Shown piece by piece: positions 1-64,000 of a DNA stretch of 64,000 bases; position 1 is the first letter of the stretch, and every line of letters starts with the position of its first letter. Origin of the DNA: Bacteroidota bacterium. Lineage in GTDB: Bacteria; Bacteroidota; Bacteroidia; 2-12-FULL-35-15. Both the position numbers and the translations under genes were made by a program. The DNA is taken from contig JAQZBR010000006.1 in the NCBI GenBank assembly GCA_029237775.1, positions 194,159 through 258,158 on the forward strand. Reading direction: 5' to 3'. The notes under the pieces were generated by a model. The model had not been told where the DNA came from. It saw only the letters and a program-made list of their open reading frames with translations, and did not search any database.

Positions 1-1
1 T

Positions 2-325
2 AACAATAACGGAACAAACAATAACAATAAAAATTCAGGTACTAACAGTAAAGGCTCTACAACCGGAAATGGTGGTAATGGCTCAACTACAAACGGATCA
101 TCCACTAGTGGAGTAGATCAATCATCTACAAGCGGAAATGACGGATCTTCTACAAGCGGTAAGGATAGCTCGAAAAACAAAGGCGCTTCGACAAGCTCAA
201 CAGGATCTACTTCTTCCACTAAGAGCACGGGATCTACAAAAGGTACATCAGGTTCTTCAACCTCTTCAACATCATCCACTTCTTCAACATCATCTACAAG
301 TGGGACATCAACAACAATGAAGTAA
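2..325 (+). CDS. 3' end of an upstream gene, encoding a Ser/Thr/Asn/Gly-rich low-complexity C-terminal tail (5' partial)
   Basis: The frame open from position 2 reads NNNGTNNNNKNSGTNSKGSTTGNGGNGSTT...STSSTSSTSGTSTTMK and ends at TAA 323-325. It is absent from the ORF track because no start codon lies in the window. A hairpin terminator follows. Confidence 0.35.
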   Translation, partial: NNNGTNNNNKNSGTNSKGSTTGNGGNGSTTNGSSTSGVDQSSTSGNDGSSTSGKDSSKNKGASTSSTGSTSSTKSTGSTKGTSGSSTSSTSSTSSTSSTSGTSTTMK

Positions 326-348
326 TTGATAACGTTATAATTTAAAAT

Positions 349-380
349 AAAGCCATCTTCTGATGGCTTTATTTTTGTTT
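349..380 (+). terminator. Rho-independent terminator (stem aaagccatc/gatggcttt followed by a T-run)
   Basis: Inverted repeat 349-357/362-370 followed by atttttgttt, directly after the stop at 325. Confidence 0.5.
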
Positions 381-394
381 TAAAGGTTACACTT

Positions 395-1849
395 ATGAAA
401 TACCTAACATTTGATGTCAGGGCTCTGGCCTTCATGAGGATCTGTATTGCCACTGTGATCATGTTCGATCTTGGTATCAGGCTTACGGATCTTGAAGCAT
501 TTTATTCAGATACCGGAGTGGCTCCTTTGCCCATGCTTTTTGAGCATTCCTGGAACTCATACTATATTTCATTTCATTCAATGAACGGAATGTGGCAGTT
601 CCAGCTTTTACTCTTTATGTTTTCTTTCTTTTGTGCTATCATGCTGTTTATAGGGTATCGCACAAAATTATTCACGATTCTTTCATGGCTGATGATGTTA
701 TCCCTTCATAACAGGAATGGCTTAATATTGCAAGGCGGAGATGATCTTTTAAGAATGGTTTTGTTTTGGGGTATGTTTATTCCCTGGGGTGCACGTTATT
801 CATGTGACGCTTTAATGAATAATTATAATTTTCGCGAGCCGGTTATCATAACTGCGGCTACAATCGCTTATCTTCTCCAAATCTGTTATATATATACAGG
901 ATCTGCTTTGTTAAAAGGGCCGGAGTGGAGCCGGGATTTCACTGCAATGTACTATACTTATAGTCTGGACCAGATTGCTTATCCTGTCACTAAATATTTT
1001 TACTATCATCCGGATCTTTTGAGAAATTGCACGATCATCGCTTATTACTTTGAATTACTCGTTCCTATATTGTTTTTTATTCCTTTTAAACATCAATGGT
1101 TCCGGCTTGCCGGTGCGCTGACAATTATTATTTTCCATTGCATCAATTCTGCTACTTTACTTATAGGCTTGTTCCCGTTTATTGGAATGGCAACCGTTAC
1201 CGGGCTGCTGCCTTCTTTTTTCATGGATTGGTTTGATAGAATCACCTCCGGTATTAAAGAACACATTAAAAATTCGTTCAGAGGTATTGCTTTACTTACG
1301 TCCTACGTTAAAAAATGGAAGAAGCCGGTTTATAGTTACTCTTTATTCAGGGATAGATTTCGAACAGCCATACTTGTATTCCTGATTTTCTTTGTATTTG
1401 ATTGGAACTTCAGTAATCTTAGCTTTATTAAAAGTAAATTATCCGATAAGCTTCGAAGTATCGGGTATGGCTTAAGACTGGATCAAAACTGGGGAATGTT
1501 CGCTCCCGGTGTTTTTAAGGATGATGGCTGGTATATATTGGAAGGCATTACCACCGAAAATAAAGAAGTAGATGTTCTTAGCGGAAAAACACCTGACTAC
1601 AGAAAGCCTTTAGCGATTACTTCCATGTTTAAAAACGATAGGTGGAGAAAATATTCTGAAAATCTTATTTTTTCCGATAACGAATTTATGCGTGGTTATT
1701 ATTGTAATTATACAAAAAGAATCTGGAATGAGTCTCATCCTGACCAGCATCTGAAAACCTTACGAATTATCTATATGGCTGAATTTACATTGCCGGATTA
1801 TAAATACAGTTATCCGAAAAAAACATTGTTGTGGGAGTGTAATGAGTGA
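395..1849 (+). CDS. HTTM-domain (vitamin-K-dependent gamma-carboxylase-like) polytopic membrane protein
   Basis: Multi-TM N-terminal half with motifs HNRNG...QGGDDLLRMVLFWGMFIPWG typical of HTTM/SdpB-like proteins, and a long soluble C-terminal half. Confidence 0.5.
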   Translation: MKYLTFDVRALAFMRICIATVIMFDLGIRLTDLEAFYSDTGVAPLPMLFEHSWNSYYISFHSMNGMWQFQLLLFMFSFFCAIMLFIGYRTKLFTILSWLMMLSLHNRNGLILQGGDDLLRMVLFWGMFIPWGARYSCDALMNNYNFREPVIITAATIAYLLQICYIYTGSALLKGPEWSRDFTAMYYTYSLDQIAYPVTKYFYYHPDLLRNCTIIAYYFELLVPILFFIPFKHQWFRLAGALTIIIFHCINSATLLIGLFPFIGMATVTGLLPSFFMDWFDRITSGIKEHIKNSFRGIALLTSYVKKWKKPVYSYSLFRDRFRTAILVFLIFFVFDWNFSNLSFIKSKLSDKLRSIGYGLRLDQNWGMFAPGVFKDDGWYILEGITTENKEVDVLSGKTPDYRKPLAITSMFKNDRWRKYSENLIFSDNEFMRGYYCNYTKRIWNESHPDQHLKTLRIIYMAEFTLPDYKYSYPKKTLLWECNE

Positions 1850-1969
1850 TGTGGAATTAATTTCCGGATGAAGCTTTAAGACCCTTTTTATTATTTATTT
1901 TCCACGCTCTTTTACTTTGTTGACAGGTGGCATAATAATGTCATAAATAGACTTACAAGTCTCATTTAT

Positions 1970-4900
1970 ATGATCCTACTGTTACAACGTACATATAATA
2001 TTATCATTCGCCTCAGCTTCCTCCTCTTTACGGGCTATGTACTGCTTTGTAATAATGTGGCTTATTCCCAACCTACCTGGGTATGGGGAAAGGATGTCCA
2101 CACTGCAAGTGATGAATATGCAAATGCTGTTGCTATAGACCCAATAAGTGGAAATGCAGTTATCGCAGGCGTCTATAAAAGCAGTCTTTCCTCATTTTAC
2201 GGAAGTAATTTTACGGGTGCTACAATGGGTGCATTTGTAGCTAAATATGATCCTGAGGGAAATGTGATCTGGGGCTTTAAGGTTGGAGATAATCACGATA
2301 ATACATGCACTGGAATTGCCATAGATTCTTCAGGGAATATTTATGTTACCGGCTCTTTTTCACTCACCACCGATTTTAAAGGCACGCTTTCAACTTCCAC
2401 GAATCTGACGGCAACAGGAAGCAGCGATATTTTTCTGGCAAAATATAATTCTGCGGGCCAGCTTATCTGGGTTAGGAAGGCAGGAGGGTCCTCGGATGAT
2501 GCAGGGAATGCGGTGGCTGTCAATTCAAGCAAGGTTTTTATAACCGGGCACTTCAGTAATTCAGCGACTTTCGGCTCTTTTAGTTCTCATGTAAATAATT
2601 CTAATGATAATGTTTTTATTGCAGCGTACGATCTTTCCGGTAGCATCCAATGGATGATCGATGGCGCTTCAACTCAATCATCTTATGGAAGAAGTATTGC
2701 TGCAGACAATTCAGGTGTTTATATATGTGGTGAGTTTAAAGGTAGCCCACTCTCTATTTATAATCCGGCAGGCGCAATTGCCACTTCATTGACAAACCCT
2801 GTTACTTCAAAATCGGACGCTTATATATTAAGCGTTTCAACAAGCGGTTATTTTTATTGGAGTGGAAGCATAAGCAGTACTGAAGACGATAAAGCAAACG
2901 GGGTAAATTTAAATGGAAACAAATTATTTCTTACCGGTTCAATAAGGCAGAATGCTACTTTCCCGTTTTACGCTTCCAATCCTGTGACCTCTGGTGGAAA
3001 TACAGACCTTTATATTGCTTCCTTCTCAAAAAGCACGGGCGCTACCCAGTGGGTAAAAAGCGGCAGCAGCAGCGATCAGGGCGTTGGTAATGCAATCACG
3101 AGTGACGTGTTCGGAAATGTTTATGTGGCAGGTTACTTTAAGGCATCAATTGCTTTCAGCGGAGGGGCGACCATAAATAATGGCGGTGGAAACGTAGAAG
3201 ACATTTTTGTGGTGTCATATTCGTCAACGGGTAGCTATAGATGGTACCAAGAGGCGGGCTCGAACGGAAAAGATATGCCATACGGAATCGACTGTAATTC
3301 GCTGAATGAAGTATATGTTGCAGGTGAATACAAAAAAGATCCAATCTTCGGACCTACTCAATTGTTCGATGATAGTGGTAACAACGCTTTTCTGGCGAAG
3401 ATCGCATGTCCTGCTATTTTAAATAATATTGCAAACTCATCTCAAACCATTTGTCAAGGTTCTTTTGCAGCAACCATAAATGGAACTACACCAACCGGAG
3501 GGACAGCGCCTTTCACTTATTCCTGGGAACAGAGCACAGATGGGTTAAACTGGGTAACTGCGGGCGGCACAAGCAACCTTCAGAACTATTCACCCGGGGC
3601 AATAACATCAACTACATTTTACCGGAGAAGGGTTTATTCTGCAACCTCGTGTTACAATACATCTGTAAGCAACATTATTACTATAAATGTCGATCAGATG
3701 CCTACAACAGCCTCTGCCGGGCAAAATCAGCAAGTGTGCTCCTCTGCAATTCCGTTAACGCTGAATGGAAATACACCCGTAGTTGGAACGGGCATGTGGA
3801 CTGTTGTTTCAGGTTCGGCATCCTTCGCTAACGTTAATTCTCCATCATCTCTGGTTACAGCTATGGGTACAGGGCCGAATGTCCTGAAGTGGACCATTTC
3901 CAATGGTTCCTGTCCTTCTTCATCATCAACTGTGTCCATTACAGTTAATGCACTTCCGGTTGCAAATGCCGGGCCTGATCAAAACATTTGTATCACTTCA
4001 AACTCGGTAGTTTTAAATGCGGGCAGTCCTGTCAATGGAAATATTTCCTGGTCAACAGTTTCAGGTACGGGAAGTTTTTCTTCCACCACAGCCTCCAGCG
4101 TTACAGTAAGTAATCTGGCAATTGGTCCAAATATCTTTAAGCTTAATATTTCAAACGGTGTGTGTCCTGTATCGAGCGACATGGTTACTGTGGTTGTTTC
4201 TGCATTACCTACTGTGGCTTCTACCGGTGCTGATATGGTTATCTGCGCTTCGACTCCTCAGGTTACACTTACCGGTAATCTCCCTTTGATAGGAACAGGA
4301 AGCTGGTCTGTATATAATGGCTCCGGGATTTTTTCGGGTTCATCTTCTCCATCATCCTCTGTGAGTGGATACTCATTGGGCGTGAACACTTATTTGTGGA
4401 CAATTGCAAATGGAGTATGCCCTTCTTCAACGGCAAATATCAACATTGTTGTGGATGCCATGCCAACAGCTGCGGATGCAGGAACAGATAAGAGGGTGTG
4501 CATTTCTTCGCCATCAGTCATAATGAATGCAACCATTCCTTCGGTTGGTACGGGAACATGGTCACTGGTCACTGGGACTGGTATCCCGGATTCTGTTTCC
4601 GATGCTCACACTGCAATAAGCTCTTTAGGTTCCGGAGAAAATGTTTTTCAATGGAGTGTTTCAAATGGTGTTTGTCCTACTTCTTCTTCAACCGTTACTA
4701 TTACTACGGATACTCAGCCCGACACTGCATCGGCAGGAGCTGATATAGAAACGGATGTTCCCTATGTTCAATTACAAGCTAACGTTCCGCAAATTGGTAC
4801 AGGCAGGTGGATCTGGCTTAGTGGAATCGGTACAATGAATGATGCTTCCGACCCATCGACTGTTATTTCGTCTTTCCCGGTGGGGGAAAATGTTCTCAGA

Positions 4901-5227
4901 TGGGAAATAACCAACGGTGTTTGTCCAGCCAGTAGTGATGACGTTCACATTAAAATGAATCCTTTAAGAGTACCGAACGGCTTTTCACCCAATGGGGATG
5001 GATATAATGATACCTATGCAATCGAAGCGCTTGAATATTATCCCGGAGTGAGATTCAAGGCGTTCAACAAGTGGGGAAATATTGTATACAATAGTGATGA
5101 ATATCACAATGAATGGGATGGTACGAATTTAAAAAATGAAAAGTTGCCGGACGATACCTACTATTTTACTTTGGAGGTTTTGCCGGGGATGGAGTATAGC
5201 GGCTTTGTAATAATTAAAAGTAAATAG
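1970..5227 (+). CDS. T9SS type-B cargo: SBBP beta-propeller repeats, then ~6 Ig/PKD-like repeats, then a gliding-motility-associated C-terminal domain (type B CTD)
   Basis: Signal peptide. N-terminal repeats of the form GNxxAxDxxGNxYVTGxFxxTxDFG...KYDxxGNxxW (SBBP). ~80-aa repeats with a conserved Cys pair (VCSSAIPLTLNGNTP...WTISNGSCPSS). C-terminus PNGFSPNGDGYNDTYAIE...WGNIVYNS...WDG carries the hallmark 'FSPNGDGxND' of the type B sorting domain. Confidence 0.8.
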   Translation: MILLLQRTYNIIIRLSFLLFTGYVLLCNNVAYSQPTWVWGKDVHTASDEYANAVAIDPISGNAVIAGVYKSSLSSFYGSNFTGATMGAFVAKYDPEGNVIWGFKVGDNHDNTCTGIAIDSSGNIYVTGSFSLTTDFKGTLSTSTNLTATGSSDIFLAKYNSAGQLIWVRKAGGSSDDAGNAVAVNSSKVFITGHFSNSATFGSFSSHVNNSNDNVFIAAYDLSGSIQWMIDGASTQSSYGRSIAADNSGVYICGEFKGSPLSIYNPAGAIATSLTNPVTSKSDAYILSVSTSGYFYWSGSISSTEDDKANGVNLNGNKLFLTGSIRQNATFPFYASNPVTSGGNTDLYIASFSKSTGATQWVKSGSSSDQGVGNAITSDVFGNVYVAGYFKASIAFSGGATINNGGGNVEDIFVVSYSSTGSYRWYQEAGSNGKDMPYGIDCNSLNEVYVAGEYKKDPIFGPTQLFDDSGNNAFLAKIACPAILNNIANSSQTICQGSFAATINGTTPTGGTAPFTYSWEQSTDGLNWVTAGGTSNLQNYSPGAITSTTFYRRRVYSATSCYNTSVSNIITINVDQMPTTASAGQNQQVCSSAIPLTLNGNTPVVGTGMWTVVSGSASFANVNSPSSLVTAMGTGPNVLKWTISNGSCPSSSSTVSITVNALPVANAGPDQNICITSNSVVLNAGSPVNGNISWSTVSGTGSFSSTTASSVTVSNLAIGPNIFKLNISNGVCPVSSDMVTVVVSALPTVASTGADMVICASTPQVTLTGNLPLIGTGSWSVYNGSGIFSGSSSPSSSVSGYSLGVNTYLWTIANGVCPSSTANINIVVDAMPTAADAGTDKRVCISSPSVIMNATIPSVGTGTWSLVTGTGIPDSVSDAHTAISSLGSGENVFQWSVSNGVCPTSSSTVTITTDTQPDTASAGADIETDVPYVQLQANVPQIGTGRWIWLSGIGTMNDASDPSTVISSFPVGENVLRWEITNGVCPASSDDVHIKMNPLRVPNGFSPNGDGYNDTYAIEALEYYPGVRFKAFNKWGNIVYNSDEYHNEWDGTNLKNEKLPDDTYYFTLEVLPGMEYSGFVIIKSK

Positions 5228-5229
5228 AT

Positions 5230-6114
5230 TTGAAAAAACTACTATTCATATTTCTGCTAATGAGTCACTGGTGTTATGCACAACATAATGTGTTGTATAG
5301 CCAGTATTATTTTTCGGGAATCTTGATTAATCCTGCTTATGCAGGAAGTCAGAATGCTTTAAATTTCACTAGCATCTACCGGGATCAGTGGACGGGTATA
5401 GATGGGGCACCTAGAAATCTAAGCATAGGCCTACATACACCCCTTAAGAATGAAAAAGTGAATGCAGGCCTCGTTTTTCTGAATAACCGTTATGGTATTA
5501 CATGCGAAACAAGAGCGATGGGAGTGTATGCATACAAACTAAAGTTAGGTAAAGGAAGTTTAGCTTTTGGCTTACAGGGTGGTGTGGAATACTTTAAGAA
5601 TGATATCAGCAAAATTATATCAACAGATAATGGTGATCCTGTTTTTGAACAGGCCGTTGAAAAAAGCATAAGTGGAGTTGTCGGTGCAGGATTATTTTAT
5701 AAGTCAGAAAAAGTGATAGCCGGGATCTCTGCTCCGATTTTATACAGCACAAGAAAAAACTATGTGGTTGCTTATAGTCCGCTTATTCTTTCTGCAGGAT
5801 TTCTTGTTAACCTTAATGACGACCTTGTTCTTAAGCCGGCTGGTCTCGTCAGACATATTAAAAACTCCCCTGTTGGTTGGGATTTAACAAGTGCGATCTA
5901 TTATCGTGAGGCTATAGGGGTCGGATTAGGGTACAGGAGCAACGATGCGGCATACGGATATCTTGATATCCGTCTTAATGATCAATTCAGCATAGGCTAT
6001 TGTTATGATTACACCTTAAGCCATCTGAACACTTATTCAAATGGAAGCCATGAATTTATGCTTAGATATATTTTCAGCTATAAATTAAATACCAAGAGTC
6101 CGAGATATTTTTAG
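5230..6114 (+). CDS. PorP/SprF-family T9SS outer-membrane protein (predicted partner of the upstream type-B CTD cargo)
   Basis: Signal peptide followed by QYYFSGILINPAYAGSQNALNFTSIYRDQW, the family-defining N-terminal motif. Beta-barrel-like with a C-terminal aromatic (..HEFMLRYIFSYK). Likely TTG start 2 bp after the upstream stop. Confidence 0.75.
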   Translation: MKKLLFIFLLMSHWCYAQHNVLYSQYYFSGILINPAYAGSQNALNFTSIYRDQWTGIDGAPRNLSIGLHTPLKNEKVNAGLVFLNNRYGITCETRAMGVYAYKLKLGKGSLAFGLQGGVEYFKNDISKIISTDNGDPVFEQAVEKSISGVVGAGLFYKSEKVIAGISAPILYSTRKNYVVAYSPLILSAGFLVNLNDDLVLKPAGLVRHIKNSPVGWDLTSAIYYREAIGVGLGYRSNDAAYGYLDIRLNDQFSIGYCYDYTLSHLNTYSNGSHEFMLRYIFSYKLNTKSPRYF

Positions 6115-6116
6115 AA

Positions 6117-7679
6117 ATGAAGAAACTGATTCTATATATATTATTATTCGCACCTGTGCTTGATGTTTGTTCGCAGGCTGATGAAATTTTATATAAAGAA
6201 TTTAAAAACGTCTTTGATGTTACTCCGCTGAACATAAACAGTCAGGTAAGTGAGATGTCACCTTTTATGGCCGGAAAGAACCTTTATTTTGCCCGGAACA
6301 GGAAACCTCAACCTGCTTTAAACTATAATAACCCGGAATCTTCAGAACCGATGTATGATATATATACTGCTTCACGCATCGATTCAATCAATTTTTCAAC
6401 ACCTGCAGTCTCTCATAAATTCAGTTCGCTTTTTAATGATGGTCCTTTAAGCTTTACTGAAGATGAAACGGAAGCATTGATCACCTGCAATGAGAAAAGT
6501 TATGATTTTATTCTTCGTTCTCATGAAAAAGCCAAACAATTAAAAATTTACTATTCCTCTAATCTAAATGGAAAATGGTCTGTTCCTCAAATTCATCCCG
6601 TTTGTTCTGAAGAAGGGTCGTTCTGCCATGCGGTTTACTGTAATAACAAAAATGCAATGGTATTTGCTTCAGATATGCCGGGCGGATATGGCGGGATGGA
6701 TTTATACATCACGGAACTTAAAAATGGTGAATGGCAAAAACCCCGCAATCTCGGTAAGAAAATTAATTCAACCGCTAACGAAATTTTTCCGTTTATAAAT
6801 AAAACTGGCAATCTGTATTTTTCATCTGACAGGAAAAATGGTATGGGGGGACTTGATATTTATTCCATTATTCTTAAGGATACTTCAAGCACCAGTGCCT
6901 TATTGCTTGAAAGTCCTGTGAACAGTAAAGCAGACGATTTCGGGATCTGGACGAATGATGATGGCAGCTCAGGCTATTTATCATCTGACCGGCTAGCAAG
7001 TAAGGATGATAACATCTTTTACTTTTATAAGATAATTCCTGCTTTTAAAAATAAAGTGATTTCTAAAAGTAAATTCTGCTATACTTTTTTCGAAGAATCA
7101 TCACTATCTCAGGCCGATACTGCAGGCTTAACATATGAATGGGATTTTGGAAATGGAATTAAGAAAAGAGGTCTGGAGGTGAAACAATGTTTTGACAAAC
7201 CCGGAACATATCCGGTTAGCCTTAATGTAATTGATAAGTCTTCAGGACAACTGTTTTATAATGATCTGAACTATGATTTTGTTGTAGAGCAACCCCGGCA
7301 GATTTACATTGCCAGTGTAGACACTGTGGAAATCGGGAATCCGATAGAGTTGGATGGCTCGTCTTCAGTAATTGACGGTTACACGATTAAAAAATATTAC
7401 TGGACGTTCAATGATGGATGGTTTAGCCTTGGCAGCAAAGCGAGGCATGAATATTTTACTACAGGCTATCATACTGTGATACTTGGGGTGGTGGCGGAAT
7501 CAGACAGCACCTGCAAAGAAGATACATTTTATACAGTAAGAAAGATTTATGTTAAAGGCCTTGTAAAAGAAACGGGCTACAACAACGGAAAAAATAACTG
7601 GATTGAACCAAGCTTCGAATCTGATGCACAGCATGAGATTATTTTAGACAGTCAGAATAGTTCAGATACCGGAAAATAA
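6117..7679 (+). CDS. Secreted protein with PD40 (WD40-like/TolB-type) beta-propeller repeats and PKD domains
   Basis: Repeats of the form MPGGYGGMDLYITE.../FSSDRKNGMGGLDIY (PD40 signature), PKD-like YEWDFGNG and a second PKD-like block. No OmpA domain. Confidence 0.6.
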   Translation: MKKLILYILLFAPVLDVCSQADEILYKEFKNVFDVTPLNINSQVSEMSPFMAGKNLYFARNRKPQPALNYNNPESSEPMYDIYTASRIDSINFSTPAVSHKFSSLFNDGPLSFTEDETEALITCNEKSYDFILRSHEKAKQLKIYYSSNLNGKWSVPQIHPVCSEEGSFCHAVYCNNKNAMVFASDMPGGYGGMDLYITELKNGEWQKPRNLGKKINSTANEIFPFINKTGNLYFSSDRKNGMGGLDIYSIILKDTSSTSALLLESPVNSKADDFGIWTNDDGSSGYLSSDRLASKDDNIFYFYKIIPAFKNKVISKSKFCYTFFEESSLSQADTAGLTYEWDFGNGIKKRGLEVKQCFDKPGTYPVSLNVIDKSSGQLFYNDLNYDFVVEQPRQIYIASVDTVEIGNPIELDGSSSVIDGYTIKKYYWTFNDGWFSLGSKARHEYFTTGYHTVILGVVAESDSTCKEDTFYTVRKIYVKGLVKETGYNNGKNNWIEPSFESDAQHEIILDSQNSSDTGK

Positions 7680-7694
7680 TTATTAACGAATTAT

Positions 7695-8669
7695 ATGAAG
7701 CAAATGTACAGGAGATTTATCGTATCGATCATGCTCATACTGAATGTATATTTCGGTTGTGCACAGCAGGCGCCTTCAATGGAAGAAAATATTCCGTTCT
7801 TATGCACTTTTAGTAAAAATGCAGACAAAAGCTGGGGAGATGACGATAATGTTCAGATCATTTTTTTCGTAATGCCGGTAACAGAAAAAAATCCTGTTTA
7901 TATTAAAATCTTTGATCCTAATAACGGTGGAAAATACGATGAAGCTCACGGCCCGTTTAACAGTAAAACACGTTTTTCTGTTTTTGGAGGTGCAGGAGCG
8001 CACTCATCCGATGATGCTAAAAAACATGATCCGGTTGGGAACTATAAAAGCGGTGTGCAACTGGCCAGCAAAATTTTTGGTGAAGAAGCTGAATACGAAG
8101 ATAAATGGATCACTCTCGGTCCTTTCAATCCTGTGGAAGGTGAGCTGCAACCGGATGCAGGCGGATATGTTTTTAAAGTTGTAGTTGAAGGGACCGATGG
8201 AGATGATGGAAATCTATACAGACTTTTTATGTCTTCAAGTAAAACCGAAAATAAGCCGATTGAAGGTGGCAATATGTTTACTTACGAATATTCTTTCCGT
8301 TTATCAGATCAGAAAAACTCAGTGTCTCATTTATATCCTTTTATAACCTCCAATCTGGTTGCGGTAAAAGTAAATGTTTTTGATTTTGATAATGATGGGT
8401 TGATCAGATTAGTCTCTGTTGCTAAAAGAGGTGATATTGCCAAAACTTCCGGTGATGCTGAATGGACAGTAAACACGCATGAAGTGGTTCAACAGGAGTT
8501 CAACACGTCCTTTGATATTCAATTTATAAAGCAAAAGGATGCAAAGAATAACAATATTGTTGTTTTTATCACCAATCAGTACAATCAGCTAATGCCTTTT
8601 TATACCAGTCCGATCGGAGGGATTCCCAAGTATAAATATAAAATAGGTGTTAAGGTGGTGAATAATTAA
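7695..8669 (+). CDS. Hypothetical secreted protein or lipoprotein
   Basis: Signal peptide (..LNVYFGCAQQ) and no recognisable domain. Tightly packed in the same-strand gene string. Confidence 0.45.
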   Translation: MKQMYRRFIVSIMLILNVYFGCAQQAPSMEENIPFLCTFSKNADKSWGDDDNVQIIFFVMPVTEKNPVYIKIFDPNNGGKYDEAHGPFNSKTRFSVFGGAGAHSSDDAKKHDPVGNYKSGVQLASKIFGEEAEYEDKWITLGPFNPVEGELQPDAGGYVFKVVVEGTDGDDGNLYRLFMSSSKTENKPIEGGNMFTYEYSFRLSDQKNSVSHLYPFITSNLVAVKVNVFDFDNDGLIRLVSVAKRGDIAKTSGDAEWTVNTHEVVQQEFNTSFDIQFIKQKDAKNNNIVVFITNQYNQLMPFYTSPIGGIPKYKYKIGVKVVNN

Positions 8670-8680
8670 CTCTGAGGATT

Positions 8681-11600
8681 ATGCGTTTAAAAAATACTAT
8701 TATCATTGTTTTCTTTAATCTTCTTGCTTCAGCGGCCTGGTCTCAGATATATAACTTCAGAGTGTTCGGTGTGGATGAAGGACTTCCGCAATCCTATGTT
8801 TACTCAATTTCTCAGACTAAGACAGGTTTTATAAATGTTGCTACAGGTGAAGGGTTTTGTTCTTTTGAAGGCAGCAAGTTTAAAGTATTTAATACGAAAG
8901 ATCATCTTGCTGAGAATTTTGTCACTACACATTTCACAGATTCAAAAAATATTACCTGGCTTGGCCATTACCAGAAGGGGATAAGTTTCCTCCGGAACGA
9001 AAAATTTTCTTCTGTCAGGCAAACTCTGGATATAGCGTCCAAAGTGACGTGTATAGCAGAAGATCAAAAACATCATATCTGGTTCAGCACGCAAAGCAAA
9101 GGCTTATACAGACTAGATTCGCTTTTACATGTGGATGCTATTGATTCAAAGAATGAAGAAGGTTCTAATGCTATATGCTTTGATCATTCGGGGGCGTTGC
9201 TTGAAGGCTCTGACAGGGGCTTGTTTATATATACTCTGAGCAAGACCGGCAAGGTCCTTACTTTGAAGCAGGAGATAAAAGAATTGTCAGGCAAAAATGT
9301 TAAATGTATTGTGCCTGTTAATACCAGAAAAGGAGCCTTCTGGCTGGCTGTTGATGACTACGGAATTGTAGGAATTGAGAAAAATAATGGTAAGTATGAA
9401 GTTTTCGTAACCATAAAAAATGAGCTAAATCTGAAAGATTGCACATTTTCCTCGTTGTTTGTCGACCAGAAAGAGAACCTTTGGATAGGCGATTTCGGAG
9501 AGGGTATCCGTAAAATTTCTTTTTACGACAAAGCCAATAAAACAGCTTATTATGTTAACAAGATAGATGACCGGAATGGCCTTCCTAATGAATATATTCA
9601 ATCAATTTATGAAGATTATGAGGGCAATATGTGGTTTGGAAGTTTCGGTTCGGGCCTAGTTGAGCTGCCATTAGAAAAATTTGCTTTTTTTGAAGGTAAG
9701 AATGGTCTGAATTATAAAAATGCAACATGTATTTTTATTGACAGGGATGGCGGATTCTGGGTAGGTAATGATAAAGGTTTGTTTCAGTATAACATTGAAG
9801 CACCTGAATTAAGCCGACAGTTTGATGCAAAGGATGGTTTTGTAAGTTCTGAAGTAACAGCTATTGCGCAGGACAGATCAGGTTTGCTTTGGATAGGTAC
9901 AAAGGAAAATGGAGTTTATACTTTTGATAAAACGAAAAATTCTTTTCAGAATTTTTCCAAGCGTAAATCTTTGAATACTCCTAACATCAACTCTTTGATC
10001 GCAACTCTCGATAATAAAATAGTAATTGCTACTTCTGAAGGTGTTTATTTTTACGAGCAGGAAAGTGAGAGTCTAAAGCATTTGACCACACTTGACGGGC
10101 TTCTGCATAACAATGTGACCAAGGTTTTTGAAGATAATAAAAAGAGGTTGTGGTTTTGTTCCAATGGCGCGGGACCCTATTTTTTAAAGGATAATGAATT
10201 CAATGTTTTTAATAATATTCCTGAGCTTCGCTCATTCAGCATAACGTCTATCACCCAATCGGCCGATGGTAATGTGTGGATTGGCACGGAAGGAGATGGA
10301 GTATTCAGTTATAATGAAAGAGGTGGCTTTGTGAATTTTAAAGTAACAGAAGGATTACTATCCAACTATTGCTATTTTATCATTTCTGACAAGAATGGAA
10401 ATCTTTGGGCAGGCCATAAAAATGGGCTCAGTTATAAACCCGCACAATTGAAAACTTTCCGTTCATATGGGAAATCTGATGGTTTACTATTTACGGACTT
10501 TAATAAAAATTCCTGTTTCAGGGATGTCTCAGGGAACCTGTGGTTAGGTACAAGTAATGGTTTGGTAAAGTATAATGCTGAAGGCGAGAACAGGATCCAG
10601 GCCGAACCCAAAACAAATATTGCCGGTTTGATGTTAAATAATACCTTCTATCATCCGGAAGAAAGCATTGAGGTGCCGTATGATGATTATTCAGTGAAGG
10701 TTGATTATATAGCGATCTCTTTTACCGATCCCGCAAAAGTCAATTTCAAATATCGGTTGATCGGCCAGGATACGATCTGGAGATATACCAATTCCAAATT
10801 CATTGAGTTCCCGAAGCTCAACGATGGGGAATACACATTTCAGCTACTTGCAGCAAACAGTGATAACGTATGGAATTCAAAGCCTGCGCAGATAAGCTTT
10901 GTGGTTAAACCACCATACTGGAAACGTGTATGGTTCTATTCCATGGTTTTTCTTTTTATAGGTTCATTATCGTATTCAGTTACAAGGTATCGTACGCGGT
11001 CACTGGTGGAAGCTAAATTACTTCTGGAACAAAAGGTTAACGAAAAGACTGCTTTACTTCAGGAGGAGAAAGCAACTGTTGAAAAAATAAAATTCGAACT
11101 GGAGGTAAAGAATAAGAATGTTACAGACAGTATCAATTACGCTCAGAGAATCCAGGAATCGATCCTTCCTTCCAAATATTCCATATCCCAGGCCTTTAAT
11201 CAGTCCTTCATTTACTATAAGCCACGTGATATTGTGAGCGGGGATTTTTATTGGTTTGCGGAAACGGAGGATGATTACCTGATCGCTGCTGTAGACTGCA
11301 CGGGACATGGTGTTCCGGGTGCATTTATGTCTCTGGTCGGATCCACATTATTAAATGAGCTGGTGAGCAATAAAAAAATCACAAGGCCTTCCGCGATTCT
11401 AACGAAGCTGAATAGTTCGATCATTCGCGTATTGAGGCAAAAGTCAGATTATAACTCATCTCACGATGGAATGGATATGGCTGTTTGTGCCATCAGCAAG
11501 GATAAGAAGAGATTGCGTTTCAGTGGAGCATTGCGTCCTCTGTTTCATGTCAGGAATAAAAAGCTTACTGAACTGAAAGGGAATCCATTCTTTATCGGAG

Positions 11601-11872
11601 GTCATTATGAAGATCTTCATAAAAGTTTTGTTGATGAGGAAATTGATCTTTTGCCCGGTGATTCAATTTATATTTTCTCGGATGGTTTTACTGATCAGTT
11701 TGCTGAACATGTAGTTAAGAAATTCTCAACCAAACGCTTTAAAGCATTGTTGGCAGAAATCTCAGACAAAGATATGGAGGAGCAGCAACAGCTGATAGAT
11801 GAGGCCTTCAATGCCTGGAAAGGCAAAGAAGACCAGGTAGATGATGTTTTGGTGATGGGAATTAAATTCTGA
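8681..11872 (+). CDS. Two-component-regulator propeller (Reg_prop) + Y_Y_Y domain + TM + SpoIIE/PP2C-family serine phosphatase
   Basis: Multiple xWIGTxxGL/NMWFGSFGSGL propeller repeats, a Y_Y_Y-like block, a TM helix (VWFYSMVFLFIGSLSY), a coiled coil, and the PP2C/SpoIIE core SGDFYWFAE...DCTGHGVPGAFMS...DGFTDQ. Confidence 0.8.
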   Translation: MRLKNTIIIVFFNLLASAAWSQIYNFRVFGVDEGLPQSYVYSISQTKTGFINVATGEGFCSFEGSKFKVFNTKDHLAENFVTTHFTDSKNITWLGHYQKGISFLRNEKFSSVRQTLDIASKVTCIAEDQKHHIWFSTQSKGLYRLDSLLHVDAIDSKNEEGSNAICFDHSGALLEGSDRGLFIYTLSKTGKVLTLKQEIKELSGKNVKCIVPVNTRKGAFWLAVDDYGIVGIEKNNGKYEVFVTIKNELNLKDCTFSSLFVDQKENLWIGDFGEGIRKISFYDKANKTAYYVNKIDDRNGLPNEYIQSIYEDYEGNMWFGSFGSGLVELPLEKFAFFEGKNGLNYKNATCIFIDRDGGFWVGNDKGLFQYNIEAPELSRQFDAKDGFVSSEVTAIAQDRSGLLWIGTKENGVYTFDKTKNSFQNFSKRKSLNTPNINSLIATLDNKIVIATSEGVYFYEQESESLKHLTTLDGLLHNNVTKVFEDNKKRLWFCSNGAGPYFLKDNEFNVFNNIPELRSFSITSITQSADGNVWIGTEGDGVFSYNERGGFVNFKVTEGLLSNYCYFIISDKNGNLWAGHKNGLSYKPAQLKTFRSYGKSDGLLFTDFNKNSCFRDVSGNLWLGTSNGLVKYNAEGENRIQAEPKTNIAGLMLNNTFYHPEESIEVPYDDYSVKVDYIAISFTDPAKVNFKYRLIGQDTIWRYTNSKFIEFPKLNDGEYTFQLLAANSDNVWNSKPAQISFVVKPPYWKRVWFYSMVFLFIGSLSYSVTRYRTRSLVEAKLLLEQKVNEKTALLQEEKATVEKIKFELEVKNKNVTDSINYAQRIQESILPSKYSISQAFNQSFIYYKPRDIVSGDFYWFAETEDDYLIAAVDCTGHGVPGAFMSLVGSTLLNELVSNKKITRPSAILTKLNSSIIRVLRQKSDYNSSHDGMDMAVCAISKDKKRLRFSGALRPLFHVRNKKLTELKGNPFFIGGHYEDLHKSFVDEEIDLLPGDSIYIFSDGFTDQFAEHVVKKFSTKRFKALLAEISDKDMEEQQQLIDEAFNAWKGKEDQVDDVLVMGIKF

Positions 11873-11874
11873 GA

Positions 11875-12447
11875 TCAGACAAGATAGTTCGCGATCTCGT
11901 CAGGTTTTAAATAATTTCTATTGATCGCTTTTCTTTCTTCAGTATAACCCGGAATACTTCTGATATAAATTGCATGTTCAAGCAATTCCTGCCCAAGGCC
12001 ATGGATGATAGCTCCCATGTCGGCTGCTTTTTCAACTTTTTCCTGAAACTCGGGAATCATATAACACGCAAGAAATTTCAAGAGCTCACCTTTTTCAAGA
12101 GAGTTGTATTGAAGAACGTGAGAGATCTCATGACCGAATACTCCCACTTTTGCTTCAAAAGTTAAATTCTTGATAAGCGCATAGAACATTGGTGCTTTAG
12201 CTTTTTCAAGGATAGTGACCGTATACTCACGGTCTGCGGGTGCCGCGAAAATGCTGGGAAACGTTGGTGCAGTGCCATAAGGAACACTGTGTTTATCTTT
12301 AAGGACAAAGTTTATTCTTACTTCTTTTAGCTCCGGGTATTTGGATAGCGCTGTAAGTATGGCTGCTTCATATTTCTGCGGAATGCTTTTGTGTCTGCCG
12401 AATTCATTTCTTAACAATTCGATCTCTGTTTCATCTGGCTCATTCAT
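11875..12447 (-). CDS. Hypothetical protein with an HExxH (zinc-metallopeptidase-like) motif
   Basis: GHEISHVLQ motif. No other family recognised. Confidence 0.4.
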   Translation of the reverse strand: MNEPDETEIELLRNEFGRHKSIPQKYEAAILTALSKYPELKEVRINFVLKDKHSVPYGTAPTFPSIFAAPADREYTVTILEKAKAPMFYALIKNLTFEAKVGVFGHEISHVLQYNSLEKGELLKFLACYMIPEFQEKVEKAADMGAIIHGLGQELLEHAIYIRSIPGYTEERKAINRNYLKPDEIANYLV

Positions 12448-12515
12448 AAATAAAATTTTTGTTGATTTATGAAAGGCATGAAAAAAATATGCTAGGGCTT
12501 ATGATGTTGAAGATT

Positions 12516-13187
12516 TTACTCTAATCGGAGCGGACGCTGCCATTTGCTTTTGACATTGTGTGTAGCAAGAGCAGTTTTAAGCTCATAATGGCCATTCTCA
12601 TGTTTTTCCATCACCACGATCTGGCAATTTTTAGGATTTGCGATCACCTCAAAATCTTCAACGGTCCAATGGAACCATCGCATCAGGAATAATCTGATAG
12701 CCATACCATGTGTAATGATCACGGTGTTATCGGGATAGTTTTCTTTTTCAAAATCGCGATGAAGCGTTCCCAGAAAATCACTTACCCTGTCGTAAACATC
12801 AGCTGCTGACTCTCCGTCAGGAATCCGGAAATAAAAGGTGCCGTAAGCATCGCGGTCTTTTTCAATCAGGAGGCCTTCATCGGGACTGCGTAAGTGCCCC
12901 CATTCCTGTTCCCTGATCCTTGGTTCTTCAACCCATTGAATTTTTTCACGGTCAAAAAGTTTGGCGATGTGCTCAAATGTGCTGCGCGTACGCCAAAATG
13001 GAGATATATAAAAAAAGATGGATTCATTTTCAACTATTGCCCGAAGCTCAACACTTGCTTTGATTGCCTGAATCACTCCTTCCTCAGAAAGCTCCAGAGC
13101 ATAATCCGGCTTCTCATGGTAAACAGTCCTGCTGACATTTCCTTCTGATTCCCCGTGCCTGATAAGGATAATCCGTTTTGGTTTCAT
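12516..13187 (-). CDS. Histidine phosphatase superfamily (phosphoglycerate-mutase-like) protein
   Basis: N-terminal LIRHGESEGN catalytic RHG motif. Size ~220 aa. Confidence 0.75.
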   Translation of the reverse strand: MKPKRIILIRHGESEGNVSRTVYHEKPDYALELSEEGVIQAIKASVELRAIVENESIFFYISPFWRTRSTFEHIAKLFDREKIQWVEEPRIREQEWGHLRSPDEGLLIEKDRDAYGTFYFRIPDGESAADVYDRVSDFLGTLHRDFEKENYPDNTVIITHGMAIRLFLMRWFHWTVEDFEVIANPKNCQIVVMEKHENGHYELKTALATHNVKSKWQRPLRLE

Positions 13188-13284
13188 AGCTTTAAATTAC
13201 GAAATATTTTGTTTTTCAGATTTACTATTTTGCTTTAATAGCCATTTTCCATTACTTTTAACATTCACACAGAGAATCATTGTT

Positions 13285-15390
13285 ATGAATTATGGTGCGC
13301 TTAAAAAAGCTGTAATGCTTTTTATTTTTTTATTTACATTCTTTAAGGTACCCGCTCAAAATTCAACTCTTGATTCACTACTTGCCGAATTAAAAAGGCT
13401 GCAACACGGCCCGGCAGACATATCTGTTGATACCTCATATATCAATGCATGCTTTTCTATCGCTGATGAATATTATCATGCCGAAATGCAGGAAGAAGAA
13501 GAGTTCTATACTAATAAAGGACTTCATAAAATAGATTCTTTACTCTCAAAAGAAATATCAGATGAAGTTCTTAATGTTTGGTTGATCCATAAGCAGGGGA
13601 TAGGCTACGGTAATAAGGGAAATTATTACAGTGATATCGGTGATCTTCCTCAGTCCCTTGATTATTATTTTAAGGCATTGAGAAACGATGAGAAAATTAA
13701 TCACATCGAAGGGATGGAAAGACACCTGGGTAACATAGCAATTGTATATGACGACCTGGGTGATCATCAAAAATCGTTGAACTACTATTTCAGGGCACTG
13801 AAGTATGCGCATCTACGCAAAATGAAAAGTTCTGAGGCAGGCTTGTATGGTAATATAGCAACTGCCTACATGGATCTTCATGATAATAAAAGGGCTTTAA
13901 GCTATTGCTCAAAAGCGGTCGGGCTTTTTGAGGAGCTGAAGGATACTTCAGGAATTGCATATGTATTCGGAAACATAGGGTTGATATATAAAGATCTTGG
14001 GGATGAAAGGGCAGATGCAGGAACCGATGTTAAAGATGTGCCGGAGTACTATACTGCTGTTACCTATTTTAAAAAGGCGATTGAATTAAATGTTTTATCA
14101 GGTGGCGAAAAGTCGACTGAAGCAATTAACAAAGGAAGTCTTGGTTCTGTTTTCATGAGCATGAAAAAATACACAGACGCTGAAAAATATTTAAAGGAAT
14201 CTCTCGATATCTCAAAAAAAATAAATGATCTGTATGGTGTCATGTCTACCACAGAGCACTTGGGAGAACTATATGCAGAGATGGCCCGCCAAAAAGGGAT
14301 TAGTCAATCAGAGCAGATTCGTTTACTTCAATTGGCGAATAGTGAAATGCAGGAACACATGCTTGCCAAGGACTCCATTTTCAATCAGGATAAAACGAGC
14401 GATATTACAAGGAAGGAAATGAATTATGAATATGAGAAGAAAGAAGCTATCACAAAAGCTATAGCAGTCGCAGAAAAAAGGACACAGCATATTATTATTG
14501 GTTGTGTTATCGGTGGCCTGATTCTGTCACTTATATTCTTGTTGTTTATTTTCCGATCGTTACGCCTTACAAAAAAGCAGAAGATAATGATCGAATTGCA
14601 AAAGCGGGAAGTGGAAGAGCACCGCAAAGGTATAATCGATTCTATTACTTACGCGCGAAGGATTCAGGAAGCACTTTTAAAAGAAGAGGAACATGTTACG
14701 GCACATTTACCCGAACATTTTGTATTGTATAAACCGAAGGATATTGTATCAGGTGACTTTTACTGGAGTGTTGAAAAAAAAGGGTATTGGTTTATTTGTG
14801 TTGCAGATTGTACCGGCCACGGTGTTCCCGGAGCATTTATGAGCATGCTTGGCATTGCGTATCTTAACGAGATTATTTCTTCAGATCAGATACTTACTCC
14901 GGCAGATATCCTCAACCGGTTAAGAGAGAAGATCGTCAAAGAATTAAAACAAACCGGAGAAAGTGGCGAAAGCCAGGATGGTATGGACATATCAATGATA
15001 CGCTTTCATAAAGAGTCAGGTGAGACCTGTTGGGCAGGAGCAAATAATCCATTGTGGATTTCGGAGATTAAAGGTGGCATCCGGATGATAAAAGAAGTTG
15101 AACCCGATAAACAGCCTATTGGTTATACGTTTAATCCTGAACCATTCACAGATCATATCCTAAGCATTAAACAAGACGATATTGTTTATTTGTTCAGTGA
15201 TGGGTATGCTGATCAGTTTGGTGGTCCGAAGGGGAAAAAATTTAAGAGTAAAAATTTGCAGGCTGAGTTATTAAGGATTTGTAATGAACCACTGAATAAT
15301 CAAAAGGAAATTCTCGATTCAGTTTTCGAGGAGTGGCGCGGAAGCCTTGAACAGCTCGATGATGTTGCAATAATTGGAATAAGAATGTAA
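13285..15390 (+). CDS. TPR-repeat sensor + TM + SpoIIE/PP2C-family serine phosphatase
   Basis: Signal peptide/TM, several TPR-like repeats (..LGNIAIVYDDLGDHQKSLNYYFRALK..), a TM helix (IIIGCVIGGLILSLIFLLFIF), and the PP2C core SGDFYWSVEKKGYWFICVADCTGHGVPGAFMS...DGYADQFGG. Confidence 0.8.
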   Translation: MNYGALKKAVMLFIFLFTFFKVPAQNSTLDSLLAELKRLQHGPADISVDTSYINACFSIADEYYHAEMQEEEEFYTNKGLHKIDSLLSKEISDEVLNVWLIHKQGIGYGNKGNYYSDIGDLPQSLDYYFKALRNDEKINHIEGMERHLGNIAIVYDDLGDHQKSLNYYFRALKYAHLRKMKSSEAGLYGNIATAYMDLHDNKRALSYCSKAVGLFEELKDTSGIAYVFGNIGLIYKDLGDERADAGTDVKDVPEYYTAVTYFKKAIELNVLSGGEKSTEAINKGSLGSVFMSMKKYTDAEKYLKESLDISKKINDLYGVMSTTEHLGELYAEMARQKGISQSEQIRLLQLANSEMQEHMLAKDSIFNQDKTSDITRKEMNYEYEKKEAITKAIAVAEKRTQHIIIGCVIGGLILSLIFLLFIFRSLRLTKKQKIMIELQKREVEEHRKGIIDSITYARRIQEALLKEEEHVTAHLPEHFVLYKPKDIVSGDFYWSVEKKGYWFICVADCTGHGVPGAFMSMLGIAYLNEIISSDQILTPADILNRLREKIVKELKQTGESGESQDGMDISMIRFHKESGETCWAGANNPLWISEIKGGIRMIKEVEPDKQPIGYTFNPEPFTDHILSIKQDDIVYLFSDGYADQFGGPKGKKFKSKNLQAELLRICNEPLNNQKEILDSVFEEWRGSLEQLDDVAIIGIRM

Positions 15391-15401
15391 AATTAAAAAG
15401 G

Positions 15402-15432
15402 CCCCGCTAAATGCGGAGCCTTTTATTAATGA
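15402..15432. terminator. Bidirectional hairpin terminator between convergent genes
   Basis: aaaaaggccccgctaaatgcggagcctttt: a GC-rich inverted repeat flanked by A/T runs. Confidence 0.4.
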
Positions 15433-15441
15433 TCATTACGC

Positions 15442-17349
15442 TTATTCAATCACTAGTTTACTTACAGTTTTCTTTCCTGAATTGTCCTTTATCGCTACGA
15501 TATAAACACCTGCACTGAGGCCTTTATCTGCAATAAGATATTCGTCAGTACTTACCTCTTTGTCTTTTATGACACTCGCACCTGTAATAGAAACCACTTC
15601 AAGGGAGTAAGGATATTCTGCTCCCTTCACATGTAAAAGGTCACCGGATCTTAAAGGATTGGGATAGAAGCTGATCTTTTCAGTTTCACTCTTAGCTACA
15701 TCTGAAATGCCTGTCGTTAATCCTAATCCCGATTGATGAATACCGATGCTGGAGGCCATTGCATTGATCGGATTATTAAAATAATCATGCGGTCCTGCAT
15801 TTATACCAAACGTATTCATAAGGTTCACTCCACCGTTTATTGCAGGCGATCCTGCTGCCACCTTGTAGGCGTTCAACTGGGTTGTAAGGCCCGGATAGAT
15901 AATAGCACCGGTCGCAGCATTTAACAACATAGGGTCTGCATTTATACCTGTTGCAATACCATTCACCATTTCTTTTCCGGTCGCAGATCTGAAAGCGGAA
16001 AGACTGTTATAGTAGGTCCCATGGTAAGCTAGTTTCAGGTTACTTCCCGAAGACCAATATAAGTTACCTGCAAATGCTGCATCATATCCGTTAGGTACAA
16101 GGATCAGCTGTGTTCCTCCGCTACTCTGGAAGATATTATTATACACTTCAACCCCGTTGATTCCCGTATTCCATTCCGTCAATGTGAAAGCCGAAACACC
16201 GGTGTTGGTGGATGATGGACTCACATAAACAGTGTTGTTATAGATCTTTGCGCCATTCATGACAGCGTTTGAACCTTTGAACAGGGTGATCCCGCCTGAG
16301 TTTGTACGTCCATCGTTTTCACTGATGTTGTATCGCACCACATTGTTTGACCACGGCCTTGCATCACTATATTGGCCAAGCAAATAACCGGCTCCATCAT
16401 TATCGTGAGAGTAGTTATATTGCATCAATGAATTGGTAACGCCACCATCAAAGTCAAACCCTAAACCGTCACACCCTGAACCGCCTGAATTTTTGTAGCT
16501 TTCGCAATATTGTATTGTCAGGTTGTCACAATCCCATGCCCAGATTCCTCCCGGCCCGCCACAATGTGTATTAGCTGTACCATTATGATGAGCAACAGAT
16601 TTTTCAATCAGGGAATTACTTGCCTGTGCAAGGATGATCCCGCTTCCTCTATGCATTGATGCATCAGCATATCCCGGTACATGATCAACCTCGGTATTTC
16701 TGATCGTTATATTCTGATGAGCATAGCCGGTATGGGACTGCATGGTAAATCCTCTGGTTGTAATACCATTCTGTTTCACCTGGTAAACATGCACACCCTG
16801 AATTAATACATTCTTAAAGCCGGTGTTGCCGCTTGAAGACAAGATCGCGATTCCGTCCTTACCATAATTATGGACATCGGTATCAATAATATCTATTTTT
16901 CCAAGCTTAACGTTTCCGGAAAGAGTTGTAGATATAAAGATCCCATTTGTGGAATTGCCGGTCATGCCTGCGCCTTCAAAACTAAGATTGGCGATCTTGA
17001 AGCCTTTAGTATTTAAGGCTGAAAACCCCGCTGATGTACCGGAGCTGATGATTGCTTTCCCTGAGCCATATGTTGAAAACGTAACAACGTTCAATTCGTC
17101 ATTTGCATCCGATTGATCGATTGTAATTCCGCCAGTAAAGATTCCACCACCTTCAAACAAAACATTTGTTCCGGGAGGTAAAACCATATTATTTAATTTA
17201 GAAAGGGATTTCCACGCTGTTGTTGCAGAAGTACCGTTTGAATTATCACTTCCGTTCGGACTAAGGTAATAGGTCGTTGCCTGAAGGCTTGTACCTAAAG
17301 CTAATGCCGCAATCGAAAATATTAAACTTTTCTTAGAGTTTTTTTTCAT
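15442..17349 (-). CDS. Right-handed parallel beta-helix (pectate-lyase-fold) protein with a T9SS type-A C-terminal sorting domain
   Basis: Signal peptide, repetitive N/G/T-rich beta-helix coils, and a C-terminal ~80 aa KISFYPNPLRSGDLLHV...GVYIVAIKDNSGKKTVSKLVIE typical of the Por secretion CTD. Confidence 0.7.
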   Translation of the reverse strand: MKKNSKKSLIFSIAALALGTSLQATTYYLSPNGSDNSNGTSATTAWKSLSKLNNMVLPPGTNVLFEGGGIFTGGITIDQSDANDELNVVTFSTYGSGKAIISSGTSAGFSALNTKGFKIANLSFEGAGMTGNSTNGIFISTTLSGNVKLGKIDIIDTDVHNYGKDGIAILSSSGNTGFKNVLIQGVHVYQVKQNGITTRGFTMQSHTGYAHQNITIRNTEVDHVPGYADASMHRGSGIILAQASNSLIEKSVAHHNGTANTHCGGPGGIWAWDCDNLTIQYCESYKNSGGSGCDGLGFDFDGGVTNSLMQYNYSHDNDGAGYLLGQYSDARPWSNNVVRYNISENDGRTNSGGITLFKGSNAVMNGAKIYNNTVYVSPSSTNTGVSAFTLTEWNTGINGVEVYNNIFQSSGGTQLILVPNGYDAAFAGNLYWSSGSNLKLAYHGTYYNSLSAFRSATGKEMVNGIATGINADPMLLNAATGAIIYPGLTTQLNAYKVAAGSPAINGGVNLMNTFGINAGPHDYFNNPINAMASSIGIHQSGLGLTTGISDVAKSETEKISFYPNPLRSGDLLHVKGAEYPYSLEVVSITGASVIKDKEVSTDEYLIADKGLSAGVYIVAIKDNSGKKTVSKLVIE

Positions 17350-17632
17350 GCCTTTAGATTATACAGATCCTGTAGTGTATAATTATCTGCTGTGTATCAG
17401 ATAAAGATCACCTGTAGAAAATGCTGGTTCCTAAATAAAAATTAAGTTCTGTGTATGAACTCTAAGGTAAACGTAAGGAAGGCGAAGATATTAATGTTTG
17501 AACCGTCTTTTTAACATATTTTAATATTCAACACTACAATTTTTCGGTGAAATCGATATAATTGTCGATTAAAAGGGAGGAAGATGATTTTAATACAAAC
17601 TTTTAGTAGGGAATATTCAGTTAAATACCGTG

Positions 17633-18466
17633 TTATTTAGTTGCCAGCTGACGCAATAATTGGAGGTTTCTGATGTCAGCATTATTTTCATTAGGGGTTT
17701 CCAGCACTTTTGGGACATCCGGAAACATTTTCATTATGTATTCAAAGGGAATAGTTCCAATGAGGCCTTCGCTGATATGGGCATGGCGATCCAGTTTACT
17801 TCCTATTCCGCCTTTTGAATCATTGAGATGAAAGCAAAGCACTTTTTCAAGACCTATCCTTTTATCGATTTCTTTAAAGAATTGCTTAGTGCCTTTTACG
17901 GACCTGATGTCGTAACCGGCTGCAAATGCATGGCAGGTGTCAATACACAGACCTATGCGATCAGAATTAATGTAATCCAGAAGATCTGCTATATATTCTA
18001 TTTTTCCGCCAACACTAGTTCCCTGACCGGCAGTGTTTTCAATCAAAATTTTAACGGGATTATCATGTGTAGCGTTAAGTACAGTTTTAATATTATCCCC
18101 AATCTTTATTATCGCTTCTGTTCTGGATAATTTTCCTGCAGCTCCGGGATGAAGTACGGTGTGTGTTAGTCCTAAGGTTTTGCACCTCTGGACCTCCATT
18201 GCAAGCGAAAGAATAGATTTTTCGACTATTTCATCGTTCTCTGATGCGAGGCTGATAAGATATATAGTGTGCGAAAAGGCCTGCAAAATACCAGCTTCAA
18301 GACAAGCCTGTTTGAAAAGTTTTCCTTCAGCCTCATTCACCGTTTTCTCTTTCCACTGTTGCTGATTTTTAGTAAAGATCTGAATAGTGTTGATTGCAAG
18401 GCGTTGCGCTTCTTTAGCAGCATTTACATATCCTCCGGAAATTGAAACATGTGCACCTAATAACAT
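17633..18466 (-). CDS. nfo: Deoxyribonuclease IV / AP endonuclease family 2 (endonuclease IV)
   Basis: MLLGAHVSISGGYVNAAKEA... and overall TIM-barrel Nfo signature, 277 aa. Confidence 0.85.
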   Translation of the reverse strand: MLLGAHVSISGGYVNAAKEAQRLAINTIQIFTKNQQQWKEKTVNEAEGKLFKQACLEAGILQAFSHTIYLISLASENDEIVEKSILSLAMEVQRCKTLGLTHTVLHPGAAGKLSRTEAIIKIGDNIKTVLNATHDNPVKILIENTAGQGTSVGGKIEYIADLLDYINSDRIGLCIDTCHAFAAGYDIRSVKGTKQFFKEIDKRIGLEKVLCFHLNDSKGGIGSKLDRHAHISEGLIGTIPFEYIMKMFPDVPKVLETPNENNADIRNLQLLRQLATK

Positions 18467-18643
18467 ACGGAAATGATAAAAAAAACAGTGCCATATTTAT
18501 AAACGATTCCGTAAGTGGGTTGAGATTCACAGAATATAATAGTTATTACCATATTATATGCGTATCTTTAATTAGGTTATTCCGCGTTCCAATTTTCCTT
18601 TCGAGAATTCTCCCGCCAATCAGAAAATCACTGTTTTGCAATG

Positions 18644-18708
18644 TGTGAATTATGTAAGCTTTGAAAAGGTTTATGTAAGAGTTAAAGTAACGAGACCGTT
18701 ACATTTGT
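18644..18708 (+). promoter_or_regulatory. Copy A of a conserved upstream element (TGTGAAT-tATGTAAG...ATGTAAG...TTTG), before the AraC gene
   Basis: One of seven same-orientation copies of the element. It lies ~45 bp upstream of ATG 18753. Confidence 0.4.
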
Positions 18709-18752
18709 TTATATTATCTAATCCCACTAATTTGAAGTTATACATTAAATAT

Positions 18753-19307
18753 ATGGTAAGTGCCCGCTGTAAAGTTGCAGTGAAGGAAGAGCTGAAGAAG
18801 TTGGGCTTGCATTTTATTGTAGTTGATCTTGGTGAAGTTGATATTATGGAAACTTTAACCTCGGAACAGCGATTGCAGGTTGCTGATGCTTTATTTTCAG
18901 TCGGTTTTCAGTTGATGGACGATAAGCGCGCTGTTTTGATTGAAAAGATAAAGAACGCTATCATTGAAATGGTGCATCATTCTGATGAGGTGGTAAAGAT
19001 TAATTTCTCTAATTTTTTAAGTGAGAAGCTTGGACATAACTATACATATCTCGCGAATTTATTTTCAGAAGTGCAGGGAACTACCATTGAGCAGTTTCTT
19101 ATATCCCATAAAATTGAACGAATCAAGGAACTCATAATTTACGGTGAGCTGAACATAACGGAGATCGCGTGGAAAATGAATTATAGCAGTGTGGCTCACC
19201 TTTCAAATCAATTTAAAAAGGCAACAGGACTCTCTCCATCACATTTCAAAAATTTAAAAGACAAAAGAAGAAATCCGATCGAAGAGGTTGGAAATGTTCA
19301 GCCTTAA
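18753..19307 (+). CDS. AraC-family transcriptional regulator
   Basis: C-terminal AraC HTH (..ELNITEIAWKMNYSSVAHLSNQFKKATGLSPSHFKN). The start was moved to the internal Met (MVSARCK) because the conserved promoter element lies inside the longer ORF-track call (18636). Confidence 0.65.
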   Translation: MVSARCKVAVKEELKKLGLHFIVVDLGEVDIMETLTSEQRLQVADALFSVGFQLMDDKRAVLIEKIKNAIIEMVHHSDEVVKINFSNFLSEKLGHNYTYLANLFSEVQGTTIEQFLISHKIERIKELIIYGELNITEIAWKMNYSSVAHLSNQFKKATGLSPSHFKNLKDKRRNPIEEVGNVQP

Positions 19308-19328
19308 ATAAAAGTAAAAGCGTATAAA

Positions 19329-21353
19329 ATGGATACCATCATAACTCAGGAGTCGCAATATTCCAGAAGCCTAATCGAAGCCAGCCTCGATCCTTTAGTA
19401 ACGATCAACACCACCGGTAAGATCACTGATATGAATCAGGCGCTTGCTGATATTACGGGTATCTCGAGAGAGGAATTGACCGGTACGGATTTCTTTGATT
19501 ATTTTACCGAACCACAGAAGGCCAGGGAAGTTTATCAGGAAGTTTTTGCAAAAGGCTCTGTGGCTGATTCACCTTTAACGCTTCGCCACAACGAAGGTAA
19601 GCTTACTGATGTGTCTTTTAACGGTTCTGTATATAAGGACGCATTGGGTAATGTGCTGGGTGTTGTGATTGTTGCCCGGGATGTAACTGAGCAAAAGAGA
19701 ATTGCCAAAGAACTTACTGAGGCGAAGGTGTTTGCAGAACTTGCTGCAGTAATCGCGGAAGAAGCAAAGAGTAAAGCAGAAAGTGCAACGCTTATAGCAG
19801 AGGCTGCTGTTAAATCCAAGCAACAGTTTTTATCGAATATGAGTCATGAGATTCGTACTCCTATGAACGCTATCATTGGATTTACAAAAGTACTCCTGAA
19901 AACGGAACAGAACAGCAAACAGCTTGAATATCTTAATGCAATTAAGACTTCAGGGGACGCGTTGATTGTTCTTATCAATGATATTCTTGATCTTGCAAAA
20001 GTAGATGCCGGTAAAATGACTTTTGCTCATATCCCTTTTAAGCTTTCATCATCCATATCGGCAATGCTTCATTTGTTCGAAACACGGATCCACGAAAAGA
20101 ACCTGGAACTAATTAAAGAATACGATTCTGCAATACCGGATGTACTCGTTGGAGATCCTGTCAGACTCCACCAGATAATATTAAATCTTGTTGGTAACGC
20201 TGTTAAGTTTACTTCTGAAGGAAAGATCAATGTAAGTGTAAAAATGACAGAGGACGATGCTGAATCTGCAACCATTCAATTTGCAATTACTGATACAGGA
20301 ATTGGGATCTCGGAAAATAAGCTTGGTAATATCTTTGATGATTTCCAGCAAGCTACAAGCGGTACATCAAGATTATATGGCGGAACGGGACTTGGACTCG
20401 CAATTGTTAAGCAATTGGTTGAAGCGCAAGGTGGAACAATTAAAGTGAATAGTACTGTTGGCCAAGGATCTACATTTGCGTTCAGTCTACGATTTGTCAA
20501 GACCAAGGCGAAGGCAGAAATTGAAAATGAACCCGGTGTAGAGCTTGAATCAGGTTTAAAGAATGCTAAAATATTAGTGGTTGAGGATATTGTTCTCAAT
20601 CAGCTTTTGATGAAAACCTTATTGGAAGATTTTGGATTTGAGATGGACATTGCATCTAATGGAAAGATAGCTATCGAGAAATTGAAGGAGAATCACTATG
20701 ACATTATTTTGATGGATCTGCAAATGCCTGAGATGAATGGATTTGAAGCTACAGAGTATATCAGGAGCCAGATGAAATCCAAGATACCCATTATTGCACT
20801 TACAGCAGATGTTACAACCGTTGATGTTGAAAAATGTAATGCTGTGGGAATGAACGACTATATTTCCAAACCCATAGACGATAAACTTCTCTATACTAAA
20901 ATACTTAAATACCTTAAGGGCACTGATTACAAAAAAGAAATGAGCCACGTTGTTTCATTCATAGAAGAGGATAATGATGAAAAGTGCACAGATCTTAGTT
21001 ATCTCATGAAGAGGACGAAATCAAACCCTGTGCTGATGATGGAGATGATCTCTTTATATCTTGAGCAAACGCCCCACCTTGTAAATTCAATGAAACACAG
21101 TTTGAAGGCAAAAGACTGGAAGAAGCTACATTCATCTGTGCATAAAATGATTCCCTCATTTTCAATTATGGGCATGACCGTAGATTCCGAGAATATGGCC
21201 AAGAAAGTTCAATCTTACGCAGCGGCACAGGAGCTAACGGATGAGATCCCGGACCTTGTTTACCAAATTGAGAATGTTTGCAGCAAAGCATGTAAAGAAC
21301 TAAATATAGAATTAAACCTGATGAAAAGCCAATTAGATGAAAACAGAAACTAA
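19329..21353 (+). CDS. Hybrid sensor histidine kinase (PAS, coiled coil, HisKA, HATPase_c, receiver, HPt)
   Basis: PAS-like N-terminus, H-box SHEIRTPMNAIIGF, G-box ..DTGIGISE...GGTGLGLAIV, receiver ILVVEDIVLNQ...ILMDLQMPEMNG, and a C-terminal HPt-like HSLKAKDWKKLHSSVHKM. Confidence 0.85.
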   Translation: MDTIITQESQYSRSLIEASLDPLVTINTTGKITDMNQALADITGISREELTGTDFFDYFTEPQKAREVYQEVFAKGSVADSPLTLRHNEGKLTDVSFNGSVYKDALGNVLGVVIVARDVTEQKRIAKELTEAKVFAELAAVIAEEAKSKAESATLIAEAAVKSKQQFLSNMSHEIRTPMNAIIGFTKVLLKTEQNSKQLEYLNAIKTSGDALIVLINDILDLAKVDAGKMTFAHIPFKLSSSISAMLHLFETRIHEKNLELIKEYDSAIPDVLVGDPVRLHQIILNLVGNAVKFTSEGKINVSVKMTEDDAESATIQFAITDTGIGISENKLGNIFDDFQQATSGTSRLYGGTGLGLAIVKQLVEAQGGTIKVNSTVGQGSTFAFSLRFVKTKAKAEIENEPGVELESGLKNAKILVVEDIVLNQLLMKTLLEDFGFEMDIASNGKIAIEKLKENHYDIILMDLQMPEMNGFEATEYIRSQMKSKIPIIALTADVTTVDVEKCNAVGMNDYISKPIDDKLLYTKILKYLKGTDYKKEMSHVVSFIEEDNDEKCTDLSYLMKRTKSNPVLMMEMISLYLEQTPHLVNSMKHSLKAKDWKKLHSSVHKMIPSFSIMGMTVDSENMAKKVQSYAAAQELTDEIPDLVYQIENVCSKACKELNIELNLMKSQLDENRN

Positions 21354-21771
21354 AGTTAAGATCTTCCTTGTGGACGATGATGCAGTATTATTAAAATCCC
21401 TTGAGATCGACTTTCTTCAACATGACGATTATGAGATTAAAACTTTTGCCACTGGCGAGCTGTGTATGGAGAATATTTCAAGTAAGCCTGATCTGATTAT
21501 TCTTGATTATCACCTGAACGGAATCAACTTCGATGCTATGAATGGGATCAATACCTTGGACAAAATTAAAGAGTATGACCATAATATTCCTGTTGTTATG
21601 CTTTCGTCCCAGGATGACATTAACGTTGCGGTGAACTGTATGCATCATAAAGCATTTGACTACGTTGTAAAAAGTGAAACAGCCTTTCTCAGGTTGCAAA
21701 AAATAATTGCTGACATTCTTCAGATGAAGGATATGAAAAAACAATTAAACTGGTATATGGAAAGAGCGTAA
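21337..21771 (+). CDS. Single-domain response regulator (receiver only)
   Basis: KIFLVDDDAVLLKSL...LIILDYHL receiver motifs. It overlaps the kinase stop by 17 nt, consistent with translational coupling. Confidence 0.8.
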   Translation: MKTETKVKIFLVDDDAVLLKSLEIDFLQHDDYEIKTFATGELCMENISSKPDLIILDYHLNGINFDAMNGINTLDKIKEYDHNIPVVMLSSQDDINVAVNCMHHKAFDYVVKSETAFLRLQKIIADILQMKDMKKQLNWYMERA

Positions 21772-21793
21772 CGATGATTTCTCTTTTTCTATT

Positions 21794-21820
21794 AGCATTG
21801 CGATAGCAATGCTTTTTTTA
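21794..21820 (+). terminator. Rho-independent terminator (agcattgc-gata-gcaatgct-ttttttt)
   Basis: Perfect 8-bp stem with a 4-nt loop and a T7 run after the receiver gene. Confidence 0.55.
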
Positions 21821-21851
21821 TGCCCGTTTTTCCTTGATTCATGTTTTGGGG

Positions 21852-21917
21852 TGTGAATAATGCAAATCATCATTAGAGTTGTGTAACCGTTTCCGGTCCC
21901 TTTACAATCATCTTTGT
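21852..21917 (+). promoter_or_regulatory. Copy B of the conserved upstream element
   Basis: gTGTGAATaATGCAAatc...tgTGTAACcg...catcTTTGtatc, ~30 nt before ATG 21944. Confidence 0.4.
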
Positions 21918-21943
21918 ATCAAATTAAACTAATTATCGATAAC

Positions 21944-23914
21944 ATGAAATCAAGACTAATACTTTTAATATTGCTACTGAATATTTCCTCTTTTGCGGGG
22001 AAGAACCGAGACAACTCAAAATTTGAACGTGCGAACGAGACCTACAAGGCCGGGAATTTTTTTGAGGCTCTTCCTTTATATCTTGAGCTCTATAAAGCTG
22101 ATACCACTAATGCTAATATCAGTTATCTCGTTGGTGACTGTTATTTAAAAGGGCGGAACGGTAAGGCAAGTGCACTTCCATTTCTTATAAAAGCCACATC
22201 CTCGGTATCTCCAACATATAAATCCGGGAATGTTGAAGAAAGGAATGCTCCTGTGTTATCCTATAAGTTATTAGGAGATGCATACCACATCCATTCAAAC
22301 TTTGATAAAGCAATTGCTTCGTATGAAATGTACAAAGCTCAGCTAACCTTGAATCACGGAAAGGATAAATTGAATGTTATGGATGCAGATAGGAAGATCG
22401 CGATGTGTAAATCGGGGAAGAAATTGATGTCAACCCCTGTTCGGGTTAAAATTGAGAATCTTGGTAAAACAACCAATTCGGCCTTTGGCGATTACTCCCC
22501 TGTAATTACTGCTGATCAATCTGAAATGATATTTACTTCACGAAGGAAAGAAAGCACCGGTGGAAACACCTATGATGGCGGAAGGTATTATGAAGATATT
22601 TATATCAGCACCTATAAAGATGGTAACTGGACAACCGCTGAAAATATTGGAGCCCCCATCAATACTAATGAGAACGAAGCAACTGTAGGATTATCTCCTG
22701 ATGGCCAAGAAATATTGATCTATAAGGATGACAATGGTGACGGAAATATTTATTCTACAACCCTTGATGGTGATGTATGGTCAGTCCCCGTTAAAATGAA
22801 TTCAAATATTAATAGCAAGCATTGGGAACCCAGCGCTTTTATTTCTGCTGACGGGTTTTCAATATATTTTACAAGTGATCGTCCGGGCGGTTTTGGCGGA
22901 CGTGATCTTTACAAGAGCGAGCTTACCGAAAAAGGTGATTGGGGTAAGTCTGTTAATATGGGTGCCGAGATCAATACGCCATATGATGAGGATGCGCCTT
23001 TTATACATCCGGATGGGGTAACTCTGTTCTTCAGTTCTAACGGACATAATACAATGGGTGGATTTGATGTTTTCTACACTGCTTTGTCAGAGGACGGCAA
23101 GAAATGGTTAGCACCCGTGAATGTTGGATACCCTGTTAACTCACCGGATGATGACATTTTTTATGTAGTGTCGGCTGATAAGAAAAAAGCATATTACTCA
23201 TCATTCAAAGAAGGTGGTTTTGGCGAGAAAGACAATTACGTGATTACATTTCTCGATGAACAAAAAGCTCCCCTGGTTTTATTAAAAGGCTTTGTGAAAG
23301 ATTCAGACGGAAATGTACCTAAAGGTGTTTTGATTACAGTTACAAACAATGAAACAGGGAAAGTTGTCGGGACTTACAACCCAAATAAAAAAACAGGACA
23401 ATATTTATTTATTCTCCCTGCAGGAAAAAATTACAATATAGCTTATGAGGCTGACGGATATTTGTTTTATTCCGAAAACCGCGAGGTTCCTAAGAACACT
23501 AATTATTATGCAGTATATAAAGACATTCAGCTTCCTCCTGTTACTGTTGGGTCGCGGATTGTTCTGAACAATATCTTTTTTGATTTTGATAAAGCAACGC
23601 TCCGCACGACTTCTAACGTTGAGTTAAAGAACATCATGAAGTTCCTGAATAAATATCCTAAGGTTGTTGTTGAGATAGCCGGATTTACTGATTCTAAAGG
23701 TTCTGCAGAGTATAATTTAAAACTCTCAGAAGAAAGAGCAAAAGCTGTTGTTGCTTATCTGGCAGCTAAAGGAATAGACAATAAAAGAATGATCCCAAAG
23801 GGTTACGGTGAAGCATCTCCTGATGCAAAAAATAATAATGTTGATGGAACTGACAATCCTGAAGGTCGTCAGTTGAACAGAAGAGTTGAGCTGAAGATAG
23901 TGGATATTAAATAG
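21944..23914 (+). CDS. PorE-like OmpA-family protein (TPR + PD40 beta-propeller + carboxypeptidase-regulatory-like + OmpA_C)
   Basis: TPR-like N-terminus, PD40 repeats (FTSDRPGGFGGRDLYKS..), a CRD-like block (VLLKGFVKDSDGNVPKGVLITVTNNETGKVVG) and OmpA_C (FFDFDKATLR...AGFTDSKGSAEYNLKLSEERAKAVVAYL). ATG at 21944 was preferred over the upstream TTG. Confidence 0.7.
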   Translation: MKSRLILLILLLNISSFAGKNRDNSKFERANETYKAGNFFEALPLYLELYKADTTNANISYLVGDCYLKGRNGKASALPFLIKATSSVSPTYKSGNVEERNAPVLSYKLLGDAYHIHSNFDKAIASYEMYKAQLTLNHGKDKLNVMDADRKIAMCKSGKKLMSTPVRVKIENLGKTTNSAFGDYSPVITADQSEMIFTSRRKESTGGNTYDGGRYYEDIYISTYKDGNWTTAENIGAPINTNENEATVGLSPDGQEILIYKDDNGDGNIYSTTLDGDVWSVPVKMNSNINSKHWEPSAFISADGFSIYFTSDRPGGFGGRDLYKSELTEKGDWGKSVNMGAEINTPYDEDAPFIHPDGVTLFFSSNGHNTMGGFDVFYTALSEDGKKWLAPVNVGYPVNSPDDDIFYVVSADKKKAYYSSFKEGGFGEKDNYVITFLDEQKAPLVLLKGFVKDSDGNVPKGVLITVTNNETGKVVGTYNPNKKTGQYLFILPAGKNYNIAYEADGYLFYSENREVPKNTNYYAVYKDIQLPPVTVGSRIVLNNIFFDFDKATLRTTSNVELKNIMKFLNKYPKVVVEIAGFTDSKGSAEYNLKLSEERAKAVVAYLAAKGIDNKRMIPKGYGEASPDAKNNNVDGTDNPEGRQLNRRVELKIVDIK

Positions 23915-24036
23915 TATGAATAATGTAAATGATTAATAGAGTTATGTAATAGAAAAGGCTGTGATAAGATACACCTTTGTAACGTGAAATTTCACAACTG
24001 ACCGCCAGAAGCGGAAATAACAATAAGGATAAAATT

Positions 24037-24795
24037 ATGAAAACTAAAATATTAACAGTAATGACCATTCTTTCTATAGCGTTCGTTTCAGGATGTAAGA
24101 AAGATAAGGATACAGCACCAACGCCTTCGCCTTCACCGTCAACAAACACACAGCATATCCCTTTACAGACAACTTCACAGCCAACAGTTGCTATGGGAGC
24201 TGCAGCAACATTGGCAATTCTTGCAGGCTCAGCGATAAGCAATACAGGTGCAACACACATTACAGGAGATATGGGATTAAGCCCCGGTACATCTATAGGA
24301 GGCTTTCCTCCGGGAATACTTGTTGGGACACAGCATATCAATGATGCAATTGCAACTCAGGCAAAATTGGATCTGACTGCAGCTTATAATGATGCTGCAG
24401 GCAGAACTGCAACTGACATTGTAACCATCGCTGGAAATATTGGCGGATTGACGCTGACTCCTGGTCTTTATAAATCAACGTCTTCACTTGCTGTTTCATC
24501 AGGCGATGTGACCTTTGATGCAAAAGGTAACCCCAATGCAGTATTTATCATCCAGATTGCATCAACGCTTACAACCACTCCGGGTAGAAAAGTTATCTTA
24601 AGTGGCGGTGCTTTGGCTTCAAATATTTTCTGGCAAGTGGGAACATCTGCGACATTCGGGACAACCTCAGTATTTAAAGGTACGGTAATGGCGATGCAGT
24701 CAATTACCTTTAATACAGGTGCTACAATTGACGGAAGGGCTTTGGCAAGAAGCGGAGCGATTGTTATGGCAGGCAATACTATTGTTAAGCAGTAA
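24037..24795 (+). CDS. DUF3494 ice-binding-like family lipoprotein (single domain)
   Basis: Lipobox FVSGC, Pro/Ser/Thr linker, then MGAAATLAILAGSAISNTGATHITGDMGLSPG...DAKGNPNAVFIIQIAS...SNIFWQVGTSATFGTTSVFKGTVMAMQSITFNTGATIDGRALARSGAIVMAGNTI. This matches the IBP/DUF3494 beta-helix family. Confidence 0.7.
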   Translation: MKTKILTVMTILSIAFVSGCKKDKDTAPTPSPSPSTNTQHIPLQTTSQPTVAMGAAATLAILAGSAISNTGATHITGDMGLSPGTSIGGFPPGILVGTQHINDAIATQAKLDLTAAYNDAAGRTATDIVTIAGNIGGLTLTPGLYKSTSSLAVSSGDVTFDAKGNPNAVFIIQIASTLTTTPGRKVILSGGALASNIFWQVGTSATFGTTSVFKGTVMAMQSITFNTGATIDGRALARSGAIVMAGNTIVKQ

Positions 24796-24816
24796 CACTG
24801 CAATCATTAACGGGAA

Positions 24817-24849
24817 CGGGCAATGCTGTCGGCATTGTCCGTTTTTTTT
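24817..24849 (+). terminator. Rho-independent terminator
   Basis: cgggcaatgc-tgtcg-gcattgtccg followed by ttttttttc. Confidence 0.5.
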
Positions 24850-24862
24850 CTTTCAACCAATG

Positions 24863-24928
24863 TGTGAATCATGTAAGTTCTTTATGTAGTTGTGTAACAC
24901 ATTCGTCCATCTGTTGAAGCACCTTTGT
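24863..24928 (+). promoter_or_regulatory. Copy C of the conserved upstream element
   Basis: TGTGAATcATGTAAGttctttatgtagttgTGTAACac...caccTTTGtatc, ~35 nt before ATG 24964. Confidence 0.4.
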
Positions 24929-24963
24929 ATCGTGAAAATTAATTCACACCAAAAAATCTAAAA

Positions 24964-26571
24964 ATGAAATATAAATTACTTACAAAATTATCTGCTGCAA
25001 TGCTGCTTACAGTACCGGCTGTTAGCTTTGGTCAATCAATAAATCTGGGAACTGCAGCTAACTTCGCTTTGTTTTCTACGAATGGAGCAGTTGGAAATTC
25101 CGGGATTACACATGTTACTGGAAACGTTGGAACTAACAGCGGCTCAAGTACCGGATTCGGTAACGTAAATGGCCAGATGCACGATCAGGATCTTGTTAGC
25201 GCACAAGCTGCAGCAGACCTTTTGATCGCATACAATCAATTGAACAGTGCAACACCTACCTTTTTCCTTGCACCTTTGTTAGGAAACGGTGATACTTTAA
25301 CTCCGGGAGTTTACTCAGTATCCGGAGCAACTGTATTAAATTTAAATTTGTTTTTGAACGCGCAGGGTAATCCTAATGCTGTCTTTGTTTTTCAGATACA
25401 GGGTTCATTGTCTGCTAATGCCAATACCAAGATCAAACTGATCAACAATGCCAAAGCATGTAATGTGTACTGGAAGGTTGAAGGTCTTGTAAGTATAGCT
25501 GCTGCAACTACTATGAAAGGTACCATTATTGCAAATAATGCTGCTATTGAGATGAACACGAATGATTCACTTGAAGGAAGAGCCCTTTCTACAGCTGGAG
25601 CTGTTACCGTTGATGGAGTTCTTGTTTACACCCCAATTGGTTGTGGTAGCCCGACTTTAACCGGTCCTGCGGCTCCTGATCTTGCTTCTGTAGAATGTTA
25701 CGCAATATTCTCTTCTGACGGTGCAGTTACGAATTCAGGTGTTTCTTATGCAACAGGTGATATCGGAACAAATGTGGGATTAACGACAGGATTCAATTCA
25801 TTGAATGTATCAGGTAATGTTCACCCGATCCCTGATGGTTCTACTGCAGCTGCTGCATCCGATCTGTTAAATGTTTATACTTATCTGAATACATTACCTA
25901 CGGACATTGAGCTTTTATACCCTGCTCAGTTTGGTGCTGACCTTGTTCTTACTCCACATACATATCTTTTGAATGCTGCAACAGTATTTACTGATACATT
26001 ATATCTGGATGCTCAGGGAAACACAAATGCAATGTTCGTGATTAAGATCAACGGTGCACTTTCAACAAGTACATATGCAAATGTTAAGCTGATCAATGGT
26101 GCACAAGCAAATAACGTTTACTGGAAGGTTGACGGAGCTATTGAAATAAATGATTACTCCAAAATGGCTGGTACGTTCATCGCAAACAATGGTGCTGTTA
26201 ATGTTACTACAGGTGTAAATGTAAGAGGCCGTGTTTTATCTACTACAGGAACTGTTACAACAGAAGCAATTACTGCCAATGTTCAGACGATCTGTACACC
26301 AACAGGAATCAATGTTGTTGAAAAAACGGAACAGGTTATCAATGTATATCCAAATCCTTTCACAACATCTTTAACGATTAAGTTGGATGATAAATTCAAT
26401 ACATGTGAATTGCAGATCTTTAATGTGCTTGGAGCTGTTGTGTTTTCGAAAACACTTACAACCCAGAGCACAACTGTTTCAACAAACGATTTACCTGCAG
26501 GAGTCTATTTCTACAAGGTGATCACAAAATCTAACGTTATTCAATCAGGTAAGATTATCTCTCAGAATTAA
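24964..26571 (+). CDS. Tandem two-domain DUF3494 ice-binding-like protein with a T9SS type-A C-terminal sorting domain
   Basis: Signal peptide and two DUF3494 domains (LGTAANFALFSTNGAVGNSGITHVTGNVGTN... and CYAIFSSDGAVTNSGVSYATGDIGTN...), each with NAQGNxNAxFV..I and NVYWKV motifs. C-terminal VYPNPFTTSLTIKLDD...AGVYFYKVITKSNVIQSGKIISQN is a type A CTD. Confidence 0.75.
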   Translation: MKYKLLTKLSAAMLLTVPAVSFGQSINLGTAANFALFSTNGAVGNSGITHVTGNVGTNSGSSTGFGNVNGQMHDQDLVSAQAAADLLIAYNQLNSATPTFFLAPLLGNGDTLTPGVYSVSGATVLNLNLFLNAQGNPNAVFVFQIQGSLSANANTKIKLINNAKACNVYWKVEGLVSIAAATTMKGTIIANNAAIEMNTNDSLEGRALSTAGAVTVDGVLVYTPIGCGSPTLTGPAAPDLASVECYAIFSSDGAVTNSGVSYATGDIGTNVGLTTGFNSLNVSGNVHPIPDGSTAAAASDLLNVYTYLNTLPTDIELLYPAQFGADLVLTPHTYLLNAATVFTDTLYLDAQGNTNAMFVIKINGALSTSTYANVKLINGAQANNVYWKVDGAIEINDYSKMAGTFIANNGAVNVTTGVNVRGRVLSTTGTVTTEAITANVQTICTPTGINVVEKTEQVINVYPNPFTTSLTIKLDDKFNTCELQIFNVLGAVVFSKTLTTQSTTVSTNDLPAGVYFYKVITKSNVIQSGKIISQN

Positions 26572-26599
26572 TCTTTAAGTAAGTTTAGTTCGAGTGTCG

Positions 26600-26637
26600 G
26601 AACGTCCGCTGTGAAAACAGCGGGCGTTCTGTTTTTA
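26600..26637 (+). terminator. Rho-independent terminator
   Basis: gaacgtccgctg-tgaaaa-cagcgggcgttc followed by tgttttta. Confidence 0.5.
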
Positions 26638-26643
26638 TAGATG

Positions 26644-26708
26644 TGTGAATAATGCAAGTTATATGCTTAGTTCTGTAACATATCCGGAACTAAATAAAGG
26701 ACATTTGT
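26644..26708 (+). promoter_or_regulatory. Copy D of the conserved upstream element
   Basis: TGTGAATaATGCAAGtt...ttcTGTAACat...gacaTTTGttgc, ~35 nt before ATG 26743. Confidence 0.4.
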
Positions 26709-26742
26709 TGCTCAAATATTAATAATGATAAATCAATTTAAA

Positions 26743-29700
26743 ATGAAACGTAAAGCTCTCTTATTACTCACGGCCGCTATACTGCTCCTTCCGAAAATAA
26801 ACTTGGCTCAGGCTCCTGTTCTTGGAACAGCCGCTGATTTTGTGCTGTTTACTTCTGTTGGTGCATTAAGTAACACCGGCATATCGCAACTTACAGGAAA
26901 TGTAGGTTCCAACAGCGGTTCCAGTACCGGATTCGGAAACGTGAATGGTGTAATGCATAATAATAACGGTACTACTGCTGCTGCTGCTGCCGATCTTAAT
27001 CTGGGCTATAATCAGCTTAACAGTGCTATACCTACATTTTTTCCAGCCCCTTTGCTTGGTAACGGACAAACATTGAATGCAGGAGTTTATTCCATTTCAG
27101 GAGCATCAACGCTTAATCTTGATCTAACACTTGATGGACAGGGAAATCCTAATGCGATTTTCATTTTCCAGATTCAAGGACCTTTCTCTGCAAATGCCAA
27201 TGCAAAAGTAAAGTTGATAAATGACGCACAGGCCTGTAATGTGTTCTGGAAAGTAGAAGGACTTGTTAGTCTTGCTTCTGCCGTAACCATGAGAGGAACC
27301 ATTGTAGCAAACAATGCTGCAATTAATATGAGTACGAATGACACTCTTGAAGGCAGAGCCCTTTCAACTGCCGGGGCTATCACGATTGACGGAACTCTTG
27401 CTTATAAACCTATCGGTTGTGGAAGCGCTGTTTTAACAGGTCCATTAGCACCAACGCTGGGAGCTACAGCCTGTTACACTTTATTCACATCGATAGGTCC
27501 TGTTACTAATGCCGGTGTAACCAATGTTACCGGTGATATCGGAAGTGATAACGGAACAACTACGGGTTTTAATCCTTTGCTGGTGGTTGGTATGATTCAT
27601 GGAACTCCAGATGGTTCAACGGCTTTAGCTGCTTCTGACCTTATCAGCGTATATAATTATCTTAACGGGCTCCCTTACGATATTGAATTATTGTATCCCG
27701 CCCAATTCGGTAACAATCTGGTACTGACTCCACATACTTACCGGATGAATTCAGCTGCAACATTTACTGATACTTTGTATCTGAACGGAGAAGGAAATCC
27801 TAATGCTGTTTTTGTTATTCAAATCAACGGTGCACTTGCTACCAGTACCTATTCAAAAGTTAAACTGATCAATGGTACACAGGCGAAGAATGTTTTCTGG
27901 AAAGTAGAAGGTGCTGTAAGTATTAATGATTACTCTGTTTTCAGAGGAACCATCGTAGCTAATAATGGAGCTATAAGTATGACCACAGGGGTGTATCTTG
28001 ATGGAAGAGCATTAACAACAACAGGTGCAGTAAATACTGCAGCTATCACTGCTATTATGCCTCCGGGCTGCGGTGCTACTGCGACTTCTCCTGTTATTTC
28101 CCTTCAACCGAATGATCAGCTCGTATGTGCAGGTGATTCTGCCGGGTTTTCTGTAACAGCTGTCGGAACAGGCCTTTCATATCAATGGAGAAGAGGAACT
28201 GTTAATCTTGTGAACGGAGGAAATATTTCCGGAGCAACTTCTGCGGTGTTATCAATTAATCCGGTGTCGGCTGCCGATACAGCCTATAATTATAATGTAA
28301 TTGTGAGCGGAATGAGCTCACCTAATGATACTTCGGATAATGTTTCTCTTGGCATCACAAATGCTATTGCAATAACCTCGGAGCCTATGGGACAGACACT
28401 ATGCCCCGGAGACTCTGCATTTTTTACTGTTATGGCTCCTGGTTCAGGATTAACATATCAGTGGAGAAAAGGAAATGTTGACCTTATTAACGGAGGTAAT
28501 ATTTCGGGCGCAACTTCTGCCACTTTAACAATAGACCCTTCGTCAATAGCTGATACAGCTTTTAATTATAATGTAATTGTAACAGGGTCATGCGGAAGTG
28601 ATACATCAGTGTATGCTTTTTTAATGATCACCAATGGTGTAAGTATTACCTCTGAGCCAATGAATCAGATAAGCTGTCTTGGCAGCTCTGTAAGTTTTGC
28701 GACTGTTGCAAGCGGTTCAGGACTTACTTACCAGTGGAGAAAAGGGACAGTTAACATGGTCAATGCCGGAAATATTTCCGGTGTGAATACAGCAATGTTA
28801 TCTGTTAATCCTGTTACCGGTTCTGATGCGGCACTTAATTATAATGTTATCATTAACGGTTCATGCGTAAGTGATACATCAGTTAATGTTTCGTTAACGG
28901 TTGACAGTATCCGTATCACTACAGAGCCTTCAAATGAGTTTGTATGTATTGGAACACCTGCAAGCTTTTCAGCTGTTGCTGCAGGTTCCGGAATGTCATA
29001 CCAATGGAGAAAAGGTGCGGTTAATATGGTTAACGGAGGTAACATCTCCGGTGTGAACACGTCAGTTTTAACTATTAACCCTTCAACTATCTCTGATATT
29101 GCAACTAATTATAATCTTATAGTCACAGGAACTTGTGGGAATGATACTTCATTGAATGTTTCATTGAACATCGACAGTACACGTATAGTATCTGTGTCGC
29201 CAAATCAGTCTGTCTGTCTTGGAAACTCAATCGCTTTCTCTGTAAATGCACTCGGTTCAGGGCTTACTTACCAATGGAGGAAGGGTGCGGTTAATCTGGT
29301 TAACGGAGGTAATATCTCAGGTGCTACCACTTCGGTGTTAACTATTAACCCTGCAACAATCCTTGATAATGCAACCAATTACAATGTTATTGTTAGCGGT
29401 TCTTGTGGTAATGATACATCAGCAAATGTTACTCTTAATGTAGTAACGGCTCCTACAGCAACTGCCGGAAGTAATTCTCCGGTATGTACAGGAAGTGCTA
29501 TCAACCTTACCGCTGTAACTGTTTCAGGTGCCAATTACTCATGGTCGGGGCCGGCAGGATATTCATCTTCAACACAAAATCCTGTTATTCTTTCTGCATC
29601 ATTTTCTGATGCCGGCAACTATTCACTTACAGTGTCACAAGGTGGCTGTACTTCATTTCCTTCTGTAGTAGCAGTTGTTGTTAATAATTGTAATTCTGAT

Positions 29701-30330
29701 CTGAGTGTAATCAAATCGGTTAATACAGCAACGCCTTTCTTTGGAACACAAGTGACCTTTGTGATCACCGCAACCAATAATGGCAGTGGAACTGCAACAG
29801 GCGTAGTCGTAAATGATGTTCTTCAAAACGGGTATGTTTATGTTTCCTCTTCAGTAACTGCAGGTTCTTATGATGTACTGACAGGTGAATGGGTTGTCGG
29901 TAATATGATCGATAATTCAACTGAAACATTGACCATGACAGCAACTGTAGTTGAAGGTGGTAATTATGTTAACACGGCAATTATTTATGGAAATGAATCA
30001 GATCCTGATATGACAAATAATAATTCATCGGTGGAAACATTCCCAACCGATTTCTTTATCCCTGAAGGATTTTCTCCTAATGGTGATGGCATCAACGATC
30101 TTTTTGTGATCCGCGGGATCCGTAATTATCCGGAAAACACATTTGTGATCTTCAACCGTTGGGGTGATAAAGTTTTTGAGGCTAATCCATATACAAGTGA
30201 ATGGGATGGTAAATGTGGGAAGGGCTTAAGGCTCGGAGGTGAGCAGCTGCCTATCGGAACATATTTCTATATCCTTGACCTGGGTAATGATACTGACATC
30301 ATTAAAGGAACTATCTATCTGAACAAATAA
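26743..30330 (+). CDS. Large T9SS type-B cargo: two DUF3494 ice-binding-like domains, ~6 Ig-like repeats, DUF11, gliding-motility-associated C-terminal domain
   Basis: The N-terminal ~430 aa are ~70% identical to the 535-aa neighbour. Six ~95-aa repeats (..GSGLTYQWRKG(A/T)VN(L/M)VNGGNISG..NYNVI..GSCG.DTS). DUF11-like NSDLSVIKSVNTATPFFGTQVTFVITATNNGSGTATGVVVNDVL. C-terminus FFIPEGFSPNGDGINDLFVIRGI...WDG is a type B CTD. Start taken at MKRKALLLL (26743); the ORF-track start is 26725. Confidence 0.75.
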   Translation: MKRKALLLLTAAILLLPKINLAQAPVLGTAADFVLFTSVGALSNTGISQLTGNVGSNSGSSTGFGNVNGVMHNNNGTTAAAAADLNLGYNQLNSAIPTFFPAPLLGNGQTLNAGVYSISGASTLNLDLTLDGQGNPNAIFIFQIQGPFSANANAKVKLINDAQACNVFWKVEGLVSLASAVTMRGTIVANNAAINMSTNDTLEGRALSTAGAITIDGTLAYKPIGCGSAVLTGPLAPTLGATACYTLFTSIGPVTNAGVTNVTGDIGSDNGTTTGFNPLLVVGMIHGTPDGSTALAASDLISVYNYLNGLPYDIELLYPAQFGNNLVLTPHTYRMNSAATFTDTLYLNGEGNPNAVFVIQINGALATSTYSKVKLINGTQAKNVFWKVEGAVSINDYSVFRGTIVANNGAISMTTGVYLDGRALTTTGAVNTAAITAIMPPGCGATATSPVISLQPNDQLVCAGDSAGFSVTAVGTGLSYQWRRGTVNLVNGGNISGATSAVLSINPVSAADTAYNYNVIVSGMSSPNDTSDNVSLGITNAIAITSEPMGQTLCPGDSAFFTVMAPGSGLTYQWRKGNVDLINGGNISGATSATLTIDPSSIADTAFNYNVIVTGSCGSDTSVYAFLMITNGVSITSEPMNQISCLGSSVSFATVASGSGLTYQWRKGTVNMVNAGNISGVNTAMLSVNPVTGSDAALNYNVIINGSCVSDTSVNVSLTVDSIRITTEPSNEFVCIGTPASFSAVAAGSGMSYQWRKGAVNMVNGGNISGVNTSVLTINPSTISDIATNYNLIVTGTCGNDTSLNVSLNIDSTRIVSVSPNQSVCLGNSIAFSVNALGSGLTYQWRKGAVNLVNGGNISGATTSVLTINPATILDNATNYNVIVSGSCGNDTSANVTLNVVTAPTATAGSNSPVCTGSAINLTAVTVSGANYSWSGPAGYSSSTQNPVILSASFSDAGNYSLTVSQGGCTSFPSVVAVVVNNCNSDLSVIKSVNTATPFFGTQVTFVITATNNGSGTATGVVVNDVLQNGYVYVSSSVTAGSYDVLTGEWVVGNMIDNSTETLTMTATVVEGGNYVNTAIIYGNESDPDMTNNNSSVETFPTDFFIPEGFSPNGDGINDLFVIRGIRNYPENTFVIFNRWGDKVFEANPYTSEWDGKCGKGLRLGGEQLPIGTYFYILDLGNDTDIIKGTIYLNK

Positions 30331-30363
30331 CATCGATCTAATAACACAATTAAAATAAAGAAA

Positions 30364-31305
30364 ATGAAAACATTTAAAACAATAGGCATCGTGTTGATTT
30401 CGGCACTTGGCGGTATAACAGCCAATGCACAGCAAGCCCCGATGTACACTCATTACATGTATAACACACTTTCTGTAAACCCCGCATACGCAGGGAGCAG
30501 AGAAGCTCTGACTGTCACTGCCCTCCACCGTTCGCAGTGGGTTGATTTCAAAGGAGCTCCTGTTACACAAACCCTGACTCTTCATGCTCCTTTAAGAAAT
30601 GAGCATATTGGTGTCGGGCTGTCATTATCAAATGATAAAATTGGCCCCAATCACAATATTTCGGCTTTTGCAAACTTTGCGTACATAATGAAAGTTTCCG
30701 CAAAATCGAAGCTTGCCCTGGGATTGAGTGCTGGTGCCAATATCTTTCAATCAAATGTAAATTCGATTCAGTTGGAGGGACAGGAAACTGATCCTGTTTT
30801 TCAGACGAATATCAATAACCATGTGACACCTAATTTTGGTTTGGGTGCCTATTATTACAGGGAGCGGTTTTATGCGGGGATATCTGCACCAAATCTTCTT
30901 CAGAATAATTATTCAGTGATAAAGGTGGACGGAAACACTTTAATTGGTAAAGAGCAAAGACACTTTTTCCTGATTGCCGGGACTGTGATCCCTATTTCAA
31001 GCGACCTGGCTTTTAAACCGACAACACTCGTTAAAGTTACATCCGGTGCACCGGTTCAGGCTGATCTTACAGCATCTTTCGTTATCATGAAAAAACTTCT
31101 GATAGGTGCGATGTACCGCTCAGGTGATGCTTTCGGTGGACTGGTTGGTGTGGATATTACCGAACAATTTCATGTAGGTTATTCATACGATTGGTCTTAC
31201 GGATTAAAAACAGCCAAGTACAACCAGGGAAGTCATGAAATTGTATTAAGATACGATTTCATCTATCCAAGCAAGAAACAGATCCATTCACCCAGATATT
31301 TTTAA
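30364..31305 (+). CDS. PorP/SprF-family T9SS outer-membrane protein
   Basis: Signal peptide then QQAPMYTHYMYNTLSVNPAYAGSREALTVTALHRSQW (family motif). C-terminal ..HEIVLRYDFIY. It is a paralogue of the 5230..6114 gene. Confidence 0.8.
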   Translation: MKTFKTIGIVLISALGGITANAQQAPMYTHYMYNTLSVNPAYAGSREALTVTALHRSQWVDFKGAPVTQTLTLHAPLRNEHIGVGLSLSNDKIGPNHNISAFANFAYIMKVSAKSKLALGLSAGANIFQSNVNSIQLEGQETDPVFQTNINNHVTPNFGLGAYYYRERFYAGISAPNLLQNNYSVIKVDGNTLIGKEQRHFFLIAGTVIPISSDLAFKPTTLVKVTSGAPVQADLTASFVIMKKLLIGAMYRSGDAFGGLVGVDITEQFHVGYSYDWSYGLKTAKYNQGSHEIVLRYDFIYPSKKQIHSPRYF

Positions 31306-31323
31306 TACCATATAAGAAACAAA

Positions 31324-33261
31324 ATGAAGAAATTATATATACCATTAGTATTATTAACAGCGCTCTCCCTGAGTCTTAGCGCTCAGGAGAAATCACGGAA
31401 AGAACGTGAAGGTGATAAATATGCCTTTCGCTACTCTTTCGATAAAGCAATCGAATCGTATACTCATGCCAAGAATCTTAGTCCGGATGGGCAAAGAAGG
31501 CTCGCGGAAAGTTACAGTAAGATGGATCAGAATAAAGAAGCTGAAATCGTCTATGCAAAACTGATCGGTTCAGGCATCGGCCTCATTGCTGAAGATTATT
31601 ATAATTATGCAATGGTAATGAAAGCCAATGCGAAATATGATGAGGCTAATAAAACAATGGATAAATTCAGCGAGCAAAAGCCGGATGATCTGCGCGCAAA
31701 GAGTTATGCTGGTTCTAAAGCATCCTTTGCTGATTTGCTGAAAGATAATGGCAGCTTTAAAGTTGAAACCTTAAAGGTGAATACCGCTGCACAGGATTTC
31801 GGAACTTCTTTCTATAAAGACCAAATTGTATTCGCTTCCACAAGGTCAGCTGCCAAGATGGTTAAACGATCATATAACTGGAACGGTATGCCTTTCCTTA
31901 ATATGTTCGTTGCAGATAAGGATGGTACCCAGTTAAAAGATCCTAAAAGATTCGATAACAGCCTTAACGGTAAAATGCATGATGGCCCTGGCAGCTTTAG
32001 CAGAGATGCAACCTTTATGGCATACACTAAAAATCATTTTAAAGACAAAAGCAAAGATAAAGTCGTAGAGCTTCAGATTTGTTTCAGCACTTTCAGAGAC
32101 GGAAAATGGTCAGAGGAAGAGCCTTTTAATTATAATAATAATGAATATTCTGTAGGTCAGCCATTTCTGACTGAAGATGGTAATACAATGTACTTTACAA
32201 GTGATATGCCGGGCGGGTACGGAGGCAGTGACCTTTACAAAACCTCAAGAATGCCGGGTAGTGCATGGAACAAACCTGAAAATCTTGGCAATAGTATTAA
32301 CACTGAAGGGGATGAAATGTTTCCATTTGTGGAATCTGAAAAAGGTGTACTGTACTTCTCTTCCAATGGTTTATCCGGATTGGGCGGAACAGATATTTTT
32401 ACAAGTGTGATCACTAATGGTGGATATGGCTTACCTAAAAATTCGGGTAGCCCATTGAATACACAATACGATGATTTTGCATGTATCGTTGACAGCAAAA
32501 CACATAAAGGGTATTTTTCATCGAACAGGTCAGGCGGTAGCGGTGCTGACGATATTTACGGTGTTGAAGTTTTGAAGGTTGCTGATATTCAGAAGAGGAT
32601 CGAAGGCTTTGCACGAGACAGGAACTTAAAGGTTCTGGGCGGTGTATCAATAACACTTCTTGATGAATCGAATAAAGTACTGGATACAATTACTACTAAC
32701 GCGGATGGCTCATTCAGCTTCAAAGTTGCTTCGAATACCAATTATTTACTTACCGGTAAGAAAAAGAAATTCAATGACGGAAATAATGTTGCAAATACCA
32801 ATGGCAATGAAGCGGTTGTCAAAGCTGATGTCATCCTGCTCACTAAAGCGGAAGCCATTGCCTCTGAAATAAAGGAGGGAAAAGATCTCGCTGAACTTCT
32901 TGCTTTGAATACAATTTTCTTTGATTATGGAAAATCTGATATCCGTAAGGATGCGGAGCCTGATCTCGATAAGATCATTGAGATTATGAATGCGTATCCT
33001 GAAATGATTGTGGAATTTCGTTCATACACAGATTGCAGATCAACAAAAGAGTTTAATCAGTTATTATCAGAACGGAGAGCCAAAGCGTCTTCTGAATATG
33101 TAAGACAAAAGATCTCTAATCCTTCCAGGATCCATGGTAAAGGATATGGAGAACCTAAGCTCGCAAGTTTATGCCCTTGTGAAGGGCCTGTGCTTTCTGA
33201 ATGTTTAGAAGGTGAACACCAGAAGAACCGGAAAACAGAATTTATTATCGTTAAAAAATAA
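31324..33261 (+). CDS. PorE-like OmpA-family protein (TPR + PD40 propeller + CRD-like + OmpA_C)
   Basis: PD40 repeats (FTSDMPGGYGGSDLYKT.., FSSNGLSGLGGTDIFTS..), a CRD-like block (IEGFARDRNLKVLGGVSITLLDESNKVLDT), and OmpA_C (IFFDYGKSDIRKDAEPDLDKI...RSYTDCRS...SERRAKA). Confidence 0.7.
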   Translation: MKKLYIPLVLLTALSLSLSAQEKSRKEREGDKYAFRYSFDKAIESYTHAKNLSPDGQRRLAESYSKMDQNKEAEIVYAKLIGSGIGLIAEDYYNYAMVMKANAKYDEANKTMDKFSEQKPDDLRAKSYAGSKASFADLLKDNGSFKVETLKVNTAAQDFGTSFYKDQIVFASTRSAAKMVKRSYNWNGMPFLNMFVADKDGTQLKDPKRFDNSLNGKMHDGPGSFSRDATFMAYTKNHFKDKSKDKVVELQICFSTFRDGKWSEEEPFNYNNNEYSVGQPFLTEDGNTMYFTSDMPGGYGGSDLYKTSRMPGSAWNKPENLGNSINTEGDEMFPFVESEKGVLYFSSNGLSGLGGTDIFTSVITNGGYGLPKNSGSPLNTQYDDFACIVDSKTHKGYFSSNRSGGSGADDIYGVEVLKVADIQKRIEGFARDRNLKVLGGVSITLLDESNKVLDTITTNADGSFSFKVASNTNYLLTGKKKKFNDGNNVANTNGNEAVVKADVILLTKAEAIASEIKEGKDLAELLALNTIFFDYGKSDIRKDAEPDLDKIIEIMNAYPEMIVEFRSYTDCRSTKEFNQLLSERRAKASSEYVRQKISNPSRIHGKGYGEPKLASLCPCEGPVLSECLEGEHQKNRKTEFIIVKK

Positions 33262-33282
33262 AAATTCAATTTGAAATCAGAG

Positions 33283-33317
33283 CACCATCCCCAACAGGAT
33301 GGTGTTTTTGTTTTTAC
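33283..33317 (+). terminator. Rho-independent terminator
   Basis: caccatcc-ccaaca-ggatggtg followed by tttttgttttt. Confidence 0.55.
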
Positions 33318-33341
33318 GTTTCCCTGATTGTTTTCCCTTTG

Positions 33342-33406
33342 TGTGAATTATATAACTCTTCTCTGAATTGTATAACATTTACAGGTGATAAAAGACTCAC
33401 TTTTGT
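33342..33406 (+). promoter_or_regulatory. Copy E of the conserved upstream element (degenerate: TATATAAC/TATAAC variants)
   Basis: tTGTGAATtATATAACtc...tTGTATAACat...tcacTTTTGtatc, ~40 nt before ATG 33448. Confidence 0.35.
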
Positions 33407-33447
33407 ATCAGATTATAAACTGCCGGAAGGCTATAAATACAAAAAAC

Positions 33448-34053
33448 ATGAAATCAATAAGACTTATCATCGCATCTATTACCTTGCTTCTGGCAGGTTC
33501 ACTTCAAGCTCAGGTATCTGTTAACGTTAACATAGGATCGCCTCCGCAGTGGGGTCCGGCCGGGTACACTGATGTAAGATATTATTATTTGCCTGATGTG
33601 GAAGCATACTACGATGTCCAGTCGTCAATGTTCATCTATTTCGGTAATGGGATATGGATACACGAAAGATATCTTCCCGGTCCTTATCGCAATTATGATC
33701 TGTACGGAGGTTACAAAGTAGTAATGACAGATTACAGAGGCGACAGGCCATATGTGTATTTCGATGAATACAAAGTGAAATACAAAAAGGGATACAGAGG
33801 TAAGCCGCAAAAAAACATTGGACATAATCCCGGCAAAGGGAATTCTAATTCAGGTCACGGCCAGAAACATACTTCGAACCAGCAGCCGGGTAATAACGGC
33901 TCATCACATAAGGCAAACAATACTAAGCCTGCTAATAATCAACACCAGGAGAATCGTAAAGCAAGTCCTCAGCAAAATGGAGGGGGAGGCAATGATAAAT
34001 CTCACACCGGAGGAAAGCAAGGGGGCCATGGTGGCGGAGGTAAGAAAAAGTAG
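33448..34053 (+). CDS. Secreted protein with a ~110-aa Tyr/Pro-rich globular region and a Gly/His/Asn/Gln/Lys-rich disordered (hydrophilin- or dehydrin-like) tail
   Basis: Signal peptide MKSIRLIIASITLLLAGSLQAQ. C-terminal ~90 aa read ..GHNPGKGNSNSGHGQKHTSNQQPGNNGSSHKANNTKPANNQHQENRKASPQQNGGGGNDKSHTGGKQGGHGGGGKKK. Start moved to the internal ATG 33448 because the conserved promoter element lies inside the longer ORF-track call. Confidence 0.5.
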   Translation: MKSIRLIIASITLLLAGSLQAQVSVNVNIGSPPQWGPAGYTDVRYYYLPDVEAYYDVQSSMFIYFGNGIWIHERYLPGPYRNYDLYGGYKVVMTDYRGDRPYVYFDEYKVKYKKGYRGKPQKNIGHNPGKGNSNSGHGQKHTSNQQPGNNGSSHKANNTKPANNQHQENRKASPQQNGGGGNDKSHTGGKQGGHGGGGKKK

Positions 34054-34078
34054 CAGCGAAGGTGAATAAGAGTGAGTG

Positions 34079-34144
34079 TGTGAATCATGTAACATATTCA
34101 ATAAGTTCTGTAACACATCTGCATTCACGATAGTTCACCTTTGT
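34079..34144 (+). promoter_or_regulatory. Copy F of the conserved upstream element
   Basis: TGTGAATcATGTAACat...ttcTGTAACac...caccTTTGtcaa, ~40 nt before ATG 34184. Confidence 0.4.
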
Positions 34145-34183
34145 CAAAGTTAAATATTAAATCAGAATTTAAATTTTATAAAA

Positions 34184-34405
34184 ATGGAAGACAATACAAA
34201 AATCAAAGTTGATTGGGATGAAACAAAAGAGAAATTGAAGATGCAATTCAATAATCTGTCCTGTAATGACCTGCAGCAATTAGTTAACAAACAGGATGCG
34301 ATACTAGACAAGATCCAGCTAAAGATTGAAAAAACAAAAGAAGAGATCCAAAAACTTATTTCGGGGGATAGCTTTCCTGACATTATCATCAAGCCGATCA
34401 TTTAA
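34184..34405 (+). CDS. Small hydrophilic CsbD-like general-stress-type protein (hypothetical)
   Basis: 73 aa, highly charged, KVDWDETKEKLKMQFNNLSCNDLQ resembles the CsbD-family N-terminus (WDxxKGxxKQ..L.DDDL). Weak call. Confidence 0.35.
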   Translation: MEDNTKIKVDWDETKEKLKMQFNNLSCNDLQQLVNKQDAILDKIQLKIEKTKEEIQKLISGDSFPDIIIKPII

Positions 34406-34445
34406 AAACATTTAGAAACTTATAAACTTCAAAAAACTTAGAAAA

Positions 34446-35096
34446 ATGAAAAATAAATCCATAATTACCGCATTGTTCCTGTCTTGTGCAGCTATTGTAA
34501 ATGCACAGGAAAGTTCAAATGAAACCGATAACAGAGAAAAGCTGCAATTCGGAATAAAGGCAGGACTAAACTATTCAAATGTATATGATGAGAACAGTGA
34601 AGACTTCCGGGCTGATGCCAAATTTGGTGCTGCTGCCGGTGTTTCCCTCGCTATACCTTTCGGAAAATATCTTGGTTTGCAGCCTGAAGCTTTATTCTCT
34701 CAAAAAGGATTCAAGGGAAGCGGAATGATGCTTGGAAATGAATACAGTTTTACCCGCACCACGACTTATATTGATTTTCCTTTACAGTTAGCCTTTAAGC
34801 CGAGCGAGTTCTTTACTTTATTCGCAGGACCTCAGTATTCTTATCTGCTAAGTCAGCGCGATGTTTTTACGAATACATCTACCAGCTTTATACAGGAGAA
34901 TGAATTTAAGAATGATAACATCCGTAAAAACGTATTCGGTGCGGTAGGAGGATTGGATATCAATCTTAAGCATATCACATTGGGTGCAAGAGTAGGCTGT
35001 GATCTTCAAAACAATAATGGTGACGGAACATCCAGTACACCGCGTTATAAAAACGTATGGTTCCAGGGAACAGTAGGTTATGCTTTTTATAAATAA
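34446..35096 (+). CDS. Outer-membrane beta-barrel protein (OmpW/OmpA-like small barrel family)
   Basis: Signal peptide ..AAIVNAQ, alternating amphipathic strands, and a C-terminal ..WFQGTVGYAFYK aromatic terminus. Confidence 0.6.
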   Translation: MKNKSIITALFLSCAAIVNAQESSNETDNREKLQFGIKAGLNYSNVYDENSEDFRADAKFGAAAGVSLAIPFGKYLGLQPEALFSQKGFKGSGMMLGNEYSFTRTTTYIDFPLQLAFKPSEFFTLFAGPQYSYLLSQRDVFTNTSTSFIQENEFKNDNIRKNVFGAVGGLDINLKHITLGARVGCDLQNNNGDGTSSTPRYKNVWFQGTVGYAFYK

Positions 35097-35137
35097 CATA
35101 AAACATAAAACATAAACATAACATAAACACAAAAACA
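35095..35137. repeat. Short tandem repeat (CATAAAA/CATAAA)x~5
   Basis: aacataaaacataaaacataaacataacataaacacaaaaacac in the 44-bp gap between the two barrel genes. Confidence 0.5.
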
Positions 35138-35140
35138 CTT

Positions 35141-35719
35141 ATGAAAACAATATTTCTTTTAATTATACTATCCATTTCACTTTCCGCTGCAGTGAATGCT
35201 CAGGACAGACCCGCTCCTGAAAAGTATGGCAAAACCCTTAACCTTGGTGCGGGTGTTGGATATTACGGATATGTTGGGCATCCTTTACCAGTAGTGTCTA
35301 TGAACTTCGAATTTGACATAGCAAGAAATTTTACCCTTGCACCATTCATCGGAGCTTACACTTACAGGAACAGGTATTATTGGGGTAACCCGGGACAGCC
35401 TAAATATGACCCTTCATACAGATATTATTCATACCGCGTCACTGCGGTACCGGTCGGAATAAAAGGGACCTATTATTTTGATCAACTTTTTCATGCAAAT
35501 GAAAAATGGGATTTTTATGCAGCAGGCTCAGTAGGCTTTGTATTCAGGAGCGTTGTCTGGGATAACGATTACTATGGTGACAGGCATGTAAATCAAACCG
35601 CGAGTCCCTTATACCTGGATGCCCACGCAGGAGCTGAGTATCACTTCAGTACTAAAGCAGGCGTATTTCTTGACCTTTCTACAGGAGTGTCGACAATAGG
35701 AATTGCAATTCACTTTTAA
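35141..35719 (+). CDS. Outer-membrane beta-barrel protein (small porin-like)
   Basis: Signal peptide ..AAVNAQ, Tyr/Gly-rich strands, C-terminal ..IGIAIHF. Confidence 0.55.
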   Translation: MKTIFLLIILSISLSAAVNAQDRPAPEKYGKTLNLGAGVGYYGYVGHPLPVVSMNFEFDIARNFTLAPFIGAYTYRNRYYWGNPGQPKYDPSYRYYSYRVTAVPVGIKGTYYFDQLFHANEKWDFYAAGSVGFVFRSVVWDNDYYGDRHVNQTASPLYLDAHAGAEYHFSTKAGVFLDLSTGVSTIGIAIHF

Positions 35720-35732
35720 CATTAAACAAACT

Positions 35733-35924
35733 ATGAAAAAATTTAGAATCATTGCTGCTTTTGCATGCAGTATAATATTAATTGGATATTCATCCTGCCT
35801 GGTCGTAGTACCACATGGATCAAACAGTGGTAGTAAAAAAGGCTGGAACAAGAATTCAAATAACCCACATCATCCGAATACTACTAATCCGGGTCACACA
35901 AAACAAAAAAATAAGAATAAATAA
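35733..35924 (+). CDS. Small secreted/lipoprotein-like hypothetical protein with a basic Asn/His/Lys-rich tail
   Basis: MKKFRIIAAFACSIILIGYSSC... followed by GSNSGSKKGWNKNSNNPHHPNTTNPGHTKQKNKNK. Confidence 0.3.
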   Translation: MKKFRIIAAFACSIILIGYSSCLVVVPHGSNSGSKKGWNKNSNNPHHPNTTNPGHTKQKNKNK

Positions 35925-35947
35925 ACACAAAAAAACAACATACAAAA

Positions 35948-36100
35948 ATGGGAAACTTACTTTACACGATCGCAGTTATTCTTGTTGTTATCTGGGCCAT
36001 TGGGTACCTCGGATTTCAGACTGGCGGAATCATTCACATCCTGCTTGTAATTGCTGTCATTGCTGTGCTTTTTAGAGTAATAAGAGGCAATAGATTATAA
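35948..36100 (+). CDS. lmo0937-family small membrane protein (50 aa), absent from the ORF track
   Basis: Codon-by-codon translation gives MGNLLYTIAVILVVIWAIGYLGFQTGGIIHILLVIAVIAVLFRVIRGNRL*: two TM helices around a GGxIH motif and an RG(R/N) tail, as in the lmo0937/NF033488-type ~50-aa family. Confidence 0.55.
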   Translation: MGNLLYTIAVILVVIWAIGYLGFQTGGIIHILLVIAVIAVLFRVIRGNRL

Positions 36101-36159
36101 TTTAATTTATTAAAAAAGGATGTGTGACAGATACTGTTGCGCATCCTTTGTTTTTTCAC

Positions 36160-37320
36160 ATGAGCTTAAAACTATTTGTTATTTTAATTTCTCTGGTAGT
36201 AAATTTATCGGCCGCTCTTTACGGACAGGAGAACCCAGGGTCTGGTAAATCACCTTCCCGGGTAAGTGAAATTCCTCACCGAACCCCACGTGAATTATGG
36301 ATGTGGCCACACCGTGGGTTTGCCATGATCAGTACTCGTGAGCGAAAGATCAACTACGATACTGCTTATATTAAATCGTTCTATAAAAGGATTGTAATCA
36401 CAGTACCGGTGTCTACGCGTTTTTTAAAATTCACTCTCTCGGATCAGAAGACGGGAAATAAGTTAACCTTCGTGCCGAACCTTCAATATAATCTCGGCTT
36501 ATGTGTGAGCTCAAGATGGGCAAGTTTTATTTTGAATTCGGGAGTCAAGGTGCTTACAGGAGATTCAGTTAAAAAGGGAAAGACAACCTATCGTGATTAT
36601 CAGCTTCATCTGTATGGAAGGAAAATCAATACAGATTTGTTTGTACAGCAGTATAAAGGGTTTTATATCAGAAACTCTCAAACTTACTCTGCATACACAG
36701 GCGATAAGCCATACTCGGTCCGATCTGACGTTAAAGCTTTGAATATCGGTGCCAGCTCAGTATATGTAGTTAATCACAGAAGATTTTCTTACGGTAATGC
36801 ATTCGCCTTTGTTGAACAGCAGAAAAAAAGTGCAGGCTCACTCCTAATAGGAGTATATTATACCTATTTCGCTGCAAGCGGAGATCAATCAATGGTACAA
36901 CAACCTTTCAGGAACAGCTTTGATACCCTCTCCATAATTAAAAAAGGATATTCTCATAATGCAGGGTTGAATATCGGTTATATATATACAAGAGTGTTTT
37001 TTAAAAAATGGTACGCGACTGCATGTGTGACGCAAGGGGTAGGTGGTGAGAGCTCGGTTTATACAAGAGACGATAACACTCGTTATTCCCAGTTCTCCGC
37101 AGGTGCCGGAAAGTTAAGTGCTAGCTTCACATTCCGATATGACAATACCCGTTATTTCATAGGAACCATGGGTATGTTTGATGCCTTTCTTTTCAGAGGA
37201 AAAGTGAATTCGACATTTGATTATAGTTTTGGTAAGCTTATGATGTATGCAGGATATAGGTTCTCAGTTCTTAAAGCTGAAAAGAGGATATTGAGGAAGC
37301 TGAAGCTGATCGATTATTGA
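36160..37320 (+). CDS. Hypothetical secreted protein, possibly a beta-barrel OMP
   Basis: Signal peptide MSLKLFVILISLVVNLSAALYGQ, rich in Tyr/Gly/Ser alternations. The ORF-track start 36124 is a GTG, so the ATG at 36160 was preferred. Confidence 0.45.
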   Translation: MSLKLFVILISLVVNLSAALYGQENPGSGKSPSRVSEIPHRTPRELWMWPHRGFAMISTRERKINYDTAYIKSFYKRIVITVPVSTRFLKFTLSDQKTGNKLTFVPNLQYNLGLCVSSRWASFILNSGVKVLTGDSVKKGKTTYRDYQLHLYGRKINTDLFVQQYKGFYIRNSQTYSAYTGDKPYSVRSDVKALNIGASSVYVVNHRRFSYGNAFAFVEQQKKSAGSLLIGVYYTYFAASGDQSMVQQPFRNSFDTLSIIKKGYSHNAGLNIGYIYTRVFFKKWYATACVTQGVGGESSVYTRDDNTRYSQFSAGAGKLSASFTFRYDNTRYFIGTMGMFDAFLFRGKVNSTFDYSFGKLMMYAGYRFSVLKAEKRILRKLKLIDY

Positions 37321-37333
37321 ATCCGGATTAACC

Positions 37334-37385
37334 TGTGAATCATGTAAGAAATTTGCAGGATGCTGTAACAGGATACCTCCTTTGT
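37334..37385 (+). promoter_or_regulatory. Copy G of the conserved upstream element (short-spacer variant)
   Basis: TGTGAATcATGTAAGaa...tgcTGTAACagg...ctccTTTGttatc, ~45 nt before ATG 37429. Confidence 0.4.
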
Positions 37386-37428
37386 TATCTCATATTTGCA
37401 GAACATAATCAATATAAAAACAGCTATC

Positions 37429-37707
37429 ATGAGCAAGGAAAAGATATTATTTGGTGTATTGGCGGGAGCCGCTGCAGGAATGTTATTGGGGGTGCTGTTT
37501 GCGCCTGACAAAGGTTCAGAAACCAGAAAGAAGATCACGAAAAAAGGCCTGGATACGGCAGAAGATATTAAAGAAAAGATCGAAGATCTGCTTGAGAGCT
37601 TTTCAGAAACGTTAGAAACAGTGAAGCAGGATGCCTCGGCTCTCTATTCCGAAAAGAAAAGCTCCGCAGAAGATATTAATAGCAATCTAAACAAATCCGT
37701 CAACTAA
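37429..37707 (+). CDS. YtxH-domain protein (LEA-like general stress protein family)
   Basis: MSKEKILFGVLAGAAAGMLLGVLFAPDKGSETRKKITKKG: a glycine-zipper TM helix + APxKGxETR + charged helical tail, the YtxH signature. Start at the internal ATG. Confidence 0.6.
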   Translation: MSKEKILFGVLAGAAAGMLLGVLFAPDKGSETRKKITKKGLDTAEDIKEKIEDLLESFSETLETVKQDASALYSEKKSSAEDINSNLNKSVN

Positions 37708-38066
37708 TGCAGGATCAAAAGAATCAAATAGAGATCCTTGCTGAAAATGCTGAAATGTATGCGAAGACAAGCATCGATCTTCTAAAGCTGCAGGCTGTTG
37801 AAAAGACAGCTCTGGTAGGTTCTGCGGCTGTATCCCGCGGAGTCGTTATATTGATGATTTCCATGTTTATAATAATTGTAAACATTGCAGTCGGACTTTG
37901 GCTTGGCGACATTCTTGGAAAACTATACTATGGTTTCTTTTGTGTTGCAGGGTTTTATGGGCTTTTTGCATTTGTCATCTATTTCTTCTTCCATAACAGG
38001 ATCAAGGAGCGGGTGAGCAATTCTATTATTTCACAATTGCTTAACTGGTTTCCATGCATAAAATAA
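37707..38066 (+). CDS. Holin-X-like (putative holin superfamily III-type) small membrane protein
   Basis: 119 aa with an amphipathic N-terminal helix and two TM helices (VVILMISMFIIIVNIAVGLWLG / FFCVAGFYGLFAFVIYFFF). Its start overlaps the YtxH stop (TAATG). Confidence 0.45.
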   Translation: MQDQKNQIEILAENAEMYAKTSIDLLKLQAVEKTALVGSAAVSRGVVILMISMFIIIVNIAVGLWLGDILGKLYYGFFCVAGFYGLFAFVIYFFFHNRIKERVSNSIISQLLNWFPCIK

Positions 38067-38455
38067 ATACGACAATTGAATTGAAAAGTGCGATTGAAGT
38101 TCTTAGAATTCAGCAGAAAGAACGCGGATTGGAATTGAAAGTTCAGTTGAAAACTACTTTTGATAGCCTCAAGCCGGCCAACCTTATTAAAAGCACCATT
38201 ACGGATCTTGTTTCAGATTCGGAAATCAAAGGAAATTTTCTTGGTAAAGCATTGGGCTTTAGTGCAGGTTTCTTTTCAAAGAAATTATTAGTTGGTGCAA
38301 GTATGAATCCAGTTGTGAGTATTCTTGGTACTGTGTTACAAATGGGCATTAGCAGATTTGTAGCAAATAACGGTGAAAAAATAAAGGAAAAAGGGTTAAG
38401 CTTTATAAAAAATCTTCTAAGTAAAAAAAATCCAAAAGGCCAAAATGAAATCTGA
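38054..38455 (+). CDS. Hypothetical protein (third member of the YtxH/holin-like cluster)
   Basis: 133 aa with no recognised domain. Its start overlaps the upstream stop. Confidence 0.4.
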   Translation: MHKINTTIELKSAIEVLRIQQKERGLELKVQLKTTFDSLKPANLIKSTITDLVSDSEIKGNFLGKALGFSAGFFSKKLLVGASMNPVVSILGTVLQMGISRFVANNGEKIKEKGLSFIKNLLSKKNPKGQNEI

Positions 38456-39539
38456 TCTTAAATTTCCTTTCTATGCAAAGGCTTCTCTTGTATTTATAGG
38501 GCTCTTTTCATTTATCAGTATGTTATACATTGCACGGTCAATTATTGTCCCGGTGATTTATTCGGTTATCATTGCAATTGTCCTGACGCCTGTGGTAGAT
38601 TTTTTTGTCAAAAGAAAACTTAACCGGGTACTTGCTATCGGAATGACTCTGGCCCTTCTGATCATATTTACTATTGCCGCCATTGTATTATTATCATCAC
38701 AAATGATGGTGTTCAGTGATACTTTTCCAGACCTGGTCAGGAAGTTTCACGAACTGACAGCGCAAAGTATCGCATGGGTGTCTGAAAATTTTAATATCAG
38801 TACACGGAAGATAAATACATGGCTGGCAGAAAAGAATAAGTCAGCTATGACCGGGGCCGGTGCAGCACTTAATCAAACATTGATTAATACAGGAGGTGTG
38901 CTCATCATTTTGGTATTGATTCCGGTTTACACATTTATGATACTTTTTTATCAGCCATTGCTTATAGCGTTTATTCACAAGCTTTTTAAGGCTGTTCATA
39001 AGGATGAAGTTAATGCAGTGCTTGCTGCAACTAAAAAAATCATCCGGAGTTATCTCATTGGATTGCTGATCGAAGCGGCTATTATAGCAATACTCAATTG
39101 CAGCGCCTTGCTGATACTAGGAATAGATTATGCGATCTTACTTGGTGTTATCGGTGCTATGGTGAATGTTATTCCTTATATAGGCGGATTTATTGCTGTA
39201 GCATTACCAATGATCATAGCTTTAACAACAAAATCTCCTGCTGCAGCACTCTCGGTTTTTGGCGTTTATGTAATAATTCAGTTCATCGATAATCATTACA
39301 TTATTCCTAAAGTGGTTGCATCAAAAGTGCAGATCAATGCTCTTATGTCGATAGTTGTAGTGCTATGCGGTGGCGCTCTTTGGGGAGTGCCGGGGATGTT
39401 CCTTTCAATTCCGCTGATTGCTATTCTCAAGGTAATCTTCGATCATATTGAACCTTTGAAGCCCTGGGGATATCTCCTGGGTGATAGTATGCCGCCATTA
39501 TTGGGGAAGTACTCGCCTTTTAAAAAAGTAACCAATTAA
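38445..39539 (+). CDS. AI-2E family transporter (UPF0118/PerM-like permease)
   Basis: ~8 TM helices with motifs ..ARSIIVPVIYSVIIAIVLTPVVDFF.. and ..GVPGMFLSIPLIAILKVIFDH.. typical of AI-2E/PerM. Confidence 0.75.
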   Translation: MKSDLKFPFYAKASLVFIGLFSFISMLYIARSIIVPVIYSVIIAIVLTPVVDFFVKRKLNRVLAIGMTLALLIIFTIAAIVLLSSQMMVFSDTFPDLVRKFHELTAQSIAWVSENFNISTRKINTWLAEKNKSAMTGAGAALNQTLINTGGVLIILVLIPVYTFMILFYQPLLIAFIHKLFKAVHKDEVNAVLAATKKIIRSYLIGLLIEAAIIAILNCSALLILGIDYAILLGVIGAMVNVIPYIGGFIAVALPMIIALTTKSPAAALSVFGVYVIIQFIDNHYIIPKVVASKVQINALMSIVVVLCGGALWGVPGMFLSIPLIAILKVIFDHIEPLKPWGYLLGDSMPPLLGKYSPFKKVTN

Positions 39540-39552
39540 ATAAACTATAAAA

Positions 39553-39789
39553 ATGAAAAAAGTAGCAATTATCCTGTTTGCAGCATTAACATGCGGATTT
39601 ATGTCTTGCAGGAAAGACCGTGTATGTACCTGTACATATAATAAAGTCGGTTCTTCCAGCATTGAAACACAAATAACCACTTACGATAAAGTGACGAAGA
39701 AGTCTGCCTTGGCAACATGTTCTTCCGGGACAAGTTATAATCAGTCTGATCCTTCGAATACGGAGACGCGTACCTGCACTTTAAAATAA
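39553..39789 (+). CDS. Small Cys-rich lipoprotein (hypothetical)
   Basis: MKKVAIILFAALTCGFMSC lipobox-like signal. 78 aa. Confidence 0.4.
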   Translation: MKKVAIILFAALTCGFMSCRKDRVCTCTYNKVGSSSIETQITTYDKVTKKSALATCSSGTSYNQSDPSNTETRTCTLK

Positions 39790-39810
39790 TCCTGTGAAAA
39801 TTTAGAGAGA

Positions 39811-39843
39811 AACACCACGAAATTTCGTGGTGTTCTTTTTTTT
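39811..39843 (+). terminator. Rho-independent terminator (perfect hairpin aacaccacgaaa/tttcgtggtgtt followed by a T9 run)
   Basis: Perfect palindromic stem followed by cttttttttt. Confidence 0.6.
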
Positions 39844-39935
39844 ACAATGTCCCTCAGGCTTCAGTGTGCGATTTTGCAGTATTGATACCTGTTTACCGCT
39901 AAAATCTTATATTTGATAAAGCATAGCTGCATCTA

Positions 39936-40499
39936 ATGTCATTCTTTTCTTATCTATCCTCGCTGATCCATGTTTCAGACTCGCTAAAGGCGGAGCTCCT
40001 TTCTATTACGGAGGAGTTGAATGTTGGTCGCAACGAACCAATCGTTGAGATCAATAATCGTTGCAACGATCTTTTTTTTATTGAGAAAGGTTTAGTCAGG
40101 GGCTTTTATTATGAAGGCGGTAAGGAGATCACAAATTGGTTTGCGCAGGAAGGTGAATTCGCAACCTGCTTTTATTCGTTTATTGCAATCAAACCTGCAT
40201 TTGAGACTATTGAAGCACTTGAAGATTCTATCCTGATAAGGATTCCTCATGCCGGCCTTGAGAAATTGTATCTGAAATTTCCTGAAACTGAACGTGTCGG
40301 AAGAATTATTACGGAAGCATACTACATTAAGCTGGAAGAGCGTTTGTTGAGCTTACAGTTTAAAAACGCCAAAGAAAGATATCAGAATTTTGTTTTATCA
40401 AAGCCATCGTTGTTGCAGCGGGCTTCGCTCGGACAAATAGCATCCTACCTTGGGATTACTCAGGAAACCCTGAGTCGGATCAGAGCAGGCTCTCACTAG
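39936..40499 (+). CDS. Crp/Fnr-family transcriptional regulator
   Basis: cNMP-binding beta-roll (..FFIEKGLVRGFYYEGGKEIT..) and a C-terminal HTH RASLGQIASYLGITQETLSRIR. Confidence 0.75.
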   Translation: MSFFSYLSSLIHVSDSLKAELLSITEELNVGRNEPIVEINNRCNDLFFIEKGLVRGFYYEGGKEITNWFAQEGEFATCFYSFIAIKPAFETIEALEDSILIRIPHAGLEKLYLKFPETERVGRIITEAYYIKLEERLLSLQFKNAKERYQNFVLSKPSLLQRASLGQIASYLGITQETLSRIRAGSH

Positions 40500-40576
40500 T
40501 ACCGATTTTGATATTTGTCAAAAATATCTTCACAGCGCTAATTTAATTTTGTGTTATAATATTAAAACTCAAAATT

Positions 40577-40996
40577 ATGAAAAGACCATCAAATGCATTT
40601 ATTGCGGCCTCATGGGTTGCACTATTCACCGGTGCCATCGCCTTTAATGTTGGTTTGTGGAATGCCGATATGGAGTTAAATGAAAAAGGTTACTATTTTA
40701 CAGTACTCATGTTTGGCTTGTTTTCCGCGGTCTCCTTGCAAAAAGCGGTGAGGGATCAAATGGAAGGTATTCCTGTTACCGGACTTTATTATGGGATCAG
40801 CTGGTTCGCCACTATTTTAAGTATTCTTTTGCTTGTGATTGGACTATGGAATGCCGATCTGATGAGAAGTGAAAAAGGTTTTTACGGAATGTCTTTTATT
40901 CTCGCTTTGTTTTCTGCGGTTGCTGTTCAAAAAAACATCCGTGATTGCATGGCTGCGGAAAATTCTTCCTTGAAATCAACAGACAACCAGGCCTGA
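40577..40996 (+). CDS. YiaA/YiaB two-helix-domain inner-membrane protein
   Basis: Duplicated module [38 protein letters not shown] / [39 protein letters not shown]. Confidence 0.55.
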
Positions 40997-41007
40997 TTAA
41001 AACAATC

Positions 41008-41045
41008 TTAGAATTCCGGGCAGATTATTTCTGCCCGGAATTTTT
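41008..41045. terminator. Bidirectional hairpin terminator between convergent genes
   Basis: ttccgggcag-attatt-tctgcccggaa followed by ttttta. Confidence 0.5.
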
Positions 41046-41810
41046 ATTCAGTGACTTAGCGATTCCAATAAGAAAAGTGAGTGGCGCTGCGGCAGCTAAT
41101 AAATGTTTCAACGTGTGGCCGCTTATAAATGACAGGGAGTCGAAAATGCTGTGATCCAGTCTTTCTGAAATCTTTGAGGCAGCATAGAGCAAAAGCATTA
41201 TCCAGAGATGGGTTTTTGTAAGCCTGTTTGCTTTAAATACAGATAACATTACTGGTATAATTATCATAGGCAAGAATTGGACTATAATGTATAAGCGGAG
41301 GTCTCCCTGCCCGTTATATTCGGTGTAACACCAATATAGAACCGATAGAATCCCAATGGACAGTAAAGTGATAAGAAGAGATGCTTTTTTACTGAATTCC
41401 GTATACTCTATTATTATAATTGAGAAAAAGGACATAAAAGAGATTGTCATAGGGAGCCTGTCCCAAACTAGAGTTGAATTGTCAGGAGTTGTATGATAAT
41501 ATGCAGAGCCTATTCCGGTCAATGTGATACCTATAAAAAAAACAAAATAATTGGGTGTCTGTGACTTGATTAATGGATGCTGCCTCTTTAATAACACATA
41601 CAATATTCCTGTTATTCCAATCAATAAGAATGGCAGATTACTCACCACATTCCTGAAATTGGGTAAATTATAAAGTGTGGCTGAATCAGCGAAATGATGA
41701 TATGTCTGGTCTTGCGGAATCCGAGGCAATAAACAAAAAAGTATTGATGCTAAGAGAAGCAACAGAATCAGGAGTTGCGATGTTTCCGGTTTACTTTTTT
41801 TTGTTTTCAT
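41025..41810 (-). CDS. Ceramidase-family (alkaline-ceramidase-like) polytopic membrane hydrolase, putative
   Basis: 7-TM layout with conserved ..QTYHHFADSATLYNLPNFRNVVSNLPFLLIG.., ..GSAYYH.., ..WDRLPM.. and ..SGHTLKHLLAA.. motifs. Start at MKTKKSK (cat at 41808-41810). Confidence 0.45.
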   Translation of the reverse strand: MKTKKSKPETSQLLILLLLLASILFCLLPRIPQDQTYHHFADSATLYNLPNFRNVVSNLPFLLIGITGILYVLLKRQHPLIKSQTPNYFVFFIGITLTGIGSAYYHTTPDNSTLVWDRLPMTISFMSFFSIIIIEYTEFSKKASLLITLLSIGILSVLYWCYTEYNGQGDLRLYIIVQFLPMIIIPVMLSVFKANRLTKTHLWIMLLLYAASKISERLDHSIFDSLSFISGHTLKHLLAAAAPLTFLIGIAKSLNKNSGQK

Positions 41811-41915
41811 AAGGTTGTTTTTTTGACAAATTTCTGTAACACAATCTTCAATCCTTTTGATAAAAATCAAAAACGGGCGTTGTAAACCGCAATAAGAATT
41901 AGGTATATTTAGATC

Positions 41916-43451
41916 ATGATAAAGAAATCGTGTGCCTTGCTTTTTTTCGCAATTATTTTGTTGTCGGCCTGTTCAGGTTCAAAAGAAAAGCAGCCAGCAA
42001 CTATGGATTTTTGTTCTTTGATCCATTTTGATAAGCCGGTCGGATTATCTTCTAAGCTCGACCCGCTGAGATCTTTGATGAGCGCCAAGACAGGGGTGTT
42101 CCCTCTTGAGCATGGTGATGGCTCAATGATTTCAAGAGCGTGGCTTTGTGAGAATGCAGAAAGGACGATAGATGTACAGTATTTCATTTTCACAGCAGAT
42201 AATGTCGGCCTGATCGCGGTGGACTATTTGGTGCGGGCTGCGGACCGGGGAGTAAAGGTTCGCATTCTCGTTGACGATATAATGGTGGATTCGGATGAAG
42301 AAAAATTGTTAACGCTGGATGCACATAAAAATATTTCAATTAAAATATATAATCCGGGAACCAATGTCGGAAAGAACATCGCGGATAAGATCATTAATTT
42401 AAAATATGATTTCAGAGGCTCTAACCAACGGATGCATAATAAAACATTCACGGTTGATGGCGATGTGGTAATTACAGGCGGAAGAAATATAGCTGATGAA
42501 TATTTCGATTATGATCATGAATATAATTTTCGAGACAGGGATGTTCTTCTTATAGGAGGATGTGTTAAAGATATTCAGGCATCCTTCGCACAATTCTGGA
42601 ACAGCCCTTTGAGCAGAGAGGTGACCTTGCTGACGGATAAGTCAGATTATAAAATTGATGTGGCGTCTAAATTCGAGCAGTTACATCAATATGCTTGTGA
42701 TTCTAATAATTTCTGGCCTCAGGTTAGAGAAAATATTAAACAGATTCCTTTCGTTTTCGACAAAATCATTAAGAGTGGCGAGTTGCAATGGCTCGACAGT
42801 GTCGTATTTGTTAGTGATGTTCCCGGAAAAAATAATGGAAAGGAAGGCCTCGGAGGAGGGGGAAATACTACCACTGCGCTAATAGAGCTTGTGAAAAATG
42901 CAAAGAAGTCAATCGTAATTCAGTCGCCATATCTTATCACGACCAAAATCGGGAAAAATTTATTTCGCGATGCTGTTAATAGAGGTGTTAAAGTAACTAT
43001 AATGACAAATAGCCTTTCTTCAACAGATAACCTTGAGGCTTTCAGCGGATATCAGCGGGACAGGGATGAGTTGCTTCAAACAGGTGTCAGGATTTTTGAA
43101 TACAGGCCGGATGCTTCGATTCGGAAAAATATAATGACGGGCGGTCTGCAGAAGAAACTTGACTACACCCCGGTTTTTGGCTTGCATGCAAAAGGAATGG
43201 TAATCGATTCTTCTATCACTGTGATCGGAACATTTAACCTTGATCCAAGAAGCGCGAACCTTAATACAGAGTGCATCACAATAATTCATTCTGCAATAAT
43301 AAGTAGAGGGGTAATGCAAGGAATAGAGGAAGAGCTCAAGCCTGAAAACAGCTGGGAAACAACATTGAAATTTAATCCTGATGATTATGCCGGATATAAG
43401 AAAAACATGAAGGTGATGACGAGAAGGATAGTTCCGAAAGATATTCTATAA
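41916..43451 (+). CDS. Phospholipase D-family (two HKD motifs) lipoprotein
   Basis: Lipobox LLSACSG. HKD motif 1 is HNKTFTVDGDVVITGGRNIADEY and HKD motif 2 is LHAKGMVIDSSITVIGTFNLDPRS. Confidence 0.75.
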   Translation: MIKKSCALLFFAIILLSACSGSKEKQPATMDFCSLIHFDKPVGLSSKLDPLRSLMSAKTGVFPLEHGDGSMISRAWLCENAERTIDVQYFIFTADNVGLIAVDYLVRAADRGVKVRILVDDIMVDSDEEKLLTLDAHKNISIKIYNPGTNVGKNIADKIINLKYDFRGSNQRMHNKTFTVDGDVVITGGRNIADEYFDYDHEYNFRDRDVLLIGGCVKDIQASFAQFWNSPLSREVTLLTDKSDYKIDVASKFEQLHQYACDSNNFWPQVRENIKQIPFVFDKIIKSGELQWLDSVVFVSDVPGKNNGKEGLGGGGNTTTALIELVKNAKKSIVIQSPYLITTKIGKNLFRDAVNRGVKVTIMTNSLSSTDNLEAFSGYQRDRDELLQTGVRIFEYRPDASIRKNIMTGGLQKKLDYTPVFGLHAKGMVIDSSITVIGTFNLDPRSANLNTECITIIHSAIISRGVMQGIEEELKPENSWETTLKFNPDDYAGYKKNMKVMTRRIVPKDIL

Positions 43452-43452
43452 C

Positions 43453-44151
43453 CTAAGCGGGCACATTAAAGATAAAGCCGACACCAAAAACATTTCCAAT
43501 CGAAAGGTCTGCATCTTCCTTCAGGTATTTTCTGATCTTGGTTATGAAGACATCGAGGCTTCTTCCTGCGAAGTAATCATTCTCTCCCCACAGTTCTTTT
43601 AACATGTCTTCTCGTTTTATTAAAATATTCCGGTGGTCACAAAGATACTTCAGGATGCCGGCTTCCTTTTCAGTAATTCTCCTGGCTTTATGATTCAGTA
43701 CTAACAACTGCTGATCGAAGTCGAAGATGAATTTTCCAATTGAAATGATCTCTTGCTTACTTTCTATCTTTTGTTCCGGGATTCTACGTATGATCGCCTT
43801 TATTTTCCAGAGCAGCTCTTCTTCGTCAAACGGTTTGGTAATGTAATCATCTGCACCAAGGTCGTACCCTTTTAATTTATCCGGCTTTAAGGAACGTGCA
43901 GTAATAAATATTATGGGTATCTTTTTATTTGTTGCCCTTATCTCCCTGGCTAGTGAGAACCCATCCAACTTCGGCATCATAACATCCAGCAAACATAATT
44001 CAAATGGTTGTGATTGAAAGATCTTCAAAGCAATTTCTCCGTCTTTACAAAGTTTGACTGCAAAGCCTTCAGTCTCGAGATAATCAACTAAAAGTACACC
44101 CAGGTTAAGGTCATCTTCAGCCAGTAATATGCCGGGTTTGGGTTTAATCAT
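43453..44151 (-). CDS. OmpR-family response regulator (receiver + winged-helix)
   Basis: ILLAEDDLNLG...LCLLDVMMPKLDG receiver and a C-terminal trans_reg_C (..RRITEKEAGILKYL...VFGVGFIF). Confidence 0.85.
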   Translation of the reverse strand: MIKPKPGILLAEDDLNLGVLLVDYLETEGFAVKLCKDGEIALKIFQSQPFELCLLDVMMPKLDGFSLAREIRATNKKIPIIFITARSLKPDKLKGYDLGADDYITKPFDEEELLWKIKAIIRRIPEQKIESKQEIISIGKFIFDFDQQLLVLNHKARRITEKEAGILKYLCDHRNILIKREDMLKELWGENDYFAGRSLDVFITKIRKYLKEDADLSIGNVFGVGFIFNVPA

Positions 44152-45388
44152 TTGGTAAGGTTATTATCACTTTGGTTCCTTTGTCTTTCTCACTATCAAT
44201 TTCTACAGAACCTTTATGGAGGTCGATAATTTTTTTGATATAGGACAGTCCTAGTCCGAATCCTTTCACATTGTGTATGTCACCGGTTGGAATTCTGAAA
44301 AACATGTCGAACACTTTCGAATGATATTCTTTTTCAATACCAATTCCTTTGTCTGCAATTTCCAATACCAGCTTGTTCTGATGATTGTATGTCCTGATCA
44401 ATAGTTCCGGTTTTTCCGTTGAGTACTTTATTGAATTGTCAAGAAGATTACACAGTGTATTTGTTAAATGCATTTTATCACCGGTGACTATAGAATTCTG
44501 AGCATTAAGTTCCTGATTCAAAACTCCTGATCTGTTCTCAATTTGAACGCTCATAGATTTTGCGACATTCTCAATCAGTTCATGGATATTCAACTCTGTC
44601 ATTTGCAATGGGATTTCGCCTCTCTCCAGTGCAGTCATGCTTAATACCTGTTCAACCTGAAGCTTTAATTTTTCATTCTCAGCGAGAATAATGCCTGAGT
44701 AATGCTTGATTTTATCTTCGTTGTTACGGTTCGCGTCTCTGGTTATCATCTTTCCGGCAAGAGCAATGTTTGTCAGAGGTGTTTTGAATTCATGCGTCAT
44801 GTTATTAAGGAAGTCGGTAGTGTGTTCTGAAAGTTTCTTCTCGGCAATCAGTGACTTGGTGGTTCGCCAGAACATAAATAATACCAGGAATGTCAGAATT
44901 ACAGAAGTGACAAAGAGAGGTCCCATTTCAGCCATAATGAATTGTTTCTTATCGGGGAAATTCAATTTCAGTTGCCATTTATTTGTTTTGTTGATCTCAT
45001 CAAAGCTTGCAGAGTAGCATCCGGGTTGTGAAGTATAAAACTCGCTTGAAGAAATAGTATCATTTACCACGGTCCGAAAGGCGGGCTTAAAGATTTTAAA
45101 AGTGTAAGCAATGTGAAAATCATAGAAATTCATGTAATGCTTAAACAGGGAATCAATTCTTGTTGTGTCGCTTCGGCTTATTCCTGATTCCATACTCCTG
45201 CATATTTCCTGATCCGCAAGAAGGGCTTCGGTTGTTCTTGCAAGAACGATATTCGCCTTTTCGTTGAATAGCTCTTCTTTATCCTTAGCACTATCCAGAA
45301 TCCAGTTCACCTGGATCAGAAGTACTATAAGCAAGGCTAGTGATGAAAGAAGGATAAAGGAATTATTGCGATCGGGTTTCATTGTCAC
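44144..45388 (-). CDS. Sensor histidine kinase (TM, HisKA, HATPase_c)
   Basis: H-box MTHEFKTPLTNIAL, N/G boxes ..DKGIGIEKEY...GFGLGLSYIKK. It overlaps the downstream RR gene by 8 nt. Confidence 0.8.
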   Translation of the reverse strand: MTMKPDRNNSFILLSSLALLIVLLIQVNWILDSAKDKEELFNEKANIVLARTTEALLADQEICRSMESGISRSDTTRIDSLFKHYMNFYDFHIAYTFKIFKPAFRTVVNDTISSSEFYTSQPGCYSASFDEINKTNKWQLKLNFPDKKQFIMAEMGPLFVTSVILTFLVLFMFWRTTKSLIAEKKLSEHTTDFLNNMTHEFKTPLTNIALAGKMITRDANRNNEDKIKHYSGIILAENEKLKLQVEQVLSMTALERGEIPLQMTELNIHELIENVAKSMSVQIENRSGVLNQELNAQNSIVTGDKMHLTNTLCNLLDNSIKYSTEKPELLIRTYNHQNKLVLEIADKGIGIEKEYHSKVFDMFFRIPTGDIHNVKGFGLGLSYIKKIIDLHKGSVEIDSEKDKGTKVIITLPND

Positions 45389-45523
45389 AGTAAAATTAAG
45401 AATTTATATGCGCAAAAGATCTGCGTTAACAAGTCATTAACAAGACGATAACTACTCAATAACAGATATTCCATATTTATAGTTTTAAATTTGGATCAAT
45501 ATTAAATCTTAAAAAAGTGCAAA

Positions 45524-45946
45524 ATGGATGTGGTAAAAATTTGTTTGGCGACTGCTGTTTTAACTGTAGCAGGTGCATGTACCTCAACTAAAAAAAGTGC
45601 TTCATCTTCTGAAGTGAAAACAACCACTTCAACAGAAACTGTAACGTCCGATAATTCATACCTTTTTAATAAACCTACCGGAATAAAAGTTCCGGGTAAT
45701 GAGGACCTGTCAGCTATACAGCTACGTTATCCGGATGTGACATTACAAAAGCTAAGCGAGGGTCATGTCATATATTCCCAGGGAGCATGTGTAAGCTGTC
45801 ACGCTGCACAAAGTATTTACAATTATGGTGAAGAACAATGGAAAAAGATCATTGATGATATGTCGTTCAGGGCGAATATTAGCGATGAACAAAAGGATGC
45901 GGTCTATAAATATGTTATGGCGATGAAAGCCACGCAACCTAAATGA
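45524..45946 (+). CDS. Small lipoprotein with a CxxCH haem-c binding motif (putative mono-haem c-type cytochrome)
   Basis: Signal + Cys (..LTVAGACTS), Ser/Thr linker, then ..YSQGACVSCHAAQS.. Confidence 0.4.
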   Translation: MDVVKICLATAVLTVAGACTSTKKSASSSEVKTTTSTETVTSDNSYLFNKPTGIKVPGNEDLSAIQLRYPDVTLQKLSEGHVIYSQGACVSCHAAQSIYNYGEEQWKKIIDDMSFRANISDEQKDAVYKYVMAMKATQPK

Positions 45947-45986
45947 TCTGAAGAGTTTTTTTAAATATATAAAATCAGGAAATGAT

Positions 45987-46808
45987 ATGGGAAAGTACTT
46001 AATGATATTCTTTTTAGTATCTGGCTTACAGGGCTTCGGGCAGAATTCCAGATATCAATACACACCCAGATTTATTCCGGAAATCAAATCAGATAAGGTA
46101 AAGGAGGCAAGATTTCTTAATCAGATCATGCCTGAGTTTACGACACGCTTTGCGCTTCCTTACAATGAACATGAACAGTTCCGGGAATTAACATCTTTAT
46201 TCATAGCTCCCACAACGTATTATAATTATCCTCAGGGAAATTATTTACATATCCGCGAGAATTATGAAACCATTATTGAATATGTTGCAATAGAAATTGT
46301 CTGTCGGAATAATGGTAAGGAGGTGAGGGCAAAAAGTACCGATGATATCCTTACTACGGAACAGAAGAAGATCTTGAATTCTGCTGATTTAGGTGCTGAT
46401 ATCCTGATCAAAATAAAATTCAGATATAAAGGCTGGGTGAACGCAAAATATAAATCGGGAGAAGATATCAAAGAAGGATCTTATTCTGTTGTTATGGTAC
46501 CTGAAACAGAGGCTGAGTATCCCGGAGGGATAGATAAGCTATCATCTTTTTTAGGGCAAAACATATTTAATAAATTATCCTCTGGCAAACAAATATCAAA
46601 CTTCCTGAGGGCGTCCGTTAAATTCAATGTGAATGAAAATGGAGTTGTTGAAAATGTCAGGATCGAACAATCATCCACTGATAAAGCGATTGATAATTTA
46701 ATAAGAGACGCGATTAATAAGATGCCTGTCTGGAAAGCAGCGAAGGACTCCCAGGGTATAAAGGTTAATCAGGAATTTACTTTGAGTTTTAATGGAGGAG
46801 GTTGTTAG
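45987..46808 (+). CDS. TonB C-terminal-domain-containing protein (Bacteroidetes 'energy transducer TonB'-like C-terminus)
   Basis: C-terminal ..ETEAEYPGGIDKLSSFLGQNI...VKFNVNENGVVENVRIEQSSTDKAIDNLIRDAINKMPVWKAAKDSQGIKVNQEFTLSFNGG. Confidence 0.45.
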   Translation: MGKYLMIFFLVSGLQGFGQNSRYQYTPRFIPEIKSDKVKEARFLNQIMPEFTTRFALPYNEHEQFRELTSLFIAPTTYYNYPQGNYLHIRENYETIIEYVAIEIVCRNNGKEVRAKSTDDILTTEQKKILNSADLGADILIKIKFRYKGWVNAKYKSGEDIKEGSYSVVMVPETEAEYPGGIDKLSSFLGQNIFNKLSSGKQISNFLRASVKFNVNENGVVENVRIEQSSTDKAIDNLIRDAINKMPVWKAAKDSQGIKVNQEFTLSFNGGGC

Positions 46809-46813
46809 ACCGG

Positions 46814-47350
46814 CTAATTATTTTTTAGTTCGGAGATTTCACGCTTCAGGTTTGTTAACTCCAGATTTAGCTTCTTGTTTTTTTCTTCAAGAGTATTGAT
46901 CAGTTCCACTTTTTGCTCTTCAAGTTTTTTAAGATCTGATATATCTCTTGTAAAACATCTTGTGTGGACGAATTTGTCTTCTTTCCACAAAACGTTCGAG
47001 TTGATAAGCACAGGCTTTATATCACCGTTTTTACATTTCAGGTGTGCCGGATAATTGCGTAAAGTTTCTTTATTCATTAGTCTTCCGAGAATATCAGAAA
47101 TAGTCTCTTGGTCAGCATGAAAGTTGGAGATATGTTTACCAATATATTCTTCTTTTGAATACCCGAGCGAATCCAGTTCCGCTTGGTTTGCCCAGAGGAT
47201 GATTCCGCTTCCATTTACCCAGTGCAATGGGACTGAAGCGTTTTCAATGAAGTCAGTGAGTTCTTCAACGCGATTGGCTAATTCCGCGCGTTGTTTCTCA
47301 CATTCTTCTATGTTAGTTTTTGTTTCCAAATCCATGCGGTTCCTCGTCAA
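46814..47350 (-). CDS. Stand-alone PAS-domain protein with flanking coiled coils
   Basis: ..VPLHWVNGSGIILWANQAELDSLGYSKEEYIGKHISNFHAD... PAS fold, with charged heptad-like N- and C-termini. Confidence 0.55.
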   Translation of the reverse strand: MTRNRMDLETKTNIEECEKQRAELANRVEELTDFIENASVPLHWVNGSGIILWANQAELDSLGYSKEEYIGKHISNFHADQETISDILGRLMNKETLRNYPAHLKCKNGDIKPVLINSNVLWKEDKFVHTRCFTRDISDLKKLEEQKVELINTLEEKNKKLNLELTNLKREISELKNN

Positions 47351-47434
47351 ATATCATGCTGCTTTGATTTAGAATGGTTTTGGGAAAATAATACCTCAAT
47401 CTAAAAGATACAACACATTGACTACGTTGAGAGA

Positions 47435-48043
47435 TTAGCTATTAAAGATTTTTTTGCGTATCCGGCTGAGGGTTTCCGGGCTTATTCCGAGATAAGAAGC
47501 GATATAATGTTGCGGAACACGCTGAAAAAGTCTGGGTCTTTCTTTTAAAAGGTTCAGGTATCTTGTTTCACCGCTGAGCGTTTGCATTTCAGCCATCTTC
47601 TGTTGAAGCAATGATGCCCATCTCTGATAACCGGTTAGATGTGCCTGCGCCCACCACGAAAAGTCAGTAAATGCTTTTTCCCAGTTCTCCGGGGAGATAG
47701 TGAGGAGGCTGCATTCTTCAATGGCCTGAAAGTTAAAGACGCTTGGCGTTTTTGCGCGCATTGCGGGCAGGTCTCCTATCCAATGTCGTTCTTCAGCAAA
47801 GTATACTATTGATTCGTCACCGGCTTCATTAACAGTGTACTGTCGCAGGCAGCCTGCTAAGACAAATATTGAGAACTTTGGCGCTTCACCTGCATGTAGG
47901 ATGAATTCATTTTTTTTGAAAGTTTTAAATTCCCAAAGCCTGAGAAACTCTTCATATTTGGCTTGTGGAAGATCAACTCTCTTTTTTAATTCTTCAAAAA
48001 ACAAAGTGGGGTCAAAGCTGTATGTATTATTCTTGCCTGGCAT
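47435..48043 (-). CDS. Crp/Fnr-family transcriptional regulator
   Basis: cNMP-binding fold + C-terminal HTH ..VPQHYIASYLGISPETLSRIRKK. Confidence 0.7.
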   Translation of the reverse strand: MPGKNNTYSFDPTLFFEELKKRVDLPQAKYEEFLRLWEFKTFKKNEFILHAGEAPKFSIFVLAGCLRQYTVNEAGDESIVYFAEERHWIGDLPAMRAKTPSVFNFQAIEECSLLTISPENWEKAFTDFSWWAQAHLTGYQRWASLLQQKMAEMQTLSGETRYLNLLKERPRLFQRVPQHYIASYLGISPETLSRIRKKIFNS

Positions 48044-48078
48044 TCACTTTAAATATACAAAGTTTCGGTGTAAAAGGA

Positions 48079-48699
48079 CTATTCTTTTAGAAAGCTGCAA
48101 AACAGAAAGTTTTGATTTGTGTCAAAAGGAGTCTGGTGGTCAATTGTAGTACATGCTATTTTTCTGAATCCTTTTTTAAATAACTGTGAAATGGATTGTT
48201 CAGAGTATTGACGAACTTCGATTCCGCTGCATTTTGTCGGCCCGCTCTCGCTAAAGGTTCCAATTATAAGGGTACCTCCAGGGTTAAGGCTGTTGTATAC
48301 TGCAGAGAAATAATTTTTTATTTCTGAGTCATTAGTAAGGAAGTGAAATGCCGCTCTGTCGTGCCAAAGGTCATATTTTTCGTCCGGTGAGAAATTTCCT
48401 GCATCCCGAACGAGCCATTTCACCTTTGATGCTTTATTTCCAAGCCGTATTTTAGCTTTGTCTAATGCGGTTTCGGAAATATCAAGTACCGTAATATTTT
48501 TGTATCCCCTTTCTAAAAGTGCATCCACCAGGTAGCTGTCGCCACCTCCTATATCAATAATGTGTGAGTCTTTTGAGATTCCGCTGGATTCAATAAGTTC
48601 GAGAGATGTTTCCGGGATGGGCTGGTACCAGCTTACATTGTTGAGTTGTTTCGTCTGGTAGATGTTTTCCCAATGTCCTTTTTTATCAAAATTTTCCAT
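48079..48699 (-). CDS. Class I SAM-dependent methyltransferase
   Basis: Motif I IIDIGGGDSYLVDALLERG, motif II ..VLDISETAL.., post I/III. Confidence 0.75.
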   Translation of the reverse strand: MENFDKKGHWENIYQTKQLNNVSWYQPIPETSLELIESSGISKDSHIIDIGGGDSYLVDALLERGYKNITVLDISETALDKAKIRLGNKASKVKWLVRDAGNFSPDEKYDLWHDRAAFHFLTNDSEIKNYFSAVYNSLNPGGTLIIGTFSESGPTKCSGIEVRQYSEQSISQLFKKGFRKIACTTIDHQTPFDTNQNFLFCSFLKE

Positions 48700-48763
48700 A
48701 TTCTAAATATTTGGACAAAGTTATTCTGGTGTTAATGGATTGAATTTAACATATGTTAAATAA

Positions 48764-49327
48764 TCATTTGAGGCCGCGAATCCTGCTTAGACTCACCTGG
48801 GTAATCCCGAGATAGGAGGAGATATACTTGAGAGGGATTCTTTTGATTACATCGGGTGCTTGTCGGATCAACGTGTTGTAACGCTCTTCAGCTGTGTTAA
48901 ACTGGAGGCTTTCAATTCTATTTACAGTATTAACATACGAACTTTCAATAATTTTCCTGAATAGCCTTTCAAGTTCGGGGAACTGATCAAACAGCTGAAA
49001 TAGCTTTTGTGAATGAATTGCAACGAGTGATACGTTTTCTAAGGCCTGAATTCCCTTGCGTGACGGTTTCCCGGTAAAGAGGCTTTCGGCCCTTGCCACG
49101 AAAGAGTTTTCAAATTCAAAGCTTTCGGTGATGTCTGTGTCATTTTTAAAATAATAAACCCTGAGAGCTCCCTCTTGAACAAAATAGATGGTTTTGCATG
49201 TATGTCCGATCCGCTGCACATCCTCTCCTTTCAAAAGCTCCACTTCCCTGGAAATATTGACCAACGCCTTTTCGGCTTCGGCCGTGACAGGATGTATTGC
49301 TTTTATTTGAAGAAGAAGCTGATGCAT
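48764..49327 (-). CDS. Crp/Fnr-family transcriptional regulator
   Basis: cNMP-binding fold + C-terminal HTH ..IPLKYISSYLGITQVSLSRIRG. Confidence 0.7.
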   Translation of the reverse strand: MHQLLLQIKAIHPVTAEAEKALVNISREVELLKGEDVQRIGHTCKTIYFVQEGALRVYYFKNDTDITESFEFENSFVARAESLFTGKPSRKGIQALENVSLVAIHSQKLFQLFDQFPELERLFRKIIESSYVNTVNRIESLQFNTAEERYNTLIRQAPDVIKRIPLKYISSYLGITQVSLSRIRGLK

Positions 49328-49429
49328 TCATTAAAAATAACAAAAAGTTCCTCAACGTCAATTCTTTTATGCTGGCAGATAGTTAATCCTATAATGCAAT
49401 GAATATTTTATTAAAATTTTGTTAAAAAT

Positions 49430-49449
49430 ATATTTGATATATCAAATAT
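49430..49449. promoter_or_regulatory. Perfect 20-bp palindrome ATATTTGATATATCAAATAT in the MarR promoter region (candidate MarR operator)
   Basis: Its reverse complement equals itself. It lies 37 nt upstream of the MarR ATG. Confidence 0.45.
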
Positions 49450-49485
49450 TGATAAATCATTATTATATTTGTGCAAAATGCTGCA

Positions 49486-49920
49486 ATGGAACAATTAAAC
49501 AATGTCATCTTTTATACAATTGATAAATCGATACGCACTTATCGCCAGTACGCACAAAGACAGTTAAAGAATGCCGGATATTCCATAACTATAGATCAAT
49601 GGCTGGTAATAAAAACATTACTTGAGAACCCGGATATCAAGCAGCAGGAGTTGGGAGAAAAAATATTTAAAGATAATGCTTCAGTTACCCGGATCATTGA
49701 GTTACTCGTAAGGGCAAAATACCTTAAACGAAGAAACAACACGGAAGACAGAAGAAGGACCGGGCTTGAAGTAACTGAAAAAGGGAAAGAAACCATTGCA
49801 GACGTTCATAAGATTGTTTTAAAAAATCGGTCTGTTGCATTGGAAGGTATCAGTAAAACTGAACTTGAAACCGTAAAAAAGGTACTTATGAAAATAACTA
49901 AAAACTGCCAGGACGATTAA
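49486..49920 (+). CDS. MarR-family transcriptional regulator
   Basis: Winged HTH ..ITIDQWLVIKTLLENPDIKQQELGEKIFKDNASVTRIIELLVRAKYLKRRNNTEDRRRTGLEVTEKG. The ATG at 49486 was preferred over the GTG ORF-track start. Confidence 0.7.
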   Translation: MEQLNNVIFYTIDKSIRTYRQYAQRQLKNAGYSITIDQWLVIKTLLENPDIKQQELGEKIFKDNASVTRIIELLVRAKYLKRRNNTEDRRRTGLEVTEKGKETIADVHKIVLKNRSVALEGISKTELETVKKVLMKITKNCQDD

Positions 49921-50051
49921 TGAAAATAAATTAACATAATTAAAGGTATTGAATGGCAAACGGACGTGCTACAACAAGTTTGTCAGATCAATAAAAGGGA
50001 ATGGTTCGTAGCATTTCCATTCCCTTCTTTTAATTTTTAAAATTAACAACC

Positions 50052-52484
50052 ATGAAAAAAAACTTATTTATTGTAGCAATTCTGATTCTTCAATCCTTTA
50101 TGTGCTCAGCCATTGAAGGAGTAACCCTTAAAGGTCGCATCGTTGATCCGACCAATGTTCCCCAGCCATTTGCCACTGTTCTCTTAAAGTCTGGCATCGA
50201 TTCTTCCCTCTATAAGGGTGAAATCACTAACGATAAAGGCCAGTTCCTGTTTGAAAATTTAAAAGATGGTGACTATTATATTCAGATCCAGATCGTTGGA
50301 TATGAAAAAAATATAATCTCTCCCATTCATCTCGAATTAAGCAATCCTATGGTCGATCTTGGAACTATAAGGATGAAAGCCGGATCGAAGGAACTAGCGA
50401 CAGTGAATGTTCAGGCAGAAAAGCCTTTTATTGAGCAGCAGACTGATAAGACCGTTGTGAATATTGAAAACAGCATTATCCAGAATGGTTCTTCTATCAT
50501 GGAAGTTATGGAAAAGCTCCCGGGAATTATGATCGACCAGAATGACAAAATAAGCCTGAGAGGAAAACAGGGGGTTATAATCATGATTGATGGAAGACCA
50601 ACGGGAATGTCGGGCCAGGATCTGGCGACAATGCTCAAAGGAATCCCTTCCTCCAATATTCAAAAAATTGAGCTCATTACCAATCCGTCAGCAAAGTATG
50701 ATGCTGCCGGAAATGCCGGTATCATCAATATCGTAATGAAGAAAAATAAGCGGGAAGGGTTTAATGGCAGTGTAAGTACAGGGTTTGGCCAGGGGAGATA
50801 TTCAAAATACAATGGAAGCATGAGCCTTAACTATAAAAATAAAAACTATAACTTGTTTTTAAATTACAGTTATGCCAAACGTTTAGGATTTAATAATCTA
50901 ACGATTGACAGAAAATTTTACAATGCTAATGATAGCATCAATACAATTTACAGAACGGAGAATTATATTCTGTATCCTACCGAAAGCCACGCTCCACGCA
51001 TAGGTATTGATTTTTATTTGTCACCGAAAACAACATTATCATTATTGGGAAGCGGAGGGACGACTCAGTTTCGACCGAAAGGAGTCGATAACACTAAGAT
51101 CCTTGATGGTAATGAGCAAGTGATATACAGTTACGATTTTGTGAGTGATTCCAAAGACAATTGGTATAATTATTCCGGTAATGCTGAATTAAAGCATCAG
51201 CTCGATAGCATCGGTCAGGAAATTACGGTAGACCTCGACTATGCTAAATACTGGAACACAACCAATCAATCGTTTTTAACTACATATCACCATAGTGATG
51301 GAAGCTTTATGAGTGAAGATGACCTGCTCAATGAACAAAAGAGCGATCTCAGCCTTTACTCGTTGAAAGCCGACTACAGCAAGCCACTAAAAAAAGAATA
51401 TAGCTTTGATGCAGGTTTAAAATCAAGCTACGTTTCTTCGGATAATAACATTCTTTTTTATTCATTGATGAATAGCGAAGAAACATTTGACAGTGCGAGA
51501 AGCAGTCATTTCCTATATTCAGAAAACATCAATGCTGCGTATGTTAATCTGAAAAAGAATTATAAGAAAGTCTCGTATCAGTTAGGGTTGCGTTCTGAGC
51601 AGACTATAGCCAGAGGTAAACAACTGATGAATTTGAAAACTTTTAACAGGAGCTATATTCAGGTGTTTCCGACTGCGTACATTAATTTTAAGCCTTCGGA
51701 AAAACACAATTTAAATCTTAGCCTGGGAAGAAGGATTGACAGGCCGGCATACGAACAGATGAATCCATATCGCAGCCTGATCAATGCAACTACATACAGC
51801 GAAGGAAATCCTTACCTGTTACCACAATTGACCTATAACACTGAACTTTCATATTCCTATAACAATGCATTTTTTGCACAATTTACTTACAGCTTAACGG
51901 AAGATAACATCACTGATGTTTTGATCCAGGATTCTGAAACGCAAACCACTTCGCAAACAGTTGTGAACCTGAACAAGCTGAATTTCTACAGTGTTAATTT
52001 ATCCTACTCGAAAAAGCTGACAAAATGGTGGAGCACCAATACTAGTTTGCTCACGTACTACGGCATGTATAGCGGCACAATTAAAAACAATTATATCAGT
52101 CAGGGGACACCATCTATCTATCTCAACACAAGCAACAGTTTCTTCATTATTGACGGACTCTCGGCTGAGCTGAGTTTTCGCTACAGTCATAAAGCGCTTA
52201 ATGGGATCACCACCGAACTTACAACTTATAACCTTTCTGCAGGAATTCAGAAAACGGTGCTGAAGAAAAAGGGAACTATCACTGTGAATATGTCAGATAT
52301 TCTTTGGTCTGCATACCCAAGCGGGGTCACTGAGTTTGATAATGTTCGTGAAGACTGGACTGCAAAGCGTGATACACGTGTTCTCAATGTGAGCTTTGCT
52401 TATAAATTCGGAAAAGGAAAATCTGCCAAAATGAGGAAAAATACCGGTGCAGATGATGAGAAGGGACGCATTAAGGGAGGTTAA
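50052..52484 (+). CDS. Outer-membrane beta-barrel family protein (CarboxypepD_reg-like + plug + TonB-dependent-receptor-like barrel)
   Basis: Signal peptide, CRD-like LKGRIVDPTNVPQPFATVLL, plug-like ..ISLRGKQGVIIMIDGRP.., a long Tyr/Ser/Asn-rich barrel, and a C-terminal ..NVSFAYKFGKG. Confidence 0.7.
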   Translation: MKKNLFIVAILILQSFMCSAIEGVTLKGRIVDPTNVPQPFATVLLKSGIDSSLYKGEITNDKGQFLFENLKDGDYYIQIQIVGYEKNIISPIHLELSNPMVDLGTIRMKAGSKELATVNVQAEKPFIEQQTDKTVVNIENSIIQNGSSIMEVMEKLPGIMIDQNDKISLRGKQGVIIMIDGRPTGMSGQDLATMLKGIPSSNIQKIELITNPSAKYDAAGNAGIINIVMKKNKREGFNGSVSTGFGQGRYSKYNGSMSLNYKNKNYNLFLNYSYAKRLGFNNLTIDRKFYNANDSINTIYRTENYILYPTESHAPRIGIDFYLSPKTTLSLLGSGGTTQFRPKGVDNTKILDGNEQVIYSYDFVSDSKDNWYNYSGNAELKHQLDSIGQEITVDLDYAKYWNTTNQSFLTTYHHSDGSFMSEDDLLNEQKSDLSLYSLKADYSKPLKKEYSFDAGLKSSYVSSDNNILFYSLMNSEETFDSARSSHFLYSENINAAYVNLKKNYKKVSYQLGLRSEQTIARGKQLMNLKTFNRSYIQVFPTAYINFKPSEKHNLNLSLGRRIDRPAYEQMNPYRSLINATTYSEGNPYLLPQLTYNTELSYSYNNAFFAQFTYSLTEDNITDVLIQDSETQTTSQTVVNLNKLNFYSVNLSYSKKLTKWWSTNTSLLTYYGMYSGTIKNNYISQGTPSIYLNTSNSFFIIDGLSAELSFRYSHKALNGITTELTTYNLSAGIQKTVLKKKGTITVNMSDILWSAYPSGVTEFDNVREDWTAKRDTRVLNVSFAYKFGKGKSAKMRKNTGADDEKGRIKGG

Positions 52485-52537
52485 GAAATTGAATATACGT
52501 CAATGATGCTCTGACCACAGCAAAAAAGCAAAACATG

Positions 52538-52574
52538 AAAACGAGAAGCCTAACTGTAGACTTCTCGTTTTTTA
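52538..52574 (+). terminator. Rho-independent terminator (aaacgagaag...cttctcgttt followed by a T-run)
   Basis: 10-bp stem, 12-nt loop, ttttt. Confidence 0.55.
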
Positions 52575-52681
52575 ATTAATTGATCAATTACTGCGAGGTT
52601 GCATCACTTACAGATGAAAAAATAAAATCCTTCCTATTGAACCGGAAGGATTTTAATTTACACCCGTATTTACTTTTGCGC

Positions 52682-53170
52682 TTATGATTTTGCAAGCATT
52701 TCTGCCAGGTAATTTAACGTCATAGTAAATCCTCCCTGGAAGCCCATTTCAATCTGCTGTTCCATGCGTTCACGTGATTCATTAAAGATGGTGATGTTCA
52801 CTGTTGTGATCCCATCCTTTTCGCTGAAGCTCAGATCCCAATCAGATCCGGGTAAATTTGGATTACCATCTTTGTCTGCAAAAGCATTCAAATATTTAAA
52901 ATTAGTTTTTGGAGTAATGGAAGTGTATTCCTGAACAGAGTAGTGTTCCTGTCCTTCAGGGCCTACCATTGCATACAACCTTTTCCCGCCCACTTTAAAA
53001 TCCATGATCTTTGTTCTGGATTCCCACGGCTTAGGAGCCCACCATTGGTCGAGAATTTCTTTTTTTGTGAAAGCATCCCATACCAGTGGAAGCTCAGCAT
53101 CAAATTCGCGGTTTACAAAAACCGTTTTCTTTTCTATGTCTACGATAAAATCGAATAATAGATTGTTCAT
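52682..53170 (-). CDS. SRPBCC-superfamily (AHSA1/activator-of-Hsp90-ATPase-like) protein
   Basis: ..[60 protein letters not shown].. typical of AHSA1/SRPBCC. It overlaps the arsR-type gene by 4 nt. Confidence 0.7.
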
Positions 53171-53538
53171 TTTTTCTGTTTTTTAATTGTGGATAATACA
53201 TTGTCGAGTTGATTAAACCGGGTTTCCCAAAGCTTTCTGAATTGAGCCATCCATTTATCAATCTCTTTCATTTTTTCTACTTTAAGAGAATAATATATTT
53301 CACGCCCCTGTTGTTCCTGTTTTACTAACTCGCATTCAACGAGTATTCTGAGATGTTTGGAAACAGATTGGCGGCTAGTGTGAAAATTATCAGCAATGGC
53401 ATTGGGTGTCATTGCCTGTAAGGTGATCAAGGTAATGATTGCGCGTCTCGTGGGATCAGCAATTGCCTGGAAAATATCTCTTCTCATCATCTTAAAAAGT
53501 TTAGTTGTGAAACTAATCGGTTGCAAATATAAGCGCAA
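53167..53538 (-). CDS. ArsR/SmtB-family metalloregulator-type transcriptional regulator
   Basis: ..[51 protein letters not shown].. winged-HTH signature. Confidence 0.8.
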
Positions 53539-53574
53539 CCGTTTGGTTTCGCAAATTTATTTTTATCATCTGCG

Positions 53575-53612
53575 CTGCGAATGATGAGAAGGGCAGGATC
53601 AAGGGAGGTTAG
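53575..53612 (+). repeat. Orphan copy of the 3' end of an outer-membrane barrel gene (direct repeat of 52455-52492; encodes ..NDEKGRIKGG*)
   Basis: gaatgatgagaagggcaggatcaagggaggttag matches gatgatgagaagggacgcattaagggaggttaag at the stop of the 810-aa gene. Its short open frame translates to ..ANDEKGRIKGG* versus ..ADDEKGRIKGG*. Confidence 0.45.
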
Positions 53613-53711
53613 GAATTACTGCGCAATCCAAACTTTATTTAGAATTTTAAAATACTGTTTGGAAATTGAGTGCGGCATGCCGCGGAGCATTCTGTTCTTG
53701 TGCCTGTGCCG

Positions 53712-53775
53712 GGAAAAAAAAACCAAAAAATCTAAGAAAGTGCTTCAGCTCTCTCCCTTAGATTTTTTGGTAAAA
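53712..53775 (-). terminator. Rho-independent terminator for the 1535-aa gene (hairpin aaatctaag...cttagattt, followed by a T-run on the minus strand)
   Basis: On the minus strand: stem, ~22-nt loop, then ttttttggttttttttt, immediately 3' of the stop at 53816. Confidence 0.45.
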
Positions 53776-53815
53776 TGTAAACAGTACGCAACTACCCGAA
53801 CTTATCTAATTCAAT

Positions 53816-56800
53816 TTATTGGATAACAACTTTTTTATAAACTTTTGACTTAGTCGTTTCTATACATAAAGAATATAACCCTTTTGACAGCGATGTGAGA
53901 TCAAGAACGTTATTACCGGGTTCAATCTCTAATCTCTCACTAACTTTCTGGCCCAGCGAGTTATAGATGGTGATTGTATATTTTGATTTCAGGTCAGGCA
54001 GCAATACATTTAATAAATCATCAGCCGGGTTTGGCGAAACTGATATTAGATCAGAGAGAACATTTAATTCATCATAATCTGTAGCAAAGCCGCTGTTCTT
54101 GATGTTTGAACGGGTTGTATTTACAGTGGCACGTGTAGGGTTACAAATATTTCCGGAGAGCCAGTTCACATCCACACGGTATCTCGCATTTGGATAACTT
54201 GCATAGTTAACATCGGTAAATGAATTATTGCTGCCCGGTATGATCTGCAGAAGAACAAAATTTCCCGTGGCGTTGTCGTCCCTGTAAAAGTTGTATGACG
54301 CTACCTGGTTTGCTGTATTTTCGATTTCATAAAAAGTCCACTGGAAATTACCAAAGCTTAAGTATTGAAGATGTATGGAATTATGATATAAACCAAAGTT
54401 TCCAATAGATCCGCAAGTGTCCAGTACTTTTACTTTGTATTTGTAATTGGTGGAATTCGGATTAGCCGAAAAGTCGTTATACAGACTTAAAGAATCGCGG
54501 TGAACTGCTCCAATTTGCTGATAGTTACCAAGAGTTATTTCCCTGTAAATGACAAAACTGTCTATATTACTTACGTCTGCAGGCTTCTCCCATACTACAA
54601 TATTGTAGTTGCCTGTTGCCGAATCTGCTGTTACAACACAAATTTCCTGCAGAGGGATAAGGTTAAGGATAGAAACAGGAATTGTTTTAGTACAGCCTTT
54701 ATTATCTGTTACAGTTACAGTATAACTGCCGACAGCTAAATTGTTGGCAGAAGAATTTGTGCCGCCCGTTGGGGACCAATTATAAGTGTAAGGAGCTGTC
54801 CCTCCGGAAGCAGAGACGCTAGCACTTCCATCAGAAGAAGATGCGCATGTAACATTTACCACAGAGCTTACTACTCCCGATAATACCGGAGGTTGCGTTA
54901 TAGTGACCAGGGTTTGGGCTAAACAACCGTTCAGGTCATTCACTGTAACCGTGTATGTCGCTGCACTAAGATTTGAAGCCAGCGTGCCCGTTGTACCGAT
55001 CGGTGCCCACGAAAATGAATTTCCTCCTGAGCCACCTGTTGCAGTAACGCTGGCAGAACCGTTGTTGCCACCGAAGCAGGAAACATTCAGCTGAGAAGAA
55101 ACACTAATGTTAAGTTGAGATGGTTGCGAGATAACAAAAGGAACGGTCGACTGGCAGCCTTTTGAATCGGTAACTGTTACAGTGTACGAATTTGCAGTAA
55201 GCGTTGAAGACGAATTAGAGCTGCCGCCTGAAGGGCTCCATGAGTATGTGTACGGTGGAGTTCCTCCTGTCACGCCAATCGATGCAAATCCGTTACTTCC
55301 ACCAAAGCAGGTTACGTTTGACTGTGATAATAATGTAGCTGCCAATGGAGCAGAAGGTTGAGCGATAGTGATCGTCTGACTTACTGTAAGTCCAAAATTA
55401 TCCGTCACTGTGACTGTATGAGTTCCGCCTTCAAGATTTGTTGCAAGTGAATCTGTAATTCCGGATGGAGACCAGAGGTAAGTATAAGGAGGCTGGTTTC
55501 CATTTGGTGTAACATATGCGCTGCCATCAGTATCACCGTAGCAGGAAACAGAGCCGTTCACCAATGTAGTTGTTATAGTAAAAAAAGATTGTTGAAACTG
55601 CGATACAAAGAGATCCGAATTAGTACCTGCCGTGAGGTTTGTTTGAGTGAAATTATCGGGGTCAAAATCGGTGGTGCCTTCAAAGGAACCAACATAAGTT
55701 ACAACACCGGAGTTGTCGGTATAAATGGCATTGCCTTCATCTGTGCCGGCCGAACCAATACTTTTCGCAAAAATTATGTCCCCCGTTGAATTATAGCGCG
55801 CGATAAAAACATCTGAAGTTGCATTATTGGAGACCAGATAAAAGTTGCTTGAACCTGAAGGGTCAAAATCAACTGTACCTGAAAAAGTACCTGTCAGATT
55901 TACATTCCCGCTTCCGTCTACGCTCAGGCTGTTGGAAATGGTGCCTGCTATTGGGTTTGCATACGAATAATTTCCTGTTGATGTGTACTTCGCAAAAAAT
56001 GCGGAACTTCCAGAAACCGATGTTAAATTGGCCGTAGAAGAAGAAGGGTTGAAATCAGCGGTGCCAGAAAAGCTTCCGGTAATATATATATTACCTGAAT
56101 TATCAACCTTTAATTGTTTTCCGAGCTCGTTTGCTGAACCTGAGATCTGTTTCACAAAGATCAGTGTTCCTGAATTGCTGTATTTACCGAAATAGACATC
56201 CGAGCCTCCCGCAGAAGTAAGATTGCTTGTGCCACTGTTCGGGTCAAAATCTGCTGATGCAGAAAAACTTCCGGTGAGTATAAGATTGTTGGAGGCATCA
56301 AGCGTAAGAGAAGAACAATAATCATCTCCTGATCCTCCCAGTTGTTTCACATATGTTAAATTTCCAACATTGCTATATTTAGCGAAGTATGCATCATTTG
56401 TACCTGCATTCGAGACAAGGTATGCGGTTCCGGGAGAAGGATCAAAATCAGAAGTTCCCGAAAAATTACCGCCAGCATATATATTTCCTGAGACATCAAT
56501 TGAAATCGTATTTGATGTTTCGGTGCCAGCTCCCGTAATCTGCTTTACAAAAACATAATTGCCATTAACATCATACTTTCCGATGAATGCATCAATTGAT
56601 GCAGCGGTTATATTTACAACGGCCGTTGCCGGATCAAAATCAGGTGTTCCGGTAAATGTTCCTGTTACGTAGATATTGTTTGCGGCATCGCGGGCTATCG
56701 CTGTGGGAACAACACTTGTACCGATAACCTTGGCGAACTGGCATATCCCGGCTGAATTATATTTAGCGAAGAAGCCTGAGGTGCCTATGCCAGATTGAGT

Positions 56801-58423
56801 AACGAAACCAAGATCTCCACCAAAGTTCAGGGAACCTGTAAAAGTACCGGCCACATAAGTATTTCCGGCAGCATCTCTCGTCAGGCAAGTTGCTTTGTCG
56901 GTCCCGTTGGCCCCACCCCCAGCCACTGCATCCAGCGCCTGAGCTGAAACATACGCTCCCAGAGAATTGTATTTGCCGATAAAGCCGTTCCATTGAGATG
57001 GATCGGAGAGGTTTGAGGTAGTTGCATCGGGATCAAAATCAACAGTGCCGCTGAAATATCCTGTGATATAAATATTGTTGCTTGCATCAAGTGTAATGGC
57101 GGCCCCCTGTTCATATGAGTTTGAGGTTGGCGCCATGTGTTTGGCAAAAAGATAATTCCCGGAATTATCATATTTTGCAAAGAAGATATCGGCAATGCTC
57201 GAAACCAAATTAACAGTCCCGGCTCCCGGGTCGAAATCTGCCGTGCCCGTGAAAGCGCCAACTATATAAATATTGTTGCTCCCGTCAAGAAGGATCTGAT
57301 TTCCCATCTCCCATCCAGTGCCGGACGTTGTTGAAATTTGTTTGGCGAAAACATAAGCCCCCGATGAGTTATATTTAGCGAAGAAGATAGTTTGTGAAGA
57401 TGACACAAGGTTGCTGGTACCGGCACCCGGATCAAAGTCAACCGTTCCTCTGAAATAACCGGTGATATATGCGTTTCCGCTGGCATCTACGGTAATGGAA
57501 TTTGCACGCACATCGTTGAGAGCGTCTGATAATAACTTCGCATATACATAAGCACCCGTTGATGAATATTTCGCGAAGAACAAATCATCCTCTGTAGATC
57601 CCGCAGTTAATGTCGCTGTTCCGGCTGACGGATCAAAATCACCCGAGCCTCTCATGTATCCGGCAATATAAATATTACTGCTGGCGTCTACAGCTATTGA
57701 TTTTAGTCCTCTAATTCCCGCATTGCAAATTTCCTTGGCAAGGATATATCCCCAGGCAGAAGTATATTTAGCAAAGAATAAGCTTGTCCCGGAACCAGAA
57801 GCGGTACTTAAAGGCATTGATGCTGCGCCCGGATCAAAATCGGGAGTACCGCTGAAATATCCTCCGATATATAAATTTCCGGATGCGTCCATATTAAGAG
57901 CAGTTGCAGCTGCACCACCGCCACCGGTGGTTATATTTACAGCATCCACATAATTACCGTTCGCATCATATTTGGCCAGAAAAGCCGCACTCCCGGATCC
58001 AGCGTTTAAGGTAGCTGTAGCGGTCGAAGGATCAAAATCAAGCAGTCCCTGGTATCCACCTGCTACAATTACGTTACCGGCCGCATCTACGATTATATTT
58101 GTGATGATATCTACCGTATTCGATGAAGAGGCGATGGGTATCATGAACAGGAAATTTCCGGCTGCGTCATATTTTGCAATAAATCCATCTATAGTACCAA
58201 AAACGGAAGCTCTTTGCTGTGTGGCCGTTCCCGGATCAAAATCAACGGAACCTTTAAAAGTACCTCCAATCCAGGTGTTATTGCTTGCGTCATGTTGTAT
58301 AGAGGTTGGATACATTTCACCTCCGACATATTGTGTTGCATTCAAAGACCATTGGTGCAAAAGCTGTGAAAAGGAGTAGGAGCTGATAATACAAAAAAGG
58401 AGTAGTAGACTGGAGCGCTTCAT
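53816..58423 (-). CDS. Giant T9SS type-A cargo: ~20 SBBP beta-propeller repeats, SprB-type Cys-containing repeats, Ig/Fn3-like region, Por-secretion CTD
   Basis: Signal peptide. Reiterated ..GxFxGTxDFDPGAGTxNLxSxxxxDxFxAKYxxxGxYxFAK.. (SBBP). Five repeats of ..VSCYGDTDGSAYVTPNGNQPPYTYLWSP.. (SprB-repeat pattern). C-terminal ISVSPNPADDLLNVLLPD...GLYSLCIETTKSKVYKKVVIQ is a type A CTD. Confidence 0.8.
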   Translation of the reverse strand: MKRSSLLLLFCIISSYSFSQLLHQWSLNATQYVGGEMYPTSIQHDASNNTWIGGTFKGSVDFDPGTATQQRASVFGTIDGFIAKYDAAGNFLFMIPIASSSNTVDIITNIIVDAAGNVIVAGGYQGLLDFDPSTATATLNAGSGSAAFLAKYDANGNYVDAVNITTGGGGAAATALNMDASGNLYIGGYFSGTPDFDPGAASMPLSTASGSGTSLFFAKYTSAWGYILAKEICNAGIRGLKSIAVDASSNIYIAGYMRGSGDFDPSAGTATLTAGSTEDDLFFAKYSSTGAYVYAKLLSDALNDVRANSITVDASGNAYITGYFRGTVDFDPGAGTSNLVSSSQTIFFAKYNSSGAYVFAKQISTTSGTGWEMGNQILLDGSNNIYIVGAFTGTADFDPGAGTVNLVSSIADIFFAKYDNSGNYLFAKHMAPTSNSYEQGAAITLDASNNIYITGYFSGTVDFDPDATTSNLSDPSQWNGFIGKYNSLGAYVSAQALDAVAGGGANGTDKATCLTRDAAGNTYVAGTFTGSLNFGGDLGFVTQSGIGTSGFFAKYNSAGICQFAKVIGTSVVPTAIARDAANNIYVTGTFTGTPDFDPATAVVNITAASIDAFIGKYDVNGNYVFVKQITGAGTETSNTISIDVSGNIYAGGNFSGTSDFDPSPGTAYLVSNAGTNDAYFAKYSNVGNLTYVKQLGGSGDDYCSSLTLDASNNLILTGSFSASADFDPNSGTSNLTSAGGSDVYFGKYSNSGTLIFVKQISGSANELGKQLKVDNSGNIYITGSFSGTADFNPSSSTANLTSVSGSSAFFAKYTSTGNYSYANPIAGTISNSLSVDGSGNVNLTGTFSGTVDFDPSGSSNFYLVSNNATSDVFIARYNSTGDIIFAKSIGSAGTDEGNAIYTDNSGVVTYVGSFEGTTDFDPDNFTQTNLTAGTNSDLFVSQFQQSFFTITTTLVNGSVSCYGDTDGSAYVTPNGNQPPYTYLWSPSGITDSLATNLEGGTHTVTVTDNFGLTVSQTITIAQPSAPLAATLLSQSNVTCFGGSNGFASIGVTGGTPPYTYSWSPSGGSSNSSSTLTANSYTVTVTDSKGCQSTVPFVISQPSQLNISVSSQLNVSCFGGNNGSASVTATGGSGGNSFSWAPIGTTGTLASNLSAATYTVTVNDLNGCLAQTLVTITQPPVLSGVVSSVVNVTCASSSDGSASVSASGGTAPYTYNWSPTGGTNSSANNLAVGSYTVTVTDNKGCTKTIPVSILNLIPLQEICVVTADSATGNYNIVVWEKPADVSNIDSFVIYREITLGNYQQIGAVHRDSLSLYNDFSANPNSTNYKYKVKVLDTCGSIGNFGLYHNSIHLQYLSFGNFQWTFYEIENTANQVASYNFYRDDNATGNFVLLQIIPGSNNSFTDVNYASYPNARYRVDVNWLSGNICNPTRATVNTTRSNIKNSGFATDYDELNVLSDLISVSPNPADDLLNVLLPDLKSKYTITIYNSLGQKVSERLEIEPGNNVLDLTSLSKGLYSLCIETTKSKVYKKVVIQ

Positions 58424-58730
58424 TTTTTAAATTTTTAAGTCTGCAAAGATAAAAAAATATAAAATATAAAAAACTCCCAAGATTGCTGATATCACTGATG
58501 AAAGTTCAATAAAAGCGGTAGGATTTCAGAGGGATACCTTTAAGGCTGACGAGATCAGGGCGATCACTTCAACCTTTCAGTATTTTGTAAAAAATTAAAG
58601 AATGGGAACTAAAACTTCTGCTTTTTCTTTTGGTCTTAAAACAAAGAGAAACAAACTGAAATTTTTGTTCAGGGTTCACTGAAAAACAGGATTTACATTT
58701 TTTTTTATTCTGGCCAAAAAAGTAATTAAA

Positions 58731-59804
58731 TCATTTACTCCCAATAACAATCTCAACCCTCCTGTTCTCCTGTTTTCCTTTTTCACTATCATTTGAAGCA
58801 ACTGGCATCGTGCTGCCGTAGCCCTCATACTTGATACGAGATGCATCAATGCCTTTTAAAATTAGATAGTCAGCAACTGCTTCAGCACGCGTTTCTGAAA
58901 GTTCTTTATTTTGGTTTTCATTACCAATGTTGTCTGTATGTCCGTTGATGGTAATAGAATGAGTATTTCCCTTAAGATACTGCACAAGTTTATCCAGCTC
59001 AGAAAATGATGCAGGCAGTAATTCACTTTTGTTAGTGTCAAAGAAAATATTTTTCAATGTGAATCTTTCACCTGGCTTTGGTGCAAATGAGGAGGAGAGT
59101 GAGTCTTGTGGTTTTACAGTTTCAGCCGGTTCTGTTTTGTCTAAGGGTTGCGTCTTTTCTTCAATAAGAGTGACAGAAACGTCATCAATATAATAATGAG
59201 CAAAAATCCTCTGTCCATCCGGATGATCGTAATTGAAATATCCAATAACAACCACCTGCTCATCACCTTTTGCTCTGTAAACGCCAGACATCTTAGTCCA
59301 CTTCTTTTTGTTGCTGTATTTTTTTGTGCTGACAAAGTCAAGTGCCGGCTTAATGGGCATTCCCTGATTACTTGAACCGAGGATCAGCCTTCTTGTAAAG
59401 ATCACACCAAATTCATTAACGCTGCCGATAGATCTCTCAGCGCGACTGATATAATATTCCACCAGGTAATCTTCGTCTTTTACCAACGGCTCACTCAGCT
59501 TTGTTTCAAGGTATTCAATAAAATGTCTCCTGATACAGATACCGCCATACGCCTTACCACCGTGAGGTTTCTGCCTTCCGAAAATATTATGGGGAACACC
59601 GGCATGCCTTCCCGCGTCCTGATGATAATAATCACCGGCACCATTTGTCGAAGACCAGTTTTTTGTGCAGTAAATACTGTTATCGGCTTTCTGAGGGATT
59701 CTGCGCGGAGATTCAAATCCCGGATCTATGACAAGGTTCTGAGCTTGCCCCGCACAGTACATTGAATGGAAACTGAGTAAACATAAAAAGAGGATCTTGT
59801 TCAT
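58731..59804 (-). CDS. OmpA-family protein (N-terminal ~200-aa unknown beta-rich domain + OmpA_C peptidoglycan-binding domain)
   Basis: Signal peptide. C-terminal ..FTLKNIFFDTNKSELLPASFSELDKLVQYLK...INGHTDNIGNENQNKELSETRAEAVADYL...NRRVEI. Confidence 0.75.
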   Translation of the reverse strand: MNKILFLCLLSFHSMYCAGQAQNLVIDPGFESPRRIPQKADNSIYCTKNWSSTNGAGDYYHQDAGRHAGVPHNIFGRQKPHGGKAYGGICIRRHFIEYLETKLSEPLVKDEDYLVEYYISRAERSIGSVNEFGVIFTRRLILGSSNQGMPIKPALDFVSTKKYSNKKKWTKMSGVYRAKGDEQVVVIGYFNYDHPDGQRIFAHYYIDDVSVTLIEEKTQPLDKTEPAETVKPQDSLSSSFAPKPGERFTLKNIFFDTNKSELLPASFSELDKLVQYLKGNTHSITINGHTDNIGNENQNKELSETRAEAVADYLILKGIDASRIKYEGYGSTMPVASNDSEKGKQENRRVEIVIGSK

Positions 59805-59914
59805 TGGTGTCAGTTATGTATACTTTATAACGCAAAAGCTTTAATAAGATACACACAAAAAAAGCCCGCTGAAAAGTGATTTTTCAGCGGGCTTCCAAAC
59901 AAACATTTAATTTT

Positions 59915-62900
59915 TTATTCAACTACAATTCTGGAAGTATGCGTTGACGTTTCAGTTTTCACACTGATTATATAAACTCCTGCAGACAAATCACTGATAT
60001 CGATTTTAGCAGTGTTTCCATTTGTTTTTATTTCGATCAGTTTTTGTCCTAAAAGGTTCTGAACGCTTACAAAATTATCTGGCTTGCAATTAACGTTTAT
60101 ACAGTCGTTTGCAGGATTCGGATAAATCCTGATCTGATTGTTTTCTGCCAAGCTGTTGATTCCAACAGATGTAATCATGACACATGAAGATGTATCGACA
60201 CATCCGTTTGTTGTAACTTCTACAGCGTAGCTCCCATTCGCGGAAGCAGTAAAATTCTGGCTGTTCTCACCTGAGATTATCGCGTTTGCATTGTTACAAT
60301 CCAGCCATTGATATGTTGCTCCGGTTTCAGTAGCTGTGATTGTGATCCCGCTTGTGCTTGTTGCTACAGAAGGGAGCTGATTAACAGTGATATTAACTGT
60401 TTCAGTATCCTGGCATCCGTTTCCATCGGTTCCTGTTACGGTGTAGGTATGAGTAGAAGCCGGTGCAAAGCTGATGTTATTAATTACTCCGTCAGTCCAG
60501 CTGTAAGATACAGCTCCTGTCCCGTTTAAGGTAATGTCTGTTCCGGCACACACGGTAGTTGAGCTGGCATTGACCCCTACAACAGGTAAGGCATTTGCTG
60601 TGATAAAAGCGTTGTTGCTGTTAACACTGCAGTTAAACTGATTGGTAACTATTGCATGAATGTTATAGCCGTCCCACTGGTTTGTAAGTAACAACGGGAT
60701 AGTCATTGTATCGTTTGTGTAGCCAAGCTCTCCGAAGCTTCCCATGATCATTGCAGAATCAAAAGGCGCAACAGTGTTTACATAATACCATTGATAAGTA
60801 TTGCTACCTGCACTCGTAACAGTAAATGTTGCGGTTTCATCTCCGCAGGCATTCACATCTCCTGATGAAGCTGTTACGACCGGTTTTGGATTTACTGTAA
60901 GGTCAACCTGAGTGCGCGCTCCAGTGTAGCAGCCATTGCTGTTTACGGCATCCACATAATAAGTGTAGTTTCCCACAGGTGCATTCACCGCGTAAGTTGT
61001 ACCCGTGGCTATTGAACTGCCTCCGGTGAGTGCTGTATACCATTCAATTGTTTCTGGGCCTGAAGCAGTAGCATTCAGTACCGCGCCTGTTCCCTGACAT
61101 ACTGTTACATCGGGTGCGGATGTAATTGTGGGAAGTGCAGGAGTGGTAGCAGGGGCAAGATAATTTAAATACAGCGTTGAGAAATGGTTTCGTGCCAGGT
61201 TAAAGATATCTGGTTCTCCATCAGCATTGAAATCCGCAACTACAATTCCATTATCAGCAAAGCCTAGATTGTATTCACAGGAAGTCTGAAGAATAAGCGC
61301 ACACCCGTTGTTTAAATAGACTTTGCCTGTTCCACCCCAGTTTCCTAAAACTGCATCCAGGAGGCCGTCACCATTCAGGTCAGCCAACGCGAATTGGTTA
61401 GAGCTGGACGACTGTATGATTGGAGTCGATATAGGAGAAAAAACTCCGGAACCGTTATTCTTTGAAATTCTTAACCCAACATTGTTATAAGAATCATACA
61501 CCATTGCATCCATGTCTCCGTCCAGGTCCCAGTCAGCGAATTCTATCTGTGAGCTGTAGGTAACAGGGAATGTTCCCGGTGTGAACGTGCCGTTATTGTT
61601 ATTTAAAGAGAGTGATGGATACCAGCTTGGGCCTCCGGTAACAATATCCTTATCACCGTCATTATCAACATCGGCAACTGCTATTGTGCTTCTTGGTCCG
61701 AAGGTATTGTTCGATAATGCAGCAGTAAATGTGAATGCAGCATTTCCTGCTGTACCGGTGTTCATCCATACTTCATTATTATCACTTGCACCAAAACTGT
61801 TGTTACCAATGATGAGGTCAAGAAATCCGTCACCGTTAAGGTCAGCTAACTTTGTAACGCCTGCAGTTCCGGAACCGTTCATGGTAACATTTATGGGATT
61901 AAAAGTGGCACCCATATTGGAATTGATAAATACTTTTACAGTCGATTGGTCGTATGCCACGGAAAAATCTATATCTCCATCACCATCCACATCGCCTGAC
62001 GAAATCCTTCCGCCAAATCCTGTTGTGATCTGCGTGTAAGTTGTAAAATTACCCTGGCCATTATTCAGATAAAGTCTGATGTTTGCATTGTCATCTACTG
62101 CCATAAGATCGTTCAGTCCGTCTCCGTTGAAATCTGCCGCGATCCCTTGTCTGAGACGGTCCACATCTGACGTTCCTCCAATGGATGATTTCAGCGCAAG
62201 ATAATTGGTTCTTGCATCGGGAGCGAAATTGGAGACACCCCCGCTCAGACTGAAACCTGTCATGACACCGTTATAGCCATGTCCGGTTACATCGTGAATT
62301 GTAGTCGCGGAATTTGTGCCGTTAGCAATACCGTCATTGAAAGTATAATAAGCCAGCAGGCCGGTGCTTTCCTGATCAACAGTGCAACTCATCGCGGACT
62401 GGATCTCGGAGATGCTTCTCGCAACCGTCCAGATTCTTAATTCATCTATCGCTCCCATAAAATTCTCATTCATGGAATTGTAGCCAAGCTTAACATTGTT
62501 TGTACTGTTTGAAAAGCTGGCACCTGTAACACCTGCAGTCGTTGCCATTAACACTCCGTTGATGTAAATTTTCAGTTCCGAACCATTCCAGGTACCCGCA
62601 ACATGCTGCCATGTACCAGCGGCAACAGTTCCCGCCCCTGAAAATGCTGCATACCAGCCGGTACCATCATCAACCCAGAAGGAATATTGATCGCTGTCCC
62701 TCCTTAACAGAAACTGCATCTGCCCGTTATTGAAGTCCGAATTGTAATTCCCGGCAATGATGCCGTTTCCGGATAATGTGCTGGTGTTTGCCCATGCTTC
62801 AACAGTAATAGTATTCAGTGGGTCAAGAACGGTGTTAATACTGTTACCAAGATGAACAACATCGTCAAGGCCGTCAAAATACAAAGATGCATCCTGGCCT

Positions 62901-62992
62901 TTGAGGTTGCTCATGCTGCCTGTCAGTAAGGCAAGTGAAATAATTGAGAGTAGTTTCTTTTTCATAAAGGAAATAGTTTTGTGTATCGGCAA
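59915..62992 (-). CDS. T9SS type-A cargo: LamG/ConA-like lectin domain + FG-GAP/VCBS (integrin-alpha-type) repeats + Ig-like domains + Por-secretion CTD
   Basis: LamG signature ..LYFDGLDDVVHLGN...GAIDELRIWTVARSISEIQ. Repeated ..FNGDGLNDL.., ..GDVDGDGDIDF.., ..ADVDNDGDKDIV.., ..DWDLDGDMDA.., ..ADLNGDGLLDA.. (FG-GAP). C-terminal IRIYPNPANDCINVNC...GVYIISVKTETSTHTSRIVVE is a type A CTD. Confidence 0.75.
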   Translation of the reverse strand: MPIHKTISFMKKKLLSIISLALLTGSMSNLKGQDASLYFDGLDDVVHLGNSINTVLDPLNTITVEAWANTSTLSGNGIIAGNYNSDFNNGQMQFLLRRDSDQYSFWVDDGTGWYAAFSGAGTVAAGTWQHVAGTWNGSELKIYINGVLMATTAGVTGASFSNSTNNVKLGYNSMNENFMGAIDELRIWTVARSISEIQSAMSCTVDQESTGLLAYYTFNDGIANGTNSATTIHDVTGHGYNGVMTGFSLSGGVSNFAPDARTNYLALKSSIGGTSDVDRLRQGIAADFNGDGLNDLMAVDDNANIRLYLNNGQGNFTTYTQITTGFGGRISSGDVDGDGDIDFSVAYDQSTVKVFINSNMGATFNPINVTMNGSGTAGVTKLADLNGDGFLDLIIGNNSFGASDNNEVWMNTGTAGNAAFTFTAALSNNTFGPRSTIAVADVDNDGDKDIVTGGPSWYPSLSLNNNNGTFTPGTFPVTYSSQIEFADWDLDGDMDAMVYDSYNNVGLRISKNNGSGVFSPISTPIIQSSSSNQFALADLNGDGLLDAVLGNWGGTGKVYLNNGCALILQTSCEYNLGFADNGIVVADFNADGEPDIFNLARNHFSTLYLNYLAPATTPALPTITSAPDVTVCQGTGAVLNATASGPETIEWYTALTGGSSIATGTTYAVNAPVGNYTYYVDAVNSNGCYTGARTQVDLTVNPKPVVTASSGDVNACGDETATFTVTSAGSNTYQWYYVNTVAPFDSAMIMGSFGELGYTNDTMTIPLLLTNQWDGYNIHAIVTNQFNCSVNSNNAFITANALPVVGVNASSTTVCAGTDITLNGTGAVSYSWTDGVINNISFAPASTHTYTVTGTDGNGCQDTETVNITVNQLPSVATSTSGITITATETGATYQWLDCNNANAIISGENSQNFTASANGSYAVEVTTNGCVDTSSCVMITSVGINSLAENNQIRIYPNPANDCINVNCKPDNFVSVQNLLGQKLIEIKTNGNTAKIDISDLSAGVYIISVKTETSTHTSRIVVE

Positions 62993-63065
62993 AGTTATTT
63001 AAATTCGAAAATTAGTAATAGCCCGATAGGACGGAATTAGTATGAATCATTTGTTGATTTTCAAT

Positions 63066-64000
63066 TATGAATAAAAACGGTGCAGAAAAACAAAAAGTGC
63101 ATGAATTGAATCCGTTCAGCTACAAAGCGGGATTTTATGAAATGCCTTATCTGGTAAACACTCCGCAGCGGATGGTTGAGGCTTATAAGAAAATGCCGGC
63201 AGTAAAATTTGACGGGATAAAACAAAGTTTAAGCGCTAAAACTCCTGCATTGAATATTACGGTGCGTTATCGCGAAATTGAAGAGGAGCTCTTTTTAATA
63301 TATTCTGAAGTATTATTCAAAGCCAATGTTTGTTTCCGCAATTTTCAGGATAAATCAACCCCTTCAACGTATTACTGTTTGTCCTTACGCATCGATAATT
63401 ATTCTAAGATCAGTAATTCTCTCGCCAACGGAATTGGCTATACCGATAATTCCTGGCTGATCTTTAAGCCGGGAGCGAATGTTGACCATTATCATTTCAA
63501 GGGAACTAAAGGAAATTATTTCTCCCTGTATTTTACAAAGAAATGGATCAGAACATATTGCAAGCAACTCACGACAGAGGATAGGAAGATGCTGAATTTA
63601 TTTCTGAACTCGGATAGTGATCACCTGATCTGTCCCAACGTGAACGGACAGGCAATCTATAATTCGGCAAATCTCGGTAAACTTTTATTGGAAAGGAGCA
63701 ACAAAAGCAAAGCGTCATATTTAAAGAAGCTGAAGAAAGAGATACGAAATTTTTTATCCTTTTTTATTTGTAAAATGCATTCTGAAAAGATTACCGAGAG
63801 GCATTTTCGTGTGAGCAACCTGGAGCGGATCAAATTGTTGAAAGCAGAACAGATCATCAAAGCGAAGGTCTTCAAAAAATTTCCGGGAATTACGTTCATC
63901 TCAAAGGAAGCAGGCTTGTCGGGAACGAAACTCAAAGAGTGTTTCAGAGAGGTTTATGATCAAACACCATTTCAGTATTTCAGGGGACTGCAAATGGATG
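63066..64000 (+). CDS. AraC-family transcriptional regulator (3' partial, runs off the window)
   Basis: Open frame from ATG 63066 to the window end with no stops, absent from the ORF track. The C-terminal region ..ISKEAGLSGTKLKECFREVYDQTPFQYFRGLQM is an AraC-type HTH. Confidence 0.55.

Follow-up and report, generated by a model that had tools for sequence, protein, structure and literature searches.

Type-B T9SS cargo modules in a Bacteroidota genome: PorP/SprF and propeller proteins as putative partners, and a five-gene variant

Are type-B T9SS cargo proteins encoded together with dedicated partners that would hold them in the cell envelope? This question is raised by a window of 64,000 nucleotides from a Bacteroidota bacterium (GCA_029237775.1, JAQZBR010000006.1:194159-258158), the whole stretch of DNA analysed here, in which two such cargo genes stand at the head of gene cassettes. 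An earlier note on this DNA had read the cassettes, together with a third paralogue, as a rule of one peptidoglycan-binding, PorE-like partner per cargo. The analysis determined which domains are encoded, how the genes are ordered and conserved, and what topology is predicted. An open reading frame is present at the coordinates of each gene given below, and the genes described between 1970 and 33261 all lie on the plus strand. The reading favoured here, with some reserve, is that of two separate type-B cargo modules, which diverged long ago and have been conserved by vertical descent, accompanied by one PorE-like gene that is not dedicated to cargo.

Two cassettes of the same basic order

Module A opens with an adhesin-like secreted cargo (1970..5227) made of SBBP propeller repeats and PKD/Ig domains, and ending with a T9SS type-B CTD. 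The latter is matched by PF13585 (CHU_C) at residues 1000-1083 of 1085 (82.3 bits, cut-off 27) and by TIGR04131 at the extreme C-terminus (59.2 bits, cut-off 35). The TTG start of a PorP/SprF-family outer-membrane protein gene (5230..6114) lies 2 bp past the cargo stop; its product covers model positions 1-292 of TIGR03519 (219 bits, cut-off 90.55) and scores 199.7 bits with PF11751. After another 2 bp comes a gene for a periplasmic PD40 beta-propeller protein with two PKD domains (6117..7679). The cargo of module B (26743..30330) combines two Ice_binding/DUF3494 domains, Ig domains, a DUF11 domain (106.7 bits) and a type-B CTD, again at the extreme C-terminus (CHU_C 90.7 bits, cut-off 27; TIGR04131 52.4 bits, cut-off 35). 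Its DUF3494 domain is clear (PF11999 236 bits, cut-off 28.7), yet the IBP_CFB equivalog NF045625 gives only 95 bits against a cut-off of 400. An N-terminal signal peptide can be read on each of the two cargo proteins. The PorP/SprF-family gene of module B (30364..31305; PF11751 275.4 bits; TIGR03519 274 bits, above the same cut-off of 90.55, model positions 3-292) follows after 33 bp, and a PorE-like PD40 gene (31324..33261) after a further 18 bp. Terminator-like hairpins flank this module (26598-26631 and 33279-33308).

The cargo, PorP/SprF, PD40 order noted earlier is thus borne out by coordinates and domain searches, and the type-B CTD, PorP/SprF and OmpA_C assignments by scores above the curated cut-offs, as is also the case for the SpoIIE domain described below. 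OmpA_C does occur in the second cassette and not in the first, as had been claimed. This adjacency is not due to chance, since it is found again in 6/6 relatives for cassette 2, and for cassette 1 in 52-56 of the 52-58 relatives that could be assessed, with overlapping or near-abutting frames. Synteny with cargo in related genomes, by which the note itself had proposed to be judged, was therefore found for both cassettes; for module B, both the gene order and an orthologous cargo are kept in all six loci. Identity within the module-B family amounts to 77% for the CTD, 73% for PorP (median) and 58% for the PorE-like protein, against 41, 33 and 32% between modules, which fits cognate sets. In module A, PorP identity is 35% within the family versus 33% to the module-B PorP, so that clustering by sequence alone gives no signal of cognate pairing. 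The term “reiterated”, used for the cassettes, was also considered in the sense of a recent duplication, which was rejected because the paralogues are just 31-36% identical.

Both trios are further examples of an operon type published for F. johnsoniae. Five or six operons of this organism associate a type-B substrate, an SprF-like protein and a PorE homolog (Gorasia 2022, PMC9143113; Paillat 2025, PMC12618676). Paillat 2025 (PMC12618676) lists five, with the SprF-like protein as a cognate shuttle, and both papers cite Kulkarni 2019 for these operons. A dedicated PorE-like third partner, presented earlier as “not a described rule”, had thus already been reported, and static cell-wall anchoring through PorP–PorE-like complexes already proposed, in the same two papers. 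The Fjoh_3952-3951-3950 genes are arranged in the same way and belong to the same families (type-B CTD, PorP/SprF, PorE-like with OmpA_C). The CTD of Fjoh_3952, whose gene adjoins a PorE homolog, localises statically, and the mobile type-B cargos of F. johnsoniae have no PorE-like neighbour (PMC12618676). Module B is a full match to these operons, with a non-lipoprotein PorE homolog and an identical proposed static wall anchoring. The differences lie in the cargo (DUF3494/Ig/DUF11 and SBBP/PKD), in the uncultured lineage and, for module A, in a third protein devoid of TPR, CRD and OmpA_C and in two further genes. SprB–SprF likewise has a type-B cargo gene directly followed by its cognate PorP/SprF-family gene; its cargo is mobile, without PorE-like neighbour, whereas both cargos here have a propeller-protein partner.

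Module B and the orphan PorE-like gene

The third gene of module B (31324..33261) encodes a full-length PorE/CHU_0125-like periplasmic protein with PD40, CarboxypepD_reg and OmpA domains (OmpA 41.4 bits, cut-off 27.2). It had been described as a propeller, a CRD-like domain and OmpA_C. These three parts stand, but the likeness is not limited to them, since the N-terminal TPR-like region is covered as well: the alignments start at position 10 of the PorE model (NF052230, 290 bits, cut-off 600) and at position 1 of the CHU_0125 model (NF053607, 365.5 bits, cut-off 620), both over full length. The PorE domain order of TPR, beta-propeller, CRD and OmpA_C is thereby found, from end-to-end model alignment and Pfam. 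The protein can also be aligned to 6TOP, the structure of the PorE C-terminus, and shares with it the RRA motif and the D and N (+8) residues. In its OmpA_C segment ...SYTDCRSTKEFNQLLSERRA, the equivalents of PorE D576 and N584 are kept, with N eight residues after D, which is consistent with a putative peptidoglycan tether.

A paralogue outside the cassettes (21944..23914) was correctly reported in the earlier note, with an OmpA score of 74.2 bits. It shows the same PorE domain order, with a weak TPR-like region followed by the PD40 propeller, CRD (CarboxypepD_reg) and OmpA_C, and full-length alignments to CHU_0125 (327.2 bits, cut-off 620) and PorE (300.8 bits, cut-off 600). Its segment ...GFTDSKGSAEYNLKLSEERA keeps the D and, eight residues later, the N equivalent to PorE D576/N584, a feature common to both proteins. 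Neither is a lipoprotein, as their signal peptides contain no Cys, in agreement with the lack of a lipobox reported before. CHU_0125, an OmpA-like outer-membrane integrity protein, provides the best full-length model for the two, which are to be considered as its relatives and not as members, as they fall well short of the equivalog cut-off of 620. With about half the PorE/CHU_0125 cut-offs and non-lipoprotein signal peptides, they look like paralogues with possibly different roles.

A PorE–PorP–PG1035 complex forms in P. gingivalis, and SprF binds SprB (PMC9143113). The family types are the same here: a type-B CTD cargo would sit on PorP, and PorP on a putatively peptidoglycan-binding TPR/propeller/CRD/OmpA_C protein. 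The WD40 domain of PorE is the likely PorP contact (PMC12773672). However, PorP and PorE are single-copy in P. gingivalis, their genes are not in one cassette, and T9SS function in general depends on PorE, which is a lipoprotein there. The window proteins reach 290-301 bits against the PorE cut-off of 600. Multiple, mostly non-lipoprotein PorE homologs are carried by gliding bacteria (Tominaga 2025, PMC12773672).

The orphan gene gives no support to the proposed cargo rule, because its orthologs never adjoin PorP: none was found beside them in about 10 assessable loci, nor within 7 kb. Its relatives likewise occur without PorP, some of them in tandem with other PorE-like genes. In the window it is preceded by genes with Pfam matches to an AraC-type regulator, a PAS hybrid histidine kinase and a response regulator (18636..21771). 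The same order, ending with the PorE-like gene, is seen in L093, L096 and L098, and in the short contig L092 the kinase and response regulator precede the PorE-like gene. Histidine kinase and response regulator genes are also observed 5' of DUF3494 genes in L087 and L088. Downstream of the orphan gene are a DUF3494 (ice-binding-like) lipoprotein gene (24037..24795; PF11999 215.5 bits; lipobox FVSGC) with a terminator-like hairpin at 24812-24846, and a gene for a DUF3494 protein with a type-A T9SS CTD (24964..26571; TIGR04183 52.3 bits, residues 461-533), on the 3' side of which lies the 26598-26631 hairpin. Farther away, a plain OmpA gene (58731-59804) sits between two type-A cargo genes.

Module A as a five-gene module

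Cassette 1 had been taken for three genes, which is two too few. It is a conserved five-gene module (1970-11872) encoding the cargo, PorP, a propeller protein with PKD domains, a protein called here U324, and a Reg_prop/Y_Y_Y/PP2C sensor phosphatase. The third protein (6117..7679) is PorE-like in its propeller alone: it matches the PorE model NF052230 at positions 141-417 (155.6 bits, E 1.6e-45), PKD_4 is also matched, and domain searches found no TPR, CRD or OmpA_C. In its AF2 model (pLDDT 81.5), residues 33-305 form a propeller and residues 320-480 two beta-sandwich domains, in addition to a disordered tail. Cys18 of its signal peptide is not conserved among 29 homologs. This family has two forms, an OmpA-less one of about 480 aa and an OmpA-bearing one of about 720 aa. 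OmpA_C is present in only 19/64 third genes of the module A family, hence wall tethering would be optional there, and the propeller is always retained.

U324 (7695..8669) is a highly conserved periplasmic protein of 324 aa, with two beta-sandwich domains, the Asp-rich motifs WGDDD and DFDNDG, and an SPI-type signal peptide without conserved Cys. Pfam and NCBIfam searches gave no match. Its 3227 homologs include none with a name, and identity to 35 diverse matches is 56-87%. A search of PDB folds with its AF2 model (pLDDT 81.6, pTM 0.80) returned no close match. The U324 domain also occurs in other contexts, in fusions with a BlaR1/M56-type membrane signal transducer (P0372) and with long PKD arrays. 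The fifth gene (8681..11872) codes for an inner-membrane sensor phosphatase: a signal/TM segment, periplasmic Reg_prop propellers (127.9 bits) and Y_Y_Y (46.3 bits), a hydrophobic segment predicted as TM (residues 750-768) and a cytoplasmic SpoIIE/PP2C domain (PF07228 68.8 bits, cut-off 25, residues 863-1062). It is a PP2C-domain protein and, from its sequence, a predicted phosphatase. Its assignment as a SiaA equivalog was rejected (189.6 bits, cut-off 700).

Reference genomes contain 238 loci marked by U324, of which 80 were analysed for gene order. The sensor gene lies directly 3' of U324 in 73/75 assessable loci and the propeller-PKD gene 5' of it in 66/68; PorP precedes the latter in 55 of 58, and a homologous type-B cargo lies upstream of PorP in all 52. 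The gaps between the five genes are 2, 2, 15 and 11 bp in the window, with medians of -4, 1, 2 and 4 bp across the 80 loci. Exceptions are L075 and L078, with U324 and the sensor without T9SS genes, and L018, which lacks the sensor but has the four genes before it. The U324 and sensor phosphatase genes are not mentioned in Gorasia 2022 (PMC9143113) or Paillat 2025 (PMC12618676). It is plausible that the new part lies here, the cassette 1 trio belonging to a widespread, signalling-linked five-gene module, a variant beyond the published trios.

Proposed roles and alternatives

Protein–protein contacts, surface anchoring and peptidoglycan binding are deduced here by homology. In each module, the cargo would be exported by Sec and then by the T9SS, and its type-B CTD would be taken over by the adjacent-encoded PorP/SprF-like outer-membrane protein, holding the cargo at the cell surface. 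The PD40-propeller protein encoded by the third gene would be periplasmic and dock on the periplasmic face of PorP. In module B, the OmpA_C domain of the full PorE-like protein would bind peptidoglycan, resulting in a static, wall-anchored DUF3494/Ig adhesin, an arrangement like the one proposed for Fjoh_3952/3951/3950. In module A, the propeller protein would have lost TPR, CRD and OmpA_C, with PKD domains in their place. A peptidoglycan-binding partner for each cargo, as put forward in the earlier note, is consistent with module B, where the D576/N584 equivalents are kept, but is not supported for module A. Since PKD domains replace OmpA_C there, and U324 and the sensor follow, the link of the module A complex is probably with a regulatory output and not with the wall.

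Under a rival explanation, doubtful as it stands, module A would work across the envelope as a signalling or feedback device. Through U324, the sensor would read with its periplasmic propeller domain the state of the cargo–PorP–propeller assembly (loaded or unloaded, ligand-bound, or a periplasmic pool of the type-B CTD), and would then switch its cytoplasmic PP2C phosphatase and a downstream partner-switch or transcription response. In >50 genomes the five genes remain side by side, almost without intergenic spacing, although co-transcription may mean mere co-regulation. The 56-87% identity of U324, versus about 32-47% for cargo, PorP and propeller, is expected with several fixed partners, but U324 and the sensor can do without T9SS genes, as in the two exceptional loci. 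The predicted sensor topology, with Reg_prop/Y_Y_Y periplasmic and PP2C cytoplasmic, is suited to such a device, and the U324 fusions fit an extracytoplasmic binding module working beside PKD; the genes adjoining the module yielded no phosphatase substrate (STAS or anti-sigma partner). A conceptual precedent is PorA, a T9SS cargo whose CTD binds the inner-membrane sensor kinase PorY in the periplasm (PMC12152298), with the difference that the CTD of PorA is of type A and the gene of its histidine kinase lies elsewhere, while module A has a type-B cargo and a PP2C phosphatase in the same cluster.

There are two other rival explanations. The PorE-like third genes might encode cargo secretion or assembly factors, not static anchors; these would give PorP stability or link it with the translocon or motor, OmpA_C merely positioning them. 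P. gingivalis PorE is needed for the secretion of many type-A cargos, beyond anchoring. Gingipain secretion in that species requires PorE, and both PorE and its peptidoglycan-binding residues are indispensable to secretion (PMC12773672); the dispensability of OmpA_C in the module A family suggests that the propeller–PorP contact is the core job. This explanation nevertheless looks unlikely, given that the PorP–PG1035 complex forms without PorE, according to a section heading of PMC9143113, and that the contrast between the mobile cargos and the static one in F. johnsoniae (PMC12618676) points to localisation, not export. Finally, the neighbourhoods could be functionally meaningless, PD40/OmpA genes being abundant in Bacteroidota and falling near T9SS cargo by chance, as the PorP-less orphan with its tandem-array relatives and the plain OmpA gene amid type-A cargo might suggest. 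Such a coincidence is highly improbable: order, orientation and near-zero spacing are kept in dozens of genomes whose proteins are 31-58% identical, and these loci come from separate species representatives, not from near-identical strains.

Cargo, PorP/SprF and propeller trios

The contig that holds the window measures 1.86 Mb and comes from an uncultured Bacteroidota MAG (locus tags K0Q95_, JGI 3300045996). An ORF map combined with Pfam and NCBIfam scans bears out the order of type-B cargo, PorP/SprF and PD40 genes that an earlier note had proposed for two cassettes. In module A, the 1085-aa cargo (1970-5227) contains SBBP and PKD-type domains and a C-terminal type-B T9SS sorting domain (TIGR04131, 59.2 bits for a cut-off of 35). 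It is followed after 2 bp by a PorP/SprF gene (5230-6114, 219 bits for a cut-off of 90.55) and, after 2 bp again, by a PD40-propeller gene (6117-7679) encoding two PKD domains. [quoted passage not shown] A gap of 33 bp separates it from its PorP/SprF gene (30364-31305, 274 bits, same cut-off), and 18 bp separate the latter from the propeller gene 31324-33261, which carries a carboxypeptidase-regulatory-like domain (CRD) and OmpA_C. As announced, OmpA_C is thus present in the second cassette and missing from the first. A third PD40 gene (21944-23914) shows the full TPR-like, propeller, CRD and OmpA_C order. All trio and paralogue proteins have signal peptides, and those of the two OmpA-bearing proteins indeed lack a lipobox Cys. 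The PorP, PorE-like and propeller paralogues of the window are old: the two PorP are only 36% identical, the two full PorE-like proteins (31324, 21944) 34%, and the propellers of the 6117 and 31324 proteins 31%.

A PorE-like third partner dedicated to each cargo had been presented as an undescribed rule, which published work contradicts. The PorE-PorP-PG1035 complex and SprF-SprB binding have been demonstrated (Gorasia et al. 2022, PMC9143113). Paillat et al. (2025, PMC12618676) found the CTD of Fjoh_3952 to be static and cargos lacking a PorE-like neighbour to be mobile. PorE probably contacts PorP through its WD40 domain, the peptidoglycan-binding residues D576/N584 of its OmpA_C are essential, and gliding bacteria have several PorE homologs, mostly non-lipoprotein (Tominaga et al. 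2025, PMC12773672). The primary source on the F. johnsoniae operons, which join a type-B substrate, an SprF-like protein and a PorE homolog, is Kulkarni et al. (2019), as quoted in two later papers. Both cassettes are therefore fresh examples of an arrangement already in print. The observation is confirmed, its earlier interpretation is supported in part, and systems of the trio's kind are known. Taken alone, the trio adds little beyond showing, in an uncultured Bacteroidia lineage, a pattern already published for F. johnsoniae. It does widen the range of cargo to DUF3494 'ice-binding-like' and SBBP/PKD adhesins, and it brings comparative support from dozens of genomes for PorE-like paralogues dedicated to particular type-B cargos.

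Module B and the PorP-free PorE-like genes

Over 100 full-length proteins are related to the PorE-like protein of 31324-33261, with identities of 54-71%. The cassette's synteny holds in all six related loci inspected, each with a DUF3494/Ig(/DUF11)/type-B CTD cargo, a 312-313-aa PorP and a PorE-like gene, in this order. Median identities within this set are 77% (CTD), 73% (PorP) and 58% (PorE-like), compared with 41, 33 and 32% to module A. This conserved order and these identities show the three genes to be inherited together as a set. Terminator-like hairpins lie on both sides of the module (26598-26631 and 33279-33308). The reading of the 31324 protein as propeller, CRD and OmpA_C stands for these domains; its N-terminal region is however also present, the PorE and CHU_0125 models being aligned over their whole length. 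It is no equivalog of either (290 bits for a cut-off of 600, and 365 for 620, respectively). Its OmpA_C aligns to the C-terminal structure of PorE (6TOP), with the D and N(+8) pair and the RRA motif kept. Module B fits the published static-anchor model in all the features examined. On its 3' side, a block of small genes (33385-39539: CsbD, YtxH, DUF5670, OMP_b-brl, DUF4421, holin-like, AI-2E transporter) keeps its synteny in several relatives (L087, L104-L106, in our numbering of related loci), and looks like a general-stress gene set adjoining the DUF3494 genes.

The third paralogue, 21944-23914, does not speak for a rule of cargo-dedicated partners. Its close relatives (65-70% identity) come, as in the window, after an AraC/hybrid histidine kinase/response regulator block, and in L096 and L098 they lie 5' of a DUF3494 gene array. 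More distant ones (45-51%) form tandem arrays of two to four PorE-like genes. No PorP-like ORF was detected within 7 kb of the orthologs, even by iterated HMM, in the approximately 10 loci with enough upstream sequence. A role as cargo-dedicated partner was rejected on this basis, and the gene belongs to a PorP-independent branch of the family. The counterpart is missing from L087, which is related to the window and shares its response regulator and DUF3494 array, and in L104 another PD40+OmpA gene lies directly 5' of the cargo. The gene may form one transcription unit with the DUF3494 lipoprotein gene that follows it, since hairpins are found only 5' of it (21794-21813) and after the lipoprotein gene (24812-24846). 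Tandem arrays of two to four PorE-like (TPR/PD40/±OmpA) paralogues, with no PorP or type-B cargo gene nearby, were seen in L094, L095, L097 and L099-L102, a context not discussed in the PorE/T9SS literature cited here.

The DUF3494 array itself (24037-30330) consists of three consecutive paralogues that differ in their surface-targeting signal, the first having a lipobox (FVSGC), the second a type-A CTD and the third a type-B CTD. The first and the second gene are each followed by a strong terminator-like hairpin, and the array recurs in L087, L096 and L098. Farther on, two large type-A CTD cargo genes occupy 53816-62992 on the minus strand, one with FG-GAP/LamG/Ig_7 and the other with SprB-repeat/SBBP domains, and a 357-aa plain OmpA-family gene (58731-59804) lies between them. 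A third cassette at 53.8-63 kb was considered and rejected, as both large genes have type-A CTDs, the middle gene is a plain OmpA and no PorP is present.

Module A, U324 and the sensor phosphatase

Homologs of the 6117 protein occur in two forms, OmpA-less (about 480 aa) and OmpA-bearing (about 720 aa). In the four contexts inspected, the cargo, PorP and propeller-PKD genes are followed by a protein of about 320 aa without Pfam domain, then by a Reg_prop/Y_Y_Y/SpoIIE protein of about 1060 aa. Their window counterparts are 7695-8669, encoding a 324-aa protein referred to as U324, and 8681-11872. The cassette as previously delimited was therefore two genes short. A scan restricted to one genome per species found 238 U324 loci, nearly all in uncultured Bacteroidia MAGs, of which 80 were retrieved for gene-order counts. 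Among assessable loci, the sensor lies 3' of U324 in 73/75, the propeller-PKD gene 5' of it in 66/68, PorP 5' of the latter in 55/58 (one 'miss', L031, being a tandem duplication of the third gene) and a type-B cargo 5' of PorP in 52/52, so that the synteny of cargo and PD40 gene holds for this cassette too. Median gaps along the module are -4, 1, 2 and 4 bp over the 80 loci. Exceptions are L075 and L078 (U324 and sensor without T9SS genes), L018 (the first four genes, no sensor) and L082 (propeller-PKD gene and U324 only).

Third genes differ in length and in OmpA_C: 27 encode less than 600 aa without OmpA_C, 19 encode 600-900 aa with OmpA_C, 16 at least 1000 aa without it and 2 are mid-size without it. 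These counts come from an iterated HMM, two phmmer queries having missed some cases. A wall tether through OmpA_C, earlier proposed for the partner of each cargo, is not supported for module A, the domain being absent from its protein in the window and from the other three classes. Since OmpA_C is confined to the class of 19, peptidoglycan binding is optional in this module and the propeller constant, in line with a PorP-binding role of the propeller. In its AF2 model (pLDDT 81.5), the 6117 protein consists of a propeller and two PKD-like sandwiches, and its tail is disordered. Foldseek retrieved only generic propeller and PKD folds (e.g. TolB-like, 1l0q), and no solved PorE N-terminal structure was found for comparison. 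Lipoprotein candidates were discarded both for this protein (Cys18) and for U324 (Cys22), because the Cys is not conserved in homologs and an A|Q-type SPI site ends the signal peptide.

U324, with its SPI-type signal peptide, has 3227 homologs, every one unnamed. It is much better conserved than its module-A neighbours, given its 56-87% identity to 35 diverse members. Its model (pLDDT 81.6, pTM 0.80) shows two beta-sandwich domains, with invariant Asp-rich motifs, WGDDD and DFDNDG, the latter resembling a DxDxDG calcium loop. No significant relative was found in PDB, Pfam or NCBIfam. The domain is represented by 665 clusters (50% identity) in a library of 1.84 billion proteins. Some of these proteins join it to TIG domains, to a BlaR1/M56-type membrane transducer or to PKD domains in arrays of 8-15 (matches P0372, P0381, P0382, P0394, P0406 and P0423), which fits an extracytoplasmic binding module working with PKD domains. 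This unannotated family would merit its own definition. In its predicted layout, the sensor has a signal/TM segment at the N-terminus and is periplasmic up to residue 749 approximately; a hydrophobic segment (750-768) and a coiled-coil-like stretch then lead to the PP2C domain in the cytoplasm.

Proposed roles: anchoring, signalling or export

Gene content, order, conservation and topology come directly from this analysis, and the synteny excludes chance adjacency of the trio genes. We rather favour a per-module anchoring mechanism, without great assurance. A type-B cargo would be passed to the PorP-like protein encoded beside it and stay attached on the cell surface; from the periplasm, the propeller protein of the adjoining gene would dock on PorP. 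OmpA_C would then fix the module B complex to peptidoglycan, and that of module A would instead be coupled to U324 and the sensor phosphatase. All these contacts are transposed from work on P. gingivalis and F. johnsoniae. A less novel proposal, which we hold to be improbable, gives PorE-like proteins a part in export or assembly instead of anchoring.

A bolder and rather doubtful possibility, either a rival or an extension of this mechanism, is that module A is an as yet undescribed trans-envelope signalling unit built on the type-B anchoring scaffold, by which the cytoplasm would be informed of how the complex at the surface stands. Binding, load or secretion of the PorP-held adhesin would be signalled to the inner-membrane phosphatase by way of U324 and the periplasmic propeller-PKD protein, and this phosphatase would control a cytoplasmic response. 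Binding of the PorA CTD to PorY provides a precedent (PMC12152298). Open-access texts yielded no link between SpoIIE and T9SS, nor a PP2C in such a context. Sigma-70 promoter scans gave the same counts as shuffled sequence, with a tool that does not cover Bacteroidota promoters. If true, this relay would make U324 the prototype of a new, very widespread extracytoplasmic binding domain. Compared with the anchoring trio, the five-gene module, with its OmpA-less PorE-like protein, conserved U324 and sensor phosphatase, matters more and is the part worth following up. It is new as far as the accessible literature shows. The conserved part of its PorE-like partner is the propeller, not the peptidoglycan-binding domain, and no description was found in searchable literature of a type-B cargo/PorP unit tied to a sensor phosphatase. 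U324, a periplasmic 320-aa protein with thousands of unannotated homologs, is a testable candidate link of surface anchoring and signalling in T9SS.

Several genes flank module A. Directly 5', 395-1849 encodes a multi-pass membrane protein of 484 aa that matches LMF1 (lipase maturation factor) weakly and is kept at that place in L002, L003, L006 and L007. Convergent to the module end, 11875-12447 (minus strand) encodes a 190-aa cytoplasmic protein with a HEISH (HExxH) motif and a weak Peptidase_M48 match (E 0.003), found there only in the closest relatives (L002, L003, L006-L008). At 1.4 kb 3' of the module, 13285-15390 encodes a second membrane PP2C/SpoIIE phosphatase, whose sensor part is of TPR type and whose TM segment spans 403-421; extra PP2C genes are near module A in only a few other loci (L025, L031, L058). 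Occurrences on short contigs of MAGs titled outside Bacteroidota (L036 and L043, Akkermansia; L067, Saccharibacteria) most likely reflect binning contamination rather than real distribution. Module A is also present in GCA_002319075.1, a Sphingobacteriaceae bacterium.

Follow-up and report, generated by a model that had tools for sequence, protein, structure and literature searches.

A promoter-plus-operator element found across Bacteroidota and a candidate AraC-type regulator of a putative stress regulon

Element copies and genes at the locus

The window—the whole 64-kb stretch of DNA analysed here—carries a ~65-bp promoter-plus-operator element eight times, always on the + strand. The first copy precedes an operon for a candidate AraC-type regulator, a hybrid histidine kinase and a stand-alone receiver, and the others precede genes for envelope, ice-binding-like and small stress-type proteins (Table 1). 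The initial annotation had counted seven copies, correctly placing them in one orientation; the one that it missed, copy 3, is slightly degenerate (TATGAAT...TGTAAT).

Table 1. Element copies, genes and hairpins in the window.
Feature	Position	Strand	Details
Element copy 1	18644..18707	+	42 bits; 24 nt 5' of the AraC gene's TTG start
Candidate regulator, 191 aa	18732..19307	+	First gene of cluster; Pfam HTH_18, E = 1.9e-17
Hybrid histidine kinase	19329..21353	+	Operon gene 2; Pfam PAS, HisKA, HATPase_c, REC, Hpt-like tail
Stand-alone receiver, 144 aa	21337..21771	+	Operon gene 3; Pfam Response_reg, E = 3e-18
Terminator-like hairpin	21794-21813		Just 5' of copy 2
Element copy 2	21852..21916	+	47 bits
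PorE-like gene	21944-23914	+	Behind copy 2; Pfam TPR/PD40/CarboxypepD_reg/OmpA
Element copy 3	23915..23979	+	44 bits
DUF3494 gene, 252 aa	24037-24795	+	Behind copy 3; Pfam Ice_binding, E = 8e-64
Terminator-like hairpin	24812-24846		Precedes copy 4
Element copy 4	24863..24927	+	62 bits; closest to consensus
Double-DUF3494 gene	24964-26571	+	Behind copy 4; Pfam: two Ice_binding domains + Por_Secre_tail
Terminator-like hairpin	26598-26631		Precedes copy 5
Element copy 5	26644..26707	+	45 bits
1201-aa gene	26725-30330	+	Behind copy 5; Pfam Ice_binding/Ig/DUF11/CHU_C
PorP/SprF gene	30364-31305		After the 1201-aa gene
Second OmpA protein gene	31324-33261		After PorP/SprF
Terminator-like hairpin	33279-33308		Precedes copy 6
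Element copy 6	33342..33405	+	48 bits
Secreted protein, Gly/His/Asn/Gln-rich tail	33448-34053		Behind copy 6
Element copy 7	34079..34143	+	57 bits
CsbD/YjbJ-like gene, 73 aa	34184-34405		Behind copy 7; weak YjbJ match
Following genes	34446-36075		May be co-transcribed from copy 7
Element copy 8	37334..37398	+	41 bits
YtxH gene	37429-37707		Behind copy 8; Pfam
Holin-like gene	37707-38066		After YtxH
ORF	38054-38455		After the holin-like gene
AI-2E transporter gene	38445-39539		Last of the copy-8 set; Pfam

Several counts single these copies out. The core TGTGAATnATG(T/C)AA(G/C) occurs exactly five times in the window against 0.01 expected, and the pattern TGTGAATNATRYAA-N15/16-TRTAA-N25/26-TTTG occurs seven times against none in 100 shuffles. 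A PWM scan of the 64 kb returned exactly eight sites at 41–62 bits, with the rest of the sequence at or below 8 bits and a shuffle maximum of 13.6. After re-registration of the copies at 18644 and 37334, all eight share one geometry—AATGTGTGAATnATGTAAC, 15 nt (once 14), TGTAAC, 24–25 nt, TTTG—so the variable N11-25 spacer described earlier was an artefact of those two misregistered copies. Copy 1 has the distal site TGTGAATTATGTAAG, a third box that is TGTAAG (18674-18679) rather than GTAAC, and the -7 box TACATTTG; in copy 8 the relevant TTTG is 37395-37398, so that the element ends at 37398 and not at 37385. The distance from element to start codon is 17–57 nt in 8/8 copies, and a terminator-like hairpin lies directly 5' of four.

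Pfam bears out the gene identities proposed initially for the HTH_18, OmpA/PD40, Ice_binding (with Por_Secre_tail or CHU_C), YtxH and AI-2E proteins. The CsbD-like call is less direct: the 73-aa protein has no Pfam CsbD match of its own, but groups by BLAST with homologues that match CsbD (E = 1.4e-12), in a cluster with at least 27 element-preceded members, some matching Pfam CsbD.

Architecture of the element

Positions are counted here from where transcription is inferred to begin, 5 nt past the G of TTTG. The downstream block (-12 to -5) then reads cAnCTTTG, a near-consensus sigma-A -7 box that agrees at 6/7 specified positions and lies where the transcription start map of Flavobacterium psychrophilum leads one to expect it, at -12 to -5 (PMC9723704). 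The flanks had been thought not to fit TAnnTTTG; they match most of it, with only the first T replaced, mostly by C. The A is kept in 99% of 112 instances and C stands at -12 in 59%—C is preferred over T there, not merely tolerated, which could reflect a different sigma factor. There is no -33 TTTG box; TGTAAC occupies that place, at -39 to -34. Its spacing to the -7 box (20–21 nt) is rigid, differing by at most 1 nt in 228/235 sites, and information from -33 to -13 is at most 0.3 bits per position.

The upstream part consists, as read from its sequence, of two direct repeats in tandem, 21 bp apart, arranged like the araI1-I2 sites of AraC. The proximal half-site, A(A/G)TTnTGTAAC, spans -44 to -34, and the distal half-site, AATGTGTGAATnATGTAAC, spans -73 to -54; the distal one is the stronger of the two and the best-conserved part of the element, and the period of exactly 21 bp corresponds to two helical turns. 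Self-similarity is highest when the element is shifted by 21 bp (4.13) or 9 bp (3.55), with the best inverted symmetry at 2.78, in keeping with the earlier description of three TGT(G/A)AA boxes as direct repeats. The distal half-site also carries an extra AATGTGTG arm without a counterpart in the proximal site, and the two TGTAAC boxes show a weak dyad symmetry; a two-monomer model is therefore not the sole possible geometry.

Distribution and regulon content

We found at least 440 element instances in 201 loci across Bacteroidota. In a regulator-anchored set (1.26 Mb around the AraC gene, from the window and 80 genomes), 235 sites scored at least 25 bits, a density of 0.19 per kb, and no site in 7.6 Mb of shuffled sequence exceeded 6.3 bits. 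These sites are mostly intergenic (218/235, or 93%, vs 20% of random positions), and 69% lie within 100 nt 5' of a same-strand ORF vs 4.5% at random, with a median of 36 nt from TTTG to the start codon. This positional preference marks the copies as promoter-linked regulatory sites of one probably co-regulated set of genes rather than a dispersed repeat, and the element is also conserved in related genomes—orthologous positions are shared across orders.

A second, regulator-independent sample was anchored on the motif in metagenomes and comprises at least 120 loci with at least 205 sites; the contig that holds the window is not among the loci listed. Here the element precedes genes for Ice_binding, CsbD, OmpA with Gly-zipper, MlaE, YceI, BON, Usp and YtxH proteins, as well as homologues of the tail protein (at least 13 instances). 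The general-stress character suggested for the cluster thus extends phylum-wide, with DUF5670/lmo0937-like proteins as a further member; the DUF3494 ice-binding-like genes are likewise recurrent (at least 37 instances), and other genomes also have the element in front of YtxH and AI-2E genes. We conclude that the element is a predicted promoter class found across the phylum Bacteroidota.

The candidate regulator and its operon

The element lies directly 5' of the AraC gene in 68/81 loci, which span Flavobacteriales, Chitinophagales, Cytophagales and Bacteroidales; at the other 13 no element was detected directly 5' of the gene. Orthologues are 78–88% identical across orders, the TTG start codon is conserved in 71/80 loci, and the HTH helices are invariant in 48 homologues, which agrees with the invariance of the motif.

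In the AF2 model of the protein (pLDDT 80), a linker helix joins an N-terminal HMA-like domain to an AraC-type DNA-binding domain of seven helices. The N-terminal 62 residues are predicted to fold as beta-alpha-beta-beta-alpha-beta, with an invariant loop M8-x-S10-x-R12-C13-K14. Foldseek matched this domain to GolB, Atx1 and HAH1 (target-normalised TM-score 0.66–0.74 over 65 columns); the Pfam HMA model was not reached (best 17.7 bits vs a cut-off of 24.8). The DNA-binding domain matched AraT, YesN, AdpA, SoxS and MarA, and the solved domains closest to it are those of AraT, YesN and a fragment of an HTCS.

As the initial annotation had proposed, the leading candidate for controller of the element is the AraC gene that bears it: predicted autoregulation, co-localisation and architecture all point to the 191-aa protein as binder, though the gene could simply be one member of the regulon. 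A paralogue group, 59–69% identical and with the same recognition helices, is likewise linked to the element; its members carry a full MVCxRC loop, which in the orthologue group is MxSxxC and holds a single Cys. The site may be read by the orthologue, the paralogue or both.

The operon is generally kept together (araC in 80/80 loci, the hybrid kinase after it in 66/80, the receiver behind the kinase in 59/80). The kinase core is 65–74% identical with variable sensor N-termini, and NCBIfam matches to BarA/ArcB/TorS-like kinases extend into the Hpt region; the receivers are 62–71% identical. Two nearby SpoIIE/PP2C genes had also been put forward as controllers; however, each has homologues in only 1/80 related loci, and the conserved partners are instead the kinase and the receiver.

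Proposed mechanism and alternatives

The analysis shows how the element is built, how far it is conserved, where it lies, which genes follow it and that the operon is conserved; what binds the site, activation over repression, where transcription starts and what the signal is are what we infer. We consider it fairly probable that the element joins an activator-dependent sigma-A promoter to an operator for a single transcription factor, with the AraC-type protein as its binder. The HMA-like/AraC protein would sit head-to-tail on both half-sites, each contacted by one two-HTH DNA-binding domain, and the promoter-proximal subunit would replace the missing -33 contact and recruit RNA polymerase, as AraC does at araI1-I2 and as occurs at class II MarA/SoxS promoters. 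The regulator would thereby switch on its own operon—including the hybrid kinase of a His-Asp-His phosphorelay and the single-domain receiver—giving positive feedback. The switch may be the phosphorylated receiver, the HMA-like domain's single conserved Cys, or both, and the trigger may be cold, desiccation or osmotic stress. Dispersed genes for small stress and envelope proteins would make up the output; in the source genome this regulon appears to have taken in a 9-kb cluster that encodes type-IX-secreted DUF3494 ice-binding-like proteins. A phylum-wide element together with a very highly conserved small AraC-type regulator suggests a widespread stress regulon; we found no description of such a Bacteroidota regulon in the literature.

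It is possible, but rather unlikely, that another transcription factor reads the repeats and that the AraC operon is only its conserved target. LytTR-type and OmpR-type response regulators use direct repeats with 21- or 10–11-bp periods, 21 bp being typical of LytTR, so the period of the element fits a LytTR regulator too; a CxxC-bearing paralogue is the other contender, as paralogues with the same recognition helices flank element-bearing genes in about 13 of the at least 120 motif-anchored loci. The AraC orthologue itself occurs in 0/34 motif-anchored loci of at least 8 kb, but its absence from such short loci is expected if the regulon is dispersed, and a paralogue as binder would be a variant of the main explanation, not a true rival. 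Conserved genes near the sites include none of LytTR or OmpR type—the AraC gene is the only one for a DNA-binding protein—and the element's frequent place 5' of that gene also argues for the AraC-type protein.

The element had been described as a transcription-factor or alternative-sigma site; the predicted direct-repeat operator agrees with the first part, and the second is at odds with a sole downstream block of the sigma-A -7 type. An alternative (ECF-type) sigma promoter, with TGTAAC as -35, the TTTG block as -10 and the upstream boxes as auxiliary, would account for the rigid spacing, for the favoured C at -12 and for the AAC within TGTAAC, which is typical of ECF -35 boxes such as that of B. 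subtilis sigma-X. It nevertheless seems improbable: there is no conserved -10-like block and no information 16–17 nt 3' of TGTAAC, where an ECF -10 (CGT) belongs, the block with sigma-A agreement lies farther off, the strongest conservation is beyond the reach of a sigma factor, and no sigma or anti-sigma gene is among the conserved neighbours.

Repression has a very low probability in our estimate. The AraC protein would occlude the -33 region, which the proximal site overlaps, and stress would de-repress the genes; published F. psychrophilum data, in which neither the probable orthologous operon nor the genes next to it are expressed under any of 32 conditions, could be read in this way. However, a silent self-repressed operon would make too little repressor, a poor fit with silence of the whole set, and the lack of a -33 box and the sub-consensus -7 box are as expected of activator-dependent promoters. 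AraC/XylS proteins with tandem direct repeats abutting -35 are, in addition, typically activators. Finally, a mobile, MITE-like dispersed repeat or a structured leader RNA without a promoter role could explain several near-identical copies inside 19 kb, but can practically be dismissed given conserved discrete boxes with unconserved spacers, no terminal inverted repeats, mostly intergenic placement at a fixed orientation and distance to start codons, retention at orthologous positions across orders, no Rfam match and a consensus fold energy of -0.3 kcal/mol.

Comparison with known systems

The activator-operator reading has its closest parallel in araI1-araI2 of E. coli araBAD and in the RhaS/RhaR, XylS and MelR systems—~17-bp half-sites in direct repeat, 21 bp centre-to-centre, with the weaker promoter-proximal half-site abutting or overlapping the -35 region. 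The occupied region, ~-73 to -34, is predicted from sequence to be alike, as is the candidate activator's two-HTH DNA-binding domain. In contrast, AraC (292 aa vs 191 aa) has a cupin sugar-binding domain where the candidate has a 62-aa HMA-like ferredoxin fold, and it controls one catabolic operon; here the promoter is of the Bacteroidota -7 (TAnnTTTG) type, the regulon is dispersed over stress and envelope genes, and the regulator gene is co-operonic with a phosphorelay.

MarA, SoxS and Rob of Enterobacteria are also small AraC-family activators of dispersed stress regulons, acting at ~20-bp asymmetric boxes of class I (~-60) and class II (overlapping -35); marRAB is autoactivated, and the model's DNA-binding domain superposes on theirs. 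MarA and SoxS, however, act as abundance-controlled monomers on a single box, whereas the element always has two boxes in fixed tandem and the candidate has an extra sensor-like domain with a dedicated kinase and receiver. Bacteroides HTCS and YesN/AraT-type regulators similarly couple a histidine-kinase phosphorelay to an AraC-type output domain, but their receiver is fused to that domain; here kinase, receiver and AraC are separate proteins, the AraC protein carries an HMA-like domain in place of a receiver, and stress genes stand where HTCS control polysaccharide utilisation loci.

Regulon content overlaps strikingly with sigma-B (Firmicutes), sigma-S (Proteobacteria) and PhyR-NepR-EcfG (Alphaproteobacteria): CsbD/YjbJ, YtxH, BON/OsmY-like, Usp, YceI, OmpA with Gly-zipper (YiaD-like), a small DUF5670/lmo0937-type membrane protein and a Mn-catalase-like protein (named by eye). 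Those master regulators are positively autoregulated, as the candidate presumably is, and the alphaproteobacterial system likewise uses kinases and a single-domain receiver; the difference is a sigma-factor swap there and a predicted activator operator with a housekeeping-type -7 box here. The N-terminal domain is predicted to share its fold with the HMA metallochaperones GolB, Atx1, HAH1 and CopZ, with a conserved loop at the place of their MxCxxC, but in the orthologues that loop reads MxSxxC, with a single Cys, and a DNA-binding domain forms part of the same protein.

Copies of the Element in the Window

The core of the element, TGTGAATnATG(T/C)AA(G/C), has five exact occurrences in the window against 0.01 expected, and permitting mismatches brings in three more copies (2, 3, and 6 in the table below). 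The initial annotation had counted seven; the copy that it lacked is copy 3, upstream of a 252-aa Ice_binding gene. It had also described the spacer in front of TTTG as variable (N11-25), which side-by-side comparison of the copies exposes as a registration error: in copy 1 the third box is TGTAAG, and in copy 8 the relevant TTTG is the second one. Once re-registered, all eight copies share TGTGAATnATGTAAx, N15 (once N14), TGTAAx, N24-25, and TTTG. A strict pattern recovers seven window copies and none in 100 shuffles; a softened position-weight scan of the 64 kb returns exactly eight sites, at 41-62 bits (shuffle maximum 13.6), and leaves the range from 8 to 41 bits empty. The eight copies all read in the + direction and fall within 18.6-37.4 kb.

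Copies 2, 4, 5, and 6 are each preceded, at a distance of 16-40 nt, by a strong intrinsic-terminator-like hairpin with a T-run, so each of these copies would open a new transcription unit. The genes behind the copies, identified with Pfam and NCBIfam, are listed in the table.

Features of the window, with the genes that follow each copy of the element
Feature	Coordinates	Description
SpoIIE/PP2C phosphatase gene	8681-11872	Large; upstream of the cluster
SpoIIE/PP2C phosphatase gene	13285-15390	Large; upstream of the cluster
Element copy 1	18644	AraC-type gene, hybrid histidine kinase (PAS-HisKA-HATPase-REC, Hpt-like tail), then 144-aa stand-alone receiver
Third box of copy 1	18674-18679	TGTAAG
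Inverted repeat	18687-18702	GTAAC-gagacc-GTTAC, perfect
AraC-type regulator gene	18732-19307	191 aa
Regulator 5' extension	18732-18752	From the conserved TTG to the ATG chosen by ORF callers
Hybrid histidine kinase gene	19329..21353	In the regulator operon
Stand-alone receiver gene	21337..21771	In the regulator operon
Terminator-like hairpin	21794-21813	Upstream of copy 2
Element copy 2	21852	TPR/PD40/OmpA (PorE-like)
Element copy 3	23915	Ice_binding, 252 aa
DUF3494 (Ice_binding) genes with the PorP/SprF and OmpA genes after them	24037-33261	Three DUF3494 genes in succession (252, 535, 1201 aa), then PorP/SprF and PorE-like OmpA
Terminator-like hairpin	24812-24846	Upstream of copy 4
Element copy 4		Protein with two Ice_binding domains and Por_Secre_tail
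Terminator-like hairpin	26598-26631	Upstream of copy 5
Element copy 5		1201-aa Ice_binding/Ig/DUF11/CHU_C protein, then PorP/SprF, then second OmpA protein
Terminator-like hairpin	33279-33308	Upstream of copy 6
Element copy 6	33342	Secreted protein, Gly/His/Asn/Gln-rich tail
Element copy 7		CsbD/YjbJ-like protein, 73 aa
Element copy 8	37334	YtxH, holin-like protein, unknown ORF, AI-2E transporter
TTTG of copy 8	37395-37398	Second TTTG
cNMP-binding protein gene	39936-40499	Crp/Fnr-like N-terminal domain

The three successive DUF3494 genes grow in size along the cluster, and each has a separate copy of the element. Two of their products end in a C-terminal domain for type IX secretion, Por_Secre_tail in one and CHU_C in the other, and a PorP/SprF gene and a PorE-like OmpA gene come after the three. 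The cNMP-binding gene sits directly downstream of the last element-driven operon and has no element copy in front of it.

Conservation across Bacteroidota and Proposed Promoter Layout

The regulator has more than 8000 homologues, the best 120 of which are all 80-88% identical. Scanning one genome per species gave more than 560 regulator loci, and the best 80 were fetched with 10-kb flanks; their labels include Flavobacterium, Chryseobacterium, Aequorivita, Chitinophagaceae, Cytophagales, Prolixibacteraceae, Paludibacter, and Odoribacter. Most of these 80 loci have the element at the same position within the 135 nt that precede the AraC ATG; together with the window, it precedes the AraC gene in 68 of 81 loci.

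A three-block weight matrix built from 112 pattern matches scores 235 sites at 25 bits or more across the 81 sequences (1.26 Mb), while the top score in 7.6 Mb of shuffled sequence is 6.3 bits. Several positions left free in the seed pattern are conserved as well: AAtG stands ahead of TGTGAA, the distal TGTAAC is followed by T, the proximal TGTAAC is preceded by A(A/G)TT, and an A lies six bases before the end of TTTG (99%). The sites behave as promoters would: 218 of the 235 (93%) are intergenic, compared with 20% of random positions; 69% have a same-strand ORF starting no more than 100 nt downstream, compared with 4.5% at random; and the distance from TTTG to the start codon has a median of 36 nt. 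Block spacing is rigid, with one spacing in 188 sites and a deviation of one base in 40. When the frequency matrix is compared with itself, similarity is highest at shifts of 21 bp (4.13) and 9 bp (3.55), above the best dyad symmetry of 2.78; this makes the three TGT(G/A)AA boxes direct repeats, with offsets of 0, +9, and +30, and a palindromic operator was rejected on the same scores. Equivalently, the boxes are two tandem half-sites two helical turns apart, conserved over 19 bp and 11 bp with a 21-bp period.

The sigma-A -7 box of F. psychrophilum, TAnnTTTG, is at -12 to -5 (PMC9723704), and we infer the layout of the element relative to the transcription start from that position. The -7 box cAnCTTTG would occupy -12 to -5, the proximal half-site A(A/G)TTnTGTAAC -44 to -34 (its TGTAAC at -39 to -34), and the distal site AATGTGTGAATnATGTAAC -73 to -54, with no -33 TTTG. 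In the putative -7 box, whose position is borrowed from that study (PMC9723704), the first base is C in 59% and T in 17% of the 112 pattern matches, the A is at 99%, and TTTG is present. At 19-21 nt upstream of the -7 box, where a -33 TTTG would be sought, there is no conserved TTTG, and TGTAAC stands there instead; judged from the sequences, the absent -33 box fits an activator-dependent sub-class of the Bacteroidota sigma-A promoter.

A scan for E. coli-type sigma-70 promoters gave 56 matches against 59.7 expected and is uninformative, as expected for this phylum. Among the rows listed from the F. psychrophilum table of transcription starts (PMC9723704), the one look-alike, THC0290_T_0932, was discarded for its wrong spacing (18 nt). 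Two peculiarities concern the promoter of the regulator itself. In four loci from glacier and sea-ice Flavobacterium isolates (L067, L069, L077, L080), both operator half-sites are kept and ATTTTTAC replaces cAnCTTTG at -7, some 40 nt before the AraC gene begins; the autoregulatory promoter of these isolates may be weakened or have a shifted box. In the window, the spacer that separates the proximal box from the -7 box contains the perfect inverted repeat, which the other 80 loci do not share; it could be a second operator or chance.

The Candidate Regulator and Its Operon

The regulator belongs to the AraC/XylS family, scoring 63.7 bits with HTH_18 (cut-off 33.6) and 31.7 bits with HTH_AraC (cut-off 26.6). 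Its AlphaFold model (pLDDT 80) shows a seven-helix AraC DNA-binding domain that superposes in Foldseek on AraT, YesN, AdpA, GadX, SoxS, and MarA, with target-normalised TM-scores of 0.67-0.80. NCBIfam gives just generic sub-threshold AraC-family matches to the regulator, and a PDB sequence search with it returns matches to the DNA-binding domain only. The HTH helices are invariant among homologues, in line with the invariant motif.

The N-terminal domain is predicted to run beta-alpha-beta-beta-alpha-beta (E2-6, H11-23, E28-31, E35-38, H44-56, E60-61), and Foldseek matches it to the metallochaperones GolB (4y2i), Atx1 (2xmv), and HAH1 (1fee) at rmsd 2.3-2.6 over 65 columns; a low-confidence model of the domain alone (pLDDT 65) was left out of the fold search. 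Pfam HMA (PF00403) reaches at best 17.7 bits against a cut-off of 24.8, and that in paralogues only, so we call the domain HMA-like rather than HMA. At the position of the HMA MxCxxC loop, the orthologue group has an invariant M8-x-S10-x-R12-C13-K14, with one Cys (C13) and no MxCxxC metal-binding loop; several paralogues have MVCxRC.

ORF callers place the start of the regulator at its first ATG, but translation begins 21 nt earlier, at a conserved TTG; the start codon among the 80 loci is TTG in 71, ATG in 6, and CTG in 2. The seven extra residues, K-L-Y-I-K-Y-M, are kept through synonymous changes and form strand beta-1 of the N-terminal domain. The conserved weak start may keep basal regulator levels low.

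Regulator identity is 82-87% between orders, nearly matching the 84-93% within families—values biased upward because the loci are best hits—and implies strong constraint on the protein. When the library is clustered at 50% identity, the orthologue group forms one cluster; its next relatives, of about 186 aa and the same architecture, are 60-65% identical. A paralogue group, 59-69% identical, of the same length and with identical recognition helices, lies beside element-bearing genes in about 13 of the metagenome loci listed for the element pattern (among them L083, L116, L117, L119, L132, L147, L153, L155, L171, L179, and L194). There the paralogue gene is often directly upstream of a 119-aa cupin-like gene, and several paralogues have a complete MxCxxC loop, MVCIRCK, compared with MVSxRC in the orthologue.

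A hybrid histidine kinase gene follows the AraC gene in 66 of the 80 loci, and a stand-alone receiver of 144-145 aa comes next in 59; in many of the loci that have no kinase or receiver, the contig stops short. Identity across the kinase core is 65-74%, and the variable sensor N-termini range from 630 to 1900 aa. The matches of the kinase to the BarA, ArcB, and TorS models extend across the Hpt region of these models. Phosphoryl flow would run His-Asp-His-Asp and end on the single-domain receiver; since the regulator has no receiver domain of its own, the receiver would act on it through protein-protein contact.

The Putative Regulon behind the Element

In the regulator-anchored loci, the genes preceded by the element fall into recurrent families, and a regulator-independent sample—a pattern scan of metagenome contigs that gave at least 120 loci and at least 205 sites, with none of the loci listed on the contig of the window—yields the same families. 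Named with Pfam, these comprise at least 37 element-preceded instances of Ice_binding/DUF3494, at least 27 of CsbD-like proteins, at least 26 of stand-alone receivers and PAS proteins, at least 24 of OmpA with or without Gly-zipper, and at least 12 of MlaE. Less frequent are YtxH and WXXGXW proteins (at least 8 each), OMP_b-brl_2 (at least 7), YceI (at least 5), Usp and AI-2E (at least 4 each), DUF5670 (at least 3), and BON (OsmY-like; at least 2), along with several unnamed small secreted or membrane proteins. Manganese-catalase-like and desaturase-like singletons, named by eye from N-terminal sequences, also occur.

The small stress or osmoprotective families are CsbD, YtxH, Usp, BON, YceI, OmpA with Gly-zipper, MlaE, and DUF5670. 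Taken as a whole, the interpretation in the initial annotation is partly supported; its suggestion of a co-regulated stress-like regulon is borne out by recurrent stress-type families behind the element, phylum-wide. Among the motif-anchored loci listed, none of the 34 of at least 8 kb contains an AraC orthologue, so the regulon is dispersed, more than a local island.

One locus from a Flavipsychrobacter MAG (L081, about 13136) has a copy of the element before an ORF with a sigma-54 (RpoN)-like N-terminus; if that likeness is real, the regulon would feed a second transcription programme in that lineage.

Candidate Readers of the Element

By the standard criteria of comparative genomics, the AraC-type protein is pointed to as the candidate reader. 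The AraC gene is the sole DNA-binding gene conserved in the neighbourhood across the 80 loci, the density of sites around it is 0.19 per kb, and the element in front of its orthologues upholds its nomination as a candidate controller in the initial annotation. The two SpoIIE/PP2C phosphatase genes nominated alongside it, one with a Y_Y_Y/Reg_prop and the other with a TPR N-terminus, have homologues in one of the 80 loci each and are not conserved neighbours. AraC itself binds araI1-I2 as two direct-repeat half-sites with a 21-bp period, the weaker proximal site abutting the -35-equivalent and the whole spanning about -73 to -34. Proteins of the AraC/XylS family bind asymmetric sites of 17-20 bp, often in tandem direct repeat beside the -35 region, and the DNA layout of the element fits this architecture. 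Binding to the element and activation through it by the AraC-type protein or its paralogue are, in our view, fairly probable.

Other readings of the element survive to different degrees. Another transcription factor, of the LytTR or OmpR type or the paralogue, may read it; the paralogue shares the recognition helices, and the candidate reader may be the orthologue, the paralogue, or both. Repression through the element, rather than activation, is less likely: the -33 box is missing and the -7 box is sub-consensus. The AAC of an ECF -35 element is present in TGTAAC, and an alternative sigma factor had been proposed, but an ECF-type promoter is unlikely—no -10-like block (CGT-type) follows TGTAAC at 16-17 nt, where conservation is at most 0.3 bits, the sole conserved downstream block is 20-21 nt away and resembles the sigma-A type, conservation is strongest at -73 to -54, and neither the neighbourhoods, with no sigma gene conserved nearby, nor the blocks of the element implicate such a factor. 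A dispersed (MITE) repeat indifferent to start codons, or an RNA element, is refuted, given that just discrete boxes are conserved, that the sites are intergenic with fixed orientation and start-codon distance and are kept at orthologous positions across orders, that Rfam on 17-40 kb at E<=1 finds only a chance CrcZ match, and that the alifold energy of the eight copies is -0.3 kcal/mol.

Significance and Novelty

Activation by an AraC-family protein from tandem direct repeats beside the -35-equivalent is a mechanism of a known kind. What is new is the HMA-like sensor domain and the split kinase/receiver/AraC design, the -7-only sub-class of Bacteroidota promoter, the very high conservation of the regulator, and a general-stress-type regulon that takes in ice-binding-like proteins. 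In the openly available full texts searched, neither the motif nor the regulator is described, and we found no account of any general-stress regulator in Bacteroidota. To our knowledge, Bacteroidota have neither RpoS nor sigma-B.

A more speculative reading, which we offer tentatively, is that the element and the HMA-like/AraC regulator could form a general stress (dormancy/survival) master switch across Bacteroidota. It would be a functional counterpart of sigma-B, sigma-S, and EcfG in which an activator takes the role of the sigma factor. Its driving input would be a His-Asp-His-Asp phosphorelay ending in a single-domain receiver, and this receiver would partner a degenerate metallochaperone-fold domain, possibly with a redox- or metal-sensitive Cys. 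If this is true, the ice-binding-like DUF3494 surface proteins are members of a stress regulon.

The analysis thus offers a candidate stress regulator for the whole phylum and a first handle on the regulation of DUF3494 ice-binding-like proteins. It supplies a precise operator/promoter consensus, a list of putative regulon members, and a candidate regulator together with the kinase and receiver of its operon, and the system is amenable to work in genetically tractable Flavobacterium or Chitinophaga strains; the predicted activator-dependent sub-class of the unusual Bacteroidota promoter, which has the -7 box but lacks the -33 box, could be of use in expression tools.

An Expression Lead in F. 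psychrophilum

F. psychrophilum THCO2-90 has a run consisting of a 540-nt AraC-family gene (THC0290_1150), a small ORF (1151), a gene annotated 'hybrid two-component sensor kinase/response regulator' (1152), and a 435-nt response-regulator gene (1153) (PMC9723704). Judged by gene order and sizes only, THC0290_1150-1153 is the probable orthologue of the regulator operon. Together with at least 30 neighbours (1129-1210), these genes are among the 103 CDSs (4.4%) weakly expressed in all 32 of 32 conditions, which included growth phases, controlled stresses, and host-like environments (PMC9723704, Table S4). If the orthology holds, the operon would be a tightly shut, positively autoregulated switch with a trigger outside the usual laboratory stresses, and the element system may be the reason why a gene block of F. 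psychrophilum is silent in all tested laboratory conditions. The neighbours in THC0290_1129-1210 include a UspA-family protein, an ABC permease and ATPase, a 364-aa permease, a 2.3-kb glycosyltransferase gene, and outer-membrane proteins (PMC9723704).

Follow-up and report, generated by a model that had tools for sequence, protein, structure and literature searches.

Three consecutive genes in the window, the whole 64,000-nucleotide stretch of Bacteroidota DNA that was analysed, probably encode genuine ice-binding proteins held at three distances from the cell, one tethered, one secreted and one displayed on a stalk, which together would form a coordinated ice-management system. They occupy positions 24037–24795 (gene 1), 24964–26571 (gene 2) and 26725–30330 (gene 3) of the forward strand, exactly where the sequence-only reading had placed them, and form part of a gene island that carries regulators of its own and is found again in related genomes. 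All three are members of known protein families; their wiring and regulon appear to be undescribed.

The earlier count of one, two and two DUF3494 domains in genes 1, 2 and 3 is borne out by the Pfam profile PF11999 (Ice_binding, gathering score 28.7), which matches the three proteins with E-values from 8e-64 to 1e-73, a domain signal far beyond chance expectation. The match consists of one stretch in gene 1 (215.5 bits, E 8e-64), two in gene 2 (246 bits) and two in gene 3 (236 bits). Structure models of gene 1 and of the gene 3 module superpose on crystal structures of ice-binding proteins, and all 31 significant fold matches in the PDB for either model are ice-binding proteins. The observations of the sequence-only reading are confirmed, while its interpretation of the trio is partly supported.

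The 252-residue product of gene 1 is a single-domain ice-binding lipoprotein, as had been proposed. It begins with MKTKILTVMTILSIAFVSGC, a lipobox, and comprises a signal peptide (residues 1–19), the lipidated Cys20, a Ser/Thr/Pro linker up to about residue 44 and a β-helix (residues 45–252). It matches EfcIBP (PDB code 6EIO), a protein from the bacterial consortium of the Antarctic ciliate Euplotes focardii, with E 8e-102 and 76–80% identity; the alignment runs from the linker through the C-terminus and both proteins are cap-less single β-helices. The model of gene 1, in which residues 1–38 are disordered, superposes on 6EIO with a TM-score of 0.93 and an rmsd of 0.8 Å. EfcIBP is reported to produce a thermal hysteresis of 0.53 °C at 50 μM and to shield cells from freezing. 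In contrast to EfcIBP, gene 1 has a lipobox with C-K-K after it, and so do nearly all of its homologues: the lipobox is kept in 17 of 17 orthologues read at related loci and in 114 of 120 database homologues, and C-K-K follows it in every one of those 114, so the family is probably lipid-anchored. The EfcIBP-type β-helix would then be tethered to the outer membrane through a linker of ~17–25 residues. A conserved C-K-K-D after the lipidated Cys is a hint, short of proof, that the protein is exposed on the surface. The full C-K-K-D-K-D is an incomplete match to C-X-K-(D/E)2, the surface-export signal established by experiment, and for this reason gene 1 could face the periplasm.

Gene 2 encodes an IBPv-type protein of 535 residues, with a Sec signal ahead of domain A (residues 24–228; 25033–25647), domain B (residues 229–446; 25648–26301) and a type-A C-terminal domain (CTD) of the T9SS (residues 461–533; 26344–26562). 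The latter, already recognised in the sequence-only reading, scores 52.3 bits with PF18962/TIGR04183 against a cut-off of 23. IBPv (PDB code 5UYT) is a two-domain antifreeze protein of the Flavobacteriaceae isolate 3519-10 from the Vostok ice core. The two proteins are collinear (E 1e-176, 58.5% identity over 508 residues without gaps, CTD included) and correspond in their two domains, two disulfides, domain B alanine row and C-terminal region. The part played by the last 88 residues of IBPv in its activity was left unexplained in the original paper; this C-terminal region scores as a type-A CTD of the T9SS (46.2 bits, cut-off 23). The extracellular fraction contains IBPv, which increases the freeze-thaw survival of E. 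coli more than 100-fold. Gene 2 would form a rigid double β-helix that leaves the cell in two steps, through Sec and, via its type-A CTD, through the T9SS (the PorV shuttle route). Like IBPv, it is probably freed into the liquid around the cell, where it would act against ice recrystallisation. No T9SS core genes lie within the window.

The open-reading frame of gene 3 has 1201 codons, of which Met7 (26743) is the likely start, and an identical NCBI protein begins at this residue. Profile searches and repeat comparison divide it into domains A and B (residues 29–451; 26809–28077; PF11999), five Ig repeats (residues 453–906; 28081–29442; Ig-type profile matches and repeat alignment), a divergent Ig-like domain (residues 909–990; 29449–29694), a DUF11 domain (residues 992–1104; 29698–30036; 106.7 bits) and a type-B CTD of the T9SS (residues 1112–1200; 30058–30324; PF13585/TIGR04131, 52.4 bits, cut-off 35), in agreement with the DUF11 domain and CTD assigned earlier. 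The five repeats are 90–92 residues long and pairwise 53–66% identical, while the sixth has 82 residues and 27–35% identity, so that the earlier description as six Ig-like repeats is a fair one. The model of residues 29–455 (pLDDT 91.6) superposes on 5UYT with a TM-score of 0.97 and an rmsd of 1.2 Å over 422 columns; unlike gene 3, IBPv has neither the stalk nor the type-B CTD.

Genes 2 and 3 share a two-domain module with 67.1% identity across 423 gap-free residues, close to the ~70% over ~430 residues estimated by eye, and their domains pair off, A with A (70.7%) and B with B (63.8%). Identity at third codon positions is 40%, and in a neighbour-joining tree the two copies fall separately, each among its orthologues in other species; on these two grounds the duplication is taken to be old. 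Gene 1 shares only 28–36% identity with any of the four domains, which places it, by sequence comparison, in a separate lineage of the EfcIBP type. The proposal that one passenger module was duplicated onto three anchoring routes therefore holds for genes 2 and 3 but not for gene 1.

The function of the trio, earlier considered open, is less open than supposed, since the experimentally active EfcIBP and IBPv are close relatives of genes 1 and 2 and the residues that define the IBPv ice-binding site by mutagenesis are kept. The substitutions A364L, A391L and A410L drastically impair the thermal hysteresis of IBPv, from 2.11 °C to below 1 °C. The equivalent residues are Ala365, Ala392 and Ala411 in gene 2 and Ala370, Ala397 and Ala416 in gene 3, and alanine occupies these positions in 100, 97 and 98 of 103 related modules, respectively. 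Both IBPv disulfides and T214 are also kept. Several observations point the other way. In contrast to IBPv, G429 is replaced by Thr in gene 2 and Ala in gene 3, and S431 by Thr and Asn, correspondingly; Leu174, the residue blamed for the weak activity of IBPv domain A, is retained in domain A; and genes 1, 2 and 3 score 145, 93 and 95 bits with the NCBI ice-binding equivalog NF045625, far below its cut-off of 400.

The missed NCBIfam equivalog cut-off would fit proteins that have no relation to ice, that is, general surface adhesins or substrate-binding β-helices in which DUF3494 binds another regular surface (polysaccharide, mineral or another cell) and gene 3 is an ordinary Ig-stalk adhesin. 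The DUF3494 family has indeed been described as ice-binding and substrate-binding in many environments, and for some of its members from habitats without ice a role in substrate binding or adhesion has been discussed. An architecture of Ig repeats, DUF11 and a type-B CTD is typical of Bacteroidota adhesins, homologues bear the JGI label “gliding motility-associated-like protein”, and the isolate labels of related MAGs span many habitats, temperate ones included. Such a function is nevertheless improbable in view of the 76–80% and 58% identity to two proteins of measured ice activity, the almost invariant alanine row and the ice-binding nature of every significant structural neighbour. Several related MAG labels (MDV, MGR, GFS, GL, ant_bin, palsa) presumably denote polar, glacier or permafrost data sets.

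As an ice-binding protein, gene 3 would display its double helix on the end of a stalk formed by the six Ig-like domains and DUF11 and would serve as an ice adhesin or a stand-off ice shield. Spacing of an ice-binding domain off the cell by tandem Ig-like domains is also seen in SfIBP_1 of Shewanella frigidimarina (PDB code 6BG8) and MpIBP of Marinomonas primoryensis, which are proposed or shown ice adhesins. Gene 3 differs from them in its double DUF3494 module at the N-terminal tip, only ~28% identical to 6BG8, and in its anchor, which would consist of the type-B CTD with PorP/SprF and PorE-like proteins rather than a type I secretion RTX adhesin or proteobacterial anchor. The ice-binding domain of MpIBP has a different fold.

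A PorP/SprF-family membrane protein (30364–31305, forward strand; PF11751, 275 bits; TIGR03519, 274 bits, cut-off 90.55) is encoded 33 nucleotides past gene 3. The operon, which has no terminator from gene 3 through PorP to the PorE-like gene, ends with the latter (31324–33261, forward strand; TPR, PD40, CarboxypepD_reg and OmpA_C; NF052230, 290 bits, below its cut-off of 600) and a terminator at 33279–33308. A PorP-type gene lies downstream of related type-B ice-binding genes at 27 of 27 loci, followed by a PorE-like gene at 24. The type-B CTD would pass gene 3 to the adjacent PorP/SprF protein, its presumed cognate shuttle and anchor; the PorE-like protein is presumed to be the peptidoglycan anchor of the complex, and the two would fix gene 3 statically to the cell wall. 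Surface anchorage of type-B CTD proteins in P. gingivalis involves their association with PorP-like proteins, and the described domain order of PorE matches that of the protein encoded here (PMC12773672). The order and families are the same in Fjoh_3952/Fjoh_3951/Fjoh_3950 of F. johnsoniae and PG1035/PorP/PorE of P. gingivalis, whose passengers have no known function, in contrast to the predicted ice-binding module here. For Fjoh_3952, a type-B cargo whose operon also supplies an SprF-like shuttle and a PorE homologue, static anchoring to the cell wall has been proposed. A second PorE-like OmpA protein is encoded directly upstream of gene 1 (21914–23914, forward strand; profile searches and synteny) and accompanies genes 1 and 2 even in genomes without gene 3.

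The type-B CTD and the adjoining SprF-family gene recall SprB/SprF, homologues carry gliding-associated labels and another protein of the window has SprB repeats, all of which would suit a mobile SprB-type adhesin moved by the gliding motor, with the cell gliding on or along ice. Gene 3 itself has no SprB repeats in the profile search, and the dynamic type-B substrates of F. johnsoniae (SprB, Fjoh_4750, Fjoh_1123) are not co-encoded with a PorE-like gene, whereas Fjoh_3952, whose operon holds a PorE homologue, behaves as static. With a PorE-like gene in the gene 3 operon and at 24 of the 27 related loci, a gliding role is unlikely and static display is preferred.

The order lipoprotein, type-A, type-B, PorP and PorE-like is also found at the loci L002, L003, L007 and L017, and the trio recurs in this order in at least four other species with 60–90% protein identity. 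This recurrence argues against redundant paralogues whose signals arose by drift or domain shuffling without division of labour, as does the clustering of every paralogue among its orthologues, a sign that distinct forms have been retained over the long term. Redundancy would be in line with the tandem ice-binding gene clusters, often of identical architecture, that are common in sea-ice MAGs, and with the wide variation among relatives in the kind of CTD and in the number of Ig domains, which ranges from 0 to more than 23; some type-A genes carry Ig repeats. In a variant of this explanation gene 1, with its incomplete surface-export signal, is periplasmic and protects the envelope from inside, leaving two surface routes. 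That C-K-K is kept in 114 of 114 homologues points to selection for a sorting signal and away from drift, and there is little probability in either form of this explanation.

Each gene of the trio has its own promoter, and the three promoters have a 42-nucleotide element in common. Forward-strand copies precede gene 2 (24860–24901; nhmmer 40.0 bits; CACCTTTG box at 24920) and gene 3 (26641–26680; 36.5 bits). The sequence-only reading had noted the element at two of the three genes; this is too few, since a weak copy precedes gene 1 (23917–23950; 12.9 bits, E 0.38; CACCTTTG box at 23972) and five further promoters of the island bear the element, that of the AraC-family regulator among them. Intrinsic-terminator hairpins on the same strand, each followed by a T run, lie after gene 1 (24812–24846; 16-pair stem) and gene 2 (26598–26631; 15-pair stem with nine GC pairs).

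The candidate regulator operon (18641–21771, forward strand), identified by element search, profile searches and synteny, comprises the element (18641–18680), an AraC-family HTH protein (~18750–19307), a PAS-HisKA-HATPase-REC hybrid kinase (19329–21353) and a single-domain receiver (21337–21771), and in many related MAGs lies in synteny with clusters of ice-binding genes. The element also precedes several envelope or stress genes. As it is common to all three genes, to this operon and to the envelope and stress genes, the trio is probably switched on together. A cold-responsive regulon is not a given, because IBPv is expressed constitutively in its host between 4 and 25 °C. All eight matches of the element in the window are on the forward strand within 18.6–37.4 kb. 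At related loci, 212 of 223 matches are on the strand of the ice-binding genes, and 89 of 125 such genes have a match in the ~3% of sequence around the start.

The three genes were found exactly where the sequence-only reading had placed them, at 24037-24795 (gene 1), 24964-26571 (gene 2) and 26725-30330 (gene 3) on the plus strand, with products of 252, 535 and 1201 amino acids, and all features recognized by eye were present in them. Their scores against the Pfam family PF11999 (Ice_binding) are 215.5, 246 and 236 bits, respectively, compared with a gathering score of 28.7, and the matching stretches, one in gene 1 and two in each of genes 2 and 3, confirm the five DUF3494 domains. Scores against the NF045625 IBP_CFB equivalog (145.1, 93.2 and 95.4 bits for genes 1-3) are far under its curated cut-off of 400. 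The three products are DUF3494 proteins of the ice-binding type, which fall outside this narrow equivalog.

The expected fold, a beta-helix of the IBP-1 type, is reproduced by AlphaFold models. The model of the gene 1 product (pLDDT 82.6 overall, high within the domain, with residues 1–38 disordered) superposes on PDB entry 6EIO with a TM-score of 0.93 and an rmsd of 0.8 Å. That of the two-domain module of gene 3 (residues 29–455, pLDDT 91.6) superposes on 5UYT with a TM-score of 0.97 and an rmsd of 1.2 Å, a fit from which the mutual placement of the two domains is predicted to be retained. The models display the beta-helix of triangular section with a long alpha-helix alongside that characterizes DUF3494, one such helix being predicted per domain, and for each model all 31 significant PDB matches are ice-binding proteins. 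It is fairly likely that all three proteins bind ice and are sorted as described here; confidence is higher for ice binding by the gene 1 and gene 2 products and lower for the exact location of the gene 1 product and for co-regulation.

Gene 1 aligns with 6EIO from the linker to the C-terminus (E 8e-102), with 76% identity across 210 columns in the Foldseek comparison. 6EIO is EfcIBP, a protein of the bacterial consortium associated with the Antarctic ciliate Euplotes focardii, for which a thermal hysteresis of 0.53 °C at 50 µM was measured and which shields proteins and cells from freezing. The N-terminus of gene 1 reads MKTKILTVMTILSIAFVSGC-KKDKD, where a hydrophobic signal segment leads to a lipobox, FVSG-C20, followed by a Ser/Thr/Pro linker. 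The assignment as a lipoprotein is upheld by the conservation of the lipobox, which is present in all 17 orthologues from related loci and, among 120 database homologues, in 114. These homologues are the best 120 of at least 6622 relatives with E ≤ 1e-30; they are around 250 residues long and 75–90% identical to gene 1. In the 114 sequences that have it, the lipobox is followed by an invariant K-K, mostly as K-K-D/E, and then by a linker with a median length of 17 residues. The protein family to which EfcIBP belongs thus seems to consist of lipoproteins.

The export signal of surface-exposed lipoproteins in Bacteroidota, as determined by experiment, is C-X-K-(D/E)2-X, placed immediately after the lipidated cysteine (Lauber et al. 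2016). The corresponding stretch of gene 1, C-K-K-D-K-D, matches this motif in part, with Lys at position +3 and Asp at +4 but Lys at +5, which makes exposure of the product on the surface plausible. Among the 114 homologues, C-x-K-[DE] occurs in 84 and the full export motif in 23. Annotations of the gene differ: at 24037-24341, on both strands (L001, 1944-2832), JGI calls a 174-residue product and an antisense open-reading frame of 117 residues, and NCBI a 244-residue product. The conserved N-termini of orthologues support the form of 252 residues with the full signal peptide.

Gene 2 matches 5UYT over residues 25–533, C-terminal domain included (E 1e-176), with 58.5% identity over 508 residues in an essentially gap-free alignment. 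5UYT is IBPv from a Flavobacteriaceae isolate of the Vostok ice core, which has a thermal hysteresis of about 2 °C at 50 µM and is expressed constitutively in its own host from 4 to 25 °C. The extracellular fraction contains IBPv, and the same fraction raised freeze-thaw survival of E. coli more than 100-fold. The sequence-only reading had left the function of the three proteins open; an ice-binding role is now made likely by the close homology of genes 1 and 2 to EfcIBP (76%) and IBPv (58.5%), both with measured activity. The products are new members of known families, of the EfcIBP and IBPv types.

The signal peptide of gene 2, read from the sequence, is MKYKLLTKLSAAMLLTVPAVSFG with Q following the cleavage site, and the alignment to the 5UYT chain (from its residue 3) opens at residue 25, just past this site. 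At the other end, residues 461–533 form a type-A C-terminal domain (CTD) of the T9SS (type IX secretion system), as had been proposed, with 52.3 bits for TIGR04183 against a cut-off of 23 and an additional match to PF18962. No electron density was obtained for the final 88 residues of IBPv, and the structure paper termed their role in activity unexplained. The C-terminal 96 residues of IBPv in 5UYT align to 26344-26562, and the IBPv C-terminus itself matches the type-A sorting domain (TIGR04183, 46.2 bits, cut-off 23), suggesting that these 88 residues are a T9SS sorting domain. This score, together with the extracellular location of IBPv, supports export of gene 2-type proteins through the T9SS and their subsequent release. 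Type-A CTDs use the PorV shuttle, and their cargo is then either static on the surface or released to the medium.

The ice-binding face of IBPv has been defined by mutagenesis. The replacements A364L, A391L, A410L and G429L each cut thermal hysteresis drastically, from the wild-type 2.11 °C to below 1 °C; with S431Y the loss was 25%, and T214Y lowered the activity of domain A. The first three alanines correspond to Ala365, Ala392 and Ala411 in gene 2 and to Ala370, Ala397 and Ala416 in gene 3. Gly429 is replaced by Thr in gene 2 and Ala in gene 3, and Ser431 by Thr and Asn, respectively, while Thr214, Leu174 and both disulfides are kept in both proteins. Among 103 double-domain modules from related genomes, Ala is found at the equivalents of positions 364, 391 and 410 in 100, 97 and 98 cases; the equivalent of position 429 is Ala in 81, and the second row is Ser, Thr or Asn. 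The near constancy of the three alanines indicates that the face is strongly conserved in the double-domain family, with genes 2 and 3 covered by the residue check.

The relationship between the modules is uneven. Domain A of gene 2 is 70.7% identical to domain A of gene 3, and the two B domains share 63.8%, while any A domain compared with any B domain gives 42–48% and gene 1 compared with any of the four gives 28–36%. The double modules of genes 2 and 3 are 67.1% identical over 423 residues without gaps, in agreement with the roughly 70% over some 430 residues estimated by eye. A recent duplication, or gene conversion between the two genes, was rejected in view of an identity of only 40% at third codon positions and of the grouping of each gene with its own orthologues: in a rough neighbor-joining tree of 103 modules, drawn without support values, gene 2 falls with the type-A orthologues of the related loci L003, L007 and L084, and gene 3 with the type-B orthologues of L002, L003, L007, L009 and L012. 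On the same evidence, the two-domain unit was duplicated in the distant past, as the sequences indicate, and its copies were retained with different tails in genes 2 and 3. The idea of one module copied onto three anchoring routes thus stands for genes 2 and 3 and fails for gene 1, which belongs to the EfcIBP lineage. A third ice-binding domain placed after the Ig repeats was seen in four related loci (L021, 9956-13798; L025, 9625-12774; L042, 1-4788; L066, 11801-17956). This domain is nearest to gene 1 (49–52% identity), and therefore both ice-binding lineages are fused in one protein elsewhere.

In gene 3, the start of which is probably Met7 (26743) as in the NCBI record, the module is followed by Ig-type domains, DUF11 (106.7 bits in Pfam) and a type-B CTD at residues 1112–1200 (TIGR04131, 52.4 bits, cut-off 35; PF13585 CHU_C, 90.7 bits), so that both the type-A and the type-B assignments score over their NCBIfam cut-offs. 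The six Ig-like repeats that had been counted consist of five similar ones, 90–92 residues long with 53–66% mutual identity, and a divergent sixth of 82 residues. Tandem Repeats Finder detected no DNA-level tandem repeat in gene 3; the repeats have diverged in DNA and the array is therefore old, without recent expansion. The architecture is like that of the ice adhesins MpIBP and SfIBP_1, with an ice-binding domain, a tandem Ig-like extender and a predicted anchor. With typical domain sizes, six Ig-like domains and DUF11 would place the ice-binding tip some tens of nanometres off the outer membrane.

Gene 3 is followed after 33 nt by a PorP/SprF gene (30364-31305; TIGR03519, 274 bits, cut-off 90.55) and, after a further 18 nt, by a PorE-like gene (31324-33261) with TPR, PD40, CarboxypepD_reg and OmpA domains, which scores 290 bits for NF052230 (cut-off 600) and 365 bits for NF053607 CHU_0125 (cut-off 620). 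There is no terminator in either gap. In related loci with enough downstream sequence, the gene next to a type-B ice-binding gene is PorP/SprF in 27 of 27 cases, and a PorE-like gene comes after it in 24 of 27. Type-B CTDs pair specifically with PorP/SprF-like shuttles, usually encoded in the neighborhood, and type-B CTD proteins are reported to bind PorP-like proteins, by which they are anchored at the surface (PMC9143113). Flavobacterium johnsoniae has five operons that each combine a type-B cargo, an SprF-like shuttle and a PorE homolog, while its mobile substrates (SprB, Fjoh_4750, Fjoh_1123) are encoded in operons without a PorE-like gene. By analogy, gene 3 fits the static type-B class.

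None of the T9SS core genes (SprA/Sov, GldK-N/PorK-N, PorU, PorV) lies within the 64-kb window, which contains PorP/SprF and PorE-like genes, two of each, and six cargo genes that bear a CTD. From this content it is very likely that the source organism has a T9SS. A second type-B set is made of a cargo gene (1970-5227), its own PorP/SprF (5230-6114) and a PD40/PKD protein (6117-7679), and three further type-A cargo genes are located on the minus strand (15442-17349, 53816-58423 and 59915-62992).

Strong hairpin terminators were found after the receiver gene (21794-21813), after gene 1 (24812-24846), after gene 2 (26598-26631) and after the downstream PorE-like gene (33279-33308), and therefore genes 1 and 2 are separate units, while gene 3 leads a three-gene operon. 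The gene order is kept in the related loci L002, L003 (a place found in L004 and L005 too), L007 and L017: an AraC-family gene, a PAS kinase and a receiver come first, followed by a PorE-like gene in most, the lipoprotein, the type-A protein, the type-B protein with Ig repeats and DUF11, PorP/SprF and a PorE-like gene. Sub-modules occur elsewhere, with the lipoprotein and type-A genes only in L046, L084 and L085, and the type-B operon only in others. The upstream PorE-like gene (21914-23914) adjoins gene 1 and stays beside the lipoprotein and type-A genes in L046, L084, L082 and L076, which lack the type-B gene and PorP. A conserved set 3′ of the trio (33385-39539) encodes unknown proteins of 222 and 192 residues, an outer-membrane beta-barrel protein, DUF5670, DUF4421, YtxH, a holin-like protein and an AI-2E transporter; part of it bears the upstream element described next, and its content suggests an envelope or general-stress role.

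The sequences upstream of the three ice-binding genes align with one another and with those upstream of the AraC gene and the open-reading frame at 34184. Their common pattern is ATGTGTGAATnATGTAAGTT, 8 nt, AGTTnTGTAACA, about 22 nt and CA(C/T)(C/A)TTTG, the final box being around 40 nt 5′ of the start codon; we take the TTTG box to be the Bacteroidota -7 element. The 20-nt head of the element occurs four times in the window compared with 0.18 expected. An nhmmer profile of the 42-nt core, built from eight sites of which four are in the window and match by construction, gives eight matches in the window, all on the plus strand and all in one 19-kb island (18.6-37.4 kb). They precede the AraC operon (18641-18680, 30.0 bits), the upstream PorE-like gene (21851-21887, 24.9 bits), gene 1 (23917-23950, weak at 12.9 bits), gene 2 (24860-24901, 40.0 bits), gene 3 (26641-26680, 36.5 bits), the 222-residue open-reading frame (33340-33377, weak at 14.6 bits), a 73-residue open-reading frame followed by the beta-barrel gene (34077-34116, 40.7 bits) and YtxH (37334-37370, 19.6 bits). 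The element is thus not confined to two genes of the trio, as had been thought, since gene 1 has a weak copy and five other promoters carry it too.

In 83 related loci, nhmmer found 223 matches to the element, and 212 share the strand of the ice-binding genes; 89 of 125 ice-binding genes have a match within -200 to +150 of the opening of the reading frame, an interval equal to about 3% of the searched sequence. Two other promoter definitions were discarded: a strict regular expression covering the whole module failed to pick up most related loci, and the sigma-70 consensus gave 27 sites compared with 36.9 in shuffled sequence, a deficit expected for Bacteroidota.

The operon at about 18750-21771 encodes an AraC-family regulator, a PAS-HisKA-HATPase-REC hybrid kinase and a single-domain receiver, with the same element in front. 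The start codon of the AraC gene is probably near 18750, since the listed TTG-start open-reading frame at 18636 overlaps the element. In many metagenome-assembled genomes (MAGs), the operon lies in synteny with clusters of ice-binding genes. The 42-nt part may be an activator site, for which the neighboring AraC-family protein is the candidate binder; this protein would control its own expression and answer to the PAS hybrid kinase and the receiver. It is tentatively hypothesized, as a possibility rather than a probability, that the trio forms the centre of an "ice-management island", conserved and self-regulated, in uncultured Bacteroidia, in which the AraC protein, kinase and receiver co-induce about eight units through the element. 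These units would comprise ice-binding proteins at three distances (on a lipid tether, on a peptidoglycan-anchored stalk and diffusible), two PorE-like wall anchors, and YtxH, DUF4421, the outer-membrane beta-barrel protein and the AI-2E transporter as envelope or stress functions. If the kinase senses cold, freezing or linked osmotic stress, the system would amount to a bacterial regulon dedicated to the freeze response, with its cis element defined.

DUF3494 ice-binding proteins are known in tandem gene clusters, with double-domain forms concentrated in Flavobacteriales and Ig-like domains as the commonest partners, for which a tethering role was proposed; ice adhesins such as MpIBP and SfIBP_1 are known as well. 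A cold-induced antifreeze-like protein of lipoprotein type from an Antarctic Flavobacterium is a different, 402-residue protein. An Arctic survey judged localization by signal peptides and transmembrane domains only, and no mention of lipoproteins was found in its matching passages. In the searchable literature, no paper was found that links type IX secretion to DUF3494, or a C-terminal sorting domain to ice binding; of the four publications naming both ice binding and the T9SS, none is titled on the link, and in one of them the two stand in separate contexts. Within a known kind of system, the apparent novelty lies in gene 3 together with the PorP/PorE operon, in the three-way arrangement and its conservation, and in the promoter element that the genes share.

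Microbial ice-binding proteins have mostly been studied singly, as soluble recombinant domains, and little is known of their placement on the cell and their control. Here one organism retains three forms with three sorting signals, in an arrangement conserved between species, and each form has a close counterpart that is experimentally characterized or mechanistically understood (EfcIBP, IBPv and the Fjoh_3952-type operon). The results suggest that EfcIBP, which is in wide use, is a member of a lipoprotein family and that a promoter element next to a candidate regulator is common to the ice-binding genes of many Bacteroidota. In practical terms, the proteins are candidate cryoprotectants, and the locus offers a handle on ice management by bacteria of ice veins, frozen soils and lakes.

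Proteins related to gene 3 are numerous, with at least 999 in the database at E ≤ 1e-10, the best 120 all having E = 0; "ice-binding family protein" and "gliding motility-associated-like protein" are frequent names among them. Gene 3-type loci number at least 592 in species-representative genomes, nearly all Bacteroidota MAGs, and several of their isolate labels presumably refer to data sets from polar sites, glaciers or lakes. The stretch immediately upstream of the island encodes two large sensor-type proteins (8681-11872 and 13285-15390) that end in SpoIIE/PP2C phosphatase domains, one with Reg_prop/Y_Y_Y and the other with TPR repeats.
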